NCBI GenBank assembly: GCA_043821445.1
Contig: JBDRCT010000013.1
Coordinates: 82,149-146,148, forward strand
Direction of reading: 5' to 3'
DNA length: 64,000 nt
Source of the DNA: Candidatus Omnitrophota bacterium
GTDB taxonomy: Bacteria > Omnitrophota > Omnitrophia > Omnitrophales > Aquincolibacteriaceae
In this document: positions 1 through 64,000 of the stretch, in pieces
Layout: every line of letters starts with the position of its first letter
How positions within the stretch are numbered: the first letter of the stretch is position 1
Notes under the pieces: generated by a model
What the model saw: the letters and a program-made list of their open reading frames with translations, nothing else
What the model was told of the DNA's origin: nothing
Databases searched by the model: none
Made by a program: the position numbers and the translations under genes

Positions 1-1113
1 GGTGACATCTACTTTTCCGCTGTCCCGGTTCAGCTTTACGTCGGGCACTACACGAGCGTCAATATAGCCCTCGCTGGCGTAGAATTGACGTATCTTTTCG
101 ATATCCTGCGCGACATAAAATTGCGAATAGGTCAGGCCGGGAAGCATCTCGAGCTGCTGCCAAAGCTCGGACTCCGGAAAAAGAGTGTTGTCCTTGAACT
201 TGATCTCGCCGGCAAGATAATGCTGCCCCTCGTCGATCCTGATCAGGATCCGGATCGTGTTATGGTCCTTGTCATAATCGAACTCCGGCAACACCTTCAC
301 GTCCAAATAACCTTCTTTTTGATAAAAAAAACTGATCTTCTCAAGATCTTTCTCAAAATCACCTTCTTTGAACGTTCCGAACAGGAACCATTTTTTCTCT
401 TTTGTCTTCATGAGTTTCTGAAGTTGCCGGGGTTTGAACGCGTGCGTCCCCTCGAAAGAGATCTTGGAGATCTTGAACTTTTTCCCCTCGAAGACCTTGA
501 ACGAGATCACGGCTTCTTTGGTCGACGGATCCACGTTCACTGCGACCTGAAGGTCCACGAACCGGAATCCTTTATCTGCATAAAGTTTACGGATGTCCTC
601 TTCGCCTTTTTTGACGGCCCTGCGGTCCAGGATCTGCCCCTCGATCACGCCGAACGTCTTGCGGAGTTTTTCTTCTTTAAAGGTGGTGGCGCCTTCGAAT
701 ATGATCTGCTTAACGATCGGTTTCTCGTCCACCTCCACGATCAATTTATAACCTTCGGGAAGATCTTCCACTTCCAATCTCACATCCTCAAAAAATCCGG
801 TCGCATAAAGGCGCTTGATATCTTCGTTCACGGTCTTCTGTTTGAGGGCAAGCCCTTGCTTGGTCTGGATCTTGCTCAAGATGGTGTTCGTACTCACAAT
901 GCGATTTCCACGAACATCCGTTGCCACGACTTTCTTTTCGGCCTGAGGCGCACTTTGAGAATCGGTTGCAACAGGTCCGGAGACGGGCTTCTGAACATTA
1001 GCAGCTGCAACGGCTTCAGCAGCCTTTTTCTCAGCCGTATCTTCGGCGAAGGCTACGGAAGAAGAACCCGCGCAAAAGGATAAGCTTAGAAGCAGTATGA
1101 TCAAACGTTTCAT
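1..1113 (-). CDS. bamA: Outer membrane protein assembly factor BamA, N-terminal part (signal peptide + POTRA repeats); runs past window start
   Basis: Minus-strand translation from ATG ~1113: MKRLIILLLSLSFCAGSSSVAFA... VRGNRIVSTNTILSKIQTKQG...DIKRLYATGFFEDVRLEVE...KPIVKQIIFEG, POTRA-like repeats; no stop inside window so absent from ORF track; start ATG overlaps dnaB TGA (ATGA). Confidence 0.7.
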   Translation of the reverse strand, partial: MKRLIILLLSLSFCAGSSSVAFAEDTAEKKAAEAVAAANVQKPVSGPVATDSQSAPQAEKKVVATDVRGNRIVSTNTILSKIQTKQGLALKQKTVNEDIKRLYATGFFEDVRLEVEDLPEGYKLIVEVDEKPIVKQIIFEGATTFKEEKLRKTFGVIEGQILDRRAVKKGEEDIRKLYADKGFRFVDLQVAVNVDPSTKEAVISFKVFEGKKFKISKISFEGTHAFKPRQLQKLMKTKEKKWFLFGTFKEGDFEKDLEKISFFYQKEGYLDVKVLPEFDYDKDHNTIRILIRIDEGQHYLAGEIKFKDNTLFPESELWQQLEMLPGLTYSQFYVAQDIEKIRQFYASEGYIDARVVPDVKLNRDSGKVDVT

Positions 1114-2474
1114 GCAGGCTCCTCGGATCTGAAAAATTCGGGATTATCGAAACGCGTCCATTCTTTAAGAAACACGAGCGGGATAACGCCCGTGGGCCCA
1201 TTGCGCTGTTTGGCGATGATCGCCTCGGCCTTGTTTTTGTTCTCTTCGGACGGCTGATAATACTCTTCCCGGAAAAGAAATACAACTACGTCCGCGTCCT
1301 GTTCAATGGCGCCGGACTCGCGAAGATCGGAAAGCTGCGGACGATTGCCGGTCCTGGACTCCACCGCACGTGAAAGCTGGCTCACCGCGATGACGGGAAC
1401 ACGGATCTCACGGGCAAGAGCCTTGAGAGATCTGGAGATCTCGGAGATCTCCTGCTGACGGTTCTCGGAGGATTTCGAACCTTGCATCAGCTGCAAGTAG
1501 TCGATCACGATCAGTGAAATATCGTGCTTCATTTTAAGACGGCGCGCCTTGGCCCGGATCTCGAGTACCGTCTGGCCCGGTGTATCGTCGATAAAGATCG
1601 GTGCCTCGGAAAGTTTACCGGCTGCATTCGTCAGTTTCGGCCAATCCTGATGAGAGAGATATCCCGTACGGACCTTTTGCGCGTCCACACGCGCGTGCGA
1701 ACAGAGCATTCTCTGAACAAGTTGCTCTTTACTCATTTCAAGCGAAAAAACAACGACGGGTTTCTTTAGATTGATGCCTGCATGTTCGCAGATTGCCGTG
1801 GCGAAAGCGGATTTTCCCATCGAGGGACGACCCGCCACAATGATCAGGTCCGAAGGTTGGAGTCCCGCGGTCTTCATATCGAATTCGTGAAAACCGGTCG
1901 CAATGCCTGTGACATGTTCCTTGCGCTGGAAAAGCTGGTCGATCGTTTCCATGCTCTCATGGATAATATCTTTGATCCGAACGGTCTTATTTTCGATTTG
2001 TGACTGGCCGATATCGAAGATCATTTTCTCCGCACTGTCGATCATCTCACGGGCATTGCCTTCGGCCTCGAGACTGTTCTGCACAATTTGCGTTCCGGAT
2101 TGGATGAGCTTGCGAAGGAGCGCCTTGTCTTTGACGATCCGGGCGTAATGTTCAATGTTCGCCGCGGTCGGCACGATCGTTGTCAACTGCGTCAGATAAC
2201 TGATCCCGCCCAGTTCTTCAAGCTGCTTGCGTTTCTTGAGCTCCTCGGAGACAGTGATGAGATCCACGGGGTGGTTGTTGGAAAAAAGGGTGGTCATCGC
2301 ACTGAAGATGTTTTGATGACGCTGGTCGTAGAAAAAATCGGGGGTCAGGACTTCGATGGCCTTCGTAAGCGCGATCTCGTCAAAAAACATCGCGCCCAGA
2401 ACGCTCATTTCAGCTTCGCGATTCTGGGGCGGAAGTTTTTCGTAAAGATTGACCGTTGTCTGTATTTCAGCCAC
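1110..2474 (-). CDS. dnaB: Replicative DNA helicase DnaB
   Basis: 454 aa; EAEMSVLGAMF N-terminus, Walker A GRPSMGKSAFA, RecA-like C-terminal domain; GTG start. Confidence 0.9.
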   Translation of the reverse strand: MAEIQTTVNLYEKLPPQNREAEMSVLGAMFFDEIALTKAIEVLTPDFFYDQRHQNIFSAMTTLFSNNHPVDLITVSEELKKRKQLEELGGISYLTQLTTIVPTAANIEHYARIVKDKALLRKLIQSGTQIVQNSLEAEGNAREMIDSAEKMIFDIGQSQIENKTVRIKDIIHESMETIDQLFQRKEHVTGIATGFHEFDMKTAGLQPSDLIIVAGRPSMGKSAFATAICEHAGINLKKPVVVFSLEMSKEQLVQRMLCSHARVDAQKVRTGYLSHQDWPKLTNAAGKLSEAPIFIDDTPGQTVLEIRAKARRLKMKHDISLIVIDYLQLMQGSKSSENRQQEISEISRSLKALAREIRVPVIAVSQLSRAVESRTGNRPQLSDLRESGAIEQDADVVVFLFREEYYQPSEENKNKAEAIIAKQRNGPTGVIPLVFLKEWTRFDNPEFFRSEEPA

Positions 2475-2493
2475 AAATGACCTCTAAAGAGGT

Positions 2494-2943
2494 TTAAGAC
2501 GGTTCCCGGACGAGTTCGACCGTCAGGCGCGTCTTGACCTGCGGGTAGATCTCAAGATCAACCTGATGCGTGCCCAAGGTCTTCAAAGGATCTTTGATAC
2601 GGATCTGTTTTTTTTCGAAGCTGTGTCCTTGCTTTTCGAGCGCCGCACGGAGATCCTCGGCGGTCACGGAGCCATAAAGCTTTTCGCCTTCACCCGCACG
2701 AACTTCAAGTGTGATCGTAAGGTCTTTCATCTCTTTGGCGCGTTTTTCGGCCGCTTCTTTTTCCTTAGCCTTGCGCGCGGCACTTCGGACGCGCTTTTCC
2801 GCAAAGAACTGCTTATTGGCGCGGGTCGCCGGGATCGCAAGTTCCTGCGGCATTAGAAAATTCCTTGCGAATCCGTCGCGCACACGCACGACGTCGCCTT
2901 TTTTGCCGACATCTGCCACATTTTTTAAAAGCAATAACTCCAT
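2494..2943 (-). CDS. rplI: 50S ribosomal protein L9
   Basis: 149 aa MELLLLKNVADVGKKGDVVRVRDGFARNFLMPQ... classic L9. Confidence 0.9.
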   Translation of the reverse strand: MELLLLKNVADVGKKGDVVRVRDGFARNFLMPQELAIPATRANKQFFAEKRVRSAARKAKEKEAAEKRAKEMKDLTITLEVRAGEGEKLYGSVTAEDLRAALEKQGHSFEKKQIRIKDPLKTLGTHQVDLEIYPQVKTRLTVELVREPS

Positions 2944-2984
2944 GGATCGATTCCCCTTTTTCTTTTTTAAAATGCTCCCGGTGA

Positions 2985-3305
2985 TCAGTTCGCCTGGAAC
3001 GCCAAAAGCCCCGAATGACGTGACTTTTTAATGAGACGTGTGAGCGTGCGTTGGTCCTTCGAGTTCAAACGCGTGATGCGACGAGGCAAGATTTTGCCTT
3101 TCTCAGTAATATATTTCCCGAGCGCTTCCACATCTTTATAGTCCATAGGCGGCAGCACGCGACGCATGCGCTTGCGTACGGGCCGGGAGGGACTCCGGGC
3201 CGGCGAACCGTAACCCTTTTCTCCTTTTTTGGGACCCCGGGCATTTTTGTCGAACGGTTTTTTCTTTTCGTCTTTTCCAAACCTTGAAGAGGATCTCGGT
3301 TTCAT
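2985..3305 (-). CDS. rpsR: 30S ribosomal protein S18
   Basis: [25 protein letters not shown] motif. Confidence 0.9.
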
Positions 3306-3325
3306 ATTTTTTATACCTGGCTGAT

Positions 3326-3811
3326 TTAGAAGGGAATTTCTTCGTCGGGTTTAAGTTCGTCCTTTGAAAGGGAGACGGAATCCTTTTTGGAAGGCATGCC
3401 GCCCTCCGGGGCTTCAAAAATGCTTTCATCCACGTCCATGGTCGGCACATCCGCCCCCTCGCCCCTTCCGCTGCCGGGTTTTGATCCGAGGAACTGGACA
3501 TTGTCGGCGACCACTTCCGTGGAATACCGTTTATTACCATCCGGGCCGTCCCAACTCCGGGTCTGGATCCTTCCTTCCACAAAGACGGGACGGCCTTTTT
3601 TCAGATACTCATTACAGATCTCCGCAAGACGCGCCCAAACCACGATCCGGATAAAACAAACTTCCTCTTTTTTTTCCCCGGCCTTGGAATTATACGTGCG
3701 ATTCACAGCGATCGTAAAAGTCGTCACCGCCTGTCCCGAGGGGATGTAACGAAGCTCCGGATCCCGGGTAAGATTCCCGATCAACATGACTTTGTTCAAA
3801 CTTACGGCCAT
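3326..3811 (-). CDS. ssb: Single-stranded DNA-binding protein
   Basis: OB-fold N-terminus [14 protein letters not shown], Gly-rich linker, acidic tail ...DEEIPF. Confidence 0.9.
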
Positions 3812-3842
3812 AGGTCACCCGATGTTTTGCGTGTTGGATTGA

Positions 3843-4181
3843 TTATACTTTGGACGTTGTAACAGGAGCGGCGGGAAGAGGCGCTAACGCCGGCTTCTTC
3901 GCGGGAATACTCACCATATATCTCAAAAGGTTTTCTTGAAGCTCCAGTTCTTTACGGAAATCCTGCGTCCGGGACGGGTCCATTTCAAATTCAAAAACGA
4001 ACGTCCTGCCGTCCTTGTACTTGCGGATCATGTGACCGAGCGCCCTTTTCCCAAGATCGGTCTTCTGGATCACCTTCCCTTGGAATTTCTCGATCCATTT
4101 TACAACCTCCGCGGCAGGGTCTTTGTGCCCCTCTCCTGTGATCTCCGGCGGAAAAATAAATAAACCCTCGTATTTTTTCAT
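3843..4181 (-). CDS. rpsF: 30S ribosomal protein S6
   Basis: MKKYEGLFIF... S6 family; rpsF-ssb-rpsR-rplI order. Confidence 0.9.
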   Translation of the reverse strand: MKKYEGLFIFPPEITGEGHKDPAAEVVKWIEKFQGKVIQKTDLGKRALGHMIRKYKDGRTFVFEFEMDPSRTQDFRKELELQENLLRYMVSIPAKKPALAPLPAAPVTTSKV

Positions 4182-4430
4182 CGTACACTCCCTCAGAATC
4201 TAGTACCGTTTTCCATTAATTTCTAACGGTTAACGGTGCAAGTACTGCGAACCCTTCAAATTTGAAGCAACGCGGTGCTAGATTAAAATGATAACTCTTT
4301 CCGTAAGTTTCATAAACAGAAGCTACAGAAGCAGTTATGAAGCTTTTAGGCCTTTGAAAAGGCTAAAAGAGGAGACAATGTAACATAAATGCATCGCTTG
4401 GGCAAGAAAAGTTCCAAGGCTCACAACCCT

Positions 4431-5033
4431 CTACACCACTGCGGCATTGACCCTGTTCATGGCCTTCGTCAAAGGCTCCGAGATCCAGGCGCGGCATGCC
4501 TCCATCCCTTTTCCCAGAAGCTCTTTCATTTTCTTCTCTTCTGCGACGGTGAAAGCGGAAAGCACATAATCCCGAAGCGGCCCGGCAGAGTCCGTAAGCT
4601 CTGCTCCTGCCTTATTTGCCCGGGAACCGATCCCGATCCGAAGCCTCGGATATTCACGGCCTTCGAGATGTTCTTCGATCGAGGCAAGCCCGTTATGCCC
4701 GCCCGAACTTCCCTCGCCTCGCAAACGGAACTTTCCGAACGGCAACGCGATATCATCGACCACGATCAAAAGATCTTTGTTTGCAGCGATTTTCCAGTAC
4801 TTTACGAGCGCCACGACCGCTTCGCCGGAAAGGTTCATATAGGTTAACGGATGGGCCAGATGAAACGTCTCGCCATTCCACGAGACTGAGGCTAAGGCCG
4901 CCTTCTGGGACTTTTTAAAAGCAAACTTCACTTTCTCTGTTTCGGCAATAAACTCCACGAGCCGGCGGCCGATGTTGTGCCTCGTGCGGGCGTATTCGTC
5001 CCCGGGATTCCCAAGCCCAACGATGAGTTTCAT
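4431..5033 (-). CDS. pth: Peptidyl-tRNA hydrolase
   Basis: Internal start MKLIVGLGNPGDEY; HNGL motif; ORF track entry extends further upstream into the rplY 3' region, unlikely. Confidence 0.85.
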   Translation of the reverse strand: MKLIVGLGNPGDEYARTRHNIGRRLVEFIAETEKVKFAFKKSQKAALASVSWNGETFHLAHPLTYMNLSGEAVVALVKYWKIAANKDLLIVVDDIALPFGKFRLRGEGSSGGHNGLASIEEHLEGREYPRLRIGIGSRANKAGAELTDSAGPLRDYVLSAFTVAEEKKMKELLGKGMEACRAWISEPLTKAMNRVNAAVV

Positions 5034-5088
5034 CAGAACCCTCAAGATCCTTCCGGAAGTGCTTGCGCGGTTCCCGGAAGATCCTTTA

Positions 5089-5832
5089 TTACTTTCCTTC
5101 TTTCCCCGGTGCTGCAGCAGGTTTTCCCGCGGCAGGTGCGCCTGGTTTGGCCGCAGCGGGAGCGGCTTTCGCAGGAGCGCCTTCTTCGCCTTCCTTGTCC
5201 TTCTTGCCCTTTTCCATAACCTCGGGCTCAACGGCGCCCTCTTCGGCAGGCTTTACTTCTTCTTCGCGAGGAGGATGGATCGCAAGAACCACTTCCTCCG
5301 GTGCAAGCAGGCACTTGATCCCCTGCGGGAGCGTCAAGTCCTTCACGTGGACCGCATCGTTGATCTTCATGGCCTTTGTTTCGATCTCGATCTTTTCCGG
5401 GATCTGCGTAGGCAAACACTCCACATCGATCTCGCGGTGTACAAGATCGAGTGACCCGCCCTCCTTGATGCCGGGTGCTTCTTCAATGTGAAGGAGAACC
5501 ACCGGCACTTTGACCGTGATCCTTTCGTTGAGCGAGATGACCATGAAATCGATATGGTCGATCTTGTCCGTGACCGGATTGTTCTGGATCGCCTTGATGC
5601 GACATGTCGATTCTTTCATCTTCACACCTTCGACCTGAAGCGTGATCAGAACGTTTGCGCCGGCCTTCGTATGGATCGCTTTGAGAAATGCCCGGTCCGG
5701 CACTTCGATCGCGAGCGGTTTCATGCCGTGGCCGTAGACCACGGCCGGAAACATTTCGTTGCGGCGGACCGCGCGTGCCTTGCGGGTCCCGTCGGCATTA
5801 CGTGTCTTGGCTTGTAATTCAAAAGTTTGCAT
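5089..5832 (-). CDS. rplY: 50S ribosomal protein L25 / general stress protein Ctc, long form with Ala/Pro/Lys-rich tail
   Basis: MQTFELQAKTRNADGTRKARAVRRNEMFPAVVYGHG... L25/Ctc family. Confidence 0.85.
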   Translation of the reverse strand: MQTFELQAKTRNADGTRKARAVRRNEMFPAVVYGHGMKPLAIEVPDRAFLKAIHTKAGANVLITLQVEGVKMKESTCRIKAIQNNPVTDKIDHIDFMVISLNERITVKVPVVLLHIEEAPGIKEGGSLDLVHREIDVECLPTQIPEKIEIETKAMKINDAVHVKDLTLPQGIKCLLAPEEVVLAIHPPREEEVKPAEEGAVEPEVMEKGKKDKEGEEGAPAKAAPAAAKPGAPAAGKPAAAPGKEGK

Positions 5833-5891
5833 TTCAAATTCCTCCTTGATGTCCTTTGATTAAGACGGAAACGACTTCCCTCTTGTTCGGT

Positions 5892-6869
5892 TTATGCTTC
5901 AACCCCTGCGCTCGAAAAAAGTGTGCTGATCGACTCGTTGTAATGGATCCGATAGATCGCGTCCGCCAAAAGCGAGGCGATCGAAAGCTGGGTGATCTTT
6001 TTGATCCGTTTTTCCTTCCCGAGCGGAATACTGTTCGTTACGATAAGCTCCTTGATGACGGAACCCCGGATCCTCTCCACGGCCTTTCCGGCCAAGACAG
6101 GGTGCACAATGTTAGCATAGATATCCAATGCCCCTGCTTTCTTGAGGGCCGTGGCAGCTTCCACAAGCGAGCCGCCCGTCGAGATCATATCATCGATGAT
6201 GATGACATTCTTCCCGGCCACGGAACCGATAATGTGCATCACATGCGTCTGGGACGCGCTCTCACGGCGCTTGTCTACGATCGCGAAAGCACAATGAAAA
6301 AGTTTGGCGTATCCCCGTGCCATCTTGATCCCGCCCACGTCGGGCGAAACGACTACGAGATCCTTAATCTTCTTTTTCTTAAAATAGCTCCCCATCACAT
6401 TGATCGAATAGAGATGGTCCACCGGGATATCGAAGAATCCTTGGATCTGTCCCGCATGAAGGTCCATCGCAAGCACACGATTCGCGCCGGCGCTCACGAT
6501 CAGGTTTGCCACAAGTTTCGCGGTGATTGGAACGCGCGGTTTGTCCTTGCGATCCTGGCGGGCATAGCCAAAAAATGGCAACACCGCCGTGATCCGCTTG
6601 GCTGAAGCACGCCGCGCGGCGTCGATCAAGATCAAAAGTTCCATCAGGCTTTCGTTGGGAGGCGTGCAAGTCGGCTGAACGATAAAAACATCTTTGCCCC
6701 GGATATTATCGCGGATCTGGAGCTGGATCTCCCCCTCCGGGAAACGGCCGAGCAGTACATCGCCTAGCGGAATGCCGAGATACTTGGCGATCTCCCTGGC
6801 GAGCTCCGGATGAGAGCTCCCCGTTAAAAGGACCATATCCCCATTCTGCTTTTTCTGGATCTTTTTCAT
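5892..6869 (-). CDS. prs: Ribose-phosphate pyrophosphokinase
   Basis: PRPP synthetase motifs DLHAGQIQGFFDIPVDHL, VVVSPDVGG, IIDDMISTGGS. Confidence 0.9.
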   Translation of the reverse strand: MKKIQKKQNGDMVLLTGSSHPELAREIAKYLGIPLGDVLLGRFPEGEIQLQIRDNIRGKDVFIVQPTCTPPNESLMELLILIDAARRASAKRITAVLPFFGYARQDRKDKPRVPITAKLVANLIVSAGANRVLAMDLHAGQIQGFFDIPVDHLYSINVMGSYFKKKKIKDLVVVSPDVGGIKMARGYAKLFHCAFAIVDKRRESASQTHVMHIIGSVAGKNVIIIDDMISTGGSLVEAATALKKAGALDIYANIVHPVLAGKAVERIRGSVIKELIVTNSIPLGKEKRIKKITQLSIASLLADAIYRIHYNESISTLFSSAGVEA

Positions 6870-6878
6870 AAGAATACC

Positions 6879-8135
6879 CTACCTTTTCTTCTTTGAGACG
6901 GGCCGGGCCGGAACGCCGACGACCACATCTCCTTTTTTAATTTTTATCTTTGGGATCACCACCGACCCCGCGCCAGTCCTCACCCCGTCCGGGATCCGGA
7001 CGGGCGCTACAAAAACGGTATTGGATCCGATCATCACGTTTTTTCCGATCAGTGTTTGATGCTTTTTCTTTCCGTCAAAATTCGCGGTAATGGTCCCGGC
7101 CCCGACATTGGTTCCGTCGCCGATCACCGCATCCCCCAAATAAGTCAAATGCTTGGCCAAAACCTTTTTCCCAAGACGGCTCCGGTTCACTTCCACAAAA
7201 CTTCCGATCACCGCTCCGTCGCCGATCACGGTGTTGTGACGGATTTTCGCAAACGGCCCGATCTCACTATCCTTACCGATCTCCACCCCGCTTTCAATAA
7301 AACACCACGGATAGATCGTGGTACCTTTGCCGATCTTCACGCCCGGCGCTACAAAAGTTTGCTCTGGCGCTATAAACGTCACGCCTCCCTCCTGATGTTT
7401 CGTGATCTCCCGCTCGTTTATTTTTTTTGTCACGGTGGCCAGATCTTTCTGGGAATTGATCCCCTGCCCCTCCTCCGCGCTCGCAAGTGAAAAAGCTTCT
7501 ACGCAATAGCCTTCGCGCCGCAGGATCTCAATGGTATCCGTCAAATAATATTCGCCTTTTTCGTTATCCTGTCCGACCCCCTCCAGGGCTTCGAATAAAA
7601 CTTTCTTATCAAAAAGATAGATACCGGTATTCACTTCCCGGATCGTACGCTCCTCAGGAGTAGCGTCCGTTTCTTCGCGGATCGCAGCAAAATGTCCCTC
7701 TTCCCTCACGATCCTTCCATATCCGGACGGGTCTTCTTGAACACAGGATAACACGCTGACATGCGCCCGCGATTTTTTATGCTCCGCCAGGAACTTCGCC
7801 AGCGTCTCCGGCTTCACAAGCGGCATATCGCCCGGCCATACGAGCACGGGACCTTGTGTGTTCTTGAGCGCCGGCCCGGCTACTCTGACCGCGTGCCCGG
7901 TCCCCTTTTGCTCGCGCTGAAGCACCGGGGTCGCGCCAGACACCTTCAAAAATGACCGCACTTTTTCGGCCTTGTAACCTACCACCACAAAAGGATTTTT
8001 CATTCCGGCCCCGGCCAGAGTTTCGAGCACATACCCAAGCACGGGCTTCCCGAACACCGGGTGCAGGACCTTCGGCAATTCAGAGCGCATCCGGGTCCCT
8101 TTCCCCGCTGCGAGAACAATGGCTTCCATGGTCAT
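6879..8135 (-). CDS. glmU: Bifunctional UDP-GlcNAc pyrophosphorylase / GlcN-1-P acetyltransferase GlmU
   Basis: LAAGKGTRM nucleotidyltransferase N-terminus + left-handed beta-helix hexapeptide C-terminus; likely start MTMEAIV/MEAIV (8135 or 8129) with AAGGA SD, not the track start 8183 which overlaps repeat element A. Confidence 0.85.
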   Translation of the reverse strand: MTMEAIVLAAGKGTRMRSELPKVLHPVFGKPVLGYVLETLAGAGMKNPFVVVGYKAEKVRSFLKVSGATPVLQREQKGTGHAVRVAGPALKNTQGPVLVWPGDMPLVKPETLAKFLAEHKKSRAHVSVLSCVQEDPSGYGRIVREEGHFAAIREETDATPEERTIREVNTGIYLFDKKVLFEALEGVGQDNEKGEYYLTDTIEILRREGYCVEAFSLASAEEGQGINSQKDLATVTKKINEREITKHQEGGVTFIAPEQTFVAPGVKIGKGTTIYPWCFIESGVEIGKDSEIGPFAKIRHNTVIGDGAVIGSFVEVNRSRLGKKVLAKHLTYLGDAVIGDGTNVGAGTITANFDGKKKHQTLIGKNVMIGSNTVFVAPVRIPDGVRTGAGSVVIPKIKIKKGDVVVGVPARPVSKKKR

Positions 8136-8176
8136 CCTTGTTTTAAATTTTATTTCTTTAATGGTTAACAAGAATT

Positions 8177-8220
8177 GTCCCAATTTCAGATTCTCTGAAA
8201 TTGATAAAAATTGGGACTAC
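8177..8220. repeat. Dispersed palindromic element, copy A: GTCCCAAT-ttcagattctctgaa-attgataaaa-ATTGGGAC-tac
   Basis: Terminal inverted repeats GTCCCAAT/ATTGGGAC, internal perfect hairpin; its terminal GTAG (minus strand) supplies the TAG stop of the upstream permease; see copies at 10925, 51291, 51374, 52236. Confidence 0.6.
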
Positions 8221-9173
8221 CCCTTGATCCCGGTCAATTTGATACCTTCGACGAAAAACCGCTGATTGAATAAAAAGACGATCAAGATCGGCAGGATCAT
8301 CATCATCGACGCGGCCATAAGAAGCGTCCAATCCGTACCGTGCACCCCTTGAAAATAAGCGAGTCCGACCGGCAGCGTATATTTGGTATGCGTGTTCACC
8401 ACGATCAAGGGCCACATCAAATTCATCCACGATCCCATGAATGTAAAAGTGGTCAAAGTCGCTAAGGCCGGTTTTGAAAGCGGAAGAATGATATGCCAGA
8501 AGATCCGGACATACGAGCATCCGTCGATCTTTGCGGCATCTTCCAGGTCTTTAGGCAGCGTCAAAAAAAACTGCCGCAGCATGAACGTCCCGTAAGCGGT
8601 AAAGATCCCCGGGAGGATCAGCGCTTTATAAGTGTCGATCCAGCCAAAATGACGGAGCAGGATGAATACCGGGATCATGGTCACCGCGCCCGGGATCATC
8701 ATGGTCGCGAGATAACTAAAAAAGAGCCTGTCGCGACCCGGAAAATTCAAACGCGCAAACGCGTACGCGGCCATCGCGCTTGTGGCAACCTGTCCGAACG
8801 TAATACAAAAGCTCACCAAAATGGAATTCAGATAGAACTGCGCAAACGGAACCACGGACCAGACCTTCACATAATTCTGCCAGACAAAACTAGTCGGCAA
8901 CCATTCCTGCCACCAGGAACGATTCTCCGAAAAAATTTGTCCCGCATCGGAAAGTGAAGTCGAGACCATCCAAAGGAACGGCGCCGCCATACTCACCGCG
9001 CCTGCGAGCAGGGCCATAAAAAGCACCGCTCTTTGTAATCTTCGCTTTAGGGGCGACTTTTCCTTGAGCTCAGTCACCACCTTCACCACTTTTTTTCTTT
9101 TTGAACGGGAGGCGGACGCGGCGATCTCCTGCTTCATTTCCTCTTGGATCAACGAATCAATGTGATGTCCCAT
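8217..9173 (-). CDS. Carbohydrate ABC transporter permease (MalG-like)
   Basis: 6 TM segments, EAA loop AKIDGCSYVRIFWHIILPLSKPAL. Confidence 0.8.
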   Translation of the reverse strand: MGHHIDSLIQEEMKQEIAASASRSKRKKVVKVVTELKEKSPLKRRLQRAVLFMALLAGAVSMAAPFLWMVSTSLSDAGQIFSENRSWWQEWLPTSFVWQNYVKVWSVVPFAQFYLNSILVSFCITFGQVATSAMAAYAFARLNFPGRDRLFFSYLATMMIPGAVTMIPVFILLRHFGWIDTYKALILPGIFTAYGTFMLRQFFLTLPKDLEDAAKIDGCSYVRIFWHIILPLSKPALATLTTFTFMGSWMNLMWPLIVVNTHTKYTLPVGLAYFQGVHGTDWTLLMAASMMMILPILIVFLFNQRFFVEGIKLTGIKG

Positions 9174-9182
9174 GACTCTCTC

Positions 9183-10119
9183 TTAAGCGTAATGAACAGC
9201 CTTGCCAAAAAAACGCCATTTCACGACCGTGACAGCAAAAATGATCAGGAATAGGACCCATGAAATGGCGGCCGCGTATCCCATACGGTACCATTCAAAC
9301 GCGTTATTAAAGATGTAATAGATGATCGTCGTGGTGGACCCGTTTGGCCCGCCACCCGTCATGATATACGCTTGATCGAATCCCGCCTGAAACCCGCCGA
9401 TTAAGCTCATTGTCGCGATAAAAAAAGTCGTCGACGAGATCTGCGGCCAGGTGACATTCCAGAATTTTTGCCAATTGTTCGCGCCGTCCACTTCTGCGGC
9501 ATCATAAAGATCGCGCGGCACTCCCTGCAACGCCGCTAGATAAAGGATCATATTGTAGCCACCGATCGATTGCCACACGCTCATGATGATAAAAGCCGGC
9601 TTCGCCCACGCTTCGTCCGTAAGCCAGTTCGGTCCGGTCAACCGCAAACCCAGTATATCCCCGAACTGAGCGATCATTGAATTTAAGAAACCGAAATTCG
9701 GATTGTAGATCAACCGCCAGAGCATAAAGATCGCAACGCCCGAACAGATCGTCGGGAGAAAATAAATAGTCCTGAAAATGACCGTTCCCCGGAGCTTTTG
9801 GTTGAGAGCGATCGCCAAAAGGAGCGACCCCGCCATGCTGATTGGAATGGCCGTCATTAGAACGAGCGTGTTCCAACAGTACTTCCCGAAGAACGGATCT
9901 TTGGTTAACTCGATAAAGTTCGTGAGTCCTGCGAATTGCGGACTAGCCGATAAAAGATCCCACTTCACGAAACTTAAGCCCAAGGACGCCAGCACCGGGA
10001 TCGATGTGAATAGAAGGAACCCGAGCAGATTCGGCATAAGAAACCCATACGCCGCGATCGTCTCTTTCGTTTTATCTTTCAATCCGTTTTTCATTTTTAT
10101 TTTCCTGATGTCCCGCATT
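9183..10119 (-). CDS. Carbohydrate ABC transporter permease (MalF-like)
   Basis: EAA loop AAEVDGANNWQKFWNVTWPQIS; track ORF (to 10190) reads through the tRNA, so real start is the internal ATG (MRDIRK..., ~10119) or MKNGLK (~10095). Confidence 0.8.
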
Positions 10120-10126
10120 TCAGATC

Positions 10127-10197
10127 TGCCCCGCCTGGGCTCGAACCAGGAACCTTGCCTCCAAAGGGCAGTGTGATACCATTTCACCACGGGGCAA
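10127..10197 (-). tRNA. tRNA-Gln (anticodon UUG), no encoded CCA
   Basis: TGCCCCG...CGGGGCA 7-bp acceptor stem with U1-A72 and G73 (both typical of bacterial tRNA-Gln), D-arm GTGA/TCAC, anticodon loop CTTTGGA, T-arm CCTGG-TTCGAGC-CCAGG; cloverleaf folded by hand; 27-43 pair is a C/A mismatch. Confidence 0.75.
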
Positions 10198-10202
10198 TAA
10201 CT

Positions 10203-10445
10203 TTACAAAATCGTTCTTAAAAATTTCCTACCAGCCGTACTTTTCAAATAACGCTCACGGATAACGGCCTGCGACCTTGACCCTACGGTTTCATGATACC
10301 CAAGCGCCCAAGGTCTATGGGGTTTTGTTGATCGGCAAAACCCTTGATTATGCACTAAAATCCGCTTCTCTAAGCTGGCTGTCTGCCCAATGTAAATACG
10401 CCCATTTTTTTGGCTAACTAGCACATAAACAAAGTGCTTTTTCAT
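10203..10445 (-). CDS. Small GIY-YIG nuclease family protein
   Basis: MKKHFVYVLVSQKNGRIYIGQTASLEKRILVHNQG...ERYLKS; GIY-YIG (here FVY...IYIG) motif; sits between tRNA-Gln and a tRNA 5'-end duplicate. Confidence 0.8.
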   Translation of the reverse strand: MKKHFVYVLVSQKNGRIYIGQTASLEKRILVHNQGFCRSTKPHRPWALGYHETVGSRSQAVIRERYLKSTAGRKFLRTIL

Positions 10446-10454
10446 AATTTCACT

Positions 10455-10530
10455 CCGCCTGGAAATCTTTGATTTCCAGGACGGATCCGTCCTCAGGCCT
10501 TTGCCTGAGGCGGACACGGGGCAATAACTT
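10455..10530 (-). repeat. Duplicated tRNA-Gln 5' end (TGCCCCGTG + 7-nt flank) followed by three hairpins with AAAG/GAT loops; 5' leader of the GIY-YIG gene
   Basis: 16-nt direct repeat cacggggcaataactt at 10189-10204 and 10515-10530; minus strand reads TGCCCCGTG-tccg-CCTCAGGC-AAAG-GCCTGAGG-ACGGATCCGTCC-TGGAAATC-AAAG-ATTTCCAGG-cGGAGTGAAATtATG, i.e. tRNA-like GTGAAAT resumes just before the GIY-YIG ATG. Confidence 0.55.
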
Positions 10531-10547
10531 ATTTATTTTAAAAAAAA

Positions 10548-10856
10548 TCAACGCTCGAACGGATCGCCATCGCGGAGTGCTTGCGCCTGGGGCTCATGTT
10601 CGATAAAAAGCTCGTAGGCGTTCAGGACCTCTTTTTGGATATAGTCCTTGAACTCCGCTGTAATAGGATGCGCCACGTCCCGGTAATCGTCGCCTTTGAC
10701 CTTGCGGGAAGGCATCACCACGAAAAGGCCCTTCGATCCCTCGAGCACCTTCAGCCCGCGCACTACGAAACAACCGTCGAAGGTGATATTGGCAAAAGCA
10801 CACAGCTTGTTTTCTTTATTCGCTTGGGGAAAAATGCGAATTTCCGTGATCTTCAC
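10548..10856 (-). CDS. spoVG: Septation protein SpoVG
   Basis: MKITEIRIFP...KLCAFANITFDGCFVVRGLKVLEGSKGLFVVMPSRK. Confidence 0.85.
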   Translation of the reverse strand: MKITEIRIFPQANKENKLCAFANITFDGCFVVRGLKVLEGSKGLFVVMPSRKVKGDDYRDVAHPITAEFKDYIQKEVLNAYELFIEHEPQAQALRDGDPFER

Positions 10857-10924
10857 TTCCCAACCTCATAATCTTATGTACTATCCTGACTTTTATTTTC
10901 TTCTCATCAACGGCAGTCGGGATT

Positions 10925-10968
10925 GCCCCAATTTCCGCTTCGCTTCAATTGATAAGTATTGGGACTAC
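10925..10968. repeat. Dispersed palindromic element, copy B: GCCCCAAT-ttccgcttcgcttcaa-ttgataagt-ATTGGGAC-tac
   Basis: Same architecture as copy A; terminal GTAG on minus strand is the TAG stop of ispE. Confidence 0.6.
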
Positions 10969-11840
10969 AATGAGTGACAAATCACCTTGCGAAAAGGAAA
11001 GGGAACTTCTTTCAATCTCTTCGATAGGTCTAAAGCTTCTTTCCGGCTGGAGAACGCTGCGAAGACCGTAGCCCCGCTTCCGCTCATAAGAACGAAGGGA
11101 GCTCCCAGGCCTTTGAGAACCGCCACGGCTTTGGGAATGGACGGCATCAGACGAAATGCCGGGATTTCCAGATCATTCCGCGCAAGCGTCGCCGCTTCCC
11201 AGATCCACTTTTTATTAAGAAAAGAGCGCAGAATTCTAGCAATACGCCTTTCCTTTGTCAAGGAGAGGGGCCGCCCGCCCCAGGAGAGCATTTGGTAGAC
11301 TTTTTTCGTAGGAAGTCCCTGATCCGCCACAAGCAAAAGGAACTCGAGGCGGGTACCCAACGGCGCTTTTTGGAGCCTATCCCCGATGCCCCAAGCCATG
11401 GCTTGCCGCGTGTTCGAAAGAAAGAACGGCACATCCGCACCGAGCTTTTCCCCTATAGAGAAAAGCTCCTTGCGGGAGATCTTGAGCCGGAAAAGTTTTT
11501 TCATGCCTAGTAAGAAGGAAGCCGCGTTGCTAGAGCCACCTCCAAGCCCGGCACCTAGAGGAATACGCTTGGTGAGCCGCACGGAAACTCCTCCCAACCC
11601 TTGGAATTTCCCTTGAAGCGCCCGGTAGGCCTTGGTGATGAGATTGCCTTCCCCGGTTTTGAGAGCGGAAATGTTCGTGGTAAGTTTAAAGCCCCCGGAG
11701 TTTTTTCGAATGACAAGGGTATCTGCAAGCGAGATGCGGTGGAAAAGCGTCAAAAGTTCATGATACCCGTCCGGTCGCTTACCGAGAATACGCAGATGAA
11801 GATTGAGTTTTGCGGGACTTCTAACAGTAAGGTTATTCAT
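10965..11840 (-). CDS. ispE: 4-diphosphocytidyl-2-C-methyl-D-erythritol kinase IspE
   Basis: GHMP kinase; AKLNLHLRILGKRPDGYHEL, IPLGAGLGGGSSNAA. Confidence 0.85.
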   Translation of the reverse strand: MNNLTVRSPAKLNLHLRILGKRPDGYHELLTLFHRISLADTLVIRKNSGGFKLTTNISALKTGEGNLITKAYRALQGKFQGLGGVSVRLTKRIPLGAGLGGGSSNAASFLLGMKKLFRLKISRKELFSIGEKLGADVPFFLSNTRQAMAWGIGDRLQKAPLGTRLEFLLLVADQGLPTKKVYQMLSWGGRPLSLTKERRIARILRSFLNKKWIWEAATLARNDLEIPAFRLMPSIPKAVAVLKGLGAPFVLMSGSGATVFAAFSSRKEALDLSKRLKEVPFPFRKVICHSL

Positions 11841-11946
11841 TTCAGGAATACGGATGGAGGATGGCGGATGGCGTCAAACAACATCTTGCCTTGCGTTCTT
11901 CGCCATCCGCTATCCGCTTCCCGTAACGCGGGACTGGTCCCGCGTT

Positions 11947-12045
11947 TTAGGACCAATCTTTTTTCTTGTGGCGGTGCTTGCGCAACTTCTTCTTGCGCTT
12001 ATGCTTGTTCATCTTCTTCTTGCGCTGTTTACGAGCCCAAGGCAT
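11947..12045 (-). CDS. Very small highly basic protein, possibly ribosomal protein bS22-like (not in ORF track: 32 aa)
   Basis: MPWARKQRKKKMNKHKRKKKLRKHRHKKKDWS; strong SD GGAGG 6 nt upstream of ATG; K/R pattern around M-x-KHK-KKLRK resembles bS22/AURKAIP1-type peptides from memory; a 7-bp hairpin cgcggga-ctgg-tcccgcg directly follows the stop. Confidence 0.45.
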   Translation of the reverse strand: MPWARKQRKKKMNKHKRKKKLRKHRHKKKDWS

Positions 12046-12122
12046 TGTTTCCTCCGGTTGTCAATCATAAGCGGTAAGCGACAAGTTTCTTACAACCTAT
12101 CCCTTATCGCTTTTCGCTGCAT

Positions 12123-12995
12123 TTATGGAATAACTTTATTGAGCGGATATTCGATGATGCCTGAGGCGCCGGCCTTCTTGAGCGCCGGGATCAATTCCCG
12201 GACCACGGACTCGTCAATGATGGTCTCGACGTCGAGCCAATTCTTGTCCGTAAGGTTCGCGATGGTCGGTTTCTTCATGGCCGGAAGGAGGCTCAGGACC
12301 TTTCGCAGGTTCTTCTTCTCGACGTTCATTTTGAGGCCGACTTTCTCCTGGGCGCGCATCGCACCCTCAAGAAGCATAATGAGATTATCCATCTTGTGTT
12401 TCTTCCAGGGATCCTTCGCGCTCTGTTTGTTCGCAATGAACTTCGGGATGGAAACAATCACGGTATCGATGATCTTAAGCCTGTTCGCGCGAAGACTGGA
12501 CCCGGTCTCGGTCGCCTCCACAATGGCGTCCGCAAGGCGCGGCGGTTTGGCTTCCGTGGCACCCCAGGAAAACTCCACTTCCGCGGTCACCTTGTGTTTT
12601 TTAAGATAACGCTTCGTGACGCCCACAAGCTCGGTCACGATCTTCTTCCCGTTCAGGTCTTTGACGCTTTTAAAAGGCGAGGTTTCGTGCACGGCCAGGA
12701 CCCAGCGAACGGGGTTGGAAGTGCGTTTAGAATATTGGAGCTCGCAAAGTTCCACGACCTTGGAATCGTTCTCCACGATCCAGTCATGTCCGGTCAGGCC
12801 GCAGTCCACGATGCCGTCTTCCACATAGCGGGACATTTCCTGAGGGCGGAAAAGCGCCACCTCGATCTCGGGATCATCGATGGAGGGAATGTAGGAGCGG
12901 GGATTGACGCTGATCTTGAAACCGGCCCGCTTGAAGAGATTATAGGTCGCTTCTTCGAGACTGCCTTTGGGTAATGCGATCTTGAGCTTATTCAT
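12123..12995 (-). CDS. hisG: ATP phosphoribosyltransferase, long form with C-terminal regulatory domain
   Basis: [10 protein letters not shown]...[12 protein letters not shown]; 290 aa. Confidence 0.85.
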
Positions 12996-13004
12996 AGAGG
13001 GCGG

Positions 13005-13033
13005 ATTCTAGCTTTTTGCTCCCGGAGTGTCAA
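13005..13033 (-). promoter_or_regulatory. Candidate sigma70 promoter for hisG: -35 TTGACA / 17 bp / -10 TAGAAT, 9 nt before the ATG (near-leaderless)
   Basis: Minus strand reads TTGACActccgggagcaaaaagcTAGAATccgccctctATG. Confidence 0.3.
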
Positions 13034-13050
13034 TCCAGGAAAATAAACTT

Positions 13051-13509
13051 TTATCCGCCTTGCTGCTTTTTGGGAAGCATATTACGTTGGACCTTGGAGA
13101 ACAGCACCAGGATTATCAGCACAAGGATCGTGGTCATCACGGCTTGTTTGTAAAGTCCCAGTCCGCAAGACAAACCGATCGCACAAGCAGCCCATATCCC
13201 CGCGGCAGTGGTCAGCCCCTTGACGCTCCCCGCCTGCGAGCGGATGATCGCTCCGGCGCCCAGAAATCCGATCCCGGTCACGGCCTGCGCTGCGATACGT
13301 CCCGGATCCACGGTAGCGACTCCTTTGAAGATCTCAAAAACGCCAATGGATACGATCATCATGAGCGCCGAACCCAGGCACACGAGCGAATAGGTCTTGA
13401 AACCGGCTTCTTTCCCGTGGACCTCCCGTTCAAGGCCGATCAGAGCCCCTAGCAATGTCGCAACGCTCAATTTGATCGCAAAATCAATGTCCTGCGGCGT
13501 CAAACCCAT
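13051..13509 (-). CDS. mgtC: MgtC/SapB family membrane protein
   Basis: LIGLEREVHGKEAGFKTY...GIGFLGAGAII; start probably MGLTPQD (13509). Confidence 0.75.
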   Translation of the reverse strand: MGLTPQDIDFAIKLSVATLLGALIGLEREVHGKEAGFKTYSLVCLGSALMMIVSIGVFEIFKGVATVDPGRIAAQAVTGIGFLGAGAIIRSQAGSVKGLTTAAGIWAACAIGLSCGLGLYKQAVMTTILVLIILVLFSKVQRNMLPKKQQGG

Positions 13510-13605
13510 AAAGGAACACATGAAAACCCTCCCTCATTCAAATGCGTGTCAAAGTGTCAATGTATCAAAGTATCATGAAACTCTGACACTTTGATACCCT
13601 GATAC

Positions 13606-14604
13606 TTATTTTATTTGAAGTGCCGGATCGCCGGTCATATTAAGTTTCGACCGTTTCCCGTTTTGATAAAGTTCAAAACCCCGGCGTGCGATCATGGCCG
13701 CATTGTCCGTGCTGAGCACAAACGGCGGGAACCAGACCTTGATCCCTAACTTACCGGCGTCCTGCGTGAGTTTTTCGCGCAGATAGGAATTCGCGCTTAC
13801 GCCTCCGCCGACTACGATATCGGACACGCCTTTGAATTGGGCGGCGTCGAGCGCCTTCTCGACGAGCCAGCCGATCACGGCATGCTGAAAACTCGCAGCC
13901 ATATCTTTCTGCGAAGGTGCCAAGGGGTTCGGCTTCCCGGTCTTGGGGTCCCGGAACTGATAGAGCACGGCCGTTTTCACGCCGCTGAAACTGAAGTTGA
14001 ATCGCTTGTCCTGTTTGGGTCTTGTAAAATGAAAAGCCCGCGGGTTCCCTTCTTTCGCGAGTTTATCCAGAATGGGCCCGCCGGGGTAACTGAGCCCCAT
14101 GATCTTCGCGACCTTGTCGTACGCCTCGCCCACTGCGTCATCGACGGTCTCGCCCAGGATATGGACCTTCTCTTTTTCGCAGAATGTGAGCATCGTATGC
14201 CCGCCCGAGACCAGAAGTCCGATAAAACGCTTGGGTTCCCGGGCTCCGAAGAAATTGGCGACCAGATGTGCTTCCATGTGATGGACCCCCACCACCGGGA
14301 TCTCTAGTTGATACGCGAGTGCTTTGGCGAATGCGACGCCGACCAAAAGAGAACCGATGAGCCCCGGGCCTTGGGTTACGGCGATGAGATCGAGATCCCG
14401 GGGTTTGATCCTGGCTTCACGAAGCGCCTCCTCGAACACGCATTGGATCTGTTCCATGCAGTGCCGGGACGCGATCTCGGGCACCACACCGCCGAATTTC
14501 TTGTGCCGGAAAAGACTGGAGGAAACAACATTGGAAAGGATCGTATCTTTGCCGCGCAGGACCGAGCACGACGTTTCGTCGCAGGAGGTTTCGATGCCGA
14601 GCAT
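13606..14604 (-). CDS. tsaD: tRNA N6-adenosine threonylcarbamoyltransferase TsaD
   Basis: MLGIETSCDETS..., HHMEAH, GGGVSAN motifs; real start is the internal ATG at 14604; the track ORF extends upstream through a repeat. Confidence 0.85.
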   Translation of the reverse strand: MLGIETSCDETSCSVLRGKDTILSNVVSSSLFRHKKFGGVVPEIASRHCMEQIQCVFEEALREARIKPRDLDLIAVTQGPGLIGSLLVGVAFAKALAYQLEIPVVGVHHMEAHLVANFFGAREPKRFIGLLVSGGHTMLTFCEKEKVHILGETVDDAVGEAYDKVAKIMGLSYPGGPILDKLAKEGNPRAFHFTRPKQDKRFNFSFSGVKTAVLYQFRDPKTGKPNPLAPSQKDMAASFQHAVIGWLVEKALDAAQFKGVSDIVVGGGVSANSYLREKLTQDAGKLGIKVWFPPFVLSTDNAAMIARRGFELYQNGKRSKLNMTGDPALQIK

Positions 14605-14608
14605 GTAA

Positions 14609-14674
14609 TGCGCACAACGTGCAGGGCGCAACGCTCCCTTTTGTTTTGTTGTGCGTTGAGCGTTGCGCGTTGCG
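14609..14674. repeat. CAACG/CGTTG-rich palindromic intergenic element, copy 1, filling the gatB-tsaD spacer exactly
   Basis: gcgcacaacgtgcagggcgcaacgctccc-ttttgttttgtt-gtgcgttgagcgttgcgcgttgcgc; similar elements at 24781 and 58701. Confidence 0.5.
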
Positions 14675-16177
14675 CTAACTCGCGAGTTTTTTCTGGAGGA
14701 TTTCATTGACGATCTTCGGATTCGCTTTCCCCTGCGTCTCTTTCATCACCGCGCCGACAAGAGCGCCGAGGGCCTTTTGTTTCCCGGTCTTGAACTCCGC
14801 GACCGCGGCGGGGTTCGCGGCGATGGCCTTCTCGACCGCCTTCTCGATCAACCCCGTGTCCGAGACTTGCGTAAGGCCTTTTTCTTTGACGATCGCTTCC
14901 GCGGCCTTGCCGGTCGCCGCCATCTCCTGAAGTACGTCCTTGGCAGTCTTTCCGCTCAAGGTCCCCTGTTCGACAAGACGGATCAGCCCTGCAAGCGCGT
15001 GCGGTGAGACGGAGCAATCCTCGATCGCAATATTTTTCGCGTTCAAGAGGGCGAGAAGCTCGTTCTGAACCCAGTTGCTCGCGAGTTTAGCGGGGGCCCC
15101 TTCGCGAACACAGGACTCAAAATATCCCGCGAGTTTCTTCTCCTGCACCAGCACATAGGCGTCATATTCCGGAATGCCGAATTCCCTGATGAACCGCTTC
15201 GCGCGTTCAAGCGGCAACTCGGGCAAAGTCTTGCGGACCTCTTCGACGGTCTCGCGGGTGAGCGTGAACGGGACAAGATCCGGCTCCGGGAAATAGCGGT
15301 AATCATGGGCTTCTTCTTTGGAGCGCATGGAAAACGTCGTGCCTTTGGCATCATTCCAAAGCCGCGTTTCCTGGACGATCGTTTCCCCGTTCTTGAGCGC
15401 TTCGGTCTGCCGCTCAATTTCATACTGAATGGCTTTTTGCACCATCTTAAAAGAATTCAGGTTCTTGATCTCGACCTTGGTGCCTAATTTTTCCTGGCTC
15501 ACGGGCCGCACCGACACGTTCGCGTCACAGCGAAGGCTCCCCTTTTCCATATCACAGTCGCTCACTTCCAGATATTGAAGAATAGCCTTTAGCGCGGTGA
15601 GGTAATCGTAAGCCTCCTGCGGGCTCCCGAGGTCCGGCTCGGAAACGATCTCAAGAAGCGGAATGCCGCCCCGGTTATAATCCACCAGGCTCCCGTCCGC
15701 AATGCCTTCATGAAGGAGTTTTCCCGCGTCCTCTTCCAGATGCGCGCGTGTGATGCCGATCCGTTTTAAGACCACGGACGACAGACCACAGTCTACAGCC
15801 CCTGCTTTTTCCTTTTTTGCTGCGGTCTTCGGTCTGCAGTCTGCAGTCTGGGTTTCGATATCGACGAAACCTTTACCGTTCACCGGCATGTCAAATTGCG
15901 AGATCTGGTAGGCCTTGGGAAGGTCCGGATAAAAATAATTCTTCCGGTCGAATTTGAGCCGCTCCGCCACCTTGCAATTGAGCGCAAGCCCGACCCGTAT
16001 CGCAAGCTTCAAGGCCGCTTCGTTTAGGACCGGCAACGATCCCGGCCAGCCAAGACACACCGGACACGTATGCTTGTTCCCCTCCGCTCCAAACTCCGTG
16101 GAGCATGAGCAGAAGAGCTTCGACTTCGTTTTCAGTTGTACGTGGACCTCAAGCCCAATGACGGGTTCGTAGTTCAT
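14675..16177 (-). CDS. gatB: Asp/Glu-tRNA amidotransferase subunit B
   Basis: MNYEPVIGLEVHVQLKTKSKLFCSC...; full-length GatB with a ~25-aa palindromic in-frame insert (15781-15860); ATG has no SD. Confidence 0.9.
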   Translation of the reverse strand: MNYEPVIGLEVHVQLKTKSKLFCSCSTEFGAEGNKHTCPVCLGWPGSLPVLNEAALKLAIRVGLALNCKVAERLKFDRKNYFYPDLPKAYQISQFDMPVNGKGFVDIETQTADCRPKTAAKKEKAGAVDCGLSSVVLKRIGITRAHLEEDAGKLLHEGIADGSLVDYNRGGIPLLEIVSEPDLGSPQEAYDYLTALKAILQYLEVSDCDMEKGSLRCDANVSVRPVSQEKLGTKVEIKNLNSFKMVQKAIQYEIERQTEALKNGETIVQETRLWNDAKGTTFSMRSKEEAHDYRYFPEPDLVPFTLTRETVEEVRKTLPELPLERAKRFIREFGIPEYDAYVLVQEKKLAGYFESCVREGAPAKLASNWVQNELLALLNAKNIAIEDCSVSPHALAGLIRLVEQGTLSGKTAKDVLQEMAATGKAAEAIVKEKGLTQVSDTGLIEKAVEKAIAANPAAVAEFKTGKQKALGALVGAVMKETQGKANPKIVNEILQKKLAS

Positions 16178-16293
16178 AAACTAGTACGGGGTACGGAGTA
16201 CGGCGTCTCGCGTTCTTTTTTCATGTGCGCCGCACACCTTCCGCCTCTCGCAGTTTTCCGGACTTCAAGTCCAATGACCGGTTCGCAATTCAT
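16174..16293 (-). CDS. 39-codon bridging ORF whose first 11 codons are a diverged duplicate of the gatB start (MNCEPVIGLEV...)
   Basis: ATG overlaps the TGA of the 341-aa ORF (ATGA) and its TGA overlaps the gatB ATG (ATGA); 28/33 nt identical to gatB 5' end, 4 of 5 substitutions synonymous. Confidence 0.4.
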   Translation of the reverse strand: MNCEPVIGLEVRKTARGGRCAAHMKKERETPYSVPRTSL

Positions 16294-17315
16294 ATTTTTT
16301 CACCATCAACCAGCAACTTCTTCTTTGAAGATTTCCCTCTTTTCTTTGACATTTCCAGAAGCCACTGATCAACATACTTGATTAAACTGCAACCAGCCCT
16401 TGCCACCTCGTTAAAATATCGCGTTGTTTGGATATGACTGATAGTTAGTTTTGTTCCCACTTTGAGTCTTGTCTTGTTTTTGTCCTTATATTCAGAGTCG
16501 ATAATACCGCCCCGATGAGCAATTAAATGCCGAATGCTTTCCATTCTTTTTAAAACAGTCCCATCTTGAAATGCTGTATTCAGGAAGTCTTCATCGCTCT
16601 TAGAGCCTATCCTAATAGCCTTGTAAGCTTTTCTCATACCCTTCAAGCTCGTAAAATCAAACTTCTCGGACAGCAATGCTCCCAAGTATTTCTTGATATT
16701 AAAATCATACTTTGATAGAAGCCCAACGCTAAACCCCTTCTTTGTAATCTTGTCTTCATCCTCATCTTTATCTGTTGCGCCCAACACCTTTTCAACCAAC
16801 AGAGTTGGGTTAGCATTAACCATTAAAATCCAGGCGTCTTTCACCAGCGATTCGAACGCTACCCAACTATTCATCACGCCAGATAAATACAGCGCTCGTA
16901 TCGCTGTTTTAAGCTTTTGATCTTTTTTGATTTTTTGATCTAGGCTACGAAAAGCCGCATCGATCACATCTTCCTTTGTAAAACCTTTTTGTTTTTGAAT
17001 TTTTTCGATTTCTTCTTTTAAGAAACTATTATTTTGCTCCTCAGAATCTTTGTTTCTTCTTGGAAAACTGCGTACCTCAGCTAACGTTTGTATTGCGAAA
17101 TGTTGAATTTCATAAGATGCTAGCGTAGAAAAATGCAGGGGCAGCATTTCCAGACTTAAGACATCTTCTAAGTTAACTGAGAAAGCCTTAGCAGCCCCGC
17201 GCAAAGCTTTTGATTGAATGCCGGCAACAACAGCTTCAATTTCATCGCTAACAATTTCTGTTTTCCTTCCTATAGACAAATAATGTCTCCGCACCACGCT
17301 TTGTGCTTTCTCCAT
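16290..17315 (-). CDS. Hypothetical 341-aa protein, AT-rich; possible HEPN-type (Rx4H) nuclease domain
   Basis: Motif MESIRHLIAHRGG (R-[NH]-x3-H as in Abi_2/RiboL-PSP HEPN families) near the C-terminal third; Lys/Glu-rich, much lower GC than flanks. Confidence 0.5.
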   Translation of the reverse strand: MEKAQSVVRRHYLSIGRKTEIVSDEIEAVVAGIQSKALRGAAKAFSVNLEDVLSLEMLPLHFSTLASYEIQHFAIQTLAEVRSFPRRNKDSEEQNNSFLKEEIEKIQKQKGFTKEDVIDAAFRSLDQKIKKDQKLKTAIRALYLSGVMNSWVAFESLVKDAWILMVNANPTLLVEKVLGATDKDEDEDKITKKGFSVGLLSKYDFNIKKYLGALLSEKFDFTSLKGMRKAYKAIRIGSKSDEDFLNTAFQDGTVLKRMESIRHLIAHRGGIIDSEYKDKNKTRLKVGTKLTISHIQTTRYFNEVARAGCSLIKYVDQWLLEMSKKRGKSSKKKLLVDGEKI

Positions 17316-17640
17316 ATTTTTTATGCCCCCATAAAAGTATGTATAAAGTAGGTGTCCTCCGCCATAAAACTTTGGCGGACAAGTGCAGCTGGACGCCCTA
17401 TAAAGTAGGCGTCCTACAACTGAACACCCTACGTATTTTCTTCCAATATTTCCGTCGACGGAAATATTGGCCGGTCACTTCGATTCATCGGACGTCCGAT
17501 AAATCTACCGAACGCCCAATTCTCAATTTTTCCGCATGCGGAAAAATCTGCCGAGACCCTCAACCCTTCAATTTTCCCGCATGCGGGAAAATCTGCTGCT
17601 TATCCCAATTTCCCCACATGCGGGGAAATCGTTCTGCACC
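17316..17640. repeat. Array of different perfect palindromes (28, 14, 20, 22, 20 nt) and CCCAATT + hairpin modules upstream of the 341-aa ORF
   Basis: ccaatatttccgtcgacggaaatattgg (17443-17470), atcggacgtccgat (17487-17500), tttttccgcatgcggaaaaa (17527-17546), attttcccgcatgcgggaaaat (17571-17592), tttccccacatgcggggaaa (17609-17628); direct repeat tataaagtaggYgtcct at 17342 and 17399. Confidence 0.65.
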
Positions 17641-17644
17641 TCAG

Positions 17645-17851
17645 CTATAAGCTATGGCCTTTGCCGTACTTCGCGTCTTCTTCACGGACAAGGTCGAATG
17701 CCTTGGCCGCGGCGTCAAACCGGTCGGAAAAATCGATCCGCTCCTCCCTCATCTTCGCCATCAGAAGCTCGTGATACTTGGTCCGGAGGGCATGGACCTT
17801 TTCCTTGGCGTGCGGCTCTTCCTCAGATATCTCCCGCTCCGCCTTGACCAA
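17645..17851 (-). CDS. Small hypothetical ORF (68 aa) inside the island
   Basis: ORF only; helical, charged; no recognizable motif. Confidence 0.3.
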   Translation of the reverse strand: MVKAEREISEEEPHAKEKVHALRTKYHELLMAKMREERIDFSDRFDAAAKAFDLVREEDAKYGKGHSL

Positions 17852-17883
17852 ATCTGTATAAATTCTTGCGATCTCAAGAACCG

Positions 17884-18114
17884 TTATAGCTCACCATGTG
17901 CGATCCGTATGGCGATCCGGGTCGCATGCTCTCTGTCCTTGTACTTGATCCCCTGTTTCTTGAGCAATTCAATGAATTTCCAGCGCAGGTCGATCTGCTT
18001 CTCCTCGAGAACCTGTAATTCCTCGGGGTTTGTCGTTTTTTCGATCTTTTCGATCACTTCAACATATTTTTTGGCTACGAGATACAGGTTATTCGTCATT
18101 ACTTCAGTCTCCAT
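17884..18114 (-). CDS. Small hypothetical ORF (~76 aa from METEV...) inside the island
   Basis: Ends ...KDREHATRIAIRIAHGEL (an Rx6H-G tail); start trimmed to METEV because the track start overlaps repeat cluster B. Confidence 0.35.
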   Translation of the reverse strand: METEVMTNNLYLVAKKYVEVIEKIEKTTNPEELQVLEEKQIDLRWKFIELLKKQGIKYKDREHATRIAIRIAHGEL

Positions 18115-18120
18115 GTAAAA

Positions 18121-18262
18121 ACGGACGTCCTGCAACAGAACAATTCATTCCCAATTGTTCGGCATGCCTTCCTAACCCTTCGATTTTGCCGCATGCGGCA
18201 AAATTCATTCCCAATTTCCTGGCCCGCCGGGCAATTCATCCGCTTGACAAAGGAATTAGCGG
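18121..18262. repeat. Second array of CCCAATT + palindrome modules between the RhuM-Fic gene and the small ORFs
   Basis: ggacgtcc, caattcattcccaatt-gttcGGCATGCC, attttgccgcatgcggcaaaat (22-nt perfect palindrome, 18183-18204), aaattcattcccaatt-tcctGGCCCGCCGGGC. Confidence 0.65.
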
Positions 18263-18266
18263 CCTA

Positions 18267-19241
18267 TCAGCCTAACAAATTCAAGATCACTTTAGTCATG
18301 ACATCTTTTTCGGATGCTTTGCTGGCCGCGACCATCAAGGTCAATGCCACAAGGGCATTGTCATCGATCCGCCGAGTTCCATCCTTACACAAGAGAATGC
18401 CATTTCTCTGCAGAAAACAGACGAACAACGCCGCAGCGATCCGCTTATTCCCGTCCACAAAGCTGTGGTTCTTGGTCACGAAGTACAAAAGATGCGCGGC
18501 TTTTTCCTCGACTGTCGGATACACGTCCTTGCCGCCGAAGGTCTGATAAACAGCTCCGATGGAACTTCGGAAACCAGCGTCCTTTTCCCTGCCCACGAGC
18601 GCCGAATCATGAAACTTCTTTTTCATGGTCTCGATGATCTTTCGGGCTTCTTCATAAGTCAGTTCGAATCTGGCTTTTTTTGTCCCCTTGGGTTTTGAGA
18701 GCTTTTCGTGGTCAAAATCGTCGAGGATGTCCAACGCACGGGAATACTCCGTAATTACCTGGGCGATCCCTGCCGCTTCTGGAGCCAAGCCTTCGACCGC
18801 CGCGACATTCCCGATAAGAGCTATCGCCTTTCGAAGTTCCAGGTATTTGCCTTGAGCCGCCCGTAACCTCTTTTCGTTAAGGGTATATCCCTCGATCAAA
18901 TGCTTTTTCAGCACCTGAGTGGCCCAAATCCGGAATTGCGTTCCCCTCTTGGAATTGACCCGATAACCAACGGAAATGATCATATCGAGGTTATAAAATG
19001 TTACGGGTTTATCGGAGTTAGCAATGTGCATTTTTTGCACATTGCTTTTTTGCTCTAATTCCCCCGTATTGAATATGTTATGAATATGCTTCGTAATAAC
19101 ACTCCGTTCTATTTCGAAAAGTTCGGACATTTGTTTTTGCGTAAGCCAAACAGTGTCCTTATCAAGACGGACCTCAAATCGATCCTTATAGAGGATGACC
19201 TCTCCGCCCTTTACTTCGTTATTATTTTCAAGGCCGCTCAT
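18267..19241 (-). CDS. RhuM-family N-terminal domain fused to Fic/Doc (death-on-curing type) domain
   Basis: N-term VWLTQKQMSELF...FYNLDMIISVGYRVNSKRGTQFRIWATQ (RhuM); C-term HSFVDGNKRIAAALF (Fic/Doc HxFx[DN]GNKR motif); ATG overlaps gatA TGA. Confidence 0.8.
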   Translation of the reverse strand: MSGLENNNEVKGGEVILYKDRFEVRLDKDTVWLTQKQMSELFEIERSVITKHIHNIFNTGELEQKSNVQKMHIANSDKPVTFYNLDMIISVGYRVNSKRGTQFRIWATQVLKKHLIEGYTLNEKRLRAAQGKYLELRKAIALIGNVAAVEGLAPEAAGIAQVITEYSRALDILDDFDHEKLSKPKGTKKARFELTYEEARKIIETMKKKFHDSALVGREKDAGFRSSIGAVYQTFGGKDVYPTVEEKAAHLLYFVTKNHSFVDGNKRIAAALFVCFLQRNGILLCKDGTRRIDDNALVALTLMVAASKASEKDVMTKVILNLLG

Positions 19242-20698
19242 AATTGAGGCTTCCGCTTGTAAAATTCCGTTTCCTGCTCAAAGGCGTGGGCGGCGCGGAG
19301 CATGGTGGATTCGTCGAACGGACGGGCCATGAGCTGCATGCCGATGGGAAGACCGCCGCTTGTGAATCCGCACGGGACCGACATCGCCGGAATTCCCGCC
19401 AGGTTCGCCGGGATCGTAAAAATATCAGACAAGTACATCGCAATCGGGTCCGCGGCCTTCTCACCGATCTTGAACGCCGCGGTGGGCGACGTAGGCGAAA
19501 GGATCACATCCACTTCTTTAAACGCCTTTTCGAAATCTTGGCGGATGAGCGTGCGGACCTTCTGCCCTTTCAGGTAATACGCTTCGTAATAACCGGCCGA
19601 GAGGACAAAGGTGCCGAGCAGAATGCGGCGTTTCGCCTCCTGTCCGAACCCACGGTCGCGTGTCTCAAAATACATCTCGCGAAGATCTTTCGCATGGACC
19701 CTCAAACCGTATTCCACGCCGTCAAAGCGGCCGAGGTTTGAACTCGCCTCCGCCACGGCGACAATATAGTAAACAGCGACCGAATACTCCGTGTGCGGAA
19801 GACTGATCGTCCTGATCTCGGCGCCGAGCTTCTTATAGATCTCCGCGGCCTGGTGCACGCTTTTTTCGATCTGAGGATCGATCCCCGCGATGAAATATTC
19901 TTTCGGGAGACCGATCTTAAGACCCTTCACATTGCGCGTGAGCGCCTGCGTAAAATCCGGAACGTTCTCGGGCGAAGAAGTGGAATCCTTCGGATCATGA
20001 CCGCACAGGATATTCATCAGAATGGCCGCATCTTCCACGGTTTTGGTGAGAGGACCGATCTGGTCAAAGCTGGAGCCGAATGCGATAAGCCCGTAGCGCG
20101 ACACGCGTCCGTAGGTGGGTTTCACGCCGACCACGCCGCAAAGTGCCGCGGGTTGACGGATCGAACCGCCGGTATCGGACCCCAAAGCCGCAACCGTCAT
20201 GTCCGCCGCGACTGAAGCCGCCGAGCCGCCGCTGGAGCCGCCCGGCACGCGCTCCAGGTCCCAGGGATTCCGGCACGGACCGAACGCGGAAGTCTCACAG
20301 GAGGAACCGAACGCGAATTCATCCATGTTGCACTGCCCGAAAAGCGTCGCGCCCGCATTTTTAAGTTTCGTGATCACGGTCGCATCGTAGGGGGGCACGT
20401 GCTTCGCCAGGATCTTCGACGCGCAGGTCACTTCCCTGCCATCAATGCAAATGTTGTCCTTGATGGAGATGGGAACGCCGTAAAGCGGCCCTTTACCAAT
20501 CACCCTGCGTGTCGCACTGCGTAAGTCTGATTCATCACCGTTATCCAGTGCAATGGGATGATCCGAGCGTAGAAACGCATTTATTTTCGGATTCAGGGCT
20601 TTGACGCGTTTTTCGAAAGCTTTAAGAATGGTCGGCGGGCCGACTTGTTTAGAGATCCCGATCGCTTCTTTGAGAGTCAGAGAACAGAGGTCGGTCAT
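19238..20698 (-). CDS. gatA: Glutamyl-tRNA(Gln) amidotransferase subunit A
   Basis: Amidase signature GGSSGGSAASVAA, 486 aa. Confidence 0.9.
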   Translation of the reverse strand: MTDLCSLTLKEAIGISKQVGPPTILKAFEKRVKALNPKINAFLRSDHPIALDNGDESDLRSATRRVIGKGPLYGVPISIKDNICIDGREVTCASKILAKHVPPYDATVITKLKNAGATLFGQCNMDEFAFGSSCETSAFGPCRNPWDLERVPGGSSGGSAASVAADMTVAALGSDTGGSIRQPAALCGVVGVKPTYGRVSRYGLIAFGSSFDQIGPLTKTVEDAAILMNILCGHDPKDSTSSPENVPDFTQALTRNVKGLKIGLPKEYFIAGIDPQIEKSVHQAAEIYKKLGAEIRTISLPHTEYSVAVYYIVAVAEASSNLGRFDGVEYGLRVHAKDLREMYFETRDRGFGQEAKRRILLGTFVLSAGYYEAYYLKGQKVRTLIRQDFEKAFKEVDVILSPTSPTAAFKIGEKAADPIAMYLSDIFTIPANLAGIPAMSVPCGFTSGGLPIGMQLMARPFDESTMLRAAHAFEQETEFYKRKPQL

Positions 20699-20976
20699 CG
20701 TTGCACGATCTTGGGGACCTTGAAGAAAGGACCCTCGGTCTGCGGGGCGTGTTCGAGGGCCTTGGGGGCGGCGTCCGAGGGCTTTACTTCATCGGCGCGG
20801 AACACGTTCTCCATATTGAGGACATGGCTCGTGGGCTCGACATCCTTCGTGTCCAAGGCGTCCAGCTTTTGGACATAGGCAAGAATGGCGTCGAGATCTT
20901 TTGCGAGCTTCTGTTTTTCTTCGGGTTTCAGATTGAGCCGCGCGAGTTCGGCGACCCTTTCGATATTGAATTCCAT
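20695..20976 (-). CDS. gatC: Asp/Glu-tRNA amidotransferase subunit C
   Basis: 93 aa, LARLNLKPEE...FFKVPKI; AGGAGG SD. Confidence 0.85.
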   Translation of the reverse strand: MEFNIERVAELARLNLKPEEKQKLAKDLDAILAYVQKLDALDTKDVEPTSHVLNMENVFRADEVKPSDAAPKALEHAPQTEGPFFKVPKIVQR

Positions 20977-21003
20977 CGGGCCTCCTTTAAACAGATGGCG
21001 ACA

Positions 21004-21031
21004 TTCTGCCCGAAGGCGAAGGGAGTGTCAA
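21004..21031 (-). promoter_or_regulatory. Candidate promoter for gatCA(B): -35 TTGACA / 16-17 bp / -10 CAGAAT
   Basis: Minus strand TTGACActcccttcgccttcgggCAGAATgtcgccatctgtttaaAGGAGGcccgATG. Confidence 0.3.
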
Positions 21032-21170
21032 TGGAAGGGGCCGGCCGGTATTTTTTTATTTCTAGAATGCGACCTGAACACGGCTGATGAAGGCGTTTTC
21101 AATCGGCCGGGTACTGGTTCCGTATTGGGTCAAACCGCCCGTATTAAAAAATGTTTCTTCAAAACCGGTC

Positions 21171-22604
21171 TTAGAATTTCAGATTCAAATCCAGGATAAA
21201 TTTCCGGTGCTCCTGATCAAGAATGCCGTAGCTCCCGGTATTCAGAGAATTTGTAAAAAAGCCTGCCGCGTTCACCGTAACGTTGTCAGTAAGTCCATAA
21301 CCCAACCTGATGACGCTTCCCCGTTGTCCGGCCGTTCCGTTGCCGAAATCGCCGTCCGTGAAGGCTCCGACGACGGAATTCGCGCCGATCCATTTGTAGG
21401 CATAGCTGGCTTCCAAATCGTGTTTTTTCTTGACCTTGCCGAGCGCGAGCCCGACCGACCACGCGTCCGAACCGTCCATGATCATGTTGGAGCGGTCCGT
21501 CATGTTCCTGGCCCAATCAAAAAAAGGCTTCATTGGGATCCCCCGGGGATAAAAAGTGATCGAGGAATAGGATTCGAAAACATTGAATCCTTGGGCGTTC
21601 AATTCGGTCGTGTTCCAGGGAGTAACGGGATTGCCTTTCGCGAAGCTCGTCCCGAAAATCGTGAAGTTGCTATGCTTGGCATAACCGGCGTAGTTGTAGA
21701 AAGAAAGCGCTGAAAATGCTTTCACCGGTTTCTGGGTGATCCCGAGGTCCAGGGTCGGGCTCAACGCCACTTGATAAGCGAAAAGCTCGGCATCACGGCC
21801 TCCTTTGGCCGCATCCTCGTCCAGGACAAATTGCCCGGCCTGGGCATACCCCTTGAGGTCCACTTTGTCGTTCTTGAAGATATTAAAATCCACCTTTTCG
21901 TAGATACCCTCCGGCGTCACGTCGCGGTCCCAGATCATGTCCGTTGAACCTTCCTCGAACGGATTTTGGACCTTTCCGGCCGTGATGTTCAGACCCGCGA
22001 CCGGCCCGACCTTGGCCCACTCGGGAAGATAGGTCACAAATATCTTGTTGATCCAGAGGTTCTTGAAATTGAAATTGCTATCCATGTTCTGGTTGTTCGA
22101 GGTGGGGGCCACATTGTTCCCATTCGCAGCGCTCTGTGGACCGGAAGCCAGTTCAAATCCCGTTTTGATCTCCGGAGAGAACGCTTTTTCAAACCCAAAA
22201 CGCAAACGGAAAAAGAAAGCATTGCGGTCCGGCGTCTCGGACTGGCTCCCGCTCGTGTAATCCGATCCCGAATAGCGCAGCCGCGTATCCCCCTTGAATA
22301 CAAGCCCGTCAAGCCACTTGTTCGCGCCCCCCAGGGATTTTCCAAGTCTTTCCGAGAATTCTTTCTCAGACATCGGCGCCACTGCCTGCCCTTGCTCCGC
22401 ACCCTGCCCCCCGATCTGGATCGCAGCCTCGTGTTTCTCGATCTGGCCAAGCCTCTGACTTTGCGCATCGATCACGCTCTGCATCTGCATCATCTGTTTC
22501 TGCAGATTCTGGATCATGGCCATCATCTCCGCCTCACCCGCCAGGGCGGATCCGGCATTCAGGGTCAGTAAAAAGACCAGCATTATCAAAAAGTTTCTTT
22601 TCAT
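21171..22604 (-). CDS. Putative outer-membrane porin with N-terminal coiled coil
   Basis: Signal peptide MKRNFLIMLVFLLTLNAGSALA, Q/M-rich coiled coil, beta-strand-rich body, C-terminal ...LDLNLKF; GGAGG SD before MKRNF start. Confidence 0.55.
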   Translation of the reverse strand: MKRNFLIMLVFLLTLNAGSALAGEAEMMAMIQNLQKQMMQMQSVIDAQSQRLGQIEKHEAAIQIGGQGAEQGQAVAPMSEKEFSERLGKSLGGANKWLDGLVFKGDTRLRYSGSDYTSGSQSETPDRNAFFFRLRFGFEKAFSPEIKTGFELASGPQSAANGNNVAPTSNNQNMDSNFNFKNLWINKIFVTYLPEWAKVGPVAGLNITAGKVQNPFEEGSTDMIWDRDVTPEGIYEKVDFNIFKNDKVDLKGYAQAGQFVLDEDAAKGGRDAELFAYQVALSPTLDLGITQKPVKAFSALSFYNYAGYAKHSNFTIFGTSFAKGNPVTPWNTTELNAQGFNVFESYSSITFYPRGIPMKPFFDWARNMTDRSNMIMDGSDAWSVGLALGKVKKKHDLEASYAYKWIGANSVVGAFTDGDFGNGTAGQRGSVIRLGYGLTDNVTVNAAGFFTNSLNTGSYGILDQEHRKFILDLNLKF

Positions 22605-22639
22605 GGGATCCTCCACGGGTTAATAAAAGGTTGTTTTTC

Positions 22640-22680
22640 AAAAAAAAGGGCGGCCGATTCTAAGAAAAATCTGCCCGCCC
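22640..22680 (-). terminator. Intrinsic terminator-like hairpin (GGGCGGCC...GCCCGCCC + U8 on minus strand) 36 nt upstream of the porin ATG
   Basis: Plus strand a8-GGGCGGCC-gattctaagaaaaatct-GCCCGCCC; on the minus strand the hairpin is followed by UUUUUUUU. Confidence 0.55.
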
Positions 22681-22915
22681 TTTGATGGTATCAAAAACGG
22701 AAGTTACAAGAAGCGATTTCGAAAGCAACGGCCAATTCCTTTTCATGACTTTTCTGTCAAATATCGCTTGGCTCATGGCTCTTCTTTCCGTAAATTAGCA
22801 TCGACAAATCGTTTGTAAAACTTAAAAAATTCCTCATCCTTAACGGGGTAGATCCTCCATGAGGGATTAAAAGTGATGACATTCTGTCGGAATTTTCAGG
22901 AAGTGTTTAAAAGGT

Positions 22916-23791
22916 CTAAGACGGTTCGCCAGCTTTGGGAAGCGGAAGGATGCGGTATTTTTTCAGGACCTTGTCGGGATGGTAGGAGGATTTCGCGATG
23001 CGGAGGGCAAGTTTCCCTAAGTCTTGTTCGAAGTTCAAAAAAGCGTATTGCTTCGGCAATATCTTCGTGAAGTGGTTATCCATGTATTGGTAGAGCCCTT
23101 TGAACTTCCGCTTCCCTTTCGCAAAATGGAGCGTGAACATGTCCGGACGAACCTCCTCGCCGATGATGAACCCTGCCGCTTCCCCTTCGACATAATAGAT
23201 CCCGCCGCAGAGGATCAGTTCGTCATAACGTTCGAACGCTTCACGGCACGGAAAATAATCCGTGGCCGGCTTTTCCTCCCCTACATCCTCCTGCCAAGCC
23301 TCCAGGACCTTCCGCGCATCGTCCATGCGGTCCTGCGTCAAGGGCCGGGCCTCGGGCGCGTACCGCGAAAGGAACTGGTTCAGGAGGTTCTTCTGACCGT
23401 GCAGTTTTTGTCCTTGATAAGTCGAAAGCTTCTCGACCGTATAGATATAATCCGAATCATCTTCCGAGGATTTAAACGAAACTTTCTTTTCATCAAAGGC
23501 TGGGAGCCATTCCTCCGGGACAGGGAAAATAAATTCCCCTTCTTTCAAAAGCCGTAACACGGCGTCCGCCTCTTCTTTACGGATCTCCGCTGCCGGCATC
23601 AGGAACCGGCGGCTGTCGTAAGCCCTGCCGCTGATAAAGATCCCTTCCGGAATGGTGACGACGTGGTAGTCATGAACTTCGCGAAAAAGATAAAGGTTCG
23701 CGAAACTGAATTCGGAAAGGAATGAACCGGCATTCTTCAGGCGGTCGCGGAGAAGGGTTTGGTGTTCCAGTCCGAGTTTTTCGGAGATCAT
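22916..23791 (-). CDS. DUF2156-like protein (MprF C-terminal-domain-like fold)
   Basis: 291 aa; pattern recalled as DUF2156-like; weak call. Confidence 0.4.
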   Translation of the reverse strand: MISEKLGLEHQTLLRDRLKNAGSFLSEFSFANLYLFREVHDYHVVTIPEGIFISGRAYDSRRFLMPAAEIRKEEADAVLRLLKEGEFIFPVPEEWLPAFDEKKVSFKSSEDDSDYIYTVEKLSTYQGQKLHGQKNLLNQFLSRYAPEARPLTQDRMDDARKVLEAWQEDVGEEKPATDYFPCREAFERYDELILCGGIYYVEGEAAGFIIGEEVRPDMFTLHFAKGKRKFKGLYQYMDNHFTKILPKQYAFLNFEQDLGKLALRIAKSSYHPDKVLKKYRILPLPKAGEPS

Positions 23792-23815
23792 GGCTATCCG
23801 CTCAGAGGAGCGTTC

Positions 23816-24487
23816 TTATTTCTTCCATTTGATTGAACAACCGACCGCGTGTTTCTGGTCCGCGGACACGGGTTCTCCGGCGAGCACCGCGGCCACCGCG
23901 GCCCGGACATCCTTGCCAGTCACGGGTAACGCGTTGCCCGGACGGGCGTCATCATACTGGCCCCGGTAGACGAGTTTGCGGTCTTTGTCAAAAAGAAGGA
24001 AGTCCGGCGTGGCGACCGCGGTGTAGGCCTTCGCCACCTCTTGGCTCCCGTCAAAGAGGACAGGGAACGTAAAACCTTCGCTTACGGCCATATCTTTTAG
24101 GCTTTCCGGGCTGTCATCCGGATAGGCGCCGGGATCGTTTGAACTGATCCCGACGATCGCGAGCCCTTTACCTGCATAATCCTTGCCCAGACCCGCGAGG
24201 TCCCGGCGGATATGTTTCACGTAGGGACAGTGCCGGCACAAGATCACGACCAGGAACGCTGTTTGGTCCTTGAAATCGTCGCGCCGGACGATCTTCCCGG
24301 TCACAACATCCGGGAGCGCGAAATCCGGGGCCTGGCTCCCCATTTCGAGAAGTCCTTTTTTCTCTTCCGTGCTGGCCGCCGCCCGCGCCGCGGGAACGCC
24401 CACAAAACCGGCCGCAATGGCGACCGCGGCGATCAGGACCGTGAAATAGAAAAAGCGTGTCTTATTCATCGCCAGCCTCCTTTTCAA
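23816..24487 (-). CDS. Membrane-anchored thioredoxin-fold thiol-disulfide oxidoreductase (TlpA/redoxin-like)
   Basis: N-terminal TM anchor, CxxC LCRHCPYVKH. Confidence 0.65.
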   Translation of the reverse strand: MKRRLAMNKTRFFYFTVLIAAVAIAAGFVGVPAARAAASTEEKKGLLEMGSQAPDFALPDVVTGKIVRRDDFKDQTAFLVVILCRHCPYVKHIRRDLAGLGKDYAGKGLAIVGISSNDPGAYPDDSPESLKDMAVSEGFTFPVLFDGSQEVAKAYTAVATPDFLLFDKDRKLVYRGQYDDARPGNALPVTGKDVRAAVAAVLAGEPVSADQKHAVGCSIKWKK

Positions 24488-24555
24488 TGTCAGGGATCCC
24501 CCGCTAAATTATTTCACCGGCGGGGCTGACCGGCCCTTGCCCGCGGATTGAATAT

Positions 24556-24765
24556 CTACTCAGGCCGGGAACAGCAACTGCCCTTGACGCCGAACTTCTT
24601 CAGGATGATCTCGGCAAGGCACCAGCCGGTAAACGCGGACTGAACGAGATTTACGCCGATGAGCGTGGTCCAGATCAGCCACCAAGGGCTTACCCAGATC
24701 GCGAGCGCGACGCTCATGAGAATAAAAGTCCCCGCGATGATACGAATGTATTTTTCCATGGTCAT
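24556..24765 (-). CDS. DUF2892 (YgaP-like) small membrane protein
   Basis: 69 aa, RIIAGTFILMSVALAIW...GWCLAEIILKKFG. Confidence 0.55.
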   Translation of the reverse strand: MTMEKYIRIIAGTFILMSVALAIWVSPWWLIWTTLIGVNLVQSAFTGWCLAEIILKKFGVKGSCCSRPE

Positions 24766-24780
24766 AGTTTTCTCCTTAGC

Positions 24781-24863
24781 TCAACGTGCGACGCGCAACG
24801 CGCAACGTTTTTTTACTTGGTTTTTTACGTTGTGCGTTGCCCGTTGAGCGTTGCGCTTTTTTT
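24781..24863. repeat. CAACG/CGTTG-rich palindromic element, copy 2; right arm encodes the last 11 aa + stop of the RND pump
   Basis: tcaacgtgcgacgcgcaacgcgcaacg-tttttttacttggtttttta-cgttgtgcgttgcccgttgagcgttgcgc-ttttttt. Confidence 0.5.
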
Positions 24864-27800
24864 AGCCATCATGTAATAAAAGACAGGTACGGCTGTGCGC
24901 GAAAGAAGGGTCGACGCAATTTCTCCTGCCATCAAAGCCACCGCCAATCCCTGAAAGATCGGATCGAACAGGATCACGGAAGCTCCGACCACCACCGCCG
25001 CGGCGGTCAGAAGCATGGGCCGGAACCGTTGCACGCCCGCTTCGATCACCGCTTCTTCAAGCGGCATACCGTCCGCGCGTTTCAATTCGATAAAATCCAC
25101 CAGGATAATAGAATTACGGACCACGATCCCTGCACCCGCGATCATCCCGATCATCGACGTCGCGGTAAAGAACACACCTCCGAGCCAGTGTGCCGGCAAA
25201 ATGCCGATCAGCGTGAGCGGGATCGGTAGCATAATGATCCACGGCGTCTTGAACGACTGGAACCAGCCGACCACCAGGACGTAGATCAAAAGCAGAACAA
25301 ACGCAAATGCTATCCCCAGATCGCGGAACACTTCGAAGGTGATCTGCCACTCCCCGTCCCACTTGAGGGTCCAACGGTCTGTCGCGGACGGCTGGCCGTT
25401 GAAAAGCTGATCGAGCGTTTTCTGGCCTTCATGGTTTTCCGGTGCCGGCATCTTCGCGATATTCTTTTTGAGTTTCAGGATCGCGTAAGCCGGGCTCTCG
25501 AATTTGCCTCCCACGTCCGCGATCACATAGGAAACCCGCATGAGATTTTTGTGATAGATCGCACGGTCCTTGAACCTATCCTGGATCTCCACAAGATCTT
25601 TAATCGGGATAGGGCTCCCGTAACGAGAAAGAAGCGTCATGTTGAGCACAGCATCCAGCGTCTTCCTTTTCTCCTCCGGCAACCTCACCAGGATCTCGAC
25701 CGGCTCATATTCACCGGAGAGATGCGCAAGATCCACGGCCTTTCCCCCGATCGCGGTCGTGATGGCCTCCGCGATGTGTGTCACAGGAATACCGTTCAGG
25801 GAAGCTTTTTGAGTGTTCACTTTCAGACTTGCCAGTTTTTCCTCGGCCTGAACATAGGTGTCGATGTCGGTGATATCTTTATCCTCGGAAAGCATTTTTT
25901 CGATCCGGCCAGTAAGCTCATTCTGTCCTTCCTGGGTCGGACCATAGACCTCAAGAACAAGGGTCGAAAGCACCGGCGGCCCCGGCGGAACCTCGGCTAC
26001 TTGAACGTGCCCGCCATATTTTTTCACGATTTCATGGACTTTCGGCCGCACGGCTTTGGCGATATCATGACTTTGACGCTTACGGTCATGCTTGCCCGCC
26101 AAATTCACCTGAAGGTCCGCTTGGTGCGGTTTGGAGCGCAGGAAATAATGACGCACGAGCCCGTTAAAGTTATAAGGGGCCGCCGTCCCCACGTACATTT
26201 CAATGTCCTTCACCTCCGGGACCGTGACCAGATAATCCGCGATCTCCGTGATCGCAGCCTGAGTCCGGGCCTTGGGCGTTCCTTCCGGCATATTGAGGAC
26301 CACTTGGAACTCATTTTTATTATCAAAGGGAAGCATTTTCATCCGGACAAGTTTCAAGGGCACCAGCATCACGACTGCTAAAAGAAGGATCCCCAGCGCC
26401 CAAAGGAATTTTTTACGGATCTTCGGGTTATGGATCAAAGGATTCATGTATGAGCGGTAAAGACGCGTCAGGAAATCCTCTTTTTCGCCTTCATGATGGA
26501 CCTTGAGCTTGCCCTGAGCGAACGCCCGGCCCAGGATCTGATAAGCGGCCCACGGTGTCGCCACGAACGCCACGAACATCGAGAACATCATGGCTGCGCT
26601 CGCCCCAATCGGAATGGGGCGCATATAGGGTCCCATAAGACCGCGCACGAAGGCCATAGGAAGGATCGCCGCGATCACCGTGAGCGTCGCGAGGATCAAA
26701 GGGCTCCGGACTTCGTTGACGGCCTCGATCGTGACATCCAGGATGTTCTTGCCCTTGTTCTCAGGCATCCGGAGATGACGGACAATGTTCTCTACGTCCA
26801 CGATCGGGTCATCGACCAGGATCCCGATGGAAAATATAAGCGCAAAAAGTGTGATGCGGTTCAGCGTAAACCCGAGAAAATAGAACGTCGCAAGCGTGAG
26901 CGCGAGCGTCATCGGGATCGCGATCGCCACCACGCCCGCCTCCCGGCTCCCGAGCGCCCAGGCGATCAAGAGACTGACCCCGAATACCGCGATCCCCATA
27001 TGAAACAAAAGTTCGTTGGATTTTTCCTTGGCCGTTTCGCCGTAGTCACGTGTCACGGTCATCTGGACGTCCTTGGGAATCACTGCTTCGGGTATTTTTT
27101 TGATCGTATGGAGGATCACGTCCGACAAATGAGCGGCGTTCGCTCCCTTGCGCTTGGAAATGGCGAGCGTCACCGCATCGAAGGGCCCCTTTTTTTGATC
27201 CTTGGCGGCCGGGCCAAAAAGGATCTGCGTCGAGCGTTCTTCCTGATCGGGACCGTCCACAATTTGCGCGATATCCTTAAGCATTACGATGTTTCCGGCG
27301 TTCACTCCGACCACAAGGTTTTCAAGGTCCGACTTTGTTTTGAAGAAAGAGTTCGCCTCCACCGATTCCAGCGCCGGTTCGCTTTCCAAATGGCCGGCAT
27401 TCTGTTTCACATTTGCGGCGCGTATCAACTGCCCGATCTCAAGAGGATTCAAAAGCCTCGCTTTTAATTCTTCCTCATCAAAAAAGACCTGAAATTGCCG
27501 CTTGCGACCACCCGTGATGTGCGTTCTCGAAACTTCGGGAATCGCATTCACGATATTTTGAAGATGGGCCACGGTCCTGCGTAGCGCCATCGGGTCCTGC
27601 TTTTCACTATGGAACGTAAGCGTCAGGATGGGCACGTCGTCGATCGATCGGACTTTGATGAGCGGCTGCGTCGCACCCTCGGGAAGAAAATCGAGATTGG
27701 AATGGACCTTGGTGTAGAGCTTGATCAGGCTTCTTTCGACATCTTCCCCCACTTTGAACCGGACAATGATCAGTGCGCCTTCGGGCTCGATCGTGGAATA

Positions 27801-28064
27801 GATGTACTCCACGCCCGGGATCTCCCAAAGTTTCCGTTCCCCGAGATTCACGATCCTTTGCTCGACTTCTTTGGAATCCGCGCCGGGATAAGAGACGAAA
27901 ATATCGAACATCGGCACCGAGATCTGGGGTTCTTCTTCGCGGGGAAGGTTCATGACCGCAAAAAGTCCGATGATGAACGACGCCGCGATAATCAGCGGTG
28001 TGATCTTCGACTTCGCGAAGTAGCTGACAGTACTGCTGATCAAGTCGGAGTGGTGGGTTTTCAT
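24825..28064 (-). CDS. RND efflux transporter permease (AcrB/CzcA superfamily)
   Basis: 1079 aa, 12-TM RND architecture. Confidence 0.9.
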   Translation of the reverse strand: MKTHHSDLISSTVSYFAKSKITPLIIAASFIIGLFAVMNLPREEEPQISVPMFDIFVSYPGADSKEVEQRIVNLGERKLWEIPGVEYIYSTIEPEGALIIVRFKVGEDVERSLIKLYTKVHSNLDFLPEGATQPLIKVRSIDDVPILTLTFHSEKQDPMALRRTVAHLQNIVNAIPEVSRTHITGGRKRQFQVFFDEEELKARLLNPLEIGQLIRAANVKQNAGHLESEPALESVEANSFFKTKSDLENLVVGVNAGNIVMLKDIAQIVDGPDQEERSTQILFGPAAKDQKKGPFDAVTLAISKRKGANAAHLSDVILHTIKKIPEAVIPKDVQMTVTRDYGETAKEKSNELLFHMGIAVFGVSLLIAWALGSREAGVVAIAIPMTLALTLATFYFLGFTLNRITLFALIFSIGILVDDPIVDVENIVRHLRMPENKGKNILDVTIEAVNEVRSPLILATLTVIAAILPMAFVRGLMGPYMRPIPIGASAAMMFSMFVAFVATPWAAYQILGRAFAQGKLKVHHEGEKEDFLTRLYRSYMNPLIHNPKIRKKFLWALGILLLAVVMLVPLKLVRMKMLPFDNKNEFQVVLNMPEGTPKARTQAAITEIADYLVTVPEVKDIEMYVGTAAPYNFNGLVRHYFLRSKPHQADLQVNLAGKHDRKRQSHDIAKAVRPKVHEIVKKYGGHVQVAEVPPGPPVLSTLVLEVYGPTQEGQNELTGRIEKMLSEDKDITDIDTYVQAEEKLASLKVNTQKASLNGIPVTHIAEAITTAIGGKAVDLAHLSGEYEPVEILVRLPEEKRKTLDAVLNMTLLSRYGSPIPIKDLVEIQDRFKDRAIYHKNLMRVSYVIADVGGKFESPAYAILKLKKNIAKMPAPENHEGQKTLDQLFNGQPSATDRWTLKWDGEWQITFEVFRDLGIAFAFVLLLIYVLVVGWFQSFKTPWIIMLPIPLTLIGILPAHWLGGVFFTATSMIGMIAGAGIVVRNSIILVDFIELKRADGMPLEEAVIEAGVQRFRPMLLTAAAVVVGASVILFDPIFQGLAVALMAGEIASTLLSRTAVPVFYYMMAKKSATLNGQRTT

Positions 28065-29464
28065 GACGCCCTTCCCTTCAAGCGGGTATTTACTAAGCGG
28101 ATCCCGTTCTCATCCAGCTGACCGGAAAGAAAAAGCAGCTTTGCGTATTCCACTTCTAAGCCGAAAAGAACCTGTGTAAGTTCTGTCATTGTGGAAAGAT
28201 AAGCACGGCGCATTTCGAGAAGATTCGCGATGGATTTGCGCCCTTCTTGATAGAGTTTGGCGGTAAGATTGCTCGCCTGTTCGGCGTCCTTCGAAGCTTG
28301 TTTCAGCACCGGAAGGTCCATGATGACGGTTTCAAACCGTGTCAACTCACCGGCGAGCCCTTTGGCGATCTCATCACGCAGAGCCTGCCGGTCCGCTTTC
28401 AATTCTTCATAACGATGTTTGGCTCCCTTAATACGGCCGGGAAGGGTCGGATCAAAAAGGTCCATGGTCCCTTTGAACCCCACCGAAAAATCCTGACCGC
28501 CTGTATGCCAATCCGGGGTATGTTCATTAAGGCTCCCAAAACCATAAAACTTCGGGAGAAAAGAAGTCTTCTGCCGAAGGGTTTCAATGCGCTGAGCGTC
28601 GATCATTTGATCCATGGCCGCAAGGTCCTTGCGCTCCTGATAAGCCTTCGCGATCCAGGCCCGAACCTCGCCTTTGTCCTGCACATACTCCGGCAATTTC
28701 CCAGCCGGCTCCCAAATCATTTCCAGGTCTTCGCCCATAAGAATATTCATGAGCATTCTGGAGCTTTTCAACATCGCCTGAGCCCTGTTCCTTTCGCGTT
28801 CGATCCCGGCCGCGATGACCTTTGCGGCATAAAAATCCGCTCCCAAGATCAGGCCTTTCTGATTCAGGTCCTCGGCTTGCTTAAGATCCTTGTCGCTTTG
28901 ATCTTTCATAGCGGCAGTCACTGTAAGAATTTCTTTCGCAAGCAAAATACCCAGGTAGCTCTCAAGCGTCACGATCCCGGCTTCCATCTCAGTAAAATCC
29001 GCTTCGAGGTCCGCGCTTTTGACGAGCCGGCGCGCGGAACGGATCTTGGAGATCGTGTTGAAGGAATCAAAAAGCAGCATCTCCCCTTGCAGCCCGAAGT
29101 GATAGTCCGTGCGGTGGCGAGGATTGTTGAGCTCGCTTAACACAAAATCGTTTTGTGTGAATTTGTTCTGCTGCAGGAGCATGCCAAACACGCCGACCGG
29201 ATCATTGGTGGTCGTCATGGACGCCACGCCTTGGATGTGAGGAAAAAGATCGGCGATGGCAATGTTCCGACCTGCCTTCGCTTGTTCAAGTTGTTCGTAT
29301 CTTTTCTTTAAGGCGGGATAATGCGCCAAAACCTTCCCGTAACAGTCGAGAAAGGTCAGAGCCTCGAACCCCGCCTGCTGCGTCGGCAACCCGGTCTCCT
29401 GCGCAGACACGACCGGAATGGTCAAAAAACAGAGCGCCAAAAAAAAGATGGGTATTTTTTTCAT
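28061..29464 (-). CDS. Outer membrane efflux protein (TolC-like OMF)
   Basis: Signal peptide MKKIPIFFLALCFLTIPVVSA, two OEP repeats; stop overlaps RND start; no periplasmic adaptor gene adjacent. Confidence 0.8.
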   Translation of the reverse strand: MKKIPIFFLALCFLTIPVVSAQETGLPTQQAGFEALTFLDCYGKVLAHYPALKKRYEQLEQAKAGRNIAIADLFPHIQGVASMTTTNDPVGVFGMLLQQNKFTQNDFVLSELNNPRHRTDYHFGLQGEMLLFDSFNTISKIRSARRLVKSADLEADFTEMEAGIVTLESYLGILLAKEILTVTAAMKDQSDKDLKQAEDLNQKGLILGADFYAAKVIAAGIERERNRAQAMLKSSRMLMNILMGEDLEMIWEPAGKLPEYVQDKGEVRAWIAKAYQERKDLAAMDQMIDAQRIETLRQKTSFLPKFYGFGSLNEHTPDWHTGGQDFSVGFKGTMDLFDPTLPGRIKGAKHRYEELKADRQALRDEIAKGLAGELTRFETVIMDLPVLKQASKDAEQASNLTAKLYQEGRKSIANLLEMRRAYLSTMTELTQVLFGLEVEYAKLLFLSGQLDENGIRLVNTRLKGRAS

Positions 29465-29496
29465 AACATTAACTTTCATTTTAGAAGAAATACTCT

Positions 29497-30543
29497 TCAG
29501 TTGCCATAGTATTTCCGTTTGAACCAAAGCGCCACACTCACGAGGCCGATCAGTACCGGCACTTCCACGAGTGGGCCGATCACCGCTGCGAACGCGACCC
29601 CGGAGTGGATGCCGAACACCGCGACCGCTACCGCGATAGCAAGCTCGAAATTGTTGCTTGCGGCGGTAAAGGACAGCGTGGCAGACTGGCCGTAAGAAGC
29701 GCCTATTTTTTTACTCATAAAAAAAGAGATCAAGAACATGACGACGAAATAAACGAGGAGCGGAATTGCGATCCGCACGACATCCATCGGGATCTTCACG
29801 ATATATTCCCCTTTCATGGAGAACATTACGGCGATCGTAAATAAAAGCGCGGCAAGCGTGATGGGGCTGATCGCCGGAATAAATCTTGTCTCATACCAGG
29901 TTTTGTCTTTGATCTTGAGAAGGACGAATCGCGTCAGCATCCCTGCAAGAAATGGGATGCCGAGATAGATAAAAACGCTTTTGGCGATTTGACCGATTGT
30001 GATGTCCACCACCGCACCGTGCAAACCGAACCAGCGCGGCAGGACCGTGATGAAGACCCATGCGTAAAGGGAGAAAAAAAGCACCTGGAAGATCGAGTTG
30101 AACGCCACGAGCCCCGCACAGTATTCCGTATCCCCTTCGGCCAAGTCGTTCCAGACAATGACCATCGCAATGCAGCGAGCGAGGCCGATCATGATGAGCC
30201 CGATCATGTATTCCGGATAGCCGCGCAGAAACGTGATCGCCAGCACGAACATCAAAATGGGACCGATCACCCAGTTCTGGACGAGGGACAGCAGCAGGAC
30301 TTTCGTGTTCTTGAACACATCACCGAGCTCTTCATATTTCACTTTGGCGAGAGGAGGATACATCATCAAAATGAGCCCTATGGCGATCGGAATATTGGTC
30401 GTGCCCACCTGGAACTTGTTCCAGAATCCCACGACCGGCGGATAAAGATACCCCGCCGCGACACCGATCCCCATGCTGAGAAAGATCCAAAGTGTCAAAA
30501 ACCGGTCTAAAAATGACAGCTGCTTCTTATGACATTCGCTCAT
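29497..30543 (-). CDS. acr3: Arsenite efflux transporter, ACR3 family
   Basis: [13 protein letters not shown]...; 10-TM Acr3; start MSECHKK (30543). Confidence 0.85.
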
Positions 30544-31238
30544 AAGTTCCCTCCTTGGAGCCAATAAGCCCAGACGTAATAAATACCCGCGCCGATGAAG
30601 ATCACGCCTGTCATCTTGCGCGTATAAAGTTCGATCTTGGTCAACCTGTGGAACCAATGGCTCAAAGATGTCACGCCAAGAGCTATCGCCACGGCAAACG
30701 CCAACACAGGCAGGCCGGTGCCAATTCCATAAATGAACGGCAGGAGTGCGCCCACCGGATGATTAAGCGCCAAAGGAATGAGACTTCCGAAAAAAAGCGC
30801 CGCAGACACGGGACAGAACGCGAGAGCGAAAATAAAACCGAGCAGAAAAGCTCCAGGCGCACCGGACTCGGCGAGTTTATTGTGATGCTTTTGGGAAAGA
30901 GAAAGGCCGGGCAAGCGGACAGTCATGATCTCAAGAAGCAGCAATCCCGTTACGATCAAAAGCGGTCCTAGCACCTTCCCCATGTATCTCTGGAGAAATA
31001 GAGCGGTCTGCGGGACGCTCACAAGAGAATGTATAATGATCCATCCCAGGACGGCGTAGGAGACCACTCTTCCGAACGTATACGCCAAACCCGAAATGAA
31101 AACGGCAGCCGGATGCGCGATCTTTTTTGACAGAAAAGAGACCGCCGCGATGTTCGAGGCCAAAGGACAGGGACTGATCGAGGTTAGAATCCCCAGCCAA
31201 AGCGCAGAAAACCAGCCGACCCAGAATTGATCCATCAC
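30540..31238 (-). CDS. Cytochrome c biogenesis CcdA / DsbD transmembrane-domain protein
   Basis: [12 protein letters not shown] ... [12 protein letters not shown] (paired TM Cys). Confidence 0.75.
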
Positions 31239-31669
31239 GCCTCCTTCAGGAAGGCGGCGACTTCATCCCGCACATAATTCTCGTACCGGTCTTTATTGCG
31301 AACATATTCCCAGATCTTGTCGAGGTTCTTGGAACGGATTTCTTTGCCATCTTTTGTGAGAGAGAGAATAACGGATTTGGTGTAGAGCTGATAATCCTTC
31401 GCAAAATGCTCGTTGCCCTTACTCTCGACATTCACGACCCTAAACGCGAGCTTCCCGGAAGCCAAAGCTTCCTTAAAATTACTCTCAATGGCCTCTTGGG
31501 CATACTGCTCCAATTTTTTGCAAGTCGGACAACGAAAAGTTCCGTGAAAATAATAAGCTGTGACAACACCGCCTGCGGACACTTCCTCGGCCATGACAGG
31601 AGAAGTCCCGAAGCATAAATGACTTGCCAGTGCAACAGCTATCAGCAAAAGGAGAGTGTGTTTTTTCAT
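31235..31669 (-). CDS. Secreted thioredoxin-like protein
   Basis: Signal peptide, CPTC motif. Confidence 0.6.
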   Translation of the reverse strand: MKKHTLLLLIAVALASHLCFGTSPVMAEEVSAGGVVTAYYFHGTFRCPTCKKLEQYAQEAIESNFKEALASGKLAFRVVNVESKGNEHFAKDYQLYTKSVILSLTKDGKEIRSKNLDKIWEYVRNKDRYENYVRDEVAAFLKEA

Positions 31670-31678
31670 GGGTCCCTT

Positions 31679-31912
31679 TTATTTCGCAAGGATCTTTTTG
31701 ATCTCGTTTGTGTTTAACAGCTTTCCCGTCGAAACCACCGTGCCGTCGACCACCACGGCAGGAGTCATCATTACGCCATAGCCGGTAATCGCATCGATGT
31801 CTGTCACCTTAACGATCTCAGCCTGAATGTTAAGCTCCTTAACCGCCGCTTCCGCGTTCGCGGTAAGTTGTTCGCATTTCGGACAACCTGTTCCAAGAAT
31901 TTCTATTTTCAC
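31679..31912 (-). CDS. Small thioredoxin-fold redox-active disulfide protein
   Basis: MKIEILGTGCPKCEQL...; 77 aa, common in ars operons. Confidence 0.7.
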   Translation of the reverse strand: MKIEILGTGCPKCEQLTANAEAAVKELNIQAEIVKVTDIDAITGYGVMMTPAVVVDGTVVSTGKLLNTNEIKKILAK

Positions 31913-32712
31913 AGCCCACCTCCGGTGTTTTTTTCTTTTACAGCTGAAACTTTGATGCTAGCTACTGTGCCTTCAGCATTTCTGAGATCTTCGAACATCG
32001 TATCCACGGGATAACTTGCTTCGCTGATCACCTTAACATTCTGGAATCCCGCCACTTCGATGCACCTCAAATATTGATCCTTTTTGATCGCCCCGGCAAG
32101 GCACCCTACATAAGCATTGATCGATTCTTTCAGAGCCTTCGGCAGTTCCCGAGTCAGCACCAGATCGGAAACCATCAGCCTACCCCCGGGTTTTAACACC
32201 CTAAAAGCCTCTTTAAAGACTTTCTCTTTTTCCGGAGAGAGGTTAATGACGCAATTGGAGATAATGAGATCCACGGACTGATCTTCAACGGGAAGCACTT
32301 CGATCTCGCCCAAACGGAACTCCACGTTCTCATACTCCCCTTTCCCGGCATTTTCTTTGGCCTTCGCAATCATTTCGGGCGTCATATCAACACCGATCAC
32401 GCGGCCGGCTTTACCGACCTTCTTCGCCGCAAGAAAAACATCGAATCCGGCCCCACAACCAAGATCCAGCACCACATCGCCCTCTTTAATAGCCGCAAAA
32501 GCTACGGGATTGCCGCACCCGAATCCCAAATTCGCGCCTTTGGGAACCGCATTTATGTCTGTATCGCTATACCCGATCTTTTCGCTTATCGCCTTTGCCT
32601 GACTTACGTTTCCGCAGCACGAACCGGACGAACAACACCCGATATGCTGTTCAAGAGCCTTGGCATAACCCTTGCGGACTATTTTTTTTATTTTGTCAGT
32701 GCTTTTTCCCAT
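31909..32712 (-). CDS. arsM: Arsenite S-adenosylmethionine methyltransferase ArsM
   Basis: N-terminal CC/CC Cys pairs (IGCCSSGSCCG), SAM motif VLDLGCGAGFD, C-terminal Cys. Confidence 0.8.
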   Translation of the reverse strand: MGKSTDKIKKIVRKGYAKALEQHIGCCSSGSCCGNVSQAKAISEKIGYSDTDINAVPKGANLGFGCGNPVAFAAIKEGDVVLDLGCGAGFDVFLAAKKVGKAGRVIGVDMTPEMIAKAKENAGKGEYENVEFRLGEIEVLPVEDQSVDLIISNCVINLSPEKEKVFKEAFRVLKPGGRLMVSDLVLTRELPKALKESINAYVGCLAGAIKKDQYLRCIEVAGFQNVKVISEASYPVDTMFEDLRNAEGTVASIKVSAVKEKNTGGGL

Positions 32713-32721
32713 AGTTTTCTC

Positions 32722-33894
32722 CTAAATAACAATAGCGCCGAAAATCATGCCGCTAATCGTTGCCATCACTACGACGAGACAGACATAAACGGCGGTCTTT
32801 TTGGTTCCGATCACACTGCGAATCACGAGCATGCTGGGAAGGCTCAACGCAGGCCCCGCAAGAAGAAGCGCCAATGCGGGACCTTTCCCCATTCCGGAAC
32901 CGATGAGACCTTGGAGAATAGGCACTTCGGTCAGCGTGGCGAAATACATGAACGCCGCGACGATGGATGAAAAGAAATTGGCTCTCAAGGAGTTTCCGCC
33001 CACCAGGGCCGCTACATATTTCGAGGGAATGACACCTTCGTGCCCCACCCGCCCAAGCAAGAAACCGGAGATCAGGACACCTCCCAAAAGAAGCGGTAGA
33101 ATTTGAAGCGCGAAAGTCCAGGAGGCAGAGGTCCATTCCTTCAGTTCTTCTTTTTCGAACCACTTAATGAGCATGATCGCAAGCACGGCCAGGGAAATCC
33201 CGGAGATCCACCACCTATATTGGTAGATCAGGGCCCACGTTCCATGATCTCCTTCAAGGGGCTTGCCCCAATTCGCAAAAACAAGAAACGCGATCATCGA
33301 AAAAAAATAAAGGACCGTTTTGCCTAAGGACCGTGTTTCTTTGACCTCTCCTACATTAAAATCACCGCTTACCTGACGCGCTTGTTCTTCTTTGAGAAAG
33401 ATAAAATGCATCAAGAGCCCGATCACGACGCTAAAGATCACAGCCCCCACAGCTCTTGCCAATCCGAGCTGCCAGCCGAGAATACGGGCTGTCAGGATGA
33501 TCGCAAGAACGTTGATGGCAGGACCCGAATAAAGAAAGGCTATCGCCGGGCCGAGGCCCGATCCCCTTTTATAGATCCCCGAAAAAAGCGGCAGAACGGT
33601 GCAAGAACAGACGGCCAAGATCGTTCCCGAAACCGAGGCAACGCTGTAAGAAAGAAATTTATTGGCTTTGGCTCCGAAGCATTTCATGACGGATGCTTGG
33701 CTGACGAACACAGAAATGGCACCGGCAATAAAAAACGCCGGAACAAGGCAAAGGATCACGTGCTCACGAGCATACCATTTGACAAGAGCGAGAGCTTCAA
33801 AGATAGCGTTCGTGAAACGAAGATTTTCGACCGGAAGATAAAAACACGCTAAAAATCCTGCTAAGACATAAAGAACTTTTTTCCATTCATTCAT
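32722..33894 (-). CDS. arsP: DUF318-type permease, ArsP-like (organoarsenical efflux)
   Basis: Two-repeat permease; AVCSCTVLP resembles the ArsP TPFCSC motif; ars context. Confidence 0.6.
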   Translation of the reverse strand: MNEWKKVLYVLAGFLACFYLPVENLRFTNAIFEALALVKWYAREHVILCLVPAFFIAGAISVFVSQASVMKCFGAKANKFLSYSVASVSGTILAVCSCTVLPLFSGIYKRGSGLGPAIAFLYSGPAINVLAIILTARILGWQLGLARAVGAVIFSVVIGLLMHFIFLKEEQARQVSGDFNVGEVKETRSLGKTVLYFFSMIAFLVFANWGKPLEGDHGTWALIYQYRWWISGISLAVLAIMLIKWFEKEELKEWTSASWTFALQILPLLLGGVLISGFLLGRVGHEGVIPSKYVAALVGGNSLRANFFSSIVAAFMYFATLTEVPILQGLIGSGMGKGPALALLLAGPALSLPSMLVIRSVIGTKKTAVYVCLVVVMATISGMIFGAIVI

Positions 33895-34196
33895 GATTTA
33901 CTCCTTCGAACGGCCTGGCAGCAGCCCCCTTCGATTTTAATGCCATGGTGGTGGACAAGGGCGTTCGCGATTTTTTTTCGAGCTGCGGTCAGAATGCGGG
34001 AAACTGTGGAGCGATGCACTTTCATTTTCCGGGCGGCGGCGTCCTGCTCAAGACGCTTACCATCGCAAAGCCACAGGGCCTCAAGTTCATCCAAAGTGAT
34101 CTTCGTTACAATAATATCCTTGCATGGAACATGGACCGGGCGGAAACACCGGTCCCCCGGCTTACAGCCAACGTATCTTGTTTTCTTAGGACGCAT
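33891..34196 (-). CDS. DUF134 (UPF0251) predicted DNA-binding protein, paralog 1; first gene of the ars/efflux operon
   Basis: MRPKKTRYVGCKPGDRCFRPVHVPC...LDELEALWLCDGKRLEQDAAARKMKVHRSTVSRILTAARKKIANAL; Cys-rich N-term + sigma-r4-like HTH. Confidence 0.8.
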   Translation of the reverse strand: MRPKKTRYVGCKPGDRCFRPVHVPCKDIIVTKITLDELEALWLCDGKRLEQDAAARKMKVHRSTVSRILTAARKKIANALVHHHGIKIEGGCCQAVRRSKS

Positions 34197-34208
34197 AGAA
34201 CACCTTAG

Positions 34209-34228
34209 TTATGCACATATGTGCATAA
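34209..34228. promoter_or_regulatory. Perfect 20-nt palindrome TTATGCACATATGTGCATAA 13 nt upstream of the DUF134-1 start (candidate operator)
   Basis: 15/20 positions identical to the palindrome upstream of DUF134-2 (38366-38385); consensus TTATnnnCATATGnnnATAA. Confidence 0.5.
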
Positions 34229-34273
34229 TACAAGGGCAAGATGATTTGTCAAATATTTTTGAAATTTAAAAGG

Positions 34274-35188
34274 TCAGGTTAGGAATGCGACGCTGAAAAT
34301 GCCGGATGTGGTCTGGGTCTTGTTGCTCCCAAGAACATCCTGCTGGACGCCCAGTTCAAACCGCAAATGATCGCCCAGTGGCATAATGACGCCCAGCACC
34401 AAGCTCACCAGATTGGCGGTCTGTCCTTGCCCTGCGAAATCGTGCAGATAGATCAATTCGGCTTCCGGCTGCAACCACCAGAACACCTGATAGCCTGCCG
34501 CGAAATTCGCGTGTGCCGTCCCATAATAATGATTCGTCCGCTCCCAATGCGCGAGCGGAGCATTGTAACCCAGATTCACGGTCCCGTTCCACCGGCCGAT
34601 GTCTTTGGTGAACGCGAAGGAGTTATCCAGGCTGGTGTAACCCTGGCTGGCGCCGAGGTGATCGAGATTGCTGCGCCGTCCGGTGGGAATGAAGATCGTG
34701 GGCATATACGCGATCTCGAGTTTCTTCTCTGCGGAATCATAGAAACGCCACTTGCCAGCCACGCCGAGATCGCCCCAGCCGAACCCGTGCGAAGGCCCCT
34801 CGGTCTCATCTTCCAGTCTCTCCCCCGTATCCGGGTCCGACAGATCCCTGAACTCATCATAGTTGTTCTCTTTGTCCAAAGTATGCTGGAACCAATTGAT
34901 GATCCCGACATCGATATCTTTATAGACCCCGACCGTTACCTGGCTTTCCCATACCTGGGCCAGATAAGTTCCCCGGTTCTCTCTCGCGCCGTTCGACTTC
35001 CAGGCGAATTTGCCTCCCTGGAGCACATAAGAGCCCCACACCTCGACTTGCCCGGGATCATTTGGCGTGGCATCCGTGGTCACGACTTTGGAATGTTCCT
35101 CGATCGCCAGATTGTCCGCAACGTGCGTCGCGTAAAGAGGGCTTGAAACGGTAAGCAGCAAGCATAGAAAAAGAAGGTTTCGCGTCAT
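34274..35188 (-). CDS. Outer-membrane beta-barrel-like protein, paralog 1 (last gene of the fur-feoAB operon)
   Basis: Signal peptide MTRNLLFLCLLLTVSSPLYA, conserved TGRRSNLDHLG, C-terminal ...SVAFLT; 48% identical paralog at 41570-42511. Confidence 0.55.
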   Translation of the reverse strand: MTRNLLFLCLLLTVSSPLYATHVADNLAIEEHSKVVTTDATPNDPGQVEVWGSYVLQGGKFAWKSNGARENRGTYLAQVWESQVTVGVYKDIDVGIINWFQHTLDKENNYDEFRDLSDPDTGERLEDETEGPSHGFGWGDLGVAGKWRFYDSAEKKLEIAYMPTIFIPTGRRSNLDHLGASQGYTSLDNSFAFTKDIGRWNGTVNLGYNAPLAHWERTNHYYGTAHANFAAGYQVFWWLQPEAELIYLHDFAGQGQTANLVSLVLGVIMPLGDHLRFELGVQQDVLGSNKTQTTSGIFSVAFLT

Positions 35189-35358
35189 GTTTTTTCCTCC
35201 GGTTTTGAGGTGCTGTCTTTTTTTTCTAATTTTTGCCTGCCCGCGGGCAGGCAATCGGGGCCGCAGCGCCCTCCGCCCTTTTTGCCAAAAAAACAACGTA
35301 GCGCAAGAAGAGCCGCCAATGCCACAACGCTTAATGCAATGGTCTCATTAGTTTCCAT
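35185..35358 (-). CDS. FeoB-associated Cys-rich small membrane protein (57 aa; not in ORF track)
   Basis: METNETIALSVVALAALLALRCFFGKKGGGRCGPDCLPAGRQ...; one TM + Cys cluster; AGAGGA SD; TGA overlaps barrel ATG. Confidence 0.45.
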   Translation of the reverse strand: METNETIALSVVALAALLALRCFFGKKGGGRCGPDCLPAGRQKLEKKDSTSKPEEKT

Positions 35359-35379
35359 AGTTGTCCTCTTTTCTGTTTA

Positions 35380-37605
35380 TTATTCGAATCCCAAAAGCCG
35401 ACCGCCTTGGTAGACTACAAAAGAAGCCGACCATGCAAGGCCGGTCATGTAAAGAATCATGAAGAACATCCAGCCCCAAGACCCGGTTTCGCGCTTCACG
35501 ATCGCAAAGGTCGAGAAACACTGACAGGCTAGCACGTAGAAGACCATGAGAGAAAGCGCCACAAGCGGCGTGTAACTAGGTTTTCCGGTGATAGGCGAAC
35601 GCTGCTTTTGAAGCGCCTGAATGAGACCGACGGTCATACCCTCGCCTTGGGTCTCGACGTGATGCACGATCGCAAGCGTACTGATCAAAAGCTCGCGCGC
35701 CGCGAACGAAGCCACGATCCCGATGCCGATCTCCCAGTTAAAACCCAAAGGGCGGATGGCCGGTTCGATGGCTTTCCCGAGAGACCCGGCAAAACTTGAC
35801 CGGATCTGAAGATTCTTTTGCTCATGCTCGATGGCATCAAGACGCTCCTCTAGGGCTTCTCCGCTCAGCACTGATGAAGCTTGCTGCTGCGCGAGCTCAA
35901 AACGTGTCTGGGCTGCGGGATCTTTCGGATAGCTCACGCAAAACCAGAGCACGATCGACAGCAGGAAAATGATACCGCCCGCCCGGGTGATGAATTCCTT
36001 GGCGCGGTCCCACATGGTACCCAACACGGTTTTGAGATGCGGAACGCGGTAAGGCGGCAGTTCAAACACGAACGGCATCCTGTTCCCTTTGAGGAATGTT
36101 TTCCTGAAGAGCGCGGCGATCCCCAGTCCGGCTCCGATACTCAAGAGATAAAGCCCGAGAAGCGTCACTCCTTGGAGATGCAAAAGATGGAACACGTGAA
36201 TGTTCGGGATGAATGCCGCGATCAAAAGCGTGTAAACGGGAAGCCTGGCGCTGCAACTCATAAGAGGTGCCACGAGGATCGTCGCGAGCCGGTCGCTGCG
36301 GTCTTCGATCGTACGTGTCGCAAGCACTCCGGGGACCGTGCACGCAAAAGAACTCAAGAGCGGCAAGAACACCTTTCCGTTCAGCCCTACTTTTTTCATA
36401 AGCTTGTCGAGCACGAACACTGCGCGTGCCATATAGCCCGTATCTTCAAAAAGCGCGATAAAAAAGAAAAGCAGGAAAATCTGCGGCAAAAAAACGATCA
36501 CATTCCCGACGCCCGCGATGATACCGTCCACCACAAGGCTTCGAAGGGCCCCCTCCGGAAGCCACGCTTGAGCGAGACCGCCCAGCTTTTCAATAACCCG
36601 GGAAAGAAGGTCCATCGGCGCTTGCGCCCAGGAGAAGATCGATTGGAAGATGACACCCATGATCACGATGAAAGCTCCAAGGCCCCAAACGCGGTGCGTC
36701 AGGATCCTGTCAAGCCGATCCGAAAAAGCCGGGACCTTGCGGGACGCGCGCCGGACGACTTGAGCACAAAGATCATCGATCGCCCGGTACCGGCATTCCG
36801 GTTCCACGGAGGTCCAATCGATCCCGCTTTGCTTGAGTGAGGACCGGACGCTCAAAACCTCCGTCCTCAAAAGATCCCCCGTTTTCATGTCTTTGAAAAA
36901 AGGGCTCCGAAAAAGTCGGTCCGGCAAAAGCCTCAAGGCCTCCCCAAAAACCGCCCCCGGACGGTCCCTCAAACGGCTTTCGATCAGGGCTACGATTTTA
37001 TCGAGTTCGGTCTTCAGCCCCTCGGGTAAGAACGGCCCCAGGGAAAACTTTGCCTGCTGAGCGACCGGATTAAGAAGTGTCAGCGCGATCGTCTGCTGAA
37101 GTCTTGCGATCCCTTCACGCTCCATGCCAATAGTCGCCACACAAGGGACGCCCGTGAGCTCTGATAACCTTTCGAGATCGACCGCCATTCCGTTCCTTTG
37201 AGCCATATCCCACATATTCAGCACTAAAATCGCGGGGATCCCGGTTTCCAAGACTTGCGTCGCCAAATAAAGATTTCTCTCGAGATTATTGGCGTCGAGG
37301 ATCACGAGCACGAGATCCGGAGGCGGCGTATCCTTCCTTATCCCCAACAAAACATCATGAACGACCTCCTCGTCCAAGGAACGCGGCAAAAGACTGTAAG
37401 CGCCCGGAAGGTCCAGTACCGCTATCTCTTCACCTCCGGGGAATTGCATCCGTCCCATTCTCTTCTCGACCGTCACGCCGGGATAATTGGCCGTGCTATG
37501 ACGGAGACCGGTCAGGGCGTTAAAGATCGTGGTTTTCCCCGTGTTCGGATTCCCGACCAGAGCGATCTCCCTGCGTTTTTCTCCCGGATCATTTTCCGTC
37601 ATCAT
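35380..37605 (-). CDS. feoB: Ferrous iron transporter FeoB
   Basis: G-domain IALVGNPNTGKTT, DLPG, NMWD, membrane domain; start MMTEND. Confidence 0.9.
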   Translation of the reverse strand: MMTENDPGEKRREIALVGNPNTGKTTIFNALTGLRHSTANYPGVTVEKRMGRMQFPGGEEIAVLDLPGAYSLLPRSLDEEVVHDVLLGIRKDTPPPDLVLVILDANNLERNLYLATQVLETGIPAILVLNMWDMAQRNGMAVDLERLSELTGVPCVATIGMEREGIARLQQTIALTLLNPVAQQAKFSLGPFLPEGLKTELDKIVALIESRLRDRPGAVFGEALRLLPDRLFRSPFFKDMKTGDLLRTEVLSVRSSLKQSGIDWTSVEPECRYRAIDDLCAQVVRRASRKVPAFSDRLDRILTHRVWGLGAFIVIMGVIFQSIFSWAQAPMDLLSRVIEKLGGLAQAWLPEGALRSLVVDGIIAGVGNVIVFLPQIFLLFFFIALFEDTGYMARAVFVLDKLMKKVGLNGKVFLPLLSSFACTVPGVLATRTIEDRSDRLATILVAPLMSCSARLPVYTLLIAAFIPNIHVFHLLHLQGVTLLGLYLLSIGAGLGIAALFRKTFLKGNRMPFVFELPPYRVPHLKTVLGTMWDRAKEFITRAGGIIFLLSIVLWFCVSYPKDPAAQTRFELAQQQASSVLSGEALEERLDAIEHEQKNLQIRSSFAGSLGKAIEPAIRPLGFNWEIGIGIVASFAARELLISTLAIVHHVETQGEGMTVGLIQALQKQRSPITGKPSYTPLVALSLMVFYVLACQCFSTFAIVKRETGSWGWMFFMILYMTGLAWSASFVVYQGGRLLGFE

Positions 37606-37849
37606 ATTCCGCCTTTTGAACAAGTATTTTTGAGGCGTCCTGCTTCCGGATCGAGAGGCTGTACCCCCGGAGCACGACCTCCATGGGGTCGCCCAGCGGC
37701 GCAAAACGCTTCACCAGGATCCTCGTGCCATGGACGAGGCCGAGCTCTTTAAGCCGGTAGTGGAGGTCTTCTTCTCCTTGGTAGCCCTGGACAACACCCC
37801 ACTCCCCGGCTTTCAATTGATCGAGAGTGATGCGATTCATTTCCGGCAT
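37589..37849 (-). CDS. feoA: FeoA
   Basis: SH3-like FeoA: LDQLKAGEWGVV...LKELGLVHGTRILV. Confidence 0.8.
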   Translation of the reverse strand: MPEMNRITLDQLKAGEWGVVQGYQGEEDLHYRLKELGLVHGTRILVKRFAPLGDPMEVVLRGYSLSIRKQDASKILVQKAEYDDGK

Positions 37850-38265
37850 TTTTTGCAAAGCCCCACAAGTTGATGACAATGGTGCTCCAATTTAAAACGG
37901 TACTTTTCCGCAACGCGGCGTTGCGCCTTCTCGATCTGGGGGTCCTTGAACTCCACGATCTTCTCACACTCGCGGCAGATCAAGTGATCGTGGTGGGCCT
38001 TGAAATACCCGCATTCATAATAAGTGTCGCGACTCGTCCGGAAACTTTGCGCGACCACACCTGCCTCAAGAAGGATCGGAAGATTCCGGTAGACCGTGTC
38101 CCGCGAGACCTTCAGCCCTTGCTTCTTCAGACAGGAAACAAGGATATCCACGTTGAAATGCCCGCGCTGATGCCTGATCCCCTCGATCAGTTTGAGCCGT
38201 TCCCCCGTCAGACGGCATCCTTTGCCTCGGATAAACCCTTCGAATTCTTTTTGATTTTTGATCAC
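37837..38265 (-). CDS. fur: Fur family transcriptional regulator
   Basis: HHDHLICRECEKIVEF, CxxC pairs; GTG start. Confidence 0.8.
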   Translation of the reverse strand: MIKNQKEFEGFIRGKGCRLTGERLKLIEGIRHQRGHFNVDILVSCLKKQGLKVSRDTVYRNLPILLEAGVVAQSFRTSRDTYYECGYFKAHHDHLICRECEKIVEFKDPQIEKAQRRVAEKYRFKLEHHCHQLVGLCKKCRK

Positions 38266-38282
38266 GGAGAGAGGATCCTCTT

Positions 38283-38338
38283 ATTAAGATTAAGTCTGAA
38301 TAAGCGGGAGTGTAGCGGAAGGACCGCGGTATGTCAAC
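38283..38338 (-). promoter_or_regulatory. Candidate fur-feoAB promoter (-35 TTGACA / 17 / -10 TACACT) with tandem ATTAAG hexamers downstream (Fur-box-like)
   Basis: attaagattaag at 38283-38294 between -10 and the GTG start. Confidence 0.3.
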
Positions 38339-38340
38339 GC

Positions 38341-38385
38341 TTGACAAAGATACACCTCTTGACTATTATTGGCATATGCTAATAA
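38341..38385 (+). promoter_or_regulatory. Promoter of the DUF134-2 operon: -35 TTGACA / 17 / -10 TATTAT overlapped by the palindrome TTATTGGCATATGCTAATAA
   Basis: Divergent from fur; palindrome 38366-38385 matches the DUF134-1 operator. Confidence 0.5.
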
Positions 38386-38400
38386 CCTCTGAAGAAGCCC

Positions 38401-38703
38401 ATGCCAAGACCTTTTAAATGTAGACGCGTTTGCGGAACGCCCGGAACAGACTATTTTAAGCCCAGAGGTATTCCTCTCTCCAATCTCCAGGAAATCGGCC
38501 TAACGATTGATGAGTTTGAAGCGATCCGCCTTGCGGACTTGGAAGGCCTTTACCAGGAGGACGCCGCCAAGAAAATGGACATCTCCCGTCAGACATTCGG
38601 AAACATCATTGCGTCCGCTCATAAGAAGATCGCAGATGCCATTGTGAATGGTAAAGCCCTTAAAATCTCGGAAAACAAAGATATTAAGGAAACACAGACA
38701 TGA
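38401..38703 (+). CDS. DUF134 (UPF0251) predicted DNA-binding protein, paralog 2
   Basis: MPRPFKCRRVCGTPGTDYFKPRGIP...IDEFEAIRLADLEGLYQEDAAKKMDISRQTFGNIIASAHKKIADAIV. Confidence 0.8.
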   Translation: MPRPFKCRRVCGTPGTDYFKPRGIPLSNLQEIGLTIDEFEAIRLADLEGLYQEDAAKKMDISRQTFGNIIASAHKKIADAIVNGKALKISENKDIKETQT

Positions 38704-38873
38704 TAAAGATCGAAGGAAAACTGTGCAACGGCTGTGGAATCTGCAAAGAAATTTGCCCAGTAGACGGGATCAAGATTATAGACGGTAAGGCTGTAGCTAA
38801 TGAACAATGCATTGATTGCGGGACCTGCATCGCATCCTGTGCGTCCGGAGCGATCTCTCCGGCTGAAAATTGA
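38700..38873 (+). CDS. 4Fe-4S ferredoxin (57 aa; not in ORF track)
   Basis: MIKIEGKLCNGCGICKEICPVDGIKII...CIDCGTCIASCASGAI; two CxxCxxCxxxCP motifs; ATG overlaps DUF134-2 TGA. Confidence 0.7.
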   Translation: MIKIEGKLCNGCGICKEICPVDGIKIIDGKAVANEQCIDCGTCIASCASGAISPAEN

Positions 38874-38886
38874 TCCGGTATTGATT

Positions 38887-39480
38887 ATGGACTCAGTGCT
38901 GCTGTCACTCAGGAAAAGGACAAGGCAGTTCAAGCGATACGGCTACGACCTCCCTGCCTCCCGCCGGTTCATCTGGAAACTATCAGGTATTTGTCACGGG
39001 GAAGTCCTCGAAATCGGAACCGGCAAGGGGCATTTGACCGCCCTGCTGGCCCAGAAAGGTCTCAAGATCATCTCGGTCGATCTTGATGGAGAGGTTCTCA
39101 AGACCGCAAAAACTCACCTGTCCGCGCTAAAACTCAGTAAACGCGTTTCGCTCCGGAAGATGAATGCGGAAAGACTCCGGTTCAAGTCAAGGAGTTTTGA
39201 CAACGTGATCTCCATAGATTTTTTTCATCACGCCCGAAACCCGCTCCGTTGCCTCCGGGAAATGATGCGAGTAACTCGAAAGACCTTAACAATCGCGGAT
39301 TTGAACCAAAACGGTATGCGGATCATGGACCTTGTTCATAAAAGTGAAGGAAAGAGACACGAAACCCCCAAGATCCCATTTGGAGACCTAAAAAAGCATT
39401 TTCTCGCACATCATTTTAACGTCAAAAGTTATCGTCACCCATGCCACCAAATTTTTGTGGCGCAAAGGAGGAGTTCATGA
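38887..39480 (+). CDS. Class I SAM-dependent methyltransferase
   Basis: VLEIGTGKGHLTALLA motif I; start MDSVLL (track ORF begins earlier, overlapping the ferredoxin). Confidence 0.7.
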   Translation: MDSVLLSLRKRTRQFKRYGYDLPASRRFIWKLSGICHGEVLEIGTGKGHLTALLAQKGLKIISVDLDGEVLKTAKTHLSALKLSKRVSLRKMNAERLRFKSRSFDNVISIDFFHHARNPLRCLREMMRVTRKTLTIADLNQNGMRIMDLVHKSEGKRHETPKIPFGDLKKHFLAHHFNVKSYRHPCHQIFVAQRRSS

Positions 39481-39842
39481 AGATCTGCATCCCCACAACA
39501 ACCAAAGACGGAAAGTCCGCCCAAGTTTACGAACATTTCGGAAGTGCGCCTTTTTTTACTATTTGTGATTCAGATAAAAACACTATCGAGATCATCGACA
39601 ACGCAAACCAGCACCACTCCCACGGCATGTGCCAGCCCATGAGCGCGCTCGTCGGAAAAGAAATCGATGCGGTCGTTACCGGAGGCATGGGAGCCAGAGC
39701 TGTCCAGAAACTGAACGAAGGCAGGATCAAAGTCTACCGCGCCATCCCCGGAACTGTCGAAAATATCTTGAAGCAATTTTCAAAAGGTGGTCTTCAGGAA
39801 CTGACTATTGAGAATGCCTGCGCTCAACACGGGTGCCATTAA
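39477..39842 (+). CDS. NifB/NifX-type dinitrogenase FeMo-cofactor-binding domain protein
   Basis: MKICIPTTTKDGKSAQVYEHFGSAPFFTICD...AVVTGGMGARA; ATG overlaps methyltransferase TGA. Confidence 0.7.
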   Translation: MKICIPTTTKDGKSAQVYEHFGSAPFFTICDSDKNTIEIIDNANQHHSHGMCQPMSALVGKEIDAVVTGGMGARAVQKLNEGRIKVYRAIPGTVENILKQFSKGGLQELTIENACAQHGCH

Positions 39843-39875
39843 ACATTCCGGTGTGAGGATCTGTAGACTAAACAT

Positions 39876-40343
39876 ATGCGACAAACCCAAGAAAAGCTTA
39901 AATCATTACAAAGCCGTTTTCATGCGGCCTGCGTAGTTTGCGGAAGAGAAAATCCTCAAGGCATGAAATTGCCTTTTCACACCTGCAAGGACGGCTCGGT
40001 CAAAGCATGGTTCTTCTGCGATCAGCTTTTGCAGGGATATCCCGGATTGATGCATGGTGGCGTGATCGCGGCGATCCTCGACGGAGCGATGATGAATTGC
40101 CTTTTTGCCCAGGGTAGAATAGCCGTGACAGGGGTTTTGACGGTTTGTTTTGTGTCCCCCCTTGCCGTAAAACAGACTGCGACCGTCCGGGCACGGGTGA
40201 AAAAATCTATTTCCTCGTGTCATATCTTGGAATCAGAACTCTTGCAAGGCAGGCGCACCGTTGCGAAAGCGACGGCCAAATTCATGGAATGCACGGAACA
40301 TTTTCTCAGACAACATAAAATAGCGGAGGAGGAAAGAAAATGA
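39876..40343 (+). CDS. PaaI-family hotdog thioesterase
   Basis: LMHGGVIAAILDGAMMNC. Confidence 0.65.
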   Translation: MRQTQEKLKSLQSRFHAACVVCGRENPQGMKLPFHTCKDGSVKAWFFCDQLLQGYPGLMHGGVIAAILDGAMMNCLFAQGRIAVTGVLTVCFVSPLAVKQTATVRARVKKSISSCHILESELLQGRRTVAKATAKFMECTEHFLRQHKIAEEERK

Positions 40344-40513
40344 ACTTGTGGATCCGGCTGCTGGCCTTTGTGTGTGAAATCTGCCCTTTATGTATCACGG
40401 CGAGGTGTTTCCCAAATTCCAAATTCGCCGCGAGCATGAAGCGACTAGAAAAGTTTTGCCCTTTTTGCAGCGCCCACGAAAAGTTAAAACAAGATAACGA
40501 AAAATCTCAATAA
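40340..40513 (+). CDS. Cys-rich 57-aa peptide (CxxCPxC...CPFC), not in ORF track
   Basis: MNLWIRLLAFVCEICPLCITARCFPNSKFAASMKRLEKFCPFCSAHEKLKQDNEKSQ; GGAGGAGGAAAG SD; ATG overlaps thioesterase TGA. Confidence 0.4.
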   Translation: MNLWIRLLAFVCEICPLCITARCFPNSKFAASMKRLEKFCPFCSAHEKLKQDNEKSQ

Positions 40514-40516
40514 ATC

Positions 40517-40861
40517 ATGAAAGAGACGGCTAAAGCTTATTTTTTAGGAAAAAAAGGATCCCGCAGGCTGAATTGCGCTCAATCGGTGGCTGAGACATTC
40601 CGGGAGAAATACCCTCTGGACGAGAAAAAAACGACTATTCTCTCCGCATGCGGTGGGGGCATGGCCCCGGAGGGATACTGCGGCGCGTTTTACGCAGCAA
40701 AATGCCTTCTGGACTATCATTCCCCCCATCGCACCCAAGAAAGCATGGCGCAGCTTCATTCTGCCGCAGGCTCCCTCAAATGCCGGGAGATCAAAGCTTT
40801 AAAAAAACTGCCGTGCGTCGGCTGCGTTGAAAAAGCCGCGGAAGTGGTCGAAGAAAAATGA
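40517..40861 (+). CDS. C_GCAxxG_C_C family redox protein
   Basis: LNCAQSVAETF ... CGGGMAPEGYCGAFYAAKC. Confidence 0.75.
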   Translation: MKETAKAYFLGKKGSRRLNCAQSVAETFREKYPLDEKKTTILSACGGGMAPEGYCGAFYAAKCLLDYHSPHRTQESMAQLHSAAGSLKCREIKALKKLPCVGCVEKAAEVVEEK

Positions 40862-41565
40862 AAATTCGGCTTATTGCCGAAGGCTCAACAAGACGCGAAC
40901 GAAAGATCCTCCGGTGGGGCCTGGCCTTTCTTGTCGGGAACGTTCTCTTTGACACCTTCGGCCGGAAAGATATTTTTAAAAGAAACATCAGGCGCTTCGG
41001 GATTGATCTGTCCCGCGTCAAACATGTCGTGATCTCACATGAAGACTGGGACCACATCGCCGGGCTTGAGAATTTTCTTAAAACTCATCCTAAAACACCT
41101 GTTTATGTCTGCAGGAAATCCGGTAACGCGTTAAGAAAAATAATCCGCAGCAACGGCGGCTCACTTATCGAAGTCGACAAACCCCGAAAGATAAGCCGCA
41201 ATATTTTCTCTCTCGGTCAAATGCGGGCCGATACAGGCCGAGGCATTCTTTATGAGCAGGCTCTCGTTGTGAAGTCGCGACATGGTTTTTCCGTGATCAC
41301 GGGCTGCGCCCACCCAGGGATCTTCCGGATCATCAGACAGGCCATCAAGATATTCGGGAATAAAATTTACACCATTTGCGGCGGATTCCACATGAAGGAC
41401 AATACGCAGGAAGAGAATTAAAAAATCATCGAAAAACTTCAAGCGCTCGGCATTAAAAAGGTCATCCCCCTCCACTGCACTGGCGCAACTGCCCGCCGAT
41501 TATTCCAAAAAACCTACGAAAGGAATTTTGTGACCTTACGCGAAGGCAATACGCTTACCCTCTAA
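40858..41565 (+). pseudogene. MBL-fold metallo-hydrolase interrupted by an in-frame TAA (41419-41421)
   Basis: ISHEDWDHIAGL ... GGFHMKDNTQEEN*KIIEKLQALGIKKVIPLHCTGATA: the C-terminal PxHCTG motif continues in frame after the stop. Confidence 0.6.
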
Positions 41566-41569
41566 ACGG

Positions 41570-42511
41570 TCAGGTCGCGAAGGCGACTCGAAAGATACCT
41601 GTGGTAAGCTGGTCTTGATTGCTGCCCAGGACGTCCTGCTGAACGCCGAGGTCGAAGCGGAGATGATCGCCCGCCGGAATGATCGCGCCCGCTACCACAC
41701 TCACAAGCTTTCCGCCTTTGCCGGGGTTTTCAAAACTATGGTTATAAATAACCTCCATCTGAGGGTGAAGCCAGGAAAGCAACTGGTAACCCGCCGCCGC
41801 ATTAAAATTCCAGGTGCCGCGGTAGTTCCCCGTTTTTTTCGAATTCGCAAGCGGTACGTTGTAACCCGTGTTCAAAGTCCAGCAGAACCGTTTGTATTCC
41901 TGGGTGTAGATCAGATTGTTCGCAAAACTTACATAACCCGCCCCCGGCCCCAGATGATCAAGATTGCTGCGTCGGCCCGTCGGCAAATAGACCGTCGGGC
42001 TATAAGCCAGTTCGAATTTTTTCTCCTTATTCTCGTAAAACCGCCAACGACCCATAACCCCAAGGTCCCCGCGGCCGCCTCCGTGTGTCGGCCCGCCGAT
42101 CGTATCTTCCATTGCCTCGCCGGTCAACGGATCGATCTCGTCGGCGACTTCATTATCATTATTGTTTTTGTCGAAAAGATGATAAAAGCTCTGGAAGATC
42201 GCCATATCAATGTCCTTATAGAGTCCGATATAGGTCTCGACATCCCAAGCGTGAGTGAGATAGGTTCCCCGGTGATAACGCTCTGCATCCGTTTGCCAAG
42301 CGAATTTCCCGCCACGAAGCGAATAGGCAAGATCGACCTCGACATGGCCGGGATCCGTAGGTGTAGCATCTAAGGTCAGCAGCTTGGAATGGCATGCTTC
42401 TGTTTCTTCCTCATTTTGAATGGCAGGATCAACACGTATTTGTTCTGACGCTAGGGCAACGGATGTGAAAACTACGCTAAAAAAAAAGATGGGGAAAAAT
42501 CGCGCCTTCAT
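41570..42511 (-). CDS. Outer-membrane beta-barrel-like protein, paralog 2 (downstream of nikMN-nikR)
   Basis: Signal peptide MKARFFPIFFFSVVFTSVALA, TGRRSNLDHLG, ...RVAFAT. Confidence 0.55.
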   Translation of the reverse strand: MKARFFPIFFFSVVFTSVALASEQIRVDPAIQNEEETEACHSKLLTLDATPTDPGHVEVDLAYSLRGGKFAWQTDAERYHRGTYLTHAWDVETYIGLYKDIDMAIFQSFYHLFDKNNNDNEVADEIDPLTGEAMEDTIGGPTHGGGRGDLGVMGRWRFYENKEKKFELAYSPTVYLPTGRRSNLDHLGPGAGYVSFANNLIYTQEYKRFCWTLNTGYNVPLANSKKTGNYRGTWNFNAAAGYQLLSWLHPQMEVIYNHSFENPGKGGKLVSVVAGAIIPAGDHLRFDLGVQQDVLGSNQDQLTTGIFRVAFAT

Positions 42512-42516
42512 AGTCG

Positions 42517-42912
42517 TTATTCCGTCGAACAAGCAATCAAGTCTCCGCCCTTGATCCCTTTCAATCCGATCAGCTTTTTTGACAGACCATTCAGCTCTTT
42601 CGCATGGCCCTTCACGAGAATGGTTTCGAGACAATTGTGGTGGTCCAGATGCACATGCTGGCCCGAAAGAATGAGGTGATGATGGCCATGCTGGATGGTC
42701 ATGAGATTGTTAAGAAGATCGCGCCGGTGATGGTCATAGATCAGCACGATGCAGCCGGCCACCAGCCGGTTGTCCTTCCATTTGTCCTGGAGTAAATTTT
42801 TCCGTACGAGAAACCGTATCGCCTGCGAACGGTTGGGAAGTTTGTGTTTGGACACGAGGCGGTCCAATTCTTTCAAAAGAGAATCTTCTAAAGAAACTCC
42901 GAATCGTTTCAT
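42517..42912 (-). CDS. nikR: Nickel-responsive regulator NikR
   Basis: RHH N-term (VSLEDSLLKELDRLV) + C-terminal His cluster HGHHHLILSGQHVHLDHHNC. Confidence 0.8.
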   Translation of the reverse strand: MKRFGVSLEDSLLKELDRLVSKHKLPNRSQAIRFLVRKNLLQDKWKDNRLVAGCIVLIYDHHRRDLLNNLMTIQHGHHHLILSGQHVHLDHHNCLETILVKGHAKELNGLSKKLIGLKGIKGGDLIACSTE

Positions 42913-42925
42913 TGTTCTTCTCCGA

Positions 42926-43840
42926 TTACGCTGCGGTTTTGAGTTTCATGCCGGTAAAGCATCGGGCCAAAAGCCAGCCCATGGCAAAAGTCAACAATAC
43001 GCCGATCAAACCGGCCAATCCTATGGACAGAATCCCGTTTTGCAGCGCCGGAACAGCATAATCCGACAACGGGCTCACGAATGCGGGTGCGGCTTCGTGC
43101 AAGAACTGATATTTTTCAGCAACCCATTCGAGCCCGTCTGGAAATCCGCTGGCAAAAGGACTCCACAAAGCTCCGATTGTCACGGCCGCCAAAAGCGGTA
43201 CTCCAACATTCCACTGTGGAGAACGGCTTAAAGCTTTCGATGAAAGAACGCGGTAAGCTGCCACAGCAATCAATCCTTCACCGACCCCGATCAAGGCATG
43301 AACGCTTAACATCGTACCGGCAACCCTTGCAAAAGGGATCGCTCCCGAAACTCCCAGTTCGATACTGCACGCCAGCGCCGCCAAGATCACGGAAAGCCAT
43401 CCCGCCACACCAAGCGATGACAAGCAGAAGACCGAATCTTTTGCAGAAGCCCCTGCAAATCGCTTAAAAAGGAATCCTCCCGCCCCCGCTCCGATCAAGG
43501 CCATGTTCAGGATGTTGGCGCCAAGGACCGATGCGCCGCCGTCGGAAAATACAAGACACTGGATAAGAAGGACAAGCGTGATCGCCAGAATACCGAAAGG
43601 AACGCCGAGCAAAGCGGATGCGAGCACGCCCCCCAGGAGATGACCAGATGTGCCGTTCTGGATGGGAAAATTCATCATTTGTGCCGCAAAAATAAATGCC
43701 GCGACCGCTCCGAAACGGGATGCCGCAGGTTTTTCTTTGGACCTCAATGCCATGATCGCGGCGGCGGCAATGCCGAGCGCGCTTACGGTGGCAGTAACGG
43801 GACAAATCTGACCGTTGAGCATATGATCCGGAATGTGCAT
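42926..43840 (-). CDS. ECF-type Ni/Co transporter substrate-capture component, CbiM/NikM with C-terminal extension (NikMN-like)
   Basis: Starts MHIPDHML (CbiM signature MHIPDGxL); ~305 aa. Confidence 0.7.
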   Translation of the reverse strand: MHIPDHMLNGQICPVTATVSALGIAAAAIMALRSKEKPAASRFGAVAAFIFAAQMMNFPIQNGTSGHLLGGVLASALLGVPFGILAITLVLLIQCLVFSDGGASVLGANILNMALIGAGAGGFLFKRFAGASAKDSVFCLSSLGVAGWLSVILAALACSIELGVSGAIPFARVAGTMLSVHALIGVGEGLIAVAAYRVLSSKALSRSPQWNVGVPLLAAVTIGALWSPFASGFPDGLEWVAEKYQFLHEAAPAFVSPLSDYAVPALQNGILSIGLAGLIGVLLTFAMGWLLARCFTGMKLKTAA

Positions 43841-43973
43841 GCAAGACCTCCTTGAATTAGCGTGAAAAGAAATAGGTGTTACGTTTCTTAGGAAGATGCT
43901 ACTCAAAAAGATGTGGCTGTCAATCTTTTTTAGATTACTCGTCTAATGCTTGAGTTGACCCTTCCAGAAAGTT

Positions 43974-44804
43974 TTATTGTTTTGACAATCTAGGAAGCAA
44001 AGTTCTTATTAGCGCGAGTAAGATCAAGAGCCCTCCGAAAACGCATACCACCGCTGCTCCGGTCGGAAGATCAAAGCAATAGGAAAGCCCAATCCCTGCA
44101 AGGCTCGCAAGGATCCCAAAACCCCACCCTAAAAAAAGCCTGCCGGATATTTTATCCGAAAAAAGGATCGCTCCGACCGCCGGGATGATCAGAAAAGCAA
44201 AAACCAGAAGCACGCCCGCGATACGCACCGAGCTCGTTACCACGAGACCAAAGGTCAGATAAAAAAGGATGTCCCACCATCGGACCTTGATCCCTTTTTG
44301 AGAAGCCACTTCGGGTTGGGTCGAGATCAGAAGAAACGTCTTACGGAAATACCAGTGGAATAAACCCACGATGCCGTAAAGGACCGCCATCGTCACAATC
44401 TCGGGAAAACCCACCAAAAGGATATTGCCCACAAGCATGTGCCGGATCTCTTCATCCCCTTCCGCCGCCCGACTCAGGATCAAGACGGCTGCGGCAGCAG
44501 CGACCGCATAGACGATCCCAATAATGGCCTCCTGGGGGATCTTTTCTCTGCGGGTTCGCGTCACGGAAAAGATGATGGCTCCGACAAAAGTCGCACCGAG
44601 GGAGAACCAATAGGTTGCATGTCCGTGAAGACTGAACCCGAACATGAAGGCAAGAACCGCGCCCAAAGCCGCGATCTGTGCCAGAGCCAGGTCCACAAAA
44701 ATGACCTTCCTTTCAACGACATGGACCCCCAGATAGGTATGGATCCCCGTCAGGATGAAGCAAGCCAACAAAGGTTTCCACATCAAAAGAAAAAAATCAC
44801 TCAT
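43974..44804 (-). CDS. Metal ABC transporter permease (ABC-3, ZnuB/MntB-like)
   Basis: 8 TM, 276 aa. Confidence 0.8.
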   Translation of the reverse strand: MSDFFLLMWKPLLACFILTGIHTYLGVHVVERKVIFVDLALAQIAALGAVLAFMFGFSLHGHATYWFSLGATFVGAIIFSVTRTRREKIPQEAIIGIVYAVAAAAAVLILSRAAEGDEEIRHMLVGNILLVGFPEIVTMAVLYGIVGLFHWYFRKTFLLISTQPEVASQKGIKVRWWDILFYLTFGLVVTSSVRIAGVLLVFAFLIIPAVGAILFSDKISGRLFLGWGFGILASLAGIGLSYCFDLPTGAAVVCVFGGLLILLALIRTLLPRLSKQ

Positions 44805-45742
44805 GAAGCACTGCCTTTCTGCTCACCCAATGCGCCTTCGAGCAGGCTGATGTCTTGTTCCATAAGGGATATATAGTCTTTCGCGTTCTCTGGTTCGCCA
44901 ACTGCTTGTGACAAATTGACGATCCGAATACCCGTTTCTTCTGCTATTTTCTTGGGGGTTCTGTTCTCCTCGAAGTATTCCTTGATGATCACCTTCGCGC
45001 TTTTGTCTTTTATTTGCTGAATAAGTCCCGCAAGATGTTTTGCCGTAGGAGGAATGCCGGGCTTGGGTTCCACCTCTCCGATCACTGAAAGACCGAACCG
45101 CTTAACGAAATAGGACCAACTACGGTGATAGGTCACGACCGGGGCGCCCTGGAATCCTGCCATTCGCTCTTCCCAATCTTTGATCTTTGCATCCAGTCGC
45201 TCATTAAAATTCACTGTGTTTACCCTGTAGAAAGCCGCGTTTTTGGGATCCACACTCGCCAATCCTTCGGCAATATTCGAGGCAATGACCTTCGCATTCT
45301 CGGGATCGCCAATGTAATGAGGATTACCGAAAATATGGATGTCTCCTTCGGCCCGCGATAAGGCAGCGGGGATCTCAAGGAGCGAGATCCCTCTGGAGAC
45401 ATCAATAGAAGATTTTCCCTCTCCTAAAAAACGGGGGTTGCCAGCGGCATCCAGTAACGGCTGACGCCAGGCTTCCAGATCCAGCCCTTCGTGAATGAAC
45501 ACATCCGCCCGTTTGACCCTGAAAACATCCTTGGGGGTCGGTGCATAATGATGGATGTTCTGTTTGGGCGAAGCGATCGCTTGAAGGCGGATCTTATCCT
45601 GGGCCACTTCCTTGGCGATACTGGCCAGAGTGGTGGTCGTCGCGACGACACTCAGTTTTTCCGCTCCGAAAAGAGTCCCTGAAAAAAGCAGCAAAAAGCT
45701 TAGGCCCAAAGTTAATGCGATATTTATCTTTTTAGTAAGCAT
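44801..45742 (-). CDS. Metal ABC transporter substrate-binding protein (ZnuA/TroA-like)
   Basis: Signal peptide, LSVVATTTTLASIAKEV..., His-containing metal site; no ATPase gene adjacent. Confidence 0.75.
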   Translation of the reverse strand: MLTKKINIALTLGLSFLLLFSGTLFGAEKLSVVATTTTLASIAKEVAQDKIRLQAIASPKQNIHHYAPTPKDVFRVKRADVFIHEGLDLEAWRQPLLDAAGNPRFLGEGKSSIDVSRGISLLEIPAALSRAEGDIHIFGNPHYIGDPENAKVIASNIAEGLASVDPKNAAFYRVNTVNFNERLDAKIKDWEERMAGFQGAPVVTYHRSWSYFVKRFGLSVIGEVEPKPGIPPTAKHLAGLIQQIKDKSAKVIIKEYFEENRTPKKIAEETGIRIVNLSQAVGEPENAKDYISLMEQDISLLEGALGEQKGSAS

Positions 45743-45767
45743 AACAATTCTCCTGTAATTAAAAGAT

Positions 45768-47108
45768 CTATTGAATGGCATGTTTGTGGTTGCCCGCTAA
45801 AAAATCCACTACGAAAAACGCGGCATTGTCCGTTTTTTCGCCGCCCGCATAGACCGTGTGCGAATATTGCAATTTCACATCTACATACTCGCTTTGCCAG
45901 AAGATCAAATAAGGCGAAACCGATGTGGTGCCATGCTGACCGGAGACATCGAGCGGATTAACATAATCAAAACGGACTCCAGGGCTTAACCTCGGGGAGA
46001 GCTTGTACTCCACAAGCGAATAAAAACCCCATGGCTTTGCATTGGTGGAATTAACAAGATCCGGTCTGTTCTGAAAATAAATCTCGTTCTGCCATGTCAT
46101 CTGTTTCCCCTCAGGCAGGAACCAATTAAAGGTGGCATCTCCCCCATACACCTTTACACCATACCAATCGGTTCCTTCCGGTCGTGTCCATTCCGTGGTC
46201 GTTCCGCTACCGTCATCGATCGTTAACGGCGGATTGACGGTCCCGAACATTGTCGTCCAGCCTAATTCCAGATTTGTATCGGACGATGGCTCAAAGAAGG
46301 TTTTGAGGTGCGTATTGAAAATAGGACGTCTCGAAACCCCGGCAAAACTCGCGCCGTTATTTCCCCGCAAGATTTCTCCGGTAACCTCTAAAGGCAGATC
46401 CCAGGGATTCGGAATGTTGTTCCTAAGACGCAGCCCGGATGAAGACAATCCTTCGTCCCCGAAAAAGTTCTGGATAACTAGCGGATAGTCCGCCGCGGGT
46501 AGTGCGTGGGCATGCATGAGATTCGCTTTTCCGATGTTGGCGCGGAATTTGCCGATCTGTCCCGTGAACCCAAGTGGCAATCCCCATCGGGTGTAATATG
46601 CCTCTTCGAGATGAATGACATGCTCCTCGATATGATCGTTAAGACTGATCGTTGCATCAAACCGGGAGTAGGGATCCACCACTTGCCCCAGAGTAATTTC
46701 AAACTCTTTCAGCGCGGTCGCGTTATTGCCCTCCGTGTCCGACTTGTTCTGGGTCAATTTTGTTTGCACCGTCCCCGCAATCCCGATATCCGGGTTCCAT
46801 CCTGCATTGGCCTTGGGATTTGCCAGCGTAGGGGTTTGCGGTATCGCTGCGGCTTGGAGAGGGAGCAAAGTCTGTTTTTTCTCAAACACCTCGATCCGAT
46901 AATTTTGCCGCTCGATAATTTCGTTTTGGGCCCGGACTGTCGATTTCAGGACTTCCATATTGCTTTCCATGGTGGCAACCATCCGTTTGATGTCCGCCAT
47001 TTCCTGCACAAGGTTTGGCCTGCCATTGGGTTCAGCCAATGCAGTTCCGATAGGGCCGAGGTAAAAAAGAGACAATAAAAGAGAAAATATCCATAGATGA
47101 AGTCGCAT
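45768..47108 (-). CDS. Putative outer-membrane porin with N-terminal coiled coil, upstream of znuA/B
   Basis: Signal peptide, coiled coil (MESNMEVLKSTVRAQNEIIERQN), beta-rich body. Confidence 0.5.
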   Translation of the reverse strand: MRLHLWIFSLLLSLFYLGPIGTALAEPNGRPNLVQEMADIKRMVATMESNMEVLKSTVRAQNEIIERQNYRIEVFEKKQTLLPLQAAAIPQTPTLANPKANAGWNPDIGIAGTVQTKLTQNKSDTEGNNATALKEFEITLGQVVDPYSRFDATISLNDHIEEHVIHLEEAYYTRWGLPLGFTGQIGKFRANIGKANLMHAHALPAADYPLVIQNFFGDEGLSSSGLRLRNNIPNPWDLPLEVTGEILRGNNGASFAGVSRRPIFNTHLKTFFEPSSDTNLELGWTTMFGTVNPPLTIDDGSGTTTEWTRPEGTDWYGVKVYGGDATFNWFLPEGKQMTWQNEIYFQNRPDLVNSTNAKPWGFYSLVEYKLSPRLSPGVRFDYVNPLDVSGQHGTTSVSPYLIFWQSEYVDVKLQYSHTVYAGGEKTDNAAFFVVDFLAGNHKHAIQ

Positions 47109-47150
47109 AGTGACACTCCTTTCCTGCGTTGTGAATCGGAAGAAAAATGC

Positions 47151-47450
47151 TTAGAAAAGGACGGGGGGCGCTCGGCCGTGTATCGGGGAAAGGAATTTAA
47201 ACGGTAATGATTGTCTAAATTCTGAGAGGTTAAATCGTTCTTGCTGCATCCTGAGAAAAAGAAGAAAAACACAGAAAAGAATGAATCCAAGCGCAATAAC
47301 AAATTGGCATAAGGGGCAACGATCCCCGTCATCCTTATCACCGTCATGATGGGACGCGTGGATCAGAGGATGGAAGGCGAGCGCAGCAAATCCTATCAAT
47401 AGAAGGATTGCTGCAAAATGGAACGCTTTATTTCTTTGGAATAGAATCAT
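47151..47450 (-). CDS. Small His/Cys-containing membrane protein (hypothetical)
   Basis: 2 TM; HASHHDGDKDDGDRCPLC; overlaps an alternative-frame ORF, weak. Confidence 0.3.
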   Translation of the reverse strand: MILFQRNKAFHFAAILLLIGFAALAFHPLIHASHHDGDKDDGDRCPLCQFVIALGFILFCVFLLFLRMQQERFNLSEFRQSLPFKFLSPIHGRAPPVLF

Positions 47451-47520
47451 AATTCCCCCAAATGAGAAGGAAGATTACACCCTACAAGAGCAGCCATCAA
47501 TAAAAAATGCGCCCCAAAAC

Positions 47521-48243
47521 CTAGGTCGATTTTTCGGCCATGCGGGAGTGTATGGTCTCGCTCAATTTTGAGAAATCGCCGGGCTCGAGATGGGCCGTCT
47601 CGACGGGCTCCAGAACGGTCAGGTTGCAAAAGACCTTGGACTTCATAATCCAATCCCCTTTAGGGATCGCATGCCTCGTTCCGCTGATGACGACCGGAAG
47701 AACCGGGACTTTTTCGGAAATGGCCAGTTTGAAAGCCCCAGCCTGGAAAGGGTTCATCTCCTCCGTTTCGCTGCGCGTCCCTTCCGGAAAAAAAAGAACG
47801 GACATCCCCGACCGGAGATACCGGATCGCTTCCCGGTAAACATCGCGGATGCTGGCCCGGTCATTGCGCTTCAAACGGATGTGTCGGCAAAGCCCGAGAC
47901 ACCATCCCAAAAAAGGAACACTGAAAAGACTTTCTTTCGCCACCCACTTGAACTGCAGGTGAAGCTGGTATAGAACCACGATGTCCGCCAAACTCTGGTG
48001 ATTGGCCACGATCACATAGGTGCGTTTGGGGTCCGCATTCCCGAGACCGTTCACCTTCAGTTTCCAATACGGACTCAGGCCGATCACGGCGTTTGACCAC
48101 CAGAAACACTGCCGGTGCAGGATCTTTCTCTGTTGATCAAAAGGAAAACAGACGGCAAGAAGGGCCAGCTGGACCAGATAAAGAAGCGCGATCAGCAAAA
48201 CACAGCTGACCCAGAAAAAAATAGATAGTAACGCGTTCAGCAC
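47521..48243 (-). CDS. plsC: 1-acyl-sn-glycerol-3-phosphate acyltransferase (PlsC-like)
   Basis: NHQSLADI and FPEGTRS motifs. Confidence 0.8.
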   Translation of the reverse strand: MLNALLSIFFWVSCVLLIALLYLVQLALLAVCFPFDQQRKILHRQCFWWSNAVIGLSPYWKLKVNGLGNADPKRTYVIVANHQSLADIVVLYQLHLQFKWVAKESLFSVPFLGWCLGLCRHIRLKRNDRASIRDVYREAIRYLRSGMSVLFFPEGTRSETEEMNPFQAGAFKLAISEKVPVLPVVISGTRHAIPKGDWIMKSKVFCNLTVLEPVETAHLEPGDFSKLSETIHSRMAEKST

Positions 48244-48250
48244 AAACTCC

Positions 48251-48514
48251 TTAGCGGCGGTGAAAGATCATAAAAAAAATGGCCAGACTTAAAGCTGCGA
48301 GAATGGCACCGAGGATCCGGGTATTCCGGACTTCGCGCGGTTCATCGATCGGGGCCACCTTCCAGTTGAAGCGCTCCATGATCCATTGATAAAGACCTAT
48401 CGACCGCTTGGGCCAACCCACTGACAAAGCACCCACGGCGAGACCCAAACAACCGATCCCGAGAAAAACAAGTTTTGTAGCCATGAAACAACAACTGCTA
48501 AGCGGACATTGCAT
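48251..48514 (-). CDS. Small hypothetical membrane protein
   Basis: 2 TM segments; ORF only. Confidence 0.3.
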   Translation of the reverse strand: MQCPLSSCCFMATKLVFLGIGCLGLAVGALSVGWPKRSIGLYQWIMERFNWKVAPIDEPREVRNTRILGAILAALSLAIFFMIFHRR

Positions 48515-48669
48515 ATTCTTCTCCTTTCAATCTGGCGTTCCTACGCGAGAACCTCCGCGTAATTCCGAATCCTCTTGATAGGGTTTAGCGTTCAGGATAT
48601 AGGGTATAGGAAAATCACGACTGCCTCAACGCCAAACTCTTTCTATCCTCTATTCTCTAAACCTATACC

Positions 48670-50721
48670 TTATTTTGTGTCTTCCCACGCGCTACGATAA
48701 CCATTCACGGATTCGACGTAGCGAAGCAGCTCTTCGAAAAAGGCGTGGTTGGAAAGGGTTGCGCTGTCCCCGATCATGATGAGCTTGCGCTTGGCACGCG
48801 TCATGGCAACGTTCATGCGGCGCGTATCGGTCAAAAAACCCAGCTTCCCTTCCCGGTTGGAACGGATCAGCGAAACGATCACCGCTTCTTTTTCCCGGCC
48901 TTGGAACGCGTCCACGCTGTCGATCTCCAGCGCCGCTAAGTCGCCCGAATCACCTTTTTCGCCAAGGATCATCCCCGTCAGGAGCTTCACCTGCGCGCTG
49001 TAGGGGCTGATGATCGCAATTTCTTCCGGCGGCACGCCGGCTTTGATCAGACGGCTGAGCTCCTTCACCACAAGCTTCGCCTCCTGGGAATTAGAGCGGC
49101 TCTCGGTCCCCTCCTCGACCTCCTCCTCATACCCCAGCCCGGCAGTGTCCAGAAAAACAACGGGCGTTCCATCCAGGCCTTCAGTCTTCACATTCGAAAG
49201 GTCTTTCAGCTCGTGTCCCGCAACCGACGGATCGGCCGTGAGCGCGCTATCGTAGAATTCCCGGGATGAGAAATTCATGATGTCCTTATGCATCCGGTAT
49301 TGCCGCTCCAGCCGTACCTTGAACTTTGCGTCCAGGACTTCATGCAACCGCTCGAAAAGCGTGAACCCCAGGCCTCGTTCGCCGGGACGCGACCGGAAGA
49401 CCGTTGGCGGAAGCTGACAATGGTCCCCCGCCAGAATGACCTTGCCCCCGTGACGCATCGGGATCCAGGTCGCAGGTTCGATCCCCTGCGTCGCCTCATC
49501 CAGGATCACCCAGTCGAAGGCCTTGGCGCGAATGAGCGGATCGCCGCAAACCGTATGCGTTGCCACGATCACGTCGGAAGCGTTCCAGACCTGTTTGAAG
49601 ATCTGCGTCTTGAGATCGCGGATATCGTCGCGAAGCCTGTTCACCTCGTTGCGCATCTCGTTACGTTCTTCCCACGACATGACCCGCCGGTCCTGCCGCC
49701 TTTCCTTTTGACGGACAAACTGTTCGAGCTGTGCCTCATGAGCATCGATCATTTTTGCGTAGGGATGCGCGGCAAGCTTATAGCTCAAGGTATGCTCACG
49801 GACCCGTTCGGTAATACGCGCCGGATGGCCGAGACGCGTCACGGGGACCTTTTTTTTCACGAGACACTCCACCAAGTGATCGCATGCGGCGTTGCTCGGG
49901 GCCGAAACAAGAACGGTCTGGCCTTTTTGAAAAGCCTGATGAATGATCTCGGTCAACACCCGCGTTTTTCCCGTCCCCGGAGGCCCGTGAATGAGTAGCA
50001 TATCTTCGGCCTCAAGCGCCATCGCGACGGCTTTTTTTTGGTCACTATTGAGCGTCGGATCAAAACTCCGGAATACTTCTGCAGGGACAGGATCCCCCCA
50101 AAGGGGTTTTTTGAGACCGAGACTGATATCCCTGAGCCGGGCGACCTTGGAATGTTCCGCGGTACGCGTCATTTGCAAAGCTTCATACATGCGCTGATAC
50201 GTGGTTCGGTTTTCGGAAAGGTTGAGTTGGTAACTTTTTTCACTCTCGACCCACCCCGGGATCCTGCCACTGAAAGCGACCGTGATGCTGGAACGGTCTT
50301 TTTCATAGATCGTCCCAGAGGGGCAATCCTCCGGGGGTGTTTGGAAACCGGAAAGTGAAACGACGTCGCCTGGATCCAGCGAATAACGCGGCAAAGACCG
50401 GCCGTTCTGGAGCGCAAAGGTAAGAAGCTTCTGGCCTGAAGGGTTGTAATGGGTTTCCAGAAGATCGAGCCGGAAAATGGCTTTGCCTCTTTTTTCACGC
50501 TCTTCGGGTTTTCGATCCAGAAAATCCGTCTTGAAGCGGCCCTGCTCTTCGCGTTCTTCGTCACGGAGAAGGCGTGTCAGACGGAGAAAATGCTTTTCGA
50601 TGACGGCCTCGTCGCCGACCCAGATCCTCCGCTCTTCTTTTTTCTCGACTCTCGGAGGAAGAGGCGGTTTGGAAAATTTTTTTTTGAATTTCCGCGGTCT
50701 ATCACGATAGGTGTGGGCCAT
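48670..50721 (-). CDS. Superfamily I helicase, Upf1/DNA2-like (AAA_11/AAA_12)
   Basis: GPPGTGKTRV, ILDEATQ, LAGDHCQLPPTV, RRMNVAMTRAKRKL. Confidence 0.8.
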   Translation of the reverse strand: MAHTYRDRPRKFKKKFSKPPLPPRVEKKEERRIWVGDEAVIEKHFLRLTRLLRDEEREEQGRFKTDFLDRKPEEREKRGKAIFRLDLLETHYNPSGQKLLTFALQNGRSLPRYSLDPGDVVSLSGFQTPPEDCPSGTIYEKDRSSITVAFSGRIPGWVESEKSYQLNLSENRTTYQRMYEALQMTRTAEHSKVARLRDISLGLKKPLWGDPVPAEVFRSFDPTLNSDQKKAVAMALEAEDMLLIHGPPGTGKTRVLTEIIHQAFQKGQTVLVSAPSNAACDHLVECLVKKKVPVTRLGHPARITERVREHTLSYKLAAHPYAKMIDAHEAQLEQFVRQKERRQDRRVMSWEERNEMRNEVNRLRDDIRDLKTQIFKQVWNASDVIVATHTVCGDPLIRAKAFDWVILDEATQGIEPATWIPMRHGGKVILAGDHCQLPPTVFRSRPGERGLGFTLFERLHEVLDAKFKVRLERQYRMHKDIMNFSSREFYDSALTADPSVAGHELKDLSNVKTEGLDGTPVVFLDTAGLGYEEEVEEGTESRSNSQEAKLVVKELSRLIKAGVPPEEIAIISPYSAQVKLLTGMILGEKGDSGDLAALEIDSVDAFQGREKEAVIVSLIRSNREGKLGFLTDTRRMNVAMTRAKRKLIMIGDSATLSNHAFFEELLRYVESVNGYRSAWEDTK

Positions 50722-50840
50722 GATCAATCCTCAAACCGTTGCAACAAGTTAAGGCATGTTGCAGGACGTTACATGAAAAGCGATAAATGCATCTTGACGT
50801 AACCTGAGGCAACCTCCTGCAACCCCTTGTAACCTGATCA

Positions 50841-51257
50841 TCATTCTCCAAGGATCTTGACGAGCACGCGTTTCCGACGGCGGCCGTCGAACTCGGCATA
50901 AAAAATACGCTCCCAAGTCCCGAAATCAAGGCATCCCTTCGTGATGGCGACCATGACCTCGCGACCGAAAAGCTGGCGCTTGACATGGGAGTCGCCGTTA
51001 TCCTCGCCGGTCCGGTGATGACGATACCCCTTGAGATCGTAGGGCGCCATACGCTCGAGAAAATCGTCGAAATCCTGAATCAGACCTGGCTCGTCGTCAT
51101 TGATGTAAACGCTTGCGGTGATGTGCATGGGGTTGACCAGGCAAAGGCCCTCCTGAACGCCGCTTTTCATGACCGCGGCTTCGACTTGGGGCGTGATATT
51201 GATGTAATCGCGTTTTTTCTTTGTTTCGAACGAGAGATATTCGGTGTGTGTTTTCAT
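50841..51257 (-). CDS. yjbQ: YjbQ/UPF0047 family protein
   Basis: 138 aa; sequence pattern recalled as YjbQ family. Confidence 0.7.
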
Positions 51258-51290
51258 GGCTTACCTCCTTGATAAAGGAATGTGGGTAAT

Positions 51291-51600
51291 CTAGTCCCAA
51301 TACTTATCAATTTCATCCTTAATGAAATTAGGGCAATCCTTGTCACCCTTTGGTAAAAAATCCAAGACAAGGATAGTCCCAATACCTATCAATTTCAATG
51401 AAGTTGAAATTGGGGCCGTCCTGACTACCATTCGGAAAAAGAAAATAAAAGTCAGGACCGTCCTTGTCCCAACCCTGTAAAAAACTTAAAGGTGGTTGGG
51501 ACTATACTGATTACCATTAATTTTGGATAAAAATCAGTATGCCGACCATTTGAGAAAAAATCCGAGGCAAGGATAGCACGAAGACGGGGGCGAACAAAAA
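51291..51600. repeat. Dense cluster of the GTCCCAAT...ATTGGG palindromic elements (copies D 51291-51337, E 51374-51416, degenerate copies) plus nested inverted/direct repeats
   Basis: ctaGTCCCAATacttatcaa-tttcatccttaatgaaa-ttagggcaat; atAGTCCCAATacctatcaa-tttcaatgaagttgaaa-ttggggc; GTCCCAA..23 nt..TTGGGAC (51466-51502); direct repeat aaaaaatccRagRcaaggatag at 51355 and 51555. Confidence 0.55.
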
Positions 51601-51679
51601 AGACCTCCGCCCCATCTTTGTCTGGATGGGGCAAAGGTCAATGATCTGAAACTCCGAGCTTTTTACGGGAACGTCCGGT

Positions 51680-52057
51680 TTATACCGGAAGTGCTTGACT
51701 TATGGTGGTCTCAGAGAATTTTTCGGCGATCGTTTCCGGTTTCATGATGGGCTTATAGTCGGTCGAACCGGGAAAAGGAAAGGTCGCGACGTCATAGATC
51801 CCGGCCCCGACCCTCAAGAGTGCATACCCGATCCCCCGCCCGATGCTCACGACAAATCCTGTGAGATAATCCGGACTCTTCTCCATCGCGGTGGGCACTT
51901 GCATCACGAGTTCTCCCGGACCGGTCACAATATTCGTCACTCCGCGACCGAACTTGTCGAGCGCCTTAGTGGAATTCATTTTTTCTGCAAGAGCGGCTTC
52001 GGCGTGAGCGCCCGAAAACACCCATACGACGGCGAGGAATAGAGCAAATTTTTTCAT
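51680..52057 (-). CDS. Small secreted protein, possibly exosortase-associated TIGR04073-like
   Basis: Signal peptide; FGRGVTNIVTGPGEL motif; weak. Confidence 0.35.
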   Translation of the reverse strand: MKKFALFLAVVWVFSGAHAEAALAEKMNSTKALDKFGRGVTNIVTGPGELVMQVPTAMEKSPDYLTGFVVSIGRGIGYALLRVGAGIYDVATFPFPGSTDYKPIMKPETIAEKFSETTISQALPV

Positions 52058-52235
52058 TTTAAGATTCTCCTTTTCTCATTCAAACCCATTCGTTCCATCC
52101 CTAGGTATCGACCATTTTATGTCTTTTTTAATTTTTTTTGAACACTCTTCTTCAGCGCCGTTCTCCAATTAATTTGATGGGTTAACGGTACAGCCCAAGT
52201 CTCTTGTTTCATTTCCAGAAGGGTCGACTTGGACA

Positions 52236-52279
52236 GCCCCAATTTCCGCTATGCGGAAATGGATAAGTATTGGGACTGC
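52236..52279. repeat. Dispersed palindromic element, copy C: GCCCCAAT-ttccgctatgcggaaa-tggataagt-ATTGGGAC-tgc
   Basis: Internal hairpin ttccgc-tat-gcggaa is nearly the same module as the island arrays (ttccgcatgcggaa). Confidence 0.55.
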
Positions 52280-52319
52280 ACTGCGAACCATATGATATGA
52301 AATCAACAGTAACGCAGTG

Positions 52320-52856
52320 CTAGTCCTCAAACCCCTCCGTTTGAAAGATCTCGATCGTGGCCTTCGGAAGCTCCTGCTCCGAAAGCCCCGCTTTCTCCAA
52401 CGCGCAACTCTCAAAAAAAGTTTTGGGGCCCCAACCGGTCTCCGTCGCGACTTCGGGAAGGTAAACTCCTTTTTTCCATCCGCAGGTCACGATGATACCG
52501 TCCGTTCCGATCCGGATATCTTTGTAGCTCTTCACCGGCGCAGGTTCCGTGAGGAGCGAAATGTGAAGCTTAAGGCCCTCCAATTCGTTCAAGGCAAGAG
52601 GCGGGAACCGCGGATCCTCGAACGCCGCGGCAAGGGTCATAGAACGTATGCTCTTTCCAAGAGGTTCGTCTCCCAGGATATGCCCGATACAACCCCGGAG
52701 ACGGCCCCCGTGCTTGAGCGTGACAAAGACCCCGCGCTTTTTTTCCAGGACTTCCCGGCTGAGCTCGAGTTTGGGCCCGGGTCCACCCGTCAAACGCGCC
52801 TTCAAAAGTTCCCGCGCATAGGCCAATATCTTTTTTGTCTCTTCCGCACCTAACAT
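52320..52856 (-). CDS. AMMECR1 domain protein
   Basis: GCIGHILGDEPL motif; start MLGAEETKK. Confidence 0.75.
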   Translation of the reverse strand: MLGAEETKKILAYARELLKARLTGGPGPKLELSREVLEKKRGVFVTLKHGGRLRGCIGHILGDEPLGKSIRSMTLAAAFEDPRFPPLALNELEGLKLHISLLTEPAPVKSYKDIRIGTDGIIVTCGWKKGVYLPEVATETGWGPKTFFESCALEKAGLSEQELPKATIEIFQTEGFED

Positions 52857-53686
52857 GCCGCCCCCCTGTAAGCCATGGCCGCATAACCCACGACAGAACT
52901 CCTTTCCCCCGTGACATCTCCCGAATTCGCGTACCGGATCAGATGAGGACCTGACCATTTCATTTTCCTGGCCAGCAGGATCGAAGTCAGAACAGGCCCC
53001 ATGCCGCAGGCTTCAGCCTCCTCCCTGACATAAGCATCATAGATCGCTTCGGCATTCCCTTTTTCGAACAGAGCGATCAAAGCCTTGTCTTTTCCGGACG
53101 CTGCTTCATAAGAATAAAAGTGGGAAAGATCCGTGGTCGCCACCACAAGTAAGTTCCGACCCGCGAGGATCTTGGTTAAAGCCTCCGCGAGGATCGTGCT
53201 GTTTGTGATCTCCTGAATGCCGATGTAGACGGGAACGATCTTAAGGCCGGGGACCGTTTCTTGGAGGAATGGGATCTGGACCTCCAGGGAATGTTCTTCA
53301 AGCCGGTCGGGCATCGTATTTTGAAAAATGGGATGGAACATCCGGATCTCCCGGGCAAGTTCACGATTTACGGGAACACGGCCCAGTGGCGTTTCATAAG
53401 CGGCGACATCGTCTACGAACACGCCTTGCAAGAACAGTCGATGGAGAAAGGCGATAATGATCACGCTGTCGAATGTTCGCCCTTCGACCAATTTGTAGGC
53501 CTCGGCCGCGATCTGCCCCGAGTAGTCATAACCTGCGTGTGGGACGATCAGAGCCCGGACATCCGGGGCAGGAGTGCCCTTGGCTTCGGTTAAGAACCGC
53601 CGGACCTTTTTTTTGAGGAGTTCGGGCCCTTCGGGATAGAATTGTCCGCTCACCACCGCTGCACGGACTTTTTCCTGGACATTCAT
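52850..53686 (-). CDS. AmmeMemoRadiSam system protein B (MEMO1 family)
   Basis: ALIVPHAGYDYSG, TDLSHFY. Confidence 0.8.
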   Translation of the reverse strand: MNVQEKVRAAVVSGQFYPEGPELLKKKVRRFLTEAKGTPAPDVRALIVPHAGYDYSGQIAAEAYKLVEGRTFDSVIIIAFLHRLFLQGVFVDDVAAYETPLGRVPVNRELAREIRMFHPIFQNTMPDRLEEHSLEVQIPFLQETVPGLKIVPVYIGIQEITNSTILAEALTKILAGRNLLVVATTDLSHFYSYEAASGKDKALIALFEKGNAEAIYDAYVREEAEACGMGPVLTSILLARKMKWSGPHLIRYANSGDVTGERSSVVGYAAMAYRGAAC

Positions 53687-53821
53687 ACCTGTCCCTCAGC
53701 TTAAAGTTCCGAGGTTATTCTACACCCAAAAAAGACCGGGAAAACCCTTAAAATTTTAAGCGAGGGATGTCTGGAATTCGGCGTGACCCCGTATTATAAT
53801 TTAAGAAAAGAGAGGCCTCCC

Positions 53822-54886
53822 ATGGAAAGTAAAATCCTTAATTCCGTCAAGATCGCGTTCTTTGATGCCAAACCCTACGACATTGAGTCTTTTGATGATG
53901 CGAATAAGAATTTTGGGGGTAAGATCACCTATTTCAAAAACCATCTTACGCTCGAGACTGCTTCTCTGACCCAAGGTTTTCAGGTCGTTTGTGTTTTCGT
54001 AAACGATAATGTCCAAAAAGATGTCATCGAGATCCTGGCCCAAAACGGGGTCCGGCTTATCGCGATCCGTGCCGCCGGATACAATAATCTCGACTTGAAA
54101 GCTCTCTTCCAGAAGATCCACACCGTCCGTGTCCCGGCTTATTCCCCCTACGCCGTAGCCGAACACGCGGTCGCCCTCATGCTGGCTCTGAACCGCAAAG
54201 TCCACCGGGCCTATTACCGAACCCGCGATAGTAATTTCACATTGAACGGTTTGTTAGGCTTTGACATGCATGGGAAAACCGCGGGCGTCATCGGCACGGG
54301 AAAGATCGGAAAGGTCTTGATCGAGATCCTCAAAGGTTTTGGGATGCGCATCCTGGCTCACGATACCTTTCCTGACCCGGAGTATCAGAAAAAAACGGGG
54401 TTCGAGTACGTAGACCTCGATACCCTTTACAAAAATTCCGACATTCTTTCACTCCATTGCCCGCTCACGAAGGAAACCTACCATTTGATCGACGAGACGA
54501 GTATCTCGAAAATGAAACAAGGCGTGATGATCATCAACACGAGCCGGGGCATGCTGATCGATTCCAAAGCTCTCATCAAGGGGCTCAAAACAGGCAAGAT
54601 CGGCTTCGCAGGCCTGGACGTTTACGAGGAAGAAAGCGATTATTTCTTTGAAGATTTTTCCAACAAAGTCATCACAGACGACGTCCTCGCTCGCCTCCTC
54701 TCTTTTAATAATGTGGTCATCACGTCGCATCAAGGATTTTTCACCCGGGAGGCACTTCGGAATATCGCGTCCACCACGCTTGAAAACGTCCGGGAATTTT
54801 TCACGGAAGGGAAAATACCGAATGAGATCTGTTACAAGTGTTCCACGAGTTCATGTCCGCGCAAAACCACAGGAAAGTGTTTTTAA
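53822..54886 (+). CDS. ldhA: D-lactate / D-2-hydroxyacid dehydrogenase
   Basis: GVIGTGKIGKV NAD motif, catalytic RGxxID...H triad region; start MESKILN. Confidence 0.85.
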   Translation: MESKILNSVKIAFFDAKPYDIESFDDANKNFGGKITYFKNHLTLETASLTQGFQVVCVFVNDNVQKDVIEILAQNGVRLIAIRAAGYNNLDLKALFQKIHTVRVPAYSPYAVAEHAVALMLALNRKVHRAYYRTRDSNFTLNGLLGFDMHGKTAGVIGTGKIGKVLIEILKGFGMRILAHDTFPDPEYQKKTGFEYVDLDTLYKNSDILSLHCPLTKETYHLIDETSISKMKQGVMIINTSRGMLIDSKALIKGLKTGKIGFAGLDVYEEESDYFFEDFSNKVITDDVLARLLSFNNVVITSHQGFFTREALRNIASTTLENVREFFTEGKIPNEICYKCSTSSCPRKTTGKCF

Positions 54887-54901
54887 TCAAAGGAGTCTTT
54901 T

Positions 54902-55255
54902 ATGAAGCGATCTTCAGGATCTTCAGCCGCCCGGCCCGGAAATTTCACCGGCATGACGCTTGCGATCGCAAGCTTGGTGGAGTATCAGGCACATTCGGTC
55001 GTCAGCAAGCAGATCCTAAGCAAAAAAACGGGATCGCTTACGCTCTTCGCCTTCGATAAAGGCGAAGGTTTAAGCGAACACACCGCGCCTTACGATGCGT
55101 CGGTCCTTATCCTCGACGGAAAAGCCACGATCATGATCGATGGAAAACCGCACAAACTGGAGAAAGGCGAGATGATCATCATGCCCGCGGGCGTCCCGCA
55201 TTCGCTCAAAGCCGCTAAACCTTTCAAAATGCTCCTCATCATGATCCGGTCTTGA
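54902..55255 (+). CDS. Cupin domain protein
   Basis: 117 aa, GEMIIMPAGVPHS. Confidence 0.6.
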   Translation: MKRSSGSSAARPGNFTGMTLAIASLVEYQAHSVVSKQILSKKTGSLTLFAFDKGEGLSEHTAPYDASVLILDGKATIMIDGKPHKLEKGEMIIMPAGVPHSLKAAKPFKMLLIMIRS

Positions 55256-55308
55256 ACCCGGATAAATAGCCGGACGATTTCGGTGCTTTATTTTCCGTTT
55301 GAGCTGTG

Positions 55309-55348
55309 AAAAAAAAAAGGGCGAACCGGCCCTTAAGCCAGTTCGCCC
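55309..55348 (-). terminator. Rho-independent terminator for the 55400-55936 gene
   Basis: Plus strand a9-GGGCGAAC-cggcccttaagcca-GTTCGCCC; on minus strand stem-loop then U9. Confidence 0.7.
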
Positions 55349-55399
55349 CACCTTCCCGAAGAGTTTTGACGTTTATTGCCTTATCAAACTTTATCTGCC

Positions 55400-55936
55400 C
55401 TAACGCCCTTTTTTTCGATCGGGACTTGCTCCGGGACCGCCCTTAGGACCCGGGGGATTTTCCCAGTTGGTCCCCGGACCACCTTTGGATCCAGGAGGAT
55501 TATTGTCCTTGTCCCTTTTGCCGGCCATTTTCTTTTCTTTTCTGTCTACAACGCCATTGTTATTCCGGTCAACCCGTTCTTTCCGGAGTTCCTTTTTAGC
55601 ATCACCCAGTTCTTTCCTGTCCTGATGTCTCTCCTGGGCATTTTCCTTATATATCGTTTGCAACTGCGCCTGGAGTTCCTTGACCTTCGCGGTATCTCCG
55701 GCTGCCTCAGCCTCCTTGATCTGTTTTTTCAGACTCTTCCCTTCCGTCCGAGCGGCTTGAGCGTGGGTCTTCATCTCTGCCTTCTGGGCTTTGATCGCTT
55801 CTTTGTCCGCCGCGAGCTCCTCCTTTTTAAGACCCGGCGCCGTGGAAGCGCCACTCTCTTCCGCATGGACCTTTGCGGCACAGAGCAAGGAACCGCAGAA
55901 AATAACCGCCACAAACACCCACAGCATCTTTCTCAT
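55400..55936 (-). CDS. Secreted Lys/Glu/Ala-rich low-complexity protein (hypothetical)
   Basis: Signal peptide MRKMLWVFVAVIFCGSLLCAAKVHA; coiled-coil-like KE repeats, Gly/Pro tail. Confidence 0.45.
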   Translation of the reverse strand: MRKMLWVFVAVIFCGSLLCAAKVHAEESGASTAPGLKKEELAADKEAIKAQKAEMKTHAQAARTEGKSLKKQIKEAEAAGDTAKVKELQAQLQTIYKENAQERHQDRKELGDAKKELRKERVDRNNNGVVDRKEKKMAGKRDKDNNPPGSKGGPGTNWENPPGPKGGPGASPDRKKGR

Positions 55937-56043
55937 GCTAGTTTCTCCTTTTTAAAAAAGTTGACCGCTATCAAATTCCGACCGCGTTCATTTTATACCT
56001 TAGAAAACTATCGGGCAAGCATTCAAAAAATCTCCAAGCCGCT

Positions 56044-56601
56044 CTAAAACTGGATCTTAACATCTGCGGTTTCTTCCTTCGGGATTTCGAGCATGGAGCG
56101 GCGCGCGTACCCCATCGAATTCGCTACAAAAACGTCAGGCATTTGCTGGATACGGATATTGTAGATATTGACACTTTCGTTGAAAAACTCGCGACGGTCC
56201 GCGATCTCGTTCTCAAGCCCTGAGATGCGGCCCTGAAGCTGAAGAAAACTCGCATTCGCCTTAAGGTCCGGGTAGTTCTCGGAGACCGCGAAAAGAGTTT
56301 TGAGCCCCGCCGTGAGCTGATTCTCCGCTTTGGTTTTGTCTTCGATCGAGGTCGCGTTCATAAAAGCCGTCCGCGCCTGCGTGATCTTCTCGAGCACGGA
56401 TTGCTCGTATTTCATATAACCCTTGCAGGTCTCGATCAGCTTCGGCAATTCGTCATGCCGCTGCTTCAGAAGCACATCAATATTCGCCCACGCCTTATCC
56501 ACATTGTTCCGTACCTGGATCAGGCCGTTGTAGATCCCGACAAAATACCCGATAAGCCCGAGCACCACAAAAACCGCTACCGCCAGAACCACAAGTTCCA
56601 T
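56044..56601 (-). CDS. lemA: LemA family protein
   Basis: N-terminal TM + LemA consensus (ADRREFFNESVNIYNIRIQQMP). Confidence 0.8.
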   Translation of the reverse strand: MELVVLAVAVFVVLGLIGYFVGIYNGLIQVRNNVDKAWANIDVLLKQRHDELPKLIETCKGYMKYEQSVLEKITQARTAFMNATSIEDKTKAENQLTAGLKTLFAVSENYPDLKANASFLQLQGRISGLENEIADRREFFNESVNIYNIRIQQMPDVFVANSMGYARRSMLEIPKEETADVKIQF

Positions 56602-56615
56602 GATCCCCTCCTTTT

Positions 56616-57389
56616 TTAAAACAGGTGTTTGAAAAAATGCCCGATCAGAATAAAAAGGCAGACGACGGTGAGAATGGGCCCCCCATAAAGGAAAAGATAC
56701 ATCCGCCCGCTGAATTCGCCAAGAACATGTTTTTCACTTTCACTTGAGAGAAGAAAGAAAGCGCCGGGCTGAGCCGCCACGCAAAGATTCTCAAACCCTT
56801 GCGCGGACCCCCGAACCACCGGATTCGGCTGCACCGTTCCGATCACATAAAGCTCGTCTCCCGGAACGATATACGCTTCTTCGCACCGGAGTTGTTTGCC
56901 AAAACCGAATGTTCCACTCGCCGCGATCCCCATGGAGTCCAGTTGCGCCAGGAACAAATTCTTATCTTTCGTGCCTATGCCGTTACTGTACTTACGATCC
57001 ATATGGACGTGAAGCTCGGCCCCGGCCGGACAAATGAGTACACGTCCCGTTTTATCTTCCAGATAGAAATACTCCGTGCTTGTGTGCTCCGCGAGCGTGA
57101 CCCAACTGCCACTTTTCCCGGAGCTTCTGTACTCTTCAACTTTATAGTGGTAAAAAACACACGGGGTTTTTGAAAAATCACTGGTCAAAAGCTTCTGGGA
57201 TTCCCGCGCCGTCCCGCTGACTTCCGCCAGTCCCAAGGCAAGGGCGCGAACGGTCGAAGTGGGAATATCCTCGATCAATTTTTTTCTCTTACGCAATTGG
57301 AATCCCCGGAAAAATCCCACGATGCCGAGCACAAAGCCCACACAAAGATACATGAAAAATTTTCCTTCGGAATCATCCGACGAACTCAT
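56616..57389 (-). CDS. Membrane protein co-located with LemA (two TM segments flanking a globular domain; possibly GIDE-like)
   Basis: TM at N- and C-termini; weak. Confidence 0.4.
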   Translation of the reverse strand: MSSSDDSEGKFFMYLCVGFVLGIVGFFRGFQLRKRKKLIEDIPTSTVRALALGLAEVSGTARESQKLLTSDFSKTPCVFYHYKVEEYRSSGKSGSWVTLAEHTSTEYFYLEDKTGRVLICPAGAELHVHMDRKYSNGIGTKDKNLFLAQLDSMGIAASGTFGFGKQLRCEEAYIVPGDELYVIGTVQPNPVVRGSAQGFENLCVAAQPGAFFLLSSESEKHVLGEFSGRMYLFLYGGPILTVVCLFILIGHFFKHLF

Positions 57390-57619
57390 GCAAGACCTCT
57401 TTCTGTTCCAACCTTTACAGGACCGATCTCCCCAGTGCCATTTCGAAGGCTATCGGCTATTTCGATAAAAACCTTCTATCTCCCGGCGGCCTCTATTTTC
57501 TCATAGGCAAACCATTAAAAACTAGTGCAGAATAGAGGCGTCCTGGTTCACTTTCGATCTTTACCAAAACCAGGACTGCATTGATCTTCGATTGAAAAAT
57601 TTATGGAGGATCAAGCGCT

Positions 57620-58699
57620 ATGGATCCGATCGTTCCGGCAAAATACTGGCATAAACTCGAAGACGGCAAGATCCAATGTGATCTTTGCCCTCGCCATTGC
57701 AAACTCGTGGAAAGTCAGCGGGGGTTTTGTTTTGTGCGCGCCTGCCAAAGTGGCCGGATCGTTCTCACTACCTACGGACGCTCGAGCGGTTTCTGCGTAG
57801 ATCCCATAGAAAAAAAACCTCTCTTTCATTTTCTTCCCGGCACGCCGGTCCTTTCTTTCGGCACGGCCGGCTGCAACCTGGGCTGTAAATTCTGCCAGAA
57901 TGCGGATATCAGCCATTCCCGGGAAATGGACACCCTCGCAGATTCCGCCTCGCCCGGGCTTATCGCGAAAACCGCCGAGAGACTCCGCTGCCGGAGCGTG
58001 GCCTTCACCTACAACGAGCCGCATATCTTCCATGAATACGCCGTCGACACGGCCAAGGAATGCCGCAGGCTCGGGATCAAAACGGTGGCCGTAACGGCAG
58101 GTTACGTGTGTGCCGAACCCCGGCAAGAGTTTTATGAGTGGATGGACGCGGCGAACGTGGACTTGAAGGGATTCACGGAAACATTCTACAAAAAATACAC
58201 GGATAGTTCTCTCGAACCCGTGCTTGAAACGCTTCTTTATCTCAAGAAAGAAACGAAGGTCTGGCTTGAGATCACCACGCTTCTTATTCCGGGTCTGAAT
58301 GATTCCGAAAAAGAACTGCAGGCTCTGACGTCCTGGATCGTCAAAAACTTAGGGCAGGACGTTCCTCTTCATTTCACGGCATTTCATCCCGCGTATAGGC
58401 TTTTGGAGCCTCCCCCGACCCCGGCCTCAACACTTCAAAAGGCCCGCGAGATCGCTCTCGCAAACGGAATCCGTTATGGTTACACCGGAAATATCGAAGA
58501 TCCCGAAGGCGAAACGACTTTTTGCCATGCCTGCGGCAAAAAACTGATGGGCCGGAGCAGTTATGAAATAACCGGCTGGCATTTGAAGGGAACCGGCCTT
58601 TGCGAATTTTGTGACACACTCTGCGCTGGAGTTTTTGAGCCCACCCCCGGAAACTGGGGATCCAAATGCCTGCCTGTCAGGCTTGGGGATTTTACCTGA
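57620..58699 (+). CDS. AmmeMemoRadiSam system radical SAM enzyme
   Basis: CDLCPRHCKL...GFC zinc-ribbon-like start then CNLGCKFCQN radical-SAM cluster motif; ~4 kb from AMMECR1/Memo. Confidence 0.8.
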   Translation: MDPIVPAKYWHKLEDGKIQCDLCPRHCKLVESQRGFCFVRACQSGRIVLTTYGRSSGFCVDPIEKKPLFHFLPGTPVLSFGTAGCNLGCKFCQNADISHSREMDTLADSASPGLIAKTAERLRCRSVAFTYNEPHIFHEYAVDTAKECRRLGIKTVAVTAGYVCAEPRQEFYEWMDAANVDLKGFTETFYKKYTDSSLEPVLETLLYLKKETKVWLEITTLLIPGLNDSEKELQALTSWIVKNLGQDVPLHFTAFHPAYRLLEPPPTPASTLQKAREIALANGIRYGYTGNIEDPEGETTFCHACGKKLMGRSSYEITGWHLKGTGLCEFCDTLCAGVFEPTPGNWGSKCLPVRLGDFT

Positions 58700-58700
58700 A

Positions 58701-58770
58701 ACCGTACTACGCGCAACGCGCAAGGCGCAACGTACGGTTTTTACGTCGAGCGTTGTGCGTTGAACTTTGC
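58701..58770. repeat. CAACG/CGTTG-rich palindromic element, copy 3, including a plus-strand terminator hairpin (accgtac...gtacggt + TTTTT)
   Basis: accgtac-tacgcgcaacgcgcaaggcgcaacg-tacggt-ttttt-acgtcgagcgttgtgcgttgaac; on the minus strand it encodes the last ~16 aa of the CYTH protein. Confidence 0.5.
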
Positions 58771-59285
58771 ACCATTTTTAAAAGTTGATCGCTATAAGAA
58801 TCCGCCACAAGCTCTTGGGTCCGGATTCCCAAAAGCTTTTGGTAGAACTTGCATTGCTTCCTGAGCTTTGCCACGCCGGGGCTTTCCTTCCGGCCGAAAA
58901 CTTCGATCTCCACGAAATTTCCGAGACGTTCGACGCGATCAATATGGAACTTTGTGTTTTGAATGAAATAGATCTCACGCTTTTTATCGACCACGGTCAG
59001 AACACCGAACGCAACGGTCAGAAGTTTTTTAAGAGGGGTTTTTTTCTTGCAAGGAAAAAGCGTGGCATCACACTTTTTGGATCTCTTTTGATCGACGCGC
59101 TTGTAATAGATGAGGGCGTTCTCGATATTTCCTTCACGAAGCTTTAACCGGCCGGAGGGAACGCGGAAATACGTATCGACCTGGCAATCCAGACCCTTAA
59201 AAGACGCGCCCCGGGCGAGGAGGATCTTCCGGATGCGGCTTGGGTCGGGACACCGCGCCTTGATCTCAAAACTCAGGGAATCCAT
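58707..59285 (-). CDS. CYTH-domain protein (CyaB-like class IV adenylyl cyclase / triphosphatase)
   Basis: SFEIKARC...EIEVF pattern; C-terminal tail ...HNARRKNRTLRLARCA is read from the palindromic element. Confidence 0.65.
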   Translation of the reverse strand: MDSLSFEIKARCPDPSRIRKILLARGASFKGLDCQVDTYFRVPSGRLKLREGNIENALIYYKRVDQKRSKKCDATLFPCKKKTPLKKLLTVAFGVLTVVDKKREIYFIQNTKFHIDRVERLGNFVEIEVFGRKESPGVAKLRKQCKFYQKLLGIRTQELVADSYSDQLLKMVQSSTHNARRKNRTLRLARCA

Positions 59286-59292
59286 CAAGAAC

Positions 59293-60516
59293 TCAAGAAG
59301 GCTTCAGGGGAAGCGTGAAGGTGAATGTGGAGCCTTTCCCCGGTTCGCTTTCGACTCCGATCTTTCCGCCATGGGTTTCCACCATGCGCTTGGCGATCGC
59401 GAGCCCCAGCCCAGTGCTTTTTTCTCCGGCGGTCGGAAGAACATCGGTCTTTCCAAAATATTGGAACATTTTTGAGATCTCTTCAGGGGGAATACCCTGC
59501 CCCTGGTCCGTGACCGAGATCGCGACCGCCCCTTCCGAAAGAACGGCCCGCAGAATGATCCGGCTTTTGGGCGCCGAAAATTTGATCGCGTTCGTAATAA
59601 GGTTGTTGATCACCTGATCGATGCGAGAGGGGTCCATCCAAACCTTGGGAAGGGCTTCCGGTGCCTCTAAAGCAAGTTCGATCGATTTAGATCTGGCCAT
59701 AAGCGCGTTATTCCTATGGACCTCCGCCAAATAGGCTCCCAGATCAACCTCCCGCATCTCCATCGTCAAATGGCCCGATTCGATCGCACTGACGTCCAGA
59801 AGATCATTGATCAAAGCGAGCATTTTGTCACAAAGCCCGGCAATGGCTCGTATCGGCTCTTTCTGGGTCGTATTAAGATCCCCCATCAGACCGTCCGTAA
59901 AAAGATCCGTATAACCTTTGATCGCCGCAATGGGGCTTCGAAGATCATGCGCTGCGATCCCGAGGAACTTGTTCTTCAGATCGTTGAATCGGACCACCTG
60001 CTCGTAAAGCCGGCTCTTTTCAAGGGTCAAGGCAAGCTGGCCCGCGATCTCCCGGAAGAGCTCCACGTGCGCGTTCTGATATCGATAGGGCTCCCTGCTT
60101 GAAAAAAAAAGAAAACCGATCGGTTTCCTGGAAGCGATCAAGGGGCATGTCAGGCTTGAGCGCATCCCTTCCATCATAATGTCTTTTGTAGATTTCGAAT
60201 CCGGGTGGTCTTTGAGGTAGGCCTCCAGATCATTCAGAATACGCGGCTCCCGTGTCTGAAGAACTTTTTCAAGACTGCTGCCTTTCATGGCCGCAGAATA
60301 GCCCTTCCCGATCTTCATCATGGACGCTTTTGAACGCGCCCAGTACGCCCGCAGAATTGTATCGTTCTCCTCTAAAAGCGAGAATCCGATCCGGTCATAA
60401 GGAATAATAACGTGCAGGGTCTTATAAGCGTAATCCAGAACCTCCTCGACCGTCAGCCCCGTATTGATCTGATGCGTGATGCAAAGAAGTACCCTAAGCT
60501 CTTTTTCCCGGCTCAT
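59293..60516 (-). CDS. Sensor histidine kinase with GAF domain
   Basis: H-box [15 protein letters not shown]1/G2 boxes ([27 protein letters not shown]). Confidence 0.8.
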
Positions 60517-60561
60517 TAGAGACTTGCCTTTTATCTGAAGTGAGGATCAAGAATCGCTTTT

Positions 60562-61446
60562 TCAAAATGGGAGTTTCAATTTATTCTTAAGACTGCTCGC
60601 GGCGTTCTTAACGCCGCCCGTCACCGTTGTTACCGTGCTCTCGGCAGCACCCGAAGTATCTTTGAGCACACCTCCGACCTGACCCGCGATCGCGCTCGGA
60701 TCCCCTGCTGCGGTCTTCAAAGCATCCAGACTTTGTGCCGCGGCCTGGGCCGCAAGTTTCGTGGAAGTATTAAAAGCCCCCGCGAGGGTCCCTTCAAGAC
60801 TTCCGATATCGAAATTCACAAGATTCGAGATCCCGGAGCTTAGCATGGCTTTCAGAACGATCAAACGCACAACGCTATTGAGGTCCGTGATGTTCTCATA
60901 GCTTTGATCGAGATTGATGCGGAATTCCTTGGTCGAGGGCTGACCGCCGGAATAATCCGCATAAACGACTTTGCCGATCTTAAGGTGCATCATATCGATC
61001 TGGATCGGCATGGGTTTTGCGGGGGCTTTGGGTTCCCGTTGGGTCGTCTGGGCGGGCGCCTGTTGGGTTCCCTGAAGCGCTTTCAAGCGGTCCAAATTGA
61101 GTTCGCCTCTTTCGTTCTTCACAACCGTGAACTGTTTCATATCAAACTGGATATGATTGAGATGAACGTTCCCTTTCAGGATATCGGAAAGGTTATAGCC
61201 CACGAAGATCTTGGGGATCTCTACCAAAGAAGTATCATGGAAGCCCGAAGGATTTTTTACAACAAGATCCTCGAGATCCACGAACGAATTTTGGAAATTA
61301 AGGTCGAGTTTTCCCAAGGAGAGCGGCATACCGGTCACCATCTTCACGCCATTCTCCACCGCTGCTTTCACCACGACATTACGCGCGAGCACCAAAACGA
61401 CCAACACCACGACCAATGACACCACCAGCTTTATGAGCAGCTTCAT
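60562..61446 (-). CDS. Membrane-anchored hypothetical protein (AsmA/DUF748-like?)
   Basis: N-terminal TM; low-complexity C-terminus; weak. Confidence 0.3.
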   Translation of the reverse strand: MKLLIKLVVSLVVVLVVLVLARNVVVKAAVENGVKMVTGMPLSLGKLDLNFQNSFVDLEDLVVKNPSGFHDTSLVEIPKIFVGYNLSDILKGNVHLNHIQFDMKQFTVVKNERGELNLDRLKALQGTQQAPAQTTQREPKAPAKPMPIQIDMMHLKIGKVVYADYSGGQPSTKEFRINLDQSYENITDLNSVVRLIVLKAMLSSGISNLVNFDIGSLEGTLAGAFNTSTKLAAQAAAQSLDALKTAAGDPSAIAGQVGGVLKDTSGAAESTVTTVTGGVKNAASSLKNKLKLPF

Positions 61447-61513
61447 ATTGACCTCCTGAATGTTAATGATTGATTGGATCCCAGACCGAAGAAAACCGTT
61501 TACCGCGAACGCA

Positions 61514-63274
61514 TTAATCTATCATTGATCTTTTTCCCGGGATAGCCGTTTTGGCGGGCCGCCGGAAGATCGCATTTTCGACCGCGATCTCCTTGCGCGA
61601 GCGGATGCGGTCGAGATGATATTCGATCCTTTCCCTGGAAATATTCAATTGCCCGAGAACCAGGCGATTCAGTTCGTGGCCTGCTTCCCACTCTTCGGTC
61701 ACCACGATATCGGCCCCCAGTTCAAAGAGCTTCGGCATCTGTCCTTCGTAACGAGCCCGGACTGCGAGGGTCACATCCGGATTGAGGCCCTGCACCACAC
61801 GGATGATTTGTGTGATACCAAGCGGATCGGGAAAACTTACAATGACCGCTCGCGCACGACTGATCCCGACCCTTTTCAGGACCTCTTGATTGGCTGCATC
61901 TCCGTATATAGCCTTCATGTGCAGCTTCTTGGCCTCGCGCATCCTGACCGGATTCATTTCAATGATCACGAACGGGATCTTTTCTTCTTGAAGAGATATG
62001 GCCAGGTCCCGGCCCGTAGGCCCGAACCCGCAAAGAATCACATGTCCCGTGAGAGAGGAAAGTGCGCGATCCTGTTTGGTCCAACTCGTGGGGGGCACAC
62101 CAAAGATCATGAACCGGCTCAGGACCTTCAGGACGAATGGGATCGCCGCGAAAAGAAGCGGCGTCATCAACATGGTCATAAACGCCGTCGAAAGCAGGAC
62201 CTGGTAAAGTTCGGGTGTAATACGTCCCGACCCGCGCGCCATTTCGATCAAAAGGAACGAGAACTCCCCGATCTGTGAAAGGATGATCCCGGTGATCACG
62301 GCCACTCGTGGCGGAAATCCGAAGGCCATGATCAGGAACGTCATGATGAAGAAATTGATAAAGAGCACAAGGCTCACCACCGAAAGCACGAGGAAGATAT
62401 GGCCCAGGAAGAAGTGGATGTCGAATAAAAGCCCGATCGAAACAAAGAAAATGCTCACGAAAAGATGGCGGAACGGAATAATGTCACCGATCAGCTGATG
62501 CGAAAATCCGGTGTTCGCGAACATGAAACCGGCCAGAAGCGCCCCGATGGCCATGGAAAGCCCGAGGGCGCCGCTCCCCCACGCCATGCCCAGACACACC
62601 ACGACCGAAAAGAGGAAAAAGATCTCGCGATTCCGGATCGCGGCTACGCGATAAAGAAGTTGGGGGAGAAGAAAACGCGAAAAAACGAAAGCGCCGGCCA
62701 GGAGCAGGAATGTCTTAAGGAATGCGAGCCCGAGCGCCGGCCCCACCGAGCTCATGGACTGTCCGAAGGCCGAGAGAAAGATCATGAGCGGTACGACTGC
62801 AAGATCTTGAAAGATCAGGATTGAGATCGCGACACGGCCATGCGGCGAATCGATCTCGCCGCGATCCATCAGATATTTCAACACGATCGCCGTCGAGCTG
62901 AGCGCGATGACCGAGCCCAGGAAAAACCCTTCGTAAAAGGTCCAGCCGCGCCACCAGCCGAAGGCCATTGAGACGCCGATCGAGACGAGGATCTGCAGGG
63001 CCCCGCCGACCACCGCGATATTTTGCATCCCGCGCAAACGCTCGACCGAGAACTCCAGCCCGATCGTGAGCATGAGAAGCACCACTCCGAGCTCCGCCAG
63101 CATCCGGATATGTTCATTATTCGAAAGGATGCCGAGACCTTGGGGCCCGATGATCACGCCCGTCAGAAGAAATCCGAGGATTGTCGGAAGACGGAATTTT
63201 TCGAAGATCACGGCCACCACTGTGGCCATTAGAAGAACCAGGAGGATTTCGGTTAAAAACGAAGGGGTTTGCAT
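61514..63274 (-). CDS. CPA2 cation:proton antiporter (Kef-type) with C-terminal TrkA-N/TrkA-C domains
   Basis: 12-13 TM Na_H exchanger domain + Rossmann VILCGFGPTGRDLA; start MQTPSFL. Confidence 0.85.
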   Translation of the reverse strand: MQTPSFLTEILLVLLMATVVAVIFEKFRLPTILGFLLTGVIIGPQGLGILSNNEHIRMLAELGVVLLMLTIGLEFSVERLRGMQNIAVVGGALQILVSIGVSMAFGWWRGWTFYEGFFLGSVIALSSTAIVLKYLMDRGEIDSPHGRVAISILIFQDLAVVPLMIFLSAFGQSMSSVGPALGLAFLKTFLLLAGAFVFSRFLLPQLLYRVAAIRNREIFFLFSVVVCLGMAWGSGALGLSMAIGALLAGFMFANTGFSHQLIGDIIPFRHLFVSIFFVSIGLLFDIHFFLGHIFLVLSVVSLVLFINFFIMTFLIMAFGFPPRVAVITGIILSQIGEFSFLLIEMARGSGRITPELYQVLLSTAFMTMLMTPLLFAAIPFVLKVLSRFMIFGVPPTSWTKQDRALSSLTGHVILCGFGPTGRDLAISLQEEKIPFVIIEMNPVRMREAKKLHMKAIYGDAANQEVLKRVGISRARAVIVSFPDPLGITQIIRVVQGLNPDVTLAVRARYEGQMPKLFELGADIVVTEEWEAGHELNRLVLGQLNISRERIEYHLDRIRSRKEIAVENAIFRRPAKTAIPGKRSMID

Positions 63275-63668
63275 TTTCCCTTTCCCGTTGAAAACAATGC
63301 CGGCGCTTTTTATAAGTATACAAAATTCCATGCCCAATAATCCAGAAGTATGCGCCTTCATAAAAAGTAAATAAAGCGGATCACTCGGACGACTTTGATT
63401 CTAAAATCGTGTTTTACCGAAATCCTGTGGTTAAAAAGCTCTGCTCATGATGGTTCTAAGAAAGGGGACAGAATTTCCTGAGGTTTTCTCTTCAGATTTG
63501 AAAATTTTTGAGCTCCTTTTTGTTGAGGCTAAAATGTTAGTAATTGACAAAATAAAGACTTTCTACAATAATAATGATCGTTTTTGCTAGTTAAACGAAG
63601 TTGTGGAATTCTCTGTATAGCCCTATACTTATAGTAAGGATAGGAACAAGAGGAACTTATAAGGAGAA

Positions 63669-64000
63669 ATGATGATGAATGAAAATGTGTCCCCAAGGGG
63701 CCAGGCAGGGTTCACGTTCGCAGAACTGATGATCGCGCTTGTGGTTGTTGCTCTTGTGATCGGCGGCTACGTAGCTGCCAATGTAAAAGCTCAGCAGAGC
63801 GCCGAGGCCATGCATGAGCGGACTCTCGCGATCCAGGACGCAAACCAGGTCATCGAACAAATGAGGGATGCTTCAAAAACCGGCACGTTCCCAGCCAATG
63901 TTGTCTCCGCATATCCGGACGCCAGCACACCGACGGGATTTGCAAATCTGCCCAATGAAACGATCACGGTCTCTTATGCGAATGCAACGGCCGATCCGTT
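63669..64000 (+). CDS. Prepilin-type N-terminal cleavage/methylation domain protein (type IV pilin / T2SS pseudopilin), partial
   Basis: MMMNENVSPRGQAGFTFAELMIALVVVALVIGG (GFTxxELM signature); AAGGAG SD; runs past window end; possible promoter TTGACA-17-AATAAT at ~63544. Confidence 0.65.
   Translation, partial: MMMNENVSPRGQAGFTFAELMIALVVVALVIGGYVAANVKAQQSAEAMHERTLAIQDANQVIEQMRDASKTGTFPANVVSAYPDASTPTGFANLPNETITVSYANATADP

Follow-up and report, generated by a model that had tools for sequence, protein, structure and literature searches.

A mobile two-hairpin DNA element dispersed through many Omnitrophota bacterial genomes

A stretch of 64,000 nucleotides from a Candidatus Omnitrophota genome (contig JBDRCT010000013.1; hereafter the window, whose own coordinates are used throughout) carries a dispersed palindromic sequence at the ends of several genes. 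The question that this locus raises is whether the palindrome is a fixed regulatory site or, as a first-pass annotation proposed, a mobile REP/MITE-like element. All five good copies listed in that annotation were found again at their places. The pattern CCCAAT-N20-34-ATTGGGAC gives 5 matches in the window (0.02 expected), and so does the 21-mer GTCCCAATACTTATCAATTTC when as many as 3 mismatches are allowed (0.00 expected).

The palindrome, described as a 45-bp element, is real, but it is only the first hairpin of a unit twice as long, of about 85 nt (~82-85 nt). Read along the top strand, hairpin 1 is followed by a 3-nt linker and then by hairpin 2, and a trinucleotide closes the unit. In hairpin 1 the outer stem reads GTCCCAA/TTGGGGC, 10 nt bulge out on one side only (TACYTATCAA), and inner stem and loop are variable. 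The conserved TTGATAAGT box of the annotation is present and corresponds to this bulge, while what was taken for terminal inverted repeats is hairpin 1's outer stem and does not mark the ends of the mobile unit. Since the left and right ends have just TCC...GGA in common, the unit has no terminal inverted repeats. The linker is C-N-R; the 9-bp stem of hairpin 2 is free in sequence and carries an A-rich loop, (A)ACCATT..GAAAAGAA..AAA. The unit ends in Y-R-G, mostly TAG, and its 5′ flank is nearly always the same trinucleotide, again mostly TAG. The GTAG motif claimed for the 5′ foot does not hold, because its first G is not conserved; only TAG or CAG, more generally YRG, stands there. When 70 copies are aligned with MAFFT, 97.5% of the cells are paired (28-57% in shifted controls), 206 cells show double changes, and covariation is seen at 7 of the 9 base pairs in hairpin 2. 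T5 and G44 form a wobble pair in 69 of the 70 copies, where the opposite strand would have an A.C mismatch. Four of the five window copies fold in silico with z between -3.9 and -4.5, both strands almost equally well.

In the window, every palindrome is followed by a second hairpin. Copy A (8135-8219, minus strand; 88.4 bits, z = -3.9) has hairpin 1 at 8177-8217 and hairpin 2 at 8135-8176. Its 5′ TAG (8217-8219) is the stop of an ABC permease gene, and the usual 3′ TAG is missing. The AAGGA in the 3′ arm of its hairpin 2 (8135-8139) lies 5 nt before the second glmU ATG (8127-8129) and overlaps the first one (8133-8135). Copy B (10881-10967, minus strand; 83.1 bits) is found upstream of spoVG, with hairpin 1 at 10925-10965, hairpin 2 plus terminal TAG at 10881-10924, and a 5′ TAG (10965-10967) that is the stop of ispE; both edge stops had been correctly recognized by the annotation. 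The inner stem of its hairpin 1 has decayed, with three broken pairs, and the copy now folds poorly (z = -0.3). Copy C (85.2 bits) forms part of a chain of four abutting hairpin modules (52155-52322, minus strand) that begins directly at the TAG stop codon of an AMMECR1 gene (52320-52322): an inverted ACCAT-loop module (52278-52320), then copy C itself (flank CAG 52276-52278, hairpin 1 52236-52276, hairpin 2 with its terminal CTG 52191-52235), and a last module GTACCGTT...AACGGCGC (52155-52191). Orthologous copies are present at loci L054 and L099.

On the plus strand, copy D (51292-51376; 63 bits, z = -4.5) is antisense to both flanking genes and comprises TAG 51292-51294, hairpin 1 51294-51334, hairpin 2 51335-51373, and, at 51374-51376, the terminal TAG that copies D and E have in common. 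Copy E (51374-51460; 99.3 bits) has hairpin 1 at 51376-51416 and its second hairpin at 51417-51460; here the linker CCG (51416-51418) is followed by a hairpin-2-type module, TCCTGACT...AGTCAGGA-CCG (51419-51460), which looks inserted after the linker. The L108 ortholog has one hairpin 1 at this site, against two in the window. What had been annotated as degenerate copies at 51466-51545 are instead related modules of one hairpin each that lie inside a further hairpin 2. This composite (51461-51576, plus strand; 20.5 bits) has outer arms at 51461-51466 and 51568-51573 and a terminal TAG (51574-51576), and holds GTCCCAACC...GGTTGGGAC (51466-51502) and TACTGATT...AATCAGTA (51505-51539), a nesting also seen in L108. 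A related module pair, GTACCGTT..AACGGTGC and GTACTGCG..CGCGGTGC (4204-4281, plus strand; 32.3 bits), is found upstream of the gene for ribosomal protein S6; its last bases are CTAG, and its insertion point likewise follows a CTAG. Two abutting hairpins with an ACCATT-type loop, GCCTCTATT...AATAGAGGC and GTCCTGGTT...AACCAGGAC-TG (57486-57583, plus strand), are possible distant relatives, at a weak score of 17.3 bits (E = 0.02).

The repeat is not confined to the window. In a 20-mer scan covering one genome per species, it was found almost only in Candidatus Omnitrophota MAGs, in at least 20 species and in many copies each. More than 113 loci matched, 99 of them from Omnitrophota-type MAGs and 14 being chance 20-mer matches, about as many as the ~17 expected by our own estimate (highest model score among them, 21.5 bits). 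A model search yielded about 150 matches of at least 45 bits in 686 kb, and the MAG JAHFHJ shows a genome-specific burst with 40 copy pairs at least 95% identical.

Evidence for mobility comes from the comparison of occupied and empty sites. Relatives 85-97% identical to the window differ from it reciprocally. L029 (92-97% identical) is empty at the 4204-4281 site, with a single CTAG, and carries a full unit flanked TAG...TAG exactly at a site that is empty in the window, the TAG stop codon that ends the peptidyl-tRNA hydrolase gene (4431-4433, minus strand). Likewise, reciprocal sites separate the window from L033, in which copy A is missing and the permease stop TAA overlaps the glmU ATG. 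Seven additional filled/empty pairs were found. Among 37 orthologous intergenic regions that hold a copy, 31 hold it in a single species, and many of the empty sites there are just 0-11 nt long. Either orientation relative to genes is seen, and copies stand in tandem arrays or nested within each other's loops; new insertions follow a resident copy's terminal TAG and so build head-to-tail chains, or fall within hairpin loops, giving nesting. These features show that the repeat is mobile, as the first-pass annotation proposed, a two-hairpin DNA element dispersed through many Omnitrophota genomes. At orthologous sites hairpin 1 is 0.89-1.0 identical while the flanks are 0.34-0.9 identical; the copies are therefore either retained by selection or subject to homogenisation, as are those of long-lived REPIN-type systems.

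The unit always lies directly 3′ of a trinucleotide, which is non-palindromic and always on one side of the element (TAG 88, CTA 0; the search pattern imposed A at flank position -1 in 102 of 137 copies). Copies not picked by that pattern show TAG 10 times, CGG 9, CAG 4, and CTA 0. Flank and terminal trinucleotide are the same in 73 of 112 copies, and the filled/empty comparisons fit equally a TAG-ended element inserting after TAG and a true 3-bp duplication. The flank also tracks the linker, a correlation that comes partly from composite copies that may have one common origin: linkers CCG, CGG, CCA, and CTG go with flanks CGG, CCG, TGG, and CAG, respectively, and the linker is complementary to the flank in all CGG (6), CCG (2), and TGG (1) cases. 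Nine copies, including one filled/empty pair, have flank CAG, linker CTG, and terminal trinucleotide CTG, and in the orthologs L081 and L090 the three differ in concert.

The stem covariation, the strand-specific T.G wobble, the orientation-locked flank, its match to the internal linker, and the lack of terminal inverted repeats suggest that the unit is mobilised in the form of a single-stranded hairpin, either by an IS200/IS605 TnpA or by a RAYT-like enzyme. According to this model, the element would move by the "peel-and-paste" mode of HUH tyrosine transposases, with the enzyme supplied in trans. The hairpins would serve as the left end and the right end; the trinucleotides at the flank and the terminus would provide the target and cleavage motifs, and the linker, perhaps together with the bulge, a DNA "guide" reading them. 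IS200/IS605 elements offer a precedent in their transposon-adjacent motifs as well as transposon-encoded ones, DNA guides, and protein-less PATE derivatives (PMC10055086), the latter known as Haloquadratum PATEs (PMC3119063) and PATE-like ISGst elements (PMC10055086). Like PATEs, the Omnitrophota repeat is non-coding and probably dependent on an enzyme encoded elsewhere, has different imperfect palindromes near both ends on one strand without terminal inverted repeats, inserts directly 3′ of a short asymmetric motif that resembles its own 3′ end, and matches its motifs to an internal guide beside a hairpin foot. Unlike PATEs, it is much shorter (~85 nt), its 3-nt motif abuts the hairpin without a spacer, and it builds chains of several hairpin module types. 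The corresponding motif in the IS608 family has 4-5 nt. IS608-type elements also have a strong lagging-strand bias, whereas no orientation bias relative to GC skew is seen here (48/94). Nor was a cognate TnpA, TnpB, or IscB found; a motif scan of all ORFs of ~750 kb detected no HUH/Y1 gene near any copy, and a phmmer search of the same ORFs with E. coli RayT returned nothing real. Taken as a whole, including the single-strand mechanism, short non-autonomous mobile elements spreading within Omnitrophota genomes are the best explanation, with a probability of roughly 60%.

Among the alternatives, the one that fares best, even if it is unlikely, is a classical MITE: a DDE transposase (IS5/IS1031-, IS630-, or Harbinger-like) would move it as double-stranded DNA and duplicate a 2-3-bp target containing TA. 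This reading would account for a trinucleotide that empty sites have once and filled sites have at either end, and for the single TAG common to tandem copies, as expected from insertion into an earlier duplication. Correia, RUP, and Stowaway-type MITEs typically have TA-containing targets and a size of ~100 nt, and the Omnitrophota repeat shares with Correia/NEMIS (Neisseria), RUP (Streptococcus pneumoniae), and ERIC this size, the intergenic position, the strain-variable presence, the TA at the junctions, and insertion beside gene ends, where expression can be influenced. Those families, however, have long terminal inverted repeats, a single long hairpin, DDE transposases, and symmetric targets. 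Here the ends are not inverted repeats, the flank is locked in orientation and tracks the linker, 5′ CAG differs from 3′ CTG in the nine copies mentioned, and the right end is free to vary provided that it stays paired, which a transposase binding double-stranded DNA would not tolerate. No ORF follows hairpin 1 in any of its 137 copies, and neither these nor a search for multi-copy proteins, which found none, revealed a transposase gene.

A host regulatory or structural RNA at fixed sites (5′-UTR switch, attenuator, mRNA stabiliser or terminator, protein-titrating small RNA), with mobility secondary or absent, is very improbable. The covarying stems and the conservation of hairpin 1 above its flanks would suit it, as would copies within operons of housekeeping genes and the AAGGA arm, which stands 3-6 nt before the starts of glmU in the window and of infA and map (L076, L092). 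Nevertheless, presence/absence variation is the rule, tandem arrays and nesting occur, and of the copies 54 run antisense to both neighbours, 30 run sense, 12 lie in divergent regions, and 6 in convergent ones. The neighbouring genes have unrelated functions, the next start codon is mostly 35-900 nt away, no T-run follows the hairpins, and Rfam has no matching family.

Integron attC sites are active as one folded strand, an imperfect hairpin with unpaired bases in which structure is conserved over sequence, with core sites RYYYAAC...GTTRRRY. A family of sites for a site-specific recombinase acting on folded single strands, or another route such as retro-mobilisation, would share with them the strand-specific hairpin with its unpaired segment, the structural conservation of hairpin 2, a putative single active strand, an insert flanked by a short repeated core, and an outer stem (GCCCCAA...TTGGGAC) loosely like those cores, but it has little chance of being correct, given dispersed copies without cassettes, ORFs, or co-oriented arrays beside an integrase, AAT/ATT in place of the conserved AAC/GTT triplets, no recombinase or reverse transcriptase recurring next to copies, and no ribozyme or intron family matched within them.

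The mobile two-hairpin element finds its other close parallel in the REP/BIME/REPIN sequences mobilised by RAYT transposases in Enterobacteria and Pseudomonas (bioRxiv 10.1101/2021.07.10.451892; PMC8049555). Both are short extragenic imperfect palindromes of high copy number with a conserved (G)TAG-like motif at the 5′ foot, clustered at gene ends, possibly co-transcribed with neighbouring genes, and long persistent and strongly conserved within a lineage. The mobility implied by the earlier REP label is upheld, but the label itself is not, since the unit is two different side-by-side hairpins, neither a REP singlet nor an inverted REP pair, and repeats its trinucleotide at the 3′ end. Besides, Omnitrophota lie outside the phyla in which REPIN-RAYT systems were described, and no RAYT accompanies the repeat in ~750 kb, a sample too small to exclude one.

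The annotation's proposal of flush insertion supplying stops is borne out by 13 TAG stop codons exactly at the 5′ edge of a copy; the TAG flank is often the stop of the upstream gene, and because this stop survives the insertion, even gene junctions of just a few bases are open to the element. The view of the repeat as a fixed regulatory site is rejected. Being a mobile two-hairpin unit, scattered over many genomes and usually landing directly 3′ of a TAG triplet, it is a new family within a known kind of bacterial "junk" repeat.

The repeat in the window is a unit of about 85 nt in which two unlike hairpins follow each other, joined by a 3-nt linker and closed by a terminal trinucleotide; the trinucleotide 5′ of hairpin 1 is called here the flank. 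By convention the unit is read as (T)AG-TCCCAAT..., which places copies A (8135–8219), B (10881–10967) and C (within a four-hairpin chain, 52155–52322) on the minus strand, and D (51292–51376) and E (51374–51460) on the plus strand. The first-pass annotation had described a palindromic element of about 45 bp; its copy coordinates proved correct when the window was re-inspected, and its length was too short, a second hairpin being found after every copy on reading further. In the window, the palindrome CCCAAT-N20-34-ATTGGGAC has five matches against 0.02 expected, and the 21-mer GTCCCAATACTTATCAATTTC, with up to three mismatches, has five against 0.00.

The consensus, obtained from a MAFFT alignment (A1) of 70 copies from the window and its relatives, is nTAG TCCCAA TACYTATCAA TTTCAG-loop-CTGAAA TTGGGGC AA TCCTTGTC (A)ACCATT..GAAAAGAA..AAA GACAAGGA TAG. 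In hairpin 1 the outer stem is invariant, a 10-nt bulge lies on the 5′ side and the inner stem is variable; the previously proposed TTGATAAGT box is this bulge read on the opposite strand. Hairpin 2 has a 9-bp stem of free sequence (for example CCTTGTC, CCTGACT, CCCAACT, CCCGACT, CCAAACT or CCAAGTC, each with its matching partner). Across the 70 copies the two-hairpin structure shows standard pairs in 97.5% of cells and changes on both sides in 206 cells, with covariation at seven of the nine hairpin-2 pairs, and sliding the partners by 1–3 columns as a control leaves only 28–57% paired. The pair T5·G44 is a wobble in 69 of the 70 copies, its 3′ G lying outside every search pattern; since it would be an A·C mismatch on the opposite strand, the conserved fold belongs to one strand. 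Folding energy gives no strand preference, both strands folding almost equally well in silico. When the five window copies are folded as single-stranded DNA, both hairpins form in four of them (z = −3.9 to −4.5); copy B, with a decayed inner stem, gives z = −0.3.

To follow the unit beyond the window, one genome per species was scanned with the 20-mer AGTCCCAATWYYTATCMATT, which matched at least 113 loci (designated L plus a number). Among the matches listed, 99 loci belong to MAGs labelled Candidatus Omnitrophota or Omnitrophica, or to unlabelled MAGs in which the whole unit is present; some of the unlabelled ones, such as CAZPCF and CAYZYT, share synteny with the window as well. The 14 other listed matches, compared with an estimated 17 or so expected by chance, lack the rest of the unit, and score at most 21.5 bits with R1, a covariance model of the two-hairpin unit, against 60–100 bits for true copies. 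The unit is carried by Omnitrophota-type MAGs of at least 20 species, with at least 18 loci in the MAG JAHFHJ and at least 13 in JAZDFE. With R1, 686 kb of Omnitrophota sequence yield about 150 strong copies; in the window the model returns all five copies already known, along with weaker relatives at 4200–4286, 51466–51540 and 57486–57583. Viral contigs gave two chance 20-mer matches, no match to R1 and hence no copy. Hairpin 1 also exists in variant forms that keep the outer stem and bulge and differ in the inner stem (L058, L070, L073, L091, L097 and L105 in JAHFHJ; L031, L045, L051, L061 and L102), the inner forms being TCCCGCC...GGCGGGA or ATCGAAGC...GCTGAGAT with bulge CCCAATCA; they often share chains with the standard form.

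Comparison of orthologous sites with and without a copy (filled and empty sites) shows that individual copies vary between close relatives. The window is 90–97% identical to JAZDFE (L029) and 85–88% identical to CAZPCF (L033), and so is itself from an Omnitrophota genome; the filled and empty sites are reciprocal. The window carries an 80-bp module pair at 4204–4281, where L029 has a single CTAG, and a full unit of L029 falls precisely on the position of the window's pth stop codon (4431–4433). L033 lacks copy A, its permease TAA stop there overlapping the ATG of glmU; it also has three modules at a place where the window counterpart (9174) has none. A flank search gave further empty sites at L051, L006, L039 and L100, and also at L031, L109 and L105. 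Among 166 pairs of orthologous intergenic regions, 37 have a copy in at least one species, and in 31 of these 37 only one species is occupied; the empty sites are often just 0–11 nt long. Tandem arrays are found at L102, L028, L073 and L005, and at L007, L030, L051 and L083 a copy lies inside the loop that belongs to a different hairpin 1. In JAHFHJ the unit lies within the loop of another type of hairpin module at seven places, and 40 copy pairs at least 95% identical indicate a recent burst; the window's own copies have all diverged. Reciprocal filled and empty sites, single-species occupancy, nesting and the use of both orientations thus bear out the earlier proposal of a mobile element.

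With gene calls from a codon model, 54 copies are antisense to both neighbours, 30 are sense, 12 lie in divergent and 6 in convergent regions. The genes flanking the window copies and sites are housekeeping genes (glmU, two ABC permeases, spoVG, ispE, UPF0047, AMMECR1, pth and S6). Units seldom form inverted pairs, and the ORFs enclosed by such pairs are also of housekeeping type (HPr, small secreted proteins, a lipoprotein). Directly beside the D/E cluster, on the minus strand, a GC-rich hairpin (GACCTCCGCCCCATC/GATGGGGCAAAGGTC) followed by a T-run at 51602–51639 is likely the intrinsic terminator of a 125-aa gene (51680–52057, no Pfam match). In the inspected stretches (1–13000 and 49000–54000) every called gene is on the minus strand apart from the last one (53783–54886, plus), and the cumulative GC skew falls steadily over the whole window, which suggests that the window is part of one replichore with genes co-oriented with replication.

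The point of entry is a short and asymmetric motif. In nine filled/empty pairs there is one YRG at the empty site and a YRG on both sides when filled, for instance TAG/TAG in L029, L027/L110, L039 and L017, and TGG/TGG in L011. The flank equals the last three bases of the unit in 73 of 112 copies, the classes being TAG, CAG, CGG, CCG and TGG. It is important to note that in 102 copies the A of an xAG flank had been fixed by the pattern used for searching; another 35 copies, whose discovery did not depend on the pattern, have TAG (10), CGG (9), CAG (4), CTG (4) and never CTA as flanks. The Y-R-G motif is invariably at the hairpin-1 side and so is locked in orientation (TAG in 88 cases, CTA in none). 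Of the GTAG tetranucleotide proposed at first, TAG or CAG is conserved, its A being the base fixed by the pattern in those 102 copies, and the preceding base is not.

The nine pairs would fit equally well a 3-bp target duplication. A DDE-type MITE that duplicates three base pairs is a possible rival, but the covariation, the asymmetry and the CAG/CTG class fit it poorly. Nine copies with a CAG flank end in CTG instead of CAG, one of the cases being a filled/empty comparison inside L039, and they speak against target duplication because duplication would give CAG twice; together with the orientation lock, these copies favour an insertion that would leave no duplicated target. The linker, of the form C-N-R, is complementary to the flank in CCG-CGG (6/6), CGG-CCG (2/2), CCA-TGG (1/1) and CTG-CAG (n = 9) combinations, counts that shared ancestry of composite copies may have inflated, and linker CAA with flank TAG leaves a central A·A. 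In the orthologous copies of L081 and L090, flank, linker and terminal trinucleotide change together (TAG/CTA/TTG versus CAG/CTG/CTG), and the hairpin-1 bulge also varies with flank class. The linker–flank complementarity, the CAG...CTG copies and the joint change in L081/L090 argue that the 3′ trinucleotide would be part of the unit and that the target would be read by the unit itself.

Since the unit sits 3′ of the TAG, a TAG stop codon remains intact after insertion. As had been noticed at the outset, copies A and B have at their edge the stop codons of the permease gene and ispE, respectively. The first module of the chain containing copy C abuts the AMMECR1 stop. Of the 148 TAG stops in the sampled sequence, 13 coincide exactly with the 5′ edge of a copy, although TAG is the rarest stop (21%). 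When a copy is antisense, its complementary CTA and the neighbour's ATG often overlap as CTATG (for example L027, L073, L095 and L076), and in L027/L110 the ATG of the MAKRK gene abuts the unit. Each module ends in YRG and so offers a new target, which explains the head-to-tail chains. The AAGGA of the hairpin-2 3′ arm lies at Shine–Dalgarno distance from a start codon in a few cases, namely glmU in the window and infA and map in L076 and L092; because it is well placed in only these few, the supply of ribosome-binding sites is incidental. At 8127–8139 copy A separates the permease stop from the glmU start, which overlap in L033 (TAATG, about position 2350), and its terminal AAGGA is now at ribosome-binding-site position for the second glmU ATG. 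Judged from this comparison, copy A is a probable natural case of an insertion breaking translational coupling.

Among the classes compared, a PATE-like element seems to be the best fit. Like PATEs, the unit carries an imperfect palindrome close to each end, both of them on one strand, and lacks terminal inverted repeats, only TCC/GGA being common to its left and right ends. In contrast to PATEs, it shows no orientation bias to the lagging-strand template, since in 48 of 94 events (p = 0.92) the G-rich strand is the one that carries its top strand, GC skew serving here only as a proxy for the direction of replication. Its enzyme is putative. The unit fails the definition of a DDE MITE (IS630/IS5/Harbinger-like), for which terminal inverted repeats of at least 10 bp are expected: between the left end (TCCCAATACC...) and the complement of the right end (TCCTTGTCTT...) only three bases hold constant, and covariation ties the right end to the arm with which it pairs. 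Likewise, such a MITE has a symmetric duplicated target and inserts in either orientation, whereas the flank of the unit is asymmetric and locked, and copies of the CAG/CTG class have unlike trinucleotides on their 5′ and 3′ sides. Nor is the unit structurally a REP singlet or a REPIN, as these are one palindrome of about 20–40 nt or two inverted REPs, and here two unlike hairpins stand in direct succession. The initial reading of a mobile, REP/MITE-like element is supported, with structure, boundaries and target now defined for the unit.

Several readings of the unit as a functional RNA or regulatory site were rejected. A cis-acting RNA needing one orientation is excluded because copies occur in both orientations to genes, and a riboswitch or 5′-UTR element is rejected on this ground and on the widely varying distances to start codons. 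A CsrA-type sponge or small-RNA array is rejected since GGA is not conserved in the hairpin-2 loop and the arrays are antisense to the genes on both sides; a promoter reading of TTGATA/TATCAAT looks unlikely, no consistent −35/−10 spacing being seen by eye. A known RNA family is rejected as well, there being no Rfam match within copies: at the gathering score Rfam 15 finds only tRNA in the window, at E up to 10 it gives only noise in 51200–52400, and among 14 loci it matches just one tRNA and one group II intron fragment, both of them in L018 and neither within a copy. The latter fragment (RF02003, 50.2 bits) lies with a tRNA at 1–299 of L018, beside a copy at the contig end. No relevant report was found in the literature on repeats in Omnitrophota or Omnitrophica, and neither Rfam nor the searchable literature yielded a description of the repeat. 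The two-hairpin repeat is a new family of a class of repeat that is already known.

A conserved context of the unit deserves separate mention. Many Omnitrophota MAGs contain a conserved non-coding region of about 330–400 nt (L080, 6100–6450; L014, 6160–6760, minus strand; also L022, L113, L068, L049, L086 and L075), which reads GGGAAGTGTGTTTCGCC...AACACACTTCCCGCC...GGCGAAGGGTTGAGACGAGGCACGC-[unit]-AAGGACGAGCGGGCAGGGAC...GGTGACGAGGCTCAAGCC. It carries one two-hairpin unit at the same position every time, with extra units in L014 and L049; its site in the window (63356–63383) is empty, and JAZDFE has four copies of the region, often at contig ends. Long-range complementary segments are present, and at E up to 1 Rfam still gave no match to the region, which may represent a larger mobile element or a structured RNA not described before.

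With regard to mechanism, the lack of terminal inverted repeats, the two unlike hairpins on one strand, the covariation at the very end and the asymmetric, orientation-locked target matching internal sequence suggest that the unit would be mobilised as single-stranded DNA by a putative HUH tyrosine transposase acting in trans. All four features recall IS200/IS605 'peel-and-paste' transposition and the protein-less PATEs. [quoted passage not shown] In the roughly 750 kb around copies, no Y1 HUH transposase (TnpA) was found, a scan for HUH and Tyr motifs gave 0 matches, and no multi-copy protein was found within a MAG. A phmmer search with E. coli RayT against all ORFs of the window and loci gave one spurious match (E = 0.025, a junk ORF), and no copy has an ORF after hairpin 1. 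If the linker sets the target, the unit would represent a compact natural case of DNA-guided single-strand transposition with a 3-nt code, and a lead to its enzyme.

Two features stand out: the use of stop codons as targets, and a 3-nt target code that the element itself appears to encode. The Omnitrophota, many of whose members are very small, are uncultured bacteria. The regions examined are tightly packed, with gene junctions of 0–11 nt at empty sites, and an 85-nt unit fits between such genes because its landing place is the stop codon, which stays intact; the unit thus shows how repeats can invade compact genomes. In practice, MAG assemblies break at copies and gene callers are misled, with several called ORFs extending into the unit; the pattern of presence and absence offers a strain marker ready for use.

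At orthologous sites hairpin 1 is 0.89–1.0 identical, versus 0.34–0.9 for the 150-nt flanking sequences, which points to probable purifying selection or homogenisation among copies. This recalls the long persistence described for REPIN populations (PMC8049555; 10.1101/2021.07.10.451892). In its most far-reaching form, the unit would be a long-lived replicator of new architecture, spread across many Omnitrophota species, whose own 3-nt linker picks the target trinucleotide, usually a TAG stop that lets it enter even overlapping gene junctions, and whose hairpin 1 is under purifying selection; this reading is unlikely as a whole, and we give it a probability of about 0.2. If true, it would imply either a dedicated HUH partner enzyme, which might be a new one, or a function for the host, for example as punctuation that separates cistrons, and a REPIN-RAYT-like partnership outside the lineages where REPIN-RAYT has been described. 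The conservation of hairpin 1 raises for the Omnitrophota the same question as the REPINs, whether such a repeat is a parasite or a maintained partner.

Follow-up and report, generated by a model that had tools for sequence, protein, structure and literature searches.

CAACG-rich heptamer palindromes at gene 3' ends in Omnitrophota

Introduction

Several genes of a Candidatus Omnitrophota bacterium, represented by a metagenome-assembled genome (MAG), end at, or inside, palindromes rich in CAACG and CGTTG. What are these palindromes, and what do they do to the genes that they touch? We addressed the question in a 64,000-nucleotide stretch of one contig (the window) and by comparison with related and distant genomes. 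We lean towards the view that each of the three sites holds one copy of a non-autonomous repeat, an imperfect palindrome dispersed among Omnitrophota.

Results

A sequence-only reading of the window had named three copies with one shared architecture, and the same imperfect palindrome is indeed present at all three places (Table 1). Read on the minus strand, each consists of GCG(CAACGNN)x4, an A-rich loop with TAAA as its usual start, and (CGTTGNN)x4, with four 7-base units per arm. The octamer and dodecamer arm units written down earlier have to be replaced by tandem heptamers, (NNCAACG)3-4 and (CGTTGNN)3-4; the 7-base periodicity had escaped that reading. The family consensus is 5'-GCG CAACG CT CAACG G(G/T) CAACG C(A/G) CAACG, followed by the loop of 4-30 bases and by CGTTG YG CGTTG CG CGT(C/A)G (T/A)A CGTTG CGC-3'. 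Copy 1, for example, reads GCG CAACG CG CAACG CT CAACG CA CAACA / AAACAAAAGGGAG / CGTTG CG CCCTG CA CGTTG TG CGCAT. The window has 10 occurrences of GCGCAACG where 3.2 are expected, 8 of them inside the three elements, and CGCAACGNNCAACG has 26 matches with up to two mismatches against 6.8 expected, all of those with 0 or 1 mismatch being inside the elements. Runs of CGTTG at 7-base spacing are confined to 14654 (three units), 24828 (four) and 58751 (two), although the pentamer as such is neither rare nor frequent, its 57 occurrences equalling the median for pentamers.

Table 1. Heptamer palindromes, related hairpins and neighbouring genes in the window
Feature	Position	Strand	Remarks
CAACG element copy 1	14609..14674	-	occupies gatB-tsaD spacer
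CAACG element copy 2	24780..24856	-	4+4 units, loop TAAAAAACCAAGTAAAAAAA
CAACG element copy 3	58701..58770	-	between convergent radical-SAM (+) and CYTH (-) genes
CAGACYG x4 / AAAAAAGGAAAAAGCAGGG / CTGTNGN x4 element	15767..15850	-	in frame inside gatB
GGATGGC-unit element	11849..11925	-	between 32-residue basic ORF and GHMP-kinase gene
TAAGCGN-unit element	12062..12119	-	directly 3' of hisG
Octamer-arm hairpin (TGTCAANG)	13546..13607	-	directly 3' of tsaD
Three GTACGGN heptamers	16183..16206	-	upstream of gatB; inverted partner weak
tsaD	13606..14604	-	true start ATG 14602-14604; N-terminus MLGIETSCDET
gatB	14675..16177	-	Pfam GatB_N + GatB_Yqey; 100% identical to NCBI Candidatus Omnitrophota MAG protein
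ygaP-like small membrane protein gene	24556..24765	-	downstream of copy 2
RND (AcrB-family) pump gene	24825..28064	-	Pfam domain end at residue 1066 of 1079
Radical-SAM gene	57620..58699	+	ends 2 bases before copy 3 start (58701)
CYTH / class IV adenylate cyclase gene	58707..59288	-	last ~21 residues from copy 3

Copy 1 adjoins the gatB stop (14675-14677) and fills the 70-base spacer between that stop and the tsaD ATG, as had been proposed; its predicted RNA folds reach -28.9 kcal/mol on the minus strand and -34.2 on the plus strand. A 366-residue tsaD ORF that runs through the copy was rejected as an over-extension, the Pfam TsaD profile beginning at residue 21 of the 332-residue form.

Copy 2 (-35.6 kcal/mol minus strand, -42.9 plus strand) supplies the end of the RND pump, with the pump's stop codon, TAA (24825-24827), opening the loop, and is directly followed by the ribosome-binding site of the ygaP-like gene. 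The right arm, which is the 5' arm on the minus strand, does encode the tail of the pump, but the tail comes to about 10 residues (SATLNGQRTT), not 11 or 12, because the run 24857-24863 beside the copy consists of native Lys-Lys codons that are also found at the empty site. Orthologous copies lie at this junction in L001, where the tail is nearly identical (SATLNGQRST), and in L054, where the element is inverted in place. The site is empty in L117 and holds an element with another unit sequence in L002; the pump ends with KKGEKP at the empty site, and with RKNPGNVER where another unit type is present, and SAT also occurs as an end among relatives, each directly before the stop. No clear target-site duplication was seen at the one pair of empty and filled sites examined.

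Copy 3 (-29.3 kcal/mol minus strand, -25.7 plus strand) is read through almost completely by the CYTH ORF, which stops at a TAG (58707-58709) within a CGTAG variant unit, and the claim that it encodes the C-terminal tail of this protein (about 21 residues) holds. CYTH orthologues are conserved up to ..DSYSDQLL(K/R) and then carry 0 to about 60 variable residues, which are unrelated in sequence and track the unit type. The orthologous element in L121 has decayed, with exactly 14 bases (2 units) lost and eroded cores, and L122 has a GGATGGC-type element at the same site. Comparison of the RND and CYTH C-termini with orthologues thus bears out that the tails, which differ or are absent elsewhere, are element-encoded.

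A search of other genomes produced 37 more copies in about 15 Omnitrophota MAGs, which makes this a real repeat family. The 37 aligned copies agree in polarity, unit order, TAAA loop start and conserved mismatches. About 13 copies, which come from at least 8 genomes, have a variant unit, CGT[A/C]G[T/A]A, always confined to the same arm. Copies occupy non-orthologous sites in many genomes; in L057 and L086, the left arm is the same as that of copy 2 and the flanks are unrelated. Multi-copy genomes include MAG ELA295 (at least 9 loci) and five others (at least 3-4 each). The copies within one genome are not near-identical, which speaks against a recent burst. For most copies, the stop codon of a long ORF lies -7 to +9 bases from the outer edge of the element, or at the loop TAA. 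When 185,579 species genomes were scanned, more than 114 matches came up, and 71% of the matches listed belong to Omnitrophota, Verrucomicrobiota, Lentisphaerota or Planctomycetota, the arrays of which have the CAACG core in common. The element is common in the PVC group of bacteria, and it is apparently undescribed as a repeat. In Omnitrophota, the number of units clusters tightly around 4+4, and arrays of Verrucomicrobiota have up to 17 units.

The 5-base cores of the CAACG copies are nearly invariant, whereas the 2-base spacers are free to vary and stay unpaired; of 29 copies, 22-24 lack pairing at each of 9-52, 15-46 and 16-45. There is no covariation among the copies (79.3% of paired cells versus 82.8% in column shuffles), nor do stem mismatches have a strand bias (42 G-U versus 56 A-C). 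Stem pairing comes from the conserved cores, and an RNA function leaves no evolutionary signal here, given the lack of both covariation and mismatch bias.

Sites of the same sort are also taken by other "4+4 heptamer palindromes", and the CAACG family is one member of this class. At least seven non-CAACG unit sequences with the same frame, among them GTACGGC, GGGAACG, CAGACCN, GGATGGC, TAAGCGN and CCACGNN, coexist within the same genomes and replace one another at orthologous gene junctions and at one in-frame GatB loop. In 337 kb, hairpins with at least 3+3 periodic cores numbered 39 at period 7 and zero at periods 6, 8, 9 and 10, and shuffled sequence had none.

At the gatB-tsaD junction, the units are CGCAACG in the window and L054, TACGGCG in L001 (4 transitions away from the window) and TCCGGAG in L117, and they also differ from the window's in L118 and L002. 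The frame of TAG, 4 units, a AAAACAAAA-like loop, 4 units and YTAC is conserved nonetheless; in the genome carrying P0007, the spacer is just 13 bases long. Upstream of the GHMP-kinase gene, the site holds GGGAACG units in L001 and L002, CAGAC in L117 and CAACG in L118, amounting to four unit types across five genomes. The site 3' of hisG, also compared in L118, has TAAGCGN units in L001 and L002 as well. Inside gatB, the element encodes QTADCRPKTAAKKEKAGAVDCGLSSVVL where KAADGKMIER would stand, and the window's GatB aligns 307 residues to 276 profile positions. The loop is empty in L118, and 35 of 103 GatB homologues carry inserts at this one position, with many unrelated sequences, the rest being without insert. 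In this element, units resemble those of their own arm more closely than those of the other arm (left AGACTGC, right AGACCAC), and in gatB as well as in CYTH, CAGACC arrays adjoin a native GAGACC.

Discussion

In the model that we favour, the element would be copied as a whole unit. Copies lodge in the short gaps that separate genes, beside the stop codon or over it. Where a copy covers the stop, the upstream ORF continues to one of the element's own stops (loop TAA, CGTAG or CGTTGAG), which gives it a lineage-specific tail. Later changes consist of gain or loss of whole units, inversion in place, and decay. Presence and absence at the same site support such a history: the RND-ygaP junction is empty in L117, the gatB-tsaD spacer is short in the P0007 genome, and the gatB loop is empty in L118. 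The conserved asymmetry suggests that copying may proceed through a recombinase recognising the folded single strand, or through template switching during replication. It is a point against the model that no transposase, Y1/RAYT, integrase or recombinase domain was detected among the about 66 ORFs of the window, and that genes bracketed by pairs of elements are housekeeping genes. In the mRNA, a stem-loop with a predicted -26 to -43 kcal/mol could act as an intercistronic or 3'-end exonuclease barrier, as REPs do, or could alternatively impede ribosomes at the stop codon.

A different history, which we consider unlikely but worth serious attention, is that the hairpins are non-mobile and are made and remade in place, so that every junction would have an inverted heptamer microsatellite evolving on its own. 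An arm would grow and become homogeneous through heptamer slippage, and the opposite arm would arise and be kept up by intrastrand template switching or by inverted-repeat conversion. Genomes about 90% identical in GatB differ in their units at orthologous junctions but keep the frame of stop codon, 4 units, A-rich loop, 4 units and flank, a pattern that agrees better with rewriting in place than with repeated independent insertion. The gatB-tsaD junction, the four unit types upstream of the GHMP-kinase gene and the many inserts at one GatB position all argue in this direction, as do the greater likeness of units within the arms of the gatB element, length changes in multiples of 7, the native GAGACC beside CAGACC arrays, and the precedent in Xanthomonas of heptamer over-representation and of inverted pairs with conserved position and variable sequence (PMC4692102). 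However, the same few unit types recur across unrelated sites and unrelated genomes, CAACG copies have their unit order, the start of the loop and a specific variant unit in common, CAACG arrays occur in four phyla, and the unit number in Omnitrophota is tight around 4+4, unlike that of a free microsatellite.

Omega-type ribbon-helix-helix proteins bind heptads and provide a model for a further idea, namely that the arrays are DNA binding sites at which a PVC-conserved protein reads the CAACG core at 7-bp spacing and head to head, the hairpin potential being incidental. Nearly invariant cores, free and unpaired spacers, overall pairing below the shuffled control and a core shared by four phyla would agree with this. 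We nevertheless judge it improbable: one protein cannot read all arrays, since at least seven other unit sequences coexist with CAACG in the same frame and swap at the same sites, an array inside gatB and arrays that decay without consequence oppose an essential site, and no candidate protein was identified.

The elements had also been said to double as terminators, copy 3 in particular as plus-strand terminator of the radical-SAM gene. Like intrinsic (Rho-independent) terminators, they are GC-rich, stable stem-loops at gene 3' ends; copy 3 sits between convergent genes, the -42.9 kcal/mol stem of copy 2 is followed by U7 on the plus strand, and in L002, a T-run follows the element that lies upstream of the gene for the GHMP kinase. 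Unlike such terminators, however, the window copies have no U-tract after the stem on the sense strand (absent in three of three, including copy 3), and the sole U7 tail is antisense, being made of the Lys codons kept at the empty site. Copies 1 and 2 moreover lie between tightly linked co-directional genes (gatB-tsaD and RND-ygaP), copy 2 just ahead of the next gene's ribosome-binding site, and an element of the same kind is in frame within gatB. We infer that the CAACG element is not a canonical terminator, and regard intrinsic, bidirectional termination as very improbable.

That the element-encoded peptides are selected C-terminal or loop modules, truly co-opted into coding sequence as had been suggested, is extremely unlikely. 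In its favour, both the tails and the insert in GatB are hydrophilic, are encoded in frame and persist in several lineages, and the RND tails of the window and L001 nearly coincide. But CYTH tails follow the unit type, RND tails differ among relatives, the Pfam domains end before the tails, and two thirds of GatB homologues lack the insert that one third carry in unrelated versions. The tails appear incidental, as they are hypervariable, with one orthologous element inverted (L054) and one decayed (L121), so that the RND and CYTH tails are best seen as by-products.

Among known systems, the CAACG element is a REP-like or inverted-heptamer-repeat element. Integron attC sites are folded imperfect palindromes right after stop codons, in which structure is conserved over sequence and mismatches are conserved, and the verrucomicrobial units GYCCAAC / GTTGRRC would match the attC core-site consensus, RYYYAAC / GTTRRRY. 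The likeness extends to the Omnitrophota elements in position and in structure kept more than sequence; yet their neighbours are syntenic housekeeping genes and not cassettes, each arm has four contiguous units where attC sites have R and L boxes, the core-site consensus is not matched by most of the units (GCGCAAC, GTACGGC and others), and no integrase was found in the window. Rickettsia palindromic elements (RPE) are in-frame inserts in conserved protein genes that add 20-50 residues in surface loops. They share with our elements the in-frame position of palindromic repeats within such genes, but are longer, of unique sequence and without heptamer periodicity, and belong to a different phylum; they are mentioned in PMC3733652.

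REPs and REPINs are GTAG- and CGTC-tagged repetitive extragenic palindromes. They provide stop codons and also lie within genes, intragenic copies being most numerous in the verrucomicrobium O. terrae (Di Nocera 2013, PMC3733652). The sequence-only reading had called the elements REP-like, and their siting at gene 3' ends, on or adjoining stop codons, matches. Both are short, dispersed imperfect palindromes with co-directional or convergent neighbours and a conserved asymmetry in the hairpin; both occur as several families per genome, are present in the PVC group (O. terrae), can supply stop codons from their termini, and have some copies in frame within housekeeping genes. In contrast to the 6-13-bp unique stem of REPs, CAACG arms are tandem 7-base units (4+4). 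The whole element measures 70-85 bases, and it is not a REP dimer, because neither arm is itself palindromic. It also lacks an unpaired 5' GTAG/CGTC tag, a CGTAG/CGTCG unit being internal to the 3' arm, and no RAYT gene was found in the window.

Inverted heptamer pairs, (GGGAATC)n, are known from Xanthomonas, with 70-75 convergent, intergenic pairs per genome, and heptamer repeats from Nostoc and Calothrix; polymerase slippage has been invoked for the 7-base unit, and the function of those repeats is unknown (Rehm 2015, PMC4692102). Over-representation of heptamers was reported in 2007, as cited in that paper. The Xanthomonas arrays resemble ours as tandem heptamers in convergent inverted intergenic pairs, and in occupying the same junctions in related species with variable length and sequence. 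Their units are, however, G-rich and quadruplex-capable, with 2-26 units of one type, whereas the Omnitrophota elements have a narrow 4+4 number, an A-rich loop, many unit types, one family with conserved unit order, and copies that overlap coding ends.

At least five more hairpins of the same build with other units, one of them in frame inside gatB, are present in the window and had been missed before. The GTACGGN heptamers upstream of gatB are probably a decayed element, and the octamer-arm hairpin 3' of tsaD is the only non-heptamer example encountered.

Results

The three CAACG-family elements and their genes

In each of the three window copies, a left arm of three to four tandem NNCAACG units is followed, on the plus strand, by a T-rich core and a right arm of three to four CGTTGNN units; the total length is 70-85 bases and the outer ends are GCGCAACG / CGTTGCGC. 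The motifs cluster above chance, since GCGCAACG occurs 10 times in the window against 3.2 expected, with eight of the ten occurrences inside the three elements, since all matches to CGCAACGNNCAACG in the window with at most one mismatch fall inside them, and since CGTTG runs at 7-base spacing are confined to them, the overall frequency of the pentamer being average. All three carry the family polarity on the minus strand.

The coordinates of the three sequences in the sequence-only reading, and its gene assignments, were borne out, the latter by ORFs and Pfam domains. In copy 2, the first loop triplet, TAA, is the stop codon of the RND pump gene; in copy 3, the CYTH stop codon TAG lies inside a CGTAG variant unit. 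The true start of tsaD is the methionine of MLGIETSCDET. Because the arrays have no stop codon in that frame, public tsaD calls of 364-366 residues run upstream through the heptamer element in the window and in the related loci L001 and L117. An NCBI Candidatus Omnitrophota MAG encodes a protein 100% identical to window GatB, the nearest 120 homologues of which are from Omnitrophota. Five syntenic loci from other genomes were compared: L001, L002, L117 and L118 (GatB identity 89-90%) and L054 (83%).

Features of the window and of related loci
Feature	Locus	Coordinates	Strand	Remarks
CAACG element, copy 1	window	14609-14674		gatB-tsaD spacer
CAACG element, copy 2	window	24780-24856		RND-ygaP junction
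CAACG element, copy 3	window	58701-58770		radical-SAM/CYTH 3' ends
gatB	window	14675-16177	-	ORF and Pfam
tsaD	window	true start 14604	-	ORF and Pfam; 366-residue ORF reading through copy 1 is over-extended
AcrB-type RND pump	window	24825-28064	-	Pfam domain ends 13 residues before stop
ygaP-like gene	window			ORF and Pfam
Radical-SAM gene	window		+	ORF and Pfam
CYTH gene	window	58707-59288	-	Pfam domain ends 41 residues before stop
tsaD, public call	window	13606-14706		over-extended
tsaD, public call	L001	11482-12576		over-extended
tsaD, public call	L117	11458-12558		over-extended
Heptamer hairpin GGATGGC	window	11849-11925		upstream of GHMP-kinase gene
Heptamer hairpin TAAGCGN	window	12062-12119		3' of hisG
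Heptamer hairpin CAGACYG	window	15767-15850	-	in frame in gatB; 4+4, A-rich loop
GTACGGN remnant	window	16183-16206		upstream of gatB
Octamer-unit hairpin TGTCAANG	window	13546-13607		3' of tsaD
Basic 32-residue ORF MPWARKQRKKKMNKHKRKKKLRKHRHKKKDWS	window	11947-12045	-	between hisG and GHMP-kinase gene
Palindrome cluster of another kind	window	17443-17629		non-coding, upstream of gatB region
tRNA	window	10126-10196		sole Rfam 15 match
Inverted CAACG element	L054	2818-2890		orthologous RND 3' site
Decayed CAACG element	L121	560-760		CYTH 3' end
CCACG-type heptamer hairpins	L002	11500-11560, 11969-12030		bracket a 101-residue ORF
Palindromes similar to window cluster	L118	9577-10000		syntenic place
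Expanded verrucomicrobial arms	L021	6685-6801		(CGTTGRG)n
Expanded verrucomicrobial arms	L100	884-959		(CGTTGRG)n
Verrucomicrobial array	L012	390-478
Verrucomicrobial array	L047	4659-4749

A repeat family beyond the window

A scan with CAACGNNCAACG N{3,33} CGTTGNNCGTTG over 185,579 species, each represented by a single genome, gave at least 114 loci, where roughly 17-34 are estimated by chance under uniform base composition. Among the 114 loci listed, grouped by record names, 31 are from Omnitrophota or Omnitrophota-like genomes, 45 from Verrucomicrobiota, 4 from Lentisphaerota and 1 from Planctomycetota, which together make up 71%; 33 are from other groups, and many of the matches outside the four groups are ordinary 2+2 GC-rich hairpins. 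The MAG ELA295 has at least nine CAACG loci, and the window three copies in 64 kb.

A single polar consensus fits 37 aligned Omnitrophota copies, so that the elements form a real repeat family, as had been proposed from the window, and further copies do exist in many genomes. The most frequent number of units is 4+4. The 5' half reads GCG CAACG CT CAACG G(G/T) CAACG C(A/G) CAACG, with a loop often starting TAAA, and the 3' half CGTTG YG CGTTG CG CGT(C/A)G (T/A)A CGTTG CGC. The variant unit, CGTAG or CGTCG, is found in about 13 of the 37 copies, from at least eight genomes, and in one arm only, inside the 3' arm. Two loci, L057 and L086, have the left arm of window copy 2 between unrelated flanks. 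The family is dispersed, multi-copy and located mainly downstream of genes, as REPs are, and most copies abut a stop codon. A strict orientation relative to the gene was rejected, loop orientation being mixed (roughly 60:40) and the copy at the L054 RND site being inverted.

The verrucomicrobial form is found in MAGs labelled Akkermansia muciniphila. Its ORF context is too noisy to be informative, as long frames free of stops arise from the high GC content. In two Verrucomicrobiota-type copies (L021, L100), one arm reaches about 11-17 heptamers, an expansion that shows microsatellite-like length instability; none was seen in the Omnitrophota 4+4 copies. Among verrucomicrobial arrays (loci L003-L112), GAAAACG...CGTTTTC ends are frequent, and a long ORF often follows a short way downstream.

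One frame, several unit types

Eight hairpins in the window have arms of short tandem units, six of them within 11.8-16.3 kb, and they include unit types other than CAACG (see the table of features). A search of 337 kb of Omnitrophota DNA for hairpins in which each arm has three or more periodic 5-base cores (3+3) gave 39 with a period of 7, of which 30 are CAACG and nine are built from other units; within each unit type, 4+4 is the most frequent form. Periods of 6, 8, 9 and 10 gave none, nor did shuffled sequence. The CAACG hairpins among the 39 were ascertained via the scan pattern, and the other nine are independent of it.

At the gatB-tsaD junction, the frame is a stop codon, four units, an A-rich loop (AAAACAAAA-like), four units and the flank; its units differ between relatives, and in one relative, the GatB of which carries no insert, the spacer is just 13 bases. 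At the RND 3' end, the L054 and window copies are one CAACG element in which arms, variant unit and loop are inverted together, and this whole-element inversion changes the RND tail from SATLNGQRTT (window) to SAT (L054), each followed by the stop. Four unit types occur among five genomes at the site preceding the GHMP-kinase gene; the unit type at the hisG 3' end is constant in all four genomes examined (window, L001, L002, L118). At the CYTH 3' end of L121, the closest relative at this locus, the cores have decayed (CGATG, CAATG, CGGCG) and the 3' arm lacks exactly 14 bases, that is, two units, so that the hairpin is largely destroyed.

Unit types at orthologous sites
Site	Unit type	Genomes	Remarks
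gatB-tsaD junction	CGCAACG	window, L054
gatB-tsaD junction	TACGGCG	L001
gatB-tsaD junction	TCCGGAG	L117
gatB-tsaD junction	CCACG/CCATG	L002, L118
RND 3' end	CAACG	window, L001, L054	whole element inverted in L054
RND 3' end	GGGGAAC	L002
RND 3' end	empty	L117	protein ends MMAKKGEKP; overlaps ygaP start
CYTH 3' end	CAACG	window
CYTH 3' end	CAACG, decayed	L121	loop TAAAAACCGTA kept
CYTH 3' end	GGATGGC	L122	CYTH stop precedes element

Protein tails and inserts

Conservation among CYTH homologues extends to ..DSYSDQLL(K/R); beyond it, they have divergent tails, between 0 and about 60 residues long (at least 15 residues beyond DSYSD in 42 of 113), the sequences of which track the unit type. RND tails likewise differ between relatives with the element at the site. 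In 35 of 103 close homologues, one surface loop of GatB is lengthened by 3-29 residues, and the inserted sequences are many and unrelated; the empty allele, carried by L118, is IETKAADGKMIERKI, and the window insert is the 4+4 CAGACYG element. It follows that the repeats produce both the tails and the inserts. This agrees with the proposal that the elements rewrite protein C-termini; the further proposal, that the tails were co-opted into coding sequence, found no backing, as neither tails nor inserts bear a sign of selection.

Pairing and RNA folds

In 29 full copies, 79.3% of the cells are paired, against 82.8% in column shuffles, with 500 of 500 shuffles at least as high, and covariation scores lower than in shuffles (0.040 versus 0.073). 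Hardly any variation is seen in the 5-base cores; in 22-24 of the 29 copies, the 2-base spacers do not pair, and the mismatches (42 G-U, 56 A-C) have no bias to either strand. Predicted RNA folds of the stems range from -26 to -43 kcal/mol, neither strand being consistently better, and fold z-scores are modest because shuffled repeats fold too. Pairing is thus under no visible selection, and a selected RNA hairpin was rejected: covariation is lacking, pairing is below that of shuffles, G-U pairs are not in excess over A-C, and the fold advantage is inconsistent between strands. The conserved mismatches would be expected of a hairpin whose two strands a protein must tell apart.

Discussion

Taken together, our data best support the view that the elements are a REP-like, non-autonomous palindromic repeat. 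The mode of spreading, like any role at the RNA level, we infer: an element would be copied as a unit, would come to rest on the stop codon where a spacer is very short, and would afterwards change through slippage of units, inversion and decay. The main rival, in which each hairpin arises and is homogenised where it stands, accounts better than a mobile repeat for the turnover of units within a conserved frame; the recurrence at unrelated sites of a few unit types, and of CAACG-specific details, is explained worse by it. Copying as a unit and remaking in place may both operate.

Of the repeats already known, REP/REPIN elements and the inverted heptameric arrays of Xanthomonas (PMC4692102) come closest to ours. 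REPs are imperfect palindromes of 20-40 bases with a unique stem, whereas here 70-85 bases are built from arms of 3-4 tandem heptamers. REPs also have an unpaired GTAG or CGTC tag at the 5' end; here that end carries none, and the CGTAG/CGTCG unit is internal to the 3' arm, so that a GTAG tag, at the wrong end and in the wrong orientation, was rejected. REPs go with a RAYT (Y1 HUH transposase) gene, which they often flank. No RAYT or transposase-like domain was found among about 66 window ORFs, or between the element pairs in the genome fragments L061 and L039. Stop codons supplied by REPs, and REPs in frame inside genes, have already been described, the largest number of intragenic copies being in a verrucomicrobium (PMC3733652).

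With the inverted pairs of simple sequence repeats in Xanthomonas, our elements share convergent, inverted arrays of tandem heptamers, an intergenic location, and junctions that stay occupied in relatives while length and sequence vary (gatB-tsaD, RND-ygaP, hisG 3', pre-GHMP-kinase, CYTH 3'). The Xanthomonas repeats, however, are G-rich, of one unit type and able to form G-quadruplexes; the units here (CGCAACG, GTACGGC, CAGACCN) are without G-tracts. MITEs have terminal inverted repeats and a target-site duplication, and derive from an IS element. Here the inverted repeat takes up the entire element, and the empty (L117) and filled RND alleles leave room for an ambiguous AAG/AG duplication at most.

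Integron core sites have the consensus RYYYAAC / GTTRRRY, which the verrucomicrobial units GYCCAAC / GTTGRRC fit. An integron attC site has R/L boxes with extrahelical bases and goes with arrays of promoterless cassettes and a nearby integrase gene (intI); the syntenic housekeeping context here argues against attC identity. The elements had also been proposed to double as terminators, but canonical intrinsic terminators were rejected: the copies lie within operons and none has a sense-strand U-run after its stem, U7 following the copy 2 stem on the antisense strand only. A known RNA family (Rfam 15) was rejected, the one window match being a tRNA, as was a phage-borne element, with only 2 matches in 2.9 million viral contigs.

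The literature searched yielded no prior description in Omnitrophota or Verrucomicrobiota, and the unit sequences only as fragments of unrelated sequences. What stands out most is that the frame is strictly 7-base and 4+4, and that units turn over while the sites stay fixed. That different 7-base units occupy an unchanged frame, at shared junctions and in one GatB loop, in genomes with about 90% GatB identity bears on how REP-like hairpins originate, spread and keep their complementarity. A wider reading, which we consider improbable, is that 4+4 heptamer palindromes form a class across the PVC group, with a period of strictly 7 bases, a loop rich in A, conserved mismatches and many interchangeable units rewritten in place, cassette-like, at fixed junctions and an in-frame GatB hot spot. 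If true, this would imply an enzyme system that recognises and copies the geometry of a hairpin and not its sequence, or else a new mechanism, linked to replication, that homogenises units within an arm and regenerates the opposite arm.

On the practical side, annotation of Omnitrophota and Verrucomicrobiota MAGs is systematically affected, with tsaD over-extended and tails and inserts counted as protein. Unit number and type change fast and could therefore serve as a strain-level marker. Akkermansia muciniphila is a cultivable species, and as the verrucomicrobial form is found in MAGs so labelled, transcript-end mapping and genetics are feasible.

Other observations

The very basic 32-residue ORF next to hisG has a heptamer hairpin on either side. 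It is conserved, being called at the syntenic place in L117 and visible as coding sequence in L001, L002 and L118. L002 has gained an extra 101-residue hypothetical membrane-like ORF between gatB and tsaD, bracketed by two heptamer hairpins. The palindrome cluster upstream of the gatB region consists of perfect or near-perfect palindromes of 22-28 bases, namely CCAATATTTCCGTCGACGGAAATATTGG and three copies of ATTT(T/C)CCCGCATGCGGG(G/A)AAAT at a spacing of 37-83 bases, and similar palindromes lie in L118.

Follow-up and report, generated by a model that had tools for sequence, protein, structure and literature searches.

Our analysis of a 64-kb window (the whole stretch of DNA studied, to which all coordinates refer) indicates that the gat operon of one Omnitrophota clade probably harbours a long-resident islet of toxin- or defence-type genes, nested in the order gatC-gatA-islet-gatB-tsaD and composed of a fixed and an exchangeable part. 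In the fixed part, a RhuM-Doc fusion of the PDC-S23 type would have taken the ATGA coupling site that first served gatB, with the genes of two small helical proteins after it, all three being vertically inherited and constrained by purifying selection as strictly as the gat genes. The exchangeable part would be a slot just upstream of gatB that holds compositionally foreign, single-gene Abi-like effectors, here a 341-aa HEPN-like protein with an R-x4-H motif. Toxin and defence genes are typically reported from islands that adjoin mobile elements or lie between core genes, and with promoters of their own; to meet a defence hotspot within the essential gat operon is unusual.

Results

All genes of the locus lie on the minus strand (Table 1). 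As originally predicted, the DNA between gatA and gatB is AT-richer than its surroundings, with a GC content of 0.39 in the 341-aa gene and 0.47 in the RhuM-Fic gene against 0.55-0.58 in the flanks, and the insert and its surroundings out to about 8 kb contain no integrase, transposase or other recombinase. The promoter scan lists a promoter-like TTGACA-17-CAGAAT at 21031-21003 with gatC; consensus scans, whose consensus is uncalibrated for Omnitrophota, found neither promoters nor terminators to be significantly enriched.

Table 1. Features of the gat locus and the islet within it (positions in the 64-kb window)
Feature	Position	Strand	Remarks
gatC	20695..20976	-	first gene of the operon; Pfam GatC E 5e-23 and ORF coordinates
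gatA	19238..20698	-	Pfam Amidase E 1e-159; its TGA overlaps the RhuM-Fic ATG
RhuM-Fic/Doc fusion, 324 aa	18267..19241	-	Pfam RhuM and Fic, PADLOC PDC-S23
spacer A	18100..18266	-	hairpin elements
small helical protein, 71 aa (s83)	17884..18099	-	conserved in L092, partly in L101
small helical protein, 68 aa (s68)	17645..17851	-	conserved in L092 and L101
spacer C	17316..17644	-	five tandem hairpins, then two blocks common to L092
341-aa protein gene, variable slot	16290..17315	-	GC 0.39
39-codon bridging ORF (ORF39)	16174..16293	-	ATGA overlap at either end
gatB, intact	14675..16177	-	Pfam GatB_N E 8e-121, GatB_Yqey E 6e-55
tsaD	13606..14706	-	next gene of the co-directional run; gatB overlaps it by 32 nt

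The islet occupies the identical site between gatA and gatB in three further lineages, L084, L092 and L101, which share with the window the synteny gatCAB-tsaD-mgtC-hisG, and at least 8 metagenome samples, independent of one another, show the same architecture. In the nearest outgroup, L001/L102 (GatA 83%, GatB 69% identity), gatA and gatB are joined directly by an uninterrupted ATGA overlap (aaATTATGAatt in L001), which bears out the view that the insert splits genes that are normally adjacent. The four carriers thus present four cargo variants between the same flanks, with an empty site in L001 and L102, as expected of a hotspot flanked by core genes. No islet-free member of the clade was found at a GatB identity of at least 80%.

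Is the insert then a single recent acquisition, as the original prediction had it? Its parts have different ages. Against L092, dS is 0.5-0.9 for RhuM-Fic and the small ORFs and 0.4-0.65 for the gat genes; against L084 it is 1.23 for RhuM-Fic and 0.8-1.2 for the gat genes. RhuM-Fic, s83 and s68 have dN/dS values of 0.05-0.13 and a dS that roughly matches that of gatC, gatA, gatB and tsaD. Since this agreement holds against two relatives, we regard the three genes as old residents, and in them the housekeeping-type conservation that would speak against a foreign cassette is indeed found. It is not found in the last slot, whose genes differ by lineage and are AT-rich (GC 0.39, 0.32 and 0.42 vs 0.56 in the flanks), the L084 occupant being AbiJ_NTD4/PDC-S32. 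The 341-aa gene and ORF39 are the only islet parts unique to this genome. The idea of one recently spliced 3-kb cassette consequently fails: three of its genes have co-diverged with the gat genes, and the last slot alone is foreign and variable. The content is replaceable, because L101 carries a Phd-Doc pair where RhuM-Doc would be.

The RhuM-Fic/Doc gene is the conserved anchor of the islet. Its product matches Pfam RhuM (E 5e-22), Fic PF02661 (E 1.2e-11, residues 194-277), the Doc-like toxin PHROG 577 (E 3e-18), the PDB Doc structure 9vzc_A (E 5e-6) and, over its full length, PADLOC PDC-S23 (PDLC04965, E 3.9e-129, residues 21-323 vs model positions 18-323 of 327); PDC-S23 is a defence candidate family only, and we found no paper that mentions it. 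The active-site motif HxFx(D/E)GN(G/K)R is present as HSFVDGNKR, also in the L084 protein, so that the Doc motif is intact; this motif and the RHLIAH of the 341-aa protein were both recovered from the translations, as first reported. No Phd-type antitoxin gene lies directly upstream, where gatA is found, and the N-terminus is RhuM. At the same site the protein is 90% identical in L084 and 84% in L092, with dN/dS of 0.05-0.10. Close homologues occur in other contexts (ruvC/ruvA, pyrR/pyrB, upstream of polA, beside a type I R-M system), and the RhuM-Doc family extends across phyla at identities of at least 70%, with more than 8,000 clusters. According to published work on defence loci, RhuM is frequently found as a Doc fusion and in the company of HEPN proteins (PMC3710099).

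Both small proteins are conserved between the window and L092 and absent from L084. The 71-aa protein, to which the ORF list gives 83 aa by beginning at a TTG, starts at an ATG with GGAG upstream; it is 91-93% identical to its L092 counterpart (dN/dS 0.06) and has no significant family match. The 68-aa protein is 87-92% identical to that of L092 and 80-84% to that of L101 (dN/dS 0.09-0.13). A weak similarity between the two (E 0.013) suggests that they are possibly paralogous.

In the 341-aa protein of the variable slot, an N-terminal helical domain is followed by a putative HEPN-like domain that carries R262-x4-H267. Both of these residues, which fit the HEPN motif R-x4-6-H, are invariant in 61 homologues at 21-30% identity. 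It has no Pfam match, and one of the 61 homologues gives a marginal match to HEPN_RiboL-PSP (E 0.083). It belongs to an unannotated, probably HEPN-type family with about 1,600 cluster representatives. One homologue adjoins a Y1_Tnp gene.

The original prediction placed an ATGA overlap at every junction. Such overlaps are present between gatA and RhuM-Fic (caaTTATGAgcg, identical in L084 and L092), between the 341-aa gene and ORF39 (aaaatATGAatt) and between ORF39 and gatB (agtTTATGAact), whereas the three internal junctions of the insert are spacers of 32-330 nt. The gatC stop and gatA start overlap in the same way, and 4-nt overlaps occur at 4 of the 47 other co-directional junctions in the window, so this style of junction is native to the genome. 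Reading the sequence confirms that no purine-rich SD precedes the gatB ATG; gatB thus shows the stop/start overlap and missing SD of a coupled gene. The islet may be co-transcribed and translationally coupled with the gat genes, gatB translation may be relayed through it, and it might in this sense be "un-losable". In L084 and L092, the last islet gene stops 1 or 6 nt short of the gatB ATG, with no overlap. By our own rough estimate, the chance that ORF39 is open and ends at the gatB ATG is about 0.09, the product of (61/64)^28, for a tail free of stops, and 1/3, for the right frame.

ORF39 itself combines a 34-nt copy of the gatB 5' end (gatB', 16260-16293) with an 84-nt tail. That its start is a diverged gatB start holds up well: over the 34 aligned nt, 28/33 positions are identical, the score of 43 exceeds the shuffle maximum of 30, and four of the five substitutions, as read in the sequence, are synonymous. 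The 84-nt tail has no similarity to gatB; it includes part of a palindromic element, with a 31-nt block 90% shared with L084 (8652-8682). Among 165 gatB loci from diverse bacteria, counted apart from the shorter copy in the window, a second gatB 5' fragment occurs only in L101, where a 69-nt gatB' lies beside an inserted Fic gene and the insert gives gatB a new start codon. In L088 a 37-nt ruvA' lies beside RhuM-Fic.

Palindrome arrays, already noted in the insert, are indeed concentrated there: four of the 14 perfect stems of at least 9 bp in the 64 kb fall within 0.7 kb of the insert, with 1.65 expected for the whole window. Spacer A contains sense-oriented hairpins such as ATTTTGCCGCATGCGGCAAAAT (covariance-model match 39 bits), and spacer C five tandem hairpins at 17438-17633 (RNA fold z = -10.5; covariance-model matches 28-43 bits), followed just upstream of the variable gene by the blocks common to L092 in blastn (17442-17403, 17398-17345). 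In 222 kb including the 64-kb window, the covariance model R1 matches only the islet spacers of the window, L084 and L092, in sense orientation, and an exact-pattern search for the palindromic unit agrees that it is not dispersed. The arrays sit at module boundaries, with conserved flanks and covarying stems, though the covariation count is partly circular because the sequences were chosen as palindromes.

Discussion

How could such an islet be expressed and exchanged? We propose that it is transcribed together with the operon, that RhuM-Doc would be translated by termination-reinitiation at the gatA stop, and that the SD-less gatB would be reinitiated after an ORF ending at or next to its ATG, in this genome ORF39. 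The slot gene would be swapped among relatives by recombination through the conserved flanks, with RhuM-Doc and the small genes forming the left flank and gatB the right one. Here, one side of the exchange may have been resolved illegitimately, leaving a scar of 34 nt of donor gatB start and an 84-nt repeat-element remnant which happens to preserve the coupling of gatB. The hairpin arrays specific to the islet could serve as punctuation at the RNA level or as boundaries prone to recombination. The recombination history would here be read from a 34-nt scar, and the gatB' remnant fits an import of the 341-aa gene from an islet-bearing relative. In that form the earlier suggestion of arrival by recombination from such a relative survives, relatives with the islet being found; for the whole 3-kb unit it does not.

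An unlikely alternative is that the whole cassette of about 3 kb was recently spliced between gatA and gatB by homologous recombination and kept since its loss would break the operon, gatB being obligatorily relayed. The overlaps at the outer junctions, the lower GC, the mostly synonymous changes in gatB' and the failure to find a close islet-free relative would all fit, but the dS shared by RhuM-Fic, s83 and s68 with the gat genes already contradicts it for these genes, and it sits poorly with the confinement of unique parts to the 341-aa gene and ORF39, with the replacement of RhuM-Doc in L101, and with last genes in L084 and L092 that do not overlap gatB.

It is also improbable that a trans-acting, hairpin-recognising enzyme (an IS200/IS605-type or REP-associated Y1 transposase, or an integron-like recombinase) moves cassettes into the 5' ends of operon genes with 5' duplications as a by-product. 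Such an enzyme would account for the oriented, islet-specific hairpin arrays at module boundaries, with their conserved flanks and covarying stems, for the target-gene 5' duplications at three independent insertions, for the new gatB start codon furnished by the L101 insert, and for the Y1_Tnp gene beside a 341-aa homologue. However, no such gene lies near the islet in the window; the hairpins form tandem groups of 1-5 rather than standing one per cassette, do not have attC R'/R'' cores and are absent from the RhuM-Fic insertions of L088, L096 and L097; the covariation count has the circularity noted above; and the duplications are of unequal length (34, 37, 69 nt), two having diverged mostly synonymously or conservatively, which fits homologous allele exchange better than target-site duplication.

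Doc toxins are known to target EF-Tu. Domestication of RhuM-Doc and the small proteins for a cellular role tied to translation or GatCAB, for example to slow growth by EF-Tu phosphorylation, in place of a part in defence or addiction, would suit this activity, dN/dS values as low as those of essential neighbours and long vertical inheritance in a translation-related operon, but is very unlikely given close homologues in unrelated operons, the spread of the family across phyla, the replacement of RhuM-Doc in L101, the absence of the small proteins from L084 and the full-length match to a defence-candidate model.

The long-resident, two-part islet that we favour resembles known defence hotspots flanked by core genes in its variable cargo between conserved flanks, its Abi-like and defence candidates (PDC-S23, PDC-S32, HEPN-like, Doc, Fic), its foreign composition and the absence of a recombinase at the spot, exchange being presumed to use homologous flanks. 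Unlike them, it is embedded in an essential operon, where the stop of one flanking gene first overlapped the start of the next, its cargo is all co-oriented and apparently partly coupled in translation, one cargo gene is fixed and has co-diverged for a dS of about 1, and its scars repeat the 5' end of the gene that follows. With Phd-Doc type II toxin-antitoxin modules and Fic/Doc toxins it shares the C-terminal domain with HxFxDGNKR and the Fic, Doc-like and Doc structure matches, and in L101 the position is taken by a true Phd-Doc pair; it differs in having no Phd-like gene upstream, Doc being fused to an N-terminal RhuM whose ATG overlaps the gatA stop. Like the HEPN Abi proteins AbiJ, AbiD/F and AbiU2 (PMC3710099), the 341-aa polypeptide joins an N-terminal helical domain to a putative C-terminal helical bundle with R-x4-H, and its gene is solitary and mobile; other HEPN families associate with RhuM/Doc toxins, as this gene does (Anantharaman et al. 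2013, PMC3710099). The islet proteins may have toxic or anti-phage activity.

The spacers recall REP/BIME elements in that short GC-cored hairpins, their flanks conserved and their stems covarying, stand in tandem between the genes of what is presumably a single transcription unit; but the hairpins are not dispersed, keep one orientation and have no RAYT gene in sight. Integron cassettes are likewise promoter-less, co-oriented single-gene modules, often toxins, parted by structured palindromic sites; the islet, in contrast, has no intI and no attC R''/R' cores (no GTTRRRY/RYYYAAC pairs), its palindromes are perfect with several in tandem, and the array lies within a housekeeping operon.

A more general scheme, which we offer tentatively and hold to be doubtful, is that Omnitrophota carry recombinase-free or hairpin-guided operon-nesting cassettes, in which toxin or defence genes (RhuM-Doc, Fic, HEPN-like) lodge near the 5' end of a housekeeping operon gene, only a few codons in (gatB twice, ruvA once). 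The fragment so displaced would become a mini-ORF that retains the native initiation site and passes ribosomes to the cassette, and the target start would be regenerated at the far end, the essential gene being expressed only via the cassette. If true, selfish or defence genes would have in it a distinct route to constitutive expression and to being difficult to lose.

More directly, one toxin-type gene of this locus is retained as faithfully as essential genes while the occupant of the adjoining slot changes. Real coupling, if confirmed, would offer a simple route to constitutive expression and positional protection from deletion, and the expression of an essential tRNA-amidotransferase subunit would depend on foreign ORFs. 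With RhuM-Doc in gat, ruv and pyr operons, the pattern is a recurring one in a poorly studied phylum.

Results

The original prediction of a toxin- or defence-like cassette spliced into the gat operon is confirmed as an observation, while its interpretation is borne out only in part. The three ATGA start/stop overlaps that it named (gatA/RhuM-Fic, 341-aa gene/ORF39 and ORF39/gatB, where ORF39 is a 39-codon reading frame) are present in the sequence, but they do not mark every junction, as the internal junctions are palindrome-filled spacers instead. Such overlaps are ordinary in this genome, a Candidatus Omnitrophota MAG, occurring at gatC/gatA and at 4 of 47 other co-directional junctions. 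We also find the HSFVDGNKR and RHLIAH motifs, an AT-richer insert as described, where GC is 0.47 for RhuM-Fic and 0.39 for the 341-aa gene against ~0.56 on either side, and no recombinase within the insert. The 8 kb upstream encode a porin, an LPG-synthase-like protein, AhpC and AcrB, and the 8 kb downstream tsaD, mgtC, hisG, a GHMP kinase, tRNA-Gln and ABC permeases. The tRNA-Gln(UUG) gene is at 10125-10197 of the window, on the same strand and 4.5 kb downstream of gatB; GatCAB amidates the Glu-charged form of tRNA-Gln. An assembly chimera can be ruled out: at least 8 independent samples show the same architecture, and on either side of the 341-aa gene the sequence is collinear with that of relatives.

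Genes and reading frames of the interrupted gat operon (window coordinates)
Feature	Position	Strand
gatC	20695-20976	minus
gatA	19238-20698	minus
RhuM-Fic/Doc	18267-19241	minus
71-aa ORF	17884-18099	minus
68-aa ORF	17645-17851	minus
341-aa ORF	16290-17315	minus
39-codon ORF (ORF39)	16174-16293	minus
gatB	14675-16177	minus
tsaD	13606-14706	minus

Looking up the genomic sites of the closest RhuM-Fic homologues, we saw that the island is not unique to this genome, and the comparison of related gatCAB loci that had been proposed found it in relatives, with an empty site in loci L001 and L102. In loci L084-L087 the order is gatC-gatA-ATGA-RhuM-Fic (90% identical), hairpins, a 273-aa AbiJ_NTD4 protein and gatB-tsaD-mgtC-hisG; in L092-L095 it is gatA-ATGA-RhuM-Fic (84% identical), a 71-aa gene, an 80-aa gene, hairpins, a 272-aa AT-rich membrane-like protein and gatB. 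Relatives one step further out, L001 and L102 (GatA 83%, GatB 68-69% identical), show the junction without any insert, aaATTATGAatt, where the stop of gatA and the start of gatB overlap, and in diverse gatB loci having gatA upstream the two are almost always immediately adjacent. The ancestral gatA|gatB site was empty. Few other junctions in the gatB loci examined are interrupted; one is that of L017 (Firestonebacteria MAG), where a 91-aa zinc-ribbon-like ORF (4612-5199) lies between gatA and gatB.

How long has the island occupied this site? Relative to L092, RhuM-Fic has diverged to a dS of 0.91, the 71-aa gene to 0.63 and the 68-aa gene to 0.53, compared with 0.38-0.65 for gatC, gatA, gatB and tsaD; relative to L084 it is 1.23 for RhuM-Fic and 0.77-1.18 for the flanking genes. 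Island genes have dN/dS ratios of 0.05-0.13, flanking genes of 0.07-0.15. Since both measures are similar to those of the flanks, these three genes have been at the site since the common ancestor of the clade; this fixed part of the island is inherited vertically and is under selection as strong as that on its essential neighbours. The gene abutting gatB, on the other hand, is a different one in each lineage and has a strong AT bias (GC 0.39 in the window, 0.32 in L092, 0.42 in L084). Thus three long-resident genes and a lineage-specific gene next to gatB make up an island with a fixed part and a variable slot, and the slot holds foreign Abi-like genes.

The slot gene of L084 is an AbiJ_NTD4 gene of the PADLOC defence-candidate family PDC-S32, while that of the window encodes the 341-aa protein (100% identical to NCBI ABH891_02150), which belongs to an unannotated family, probably of HEPN type. 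It is not an orphan: a word-indexed search gave only 3 matches, to which a profile search of the same database added nothing, but an exhaustive HMMER search gave 1,596 representatives. The homologues are solitary genes at unrelated sites, beside a Y1 transposase, among small TA genes or after metH. The closest one outside this genome (31% identical; L181, 154-2194) is on a 2.3-kb contig, adjoining a Y1 transposase gene of the IS200/IS605 type. No significant match to the 341-aa protein was found by Foldseek in the PDB, and none by a PDB sequence-profile search, by hhalign of its family with the AbiJ-like protein of L084, by tblastn against plasmids and phages, or by a degenerate motif scan of viral contigs.

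For the RhuM-Fic/Doc protein there are matches to RhuM and Fic in Pfam, to a Doc-like toxin family of PHROGs and to a solved Doc structure; its match to the PADLOC candidate PDC-S23 is full-length. Its family comprises more than 8,000 clusters, with at least 70% identity across phyla. The 71-aa and 68-aa proteins are helical, weakly alike (E 0.013) and without family assignment. Co-occurrence of RhuM, Doc and HEPN proteins in defence loci is already known (PMC3710099); we found no literature on RhuM with Omnitrophota or on PDC-S23. The island proteins may have toxin or defence activity.

Within the RhuM-Fic ORF lies a palindrome, AAAAAA-GCAATGTGCA-AAAAA-TGCACATTGC (19015-19056), which is nucleotide-identical in the window, L084, L088, L097 and L099 despite dS above 1. 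At residues 63-75 the identical-codon fraction among same-amino-acid pairs is 0.90, versus 0.46 gene-wide. On the antisense strand the palindrome reads as a hairpin with a T-run, ~35 nt after a promoter-like TTGACC-17-GATCAT (18955-18983). Possible readings are a ~60-nt antisense RNA, a slippage site and a recombination site.

Tandem hairpins occur in the spacers that follow RhuM-Fic and in those that precede the slot gene; they are shared by the window, L084 and L092, and combine conserved flanks (G-A(A)TT...AA(A)TTG) with cores that are variable yet complementary. Among 11 copies, pairing holds in 99% of cells, and changes on both sides affect 19 cells against 6.2 expected, a count that is partly circular because the copies were picked as palindromes. 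The hairpins are island-specific: a covariance model based on these copies matches island spacers only (222 kb scanned, whole window included), scoring ~18 bits higher on the sense strand than on the antisense. The spacer before the slot gene (17316-17644) folds much better than its shuffles do (z = -10.5). No Rfam family matches the insert, even with the threshold relaxed to E <= 1, and we reject membership of the hairpins among integron attC sites and among genome-wide dispersed REP elements. Two more perfect 20-22-bp palindromes, 34209-34228 (TTATGCACATATGTGCATAA) and 35233-35254 (TTGCCTGCCCGCGGGCAGGCAA), are unrelated to the island hairpins.

ORF39 opens with 34 nt of a gatB start and continues for 84 nt that bear no relation to gatB. 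The copied part, gatB', is as originally described (28 of 33 nt identical, 4 of 5 changes synonymous), and because this divergence is mostly synonymous it suggests descent from a functional gatB of another lineage; by our own estimate, at least 4 of 5 synonymous changes would arise under neutrality with P ~0.02. The tail is not a decayed gatB piece, having no similarity to gatB. It (16178-16259) has in common with L084 8600-8690 a 31-nt 90% block (ACGCCGTACTCCGTAC...), which in L084 and L085 belongs to an imperfect palindromic element of the hisG-GHMP kinase spacer; this makes it a low-copy repeat element.

Apart from the window itself, only L101 (GatB 83% identical) among 165 gatB loci checked has a second gatB 5' fragment, and none was found in L084 or L092. 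L101 was the only further in-clade locus among the matches listed in a GatB metagenome scan. Its island (4080-7010) is a variant, with a Phd-Doc pair in place of RhuM-Doc and a fragmented Fic gene inserted 26 codons into gatB. On the left are gatA, Phd, Doc, a 71-aa gene remnant, a 77-aa gene and a 194-aa secreted protein; on the right, gatB' (26 codons; 69 nt, 65 identical) precedes the fragmented Fic gene and a gatB with a new TTG/GTG start. The functional copy of gatB seems to begin at this TTG/GTG, which the insert provides.

Scars made of target-gene 5' ends occur outside the gat operon as well. In L088, another Omnitrophota genome, RhuM-Fic lies between ruvC and ruvA (7930-8980), preceded by an 18-codon ruvA' mini-ORF (29 of 37 nt identical to the ruvA start) whose stop is 1 nt before the RhuM-Fic ATG; ruvA starts 4 nt past the RhuM-Fic stop. 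A complete Omnitrophota genome (CP070797.1; L096, 5464-7969) also has a co-directional RhuM-Fic between pyrR and pyrB; in another (L097, 5653-10022) it is co-directional upstream of polA, and in a deltaproteobacterium (L099) it precedes a type I R-M system. The L096 and L097 loci have no hairpins and no pyrB' or polA' duplicate of the target 5' end. From the gat, ruv, pyr and polA settings, a small sample, nesting in housekeeping operons recurs.

Discussion

How would gatB be expressed behind such an island? A promoter-like match (TTGACA-17-CAGAAT) lies upstream of gatC, and we infer that the island would be transcribed from the gat promoter there, with translation reinitiating at the ATGA overlaps and that of gatB depending on the preceding ORF. 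Since the chance that ORF39 is open and ends on the gatB ATG is ~0.09, this arrangement is suggestive, not compelling. The hairpins may act on the mRNA or at recombination boundaries.

In the simplest history, the 341-aa gene would have sat directly upstream of gatB in a donor, like the slot genes of L084 and L092. It may then have entered this genome by recombination, with the conserved left part of the island as anchor and an illegitimate resolution at the right end.

The island is best filed as a variant of the core-gene-flanked defence hotspot, from which it differs in being nested within an essential operon and in having one long-fixed RhuM-Doc gene together with one exchangeable slot.
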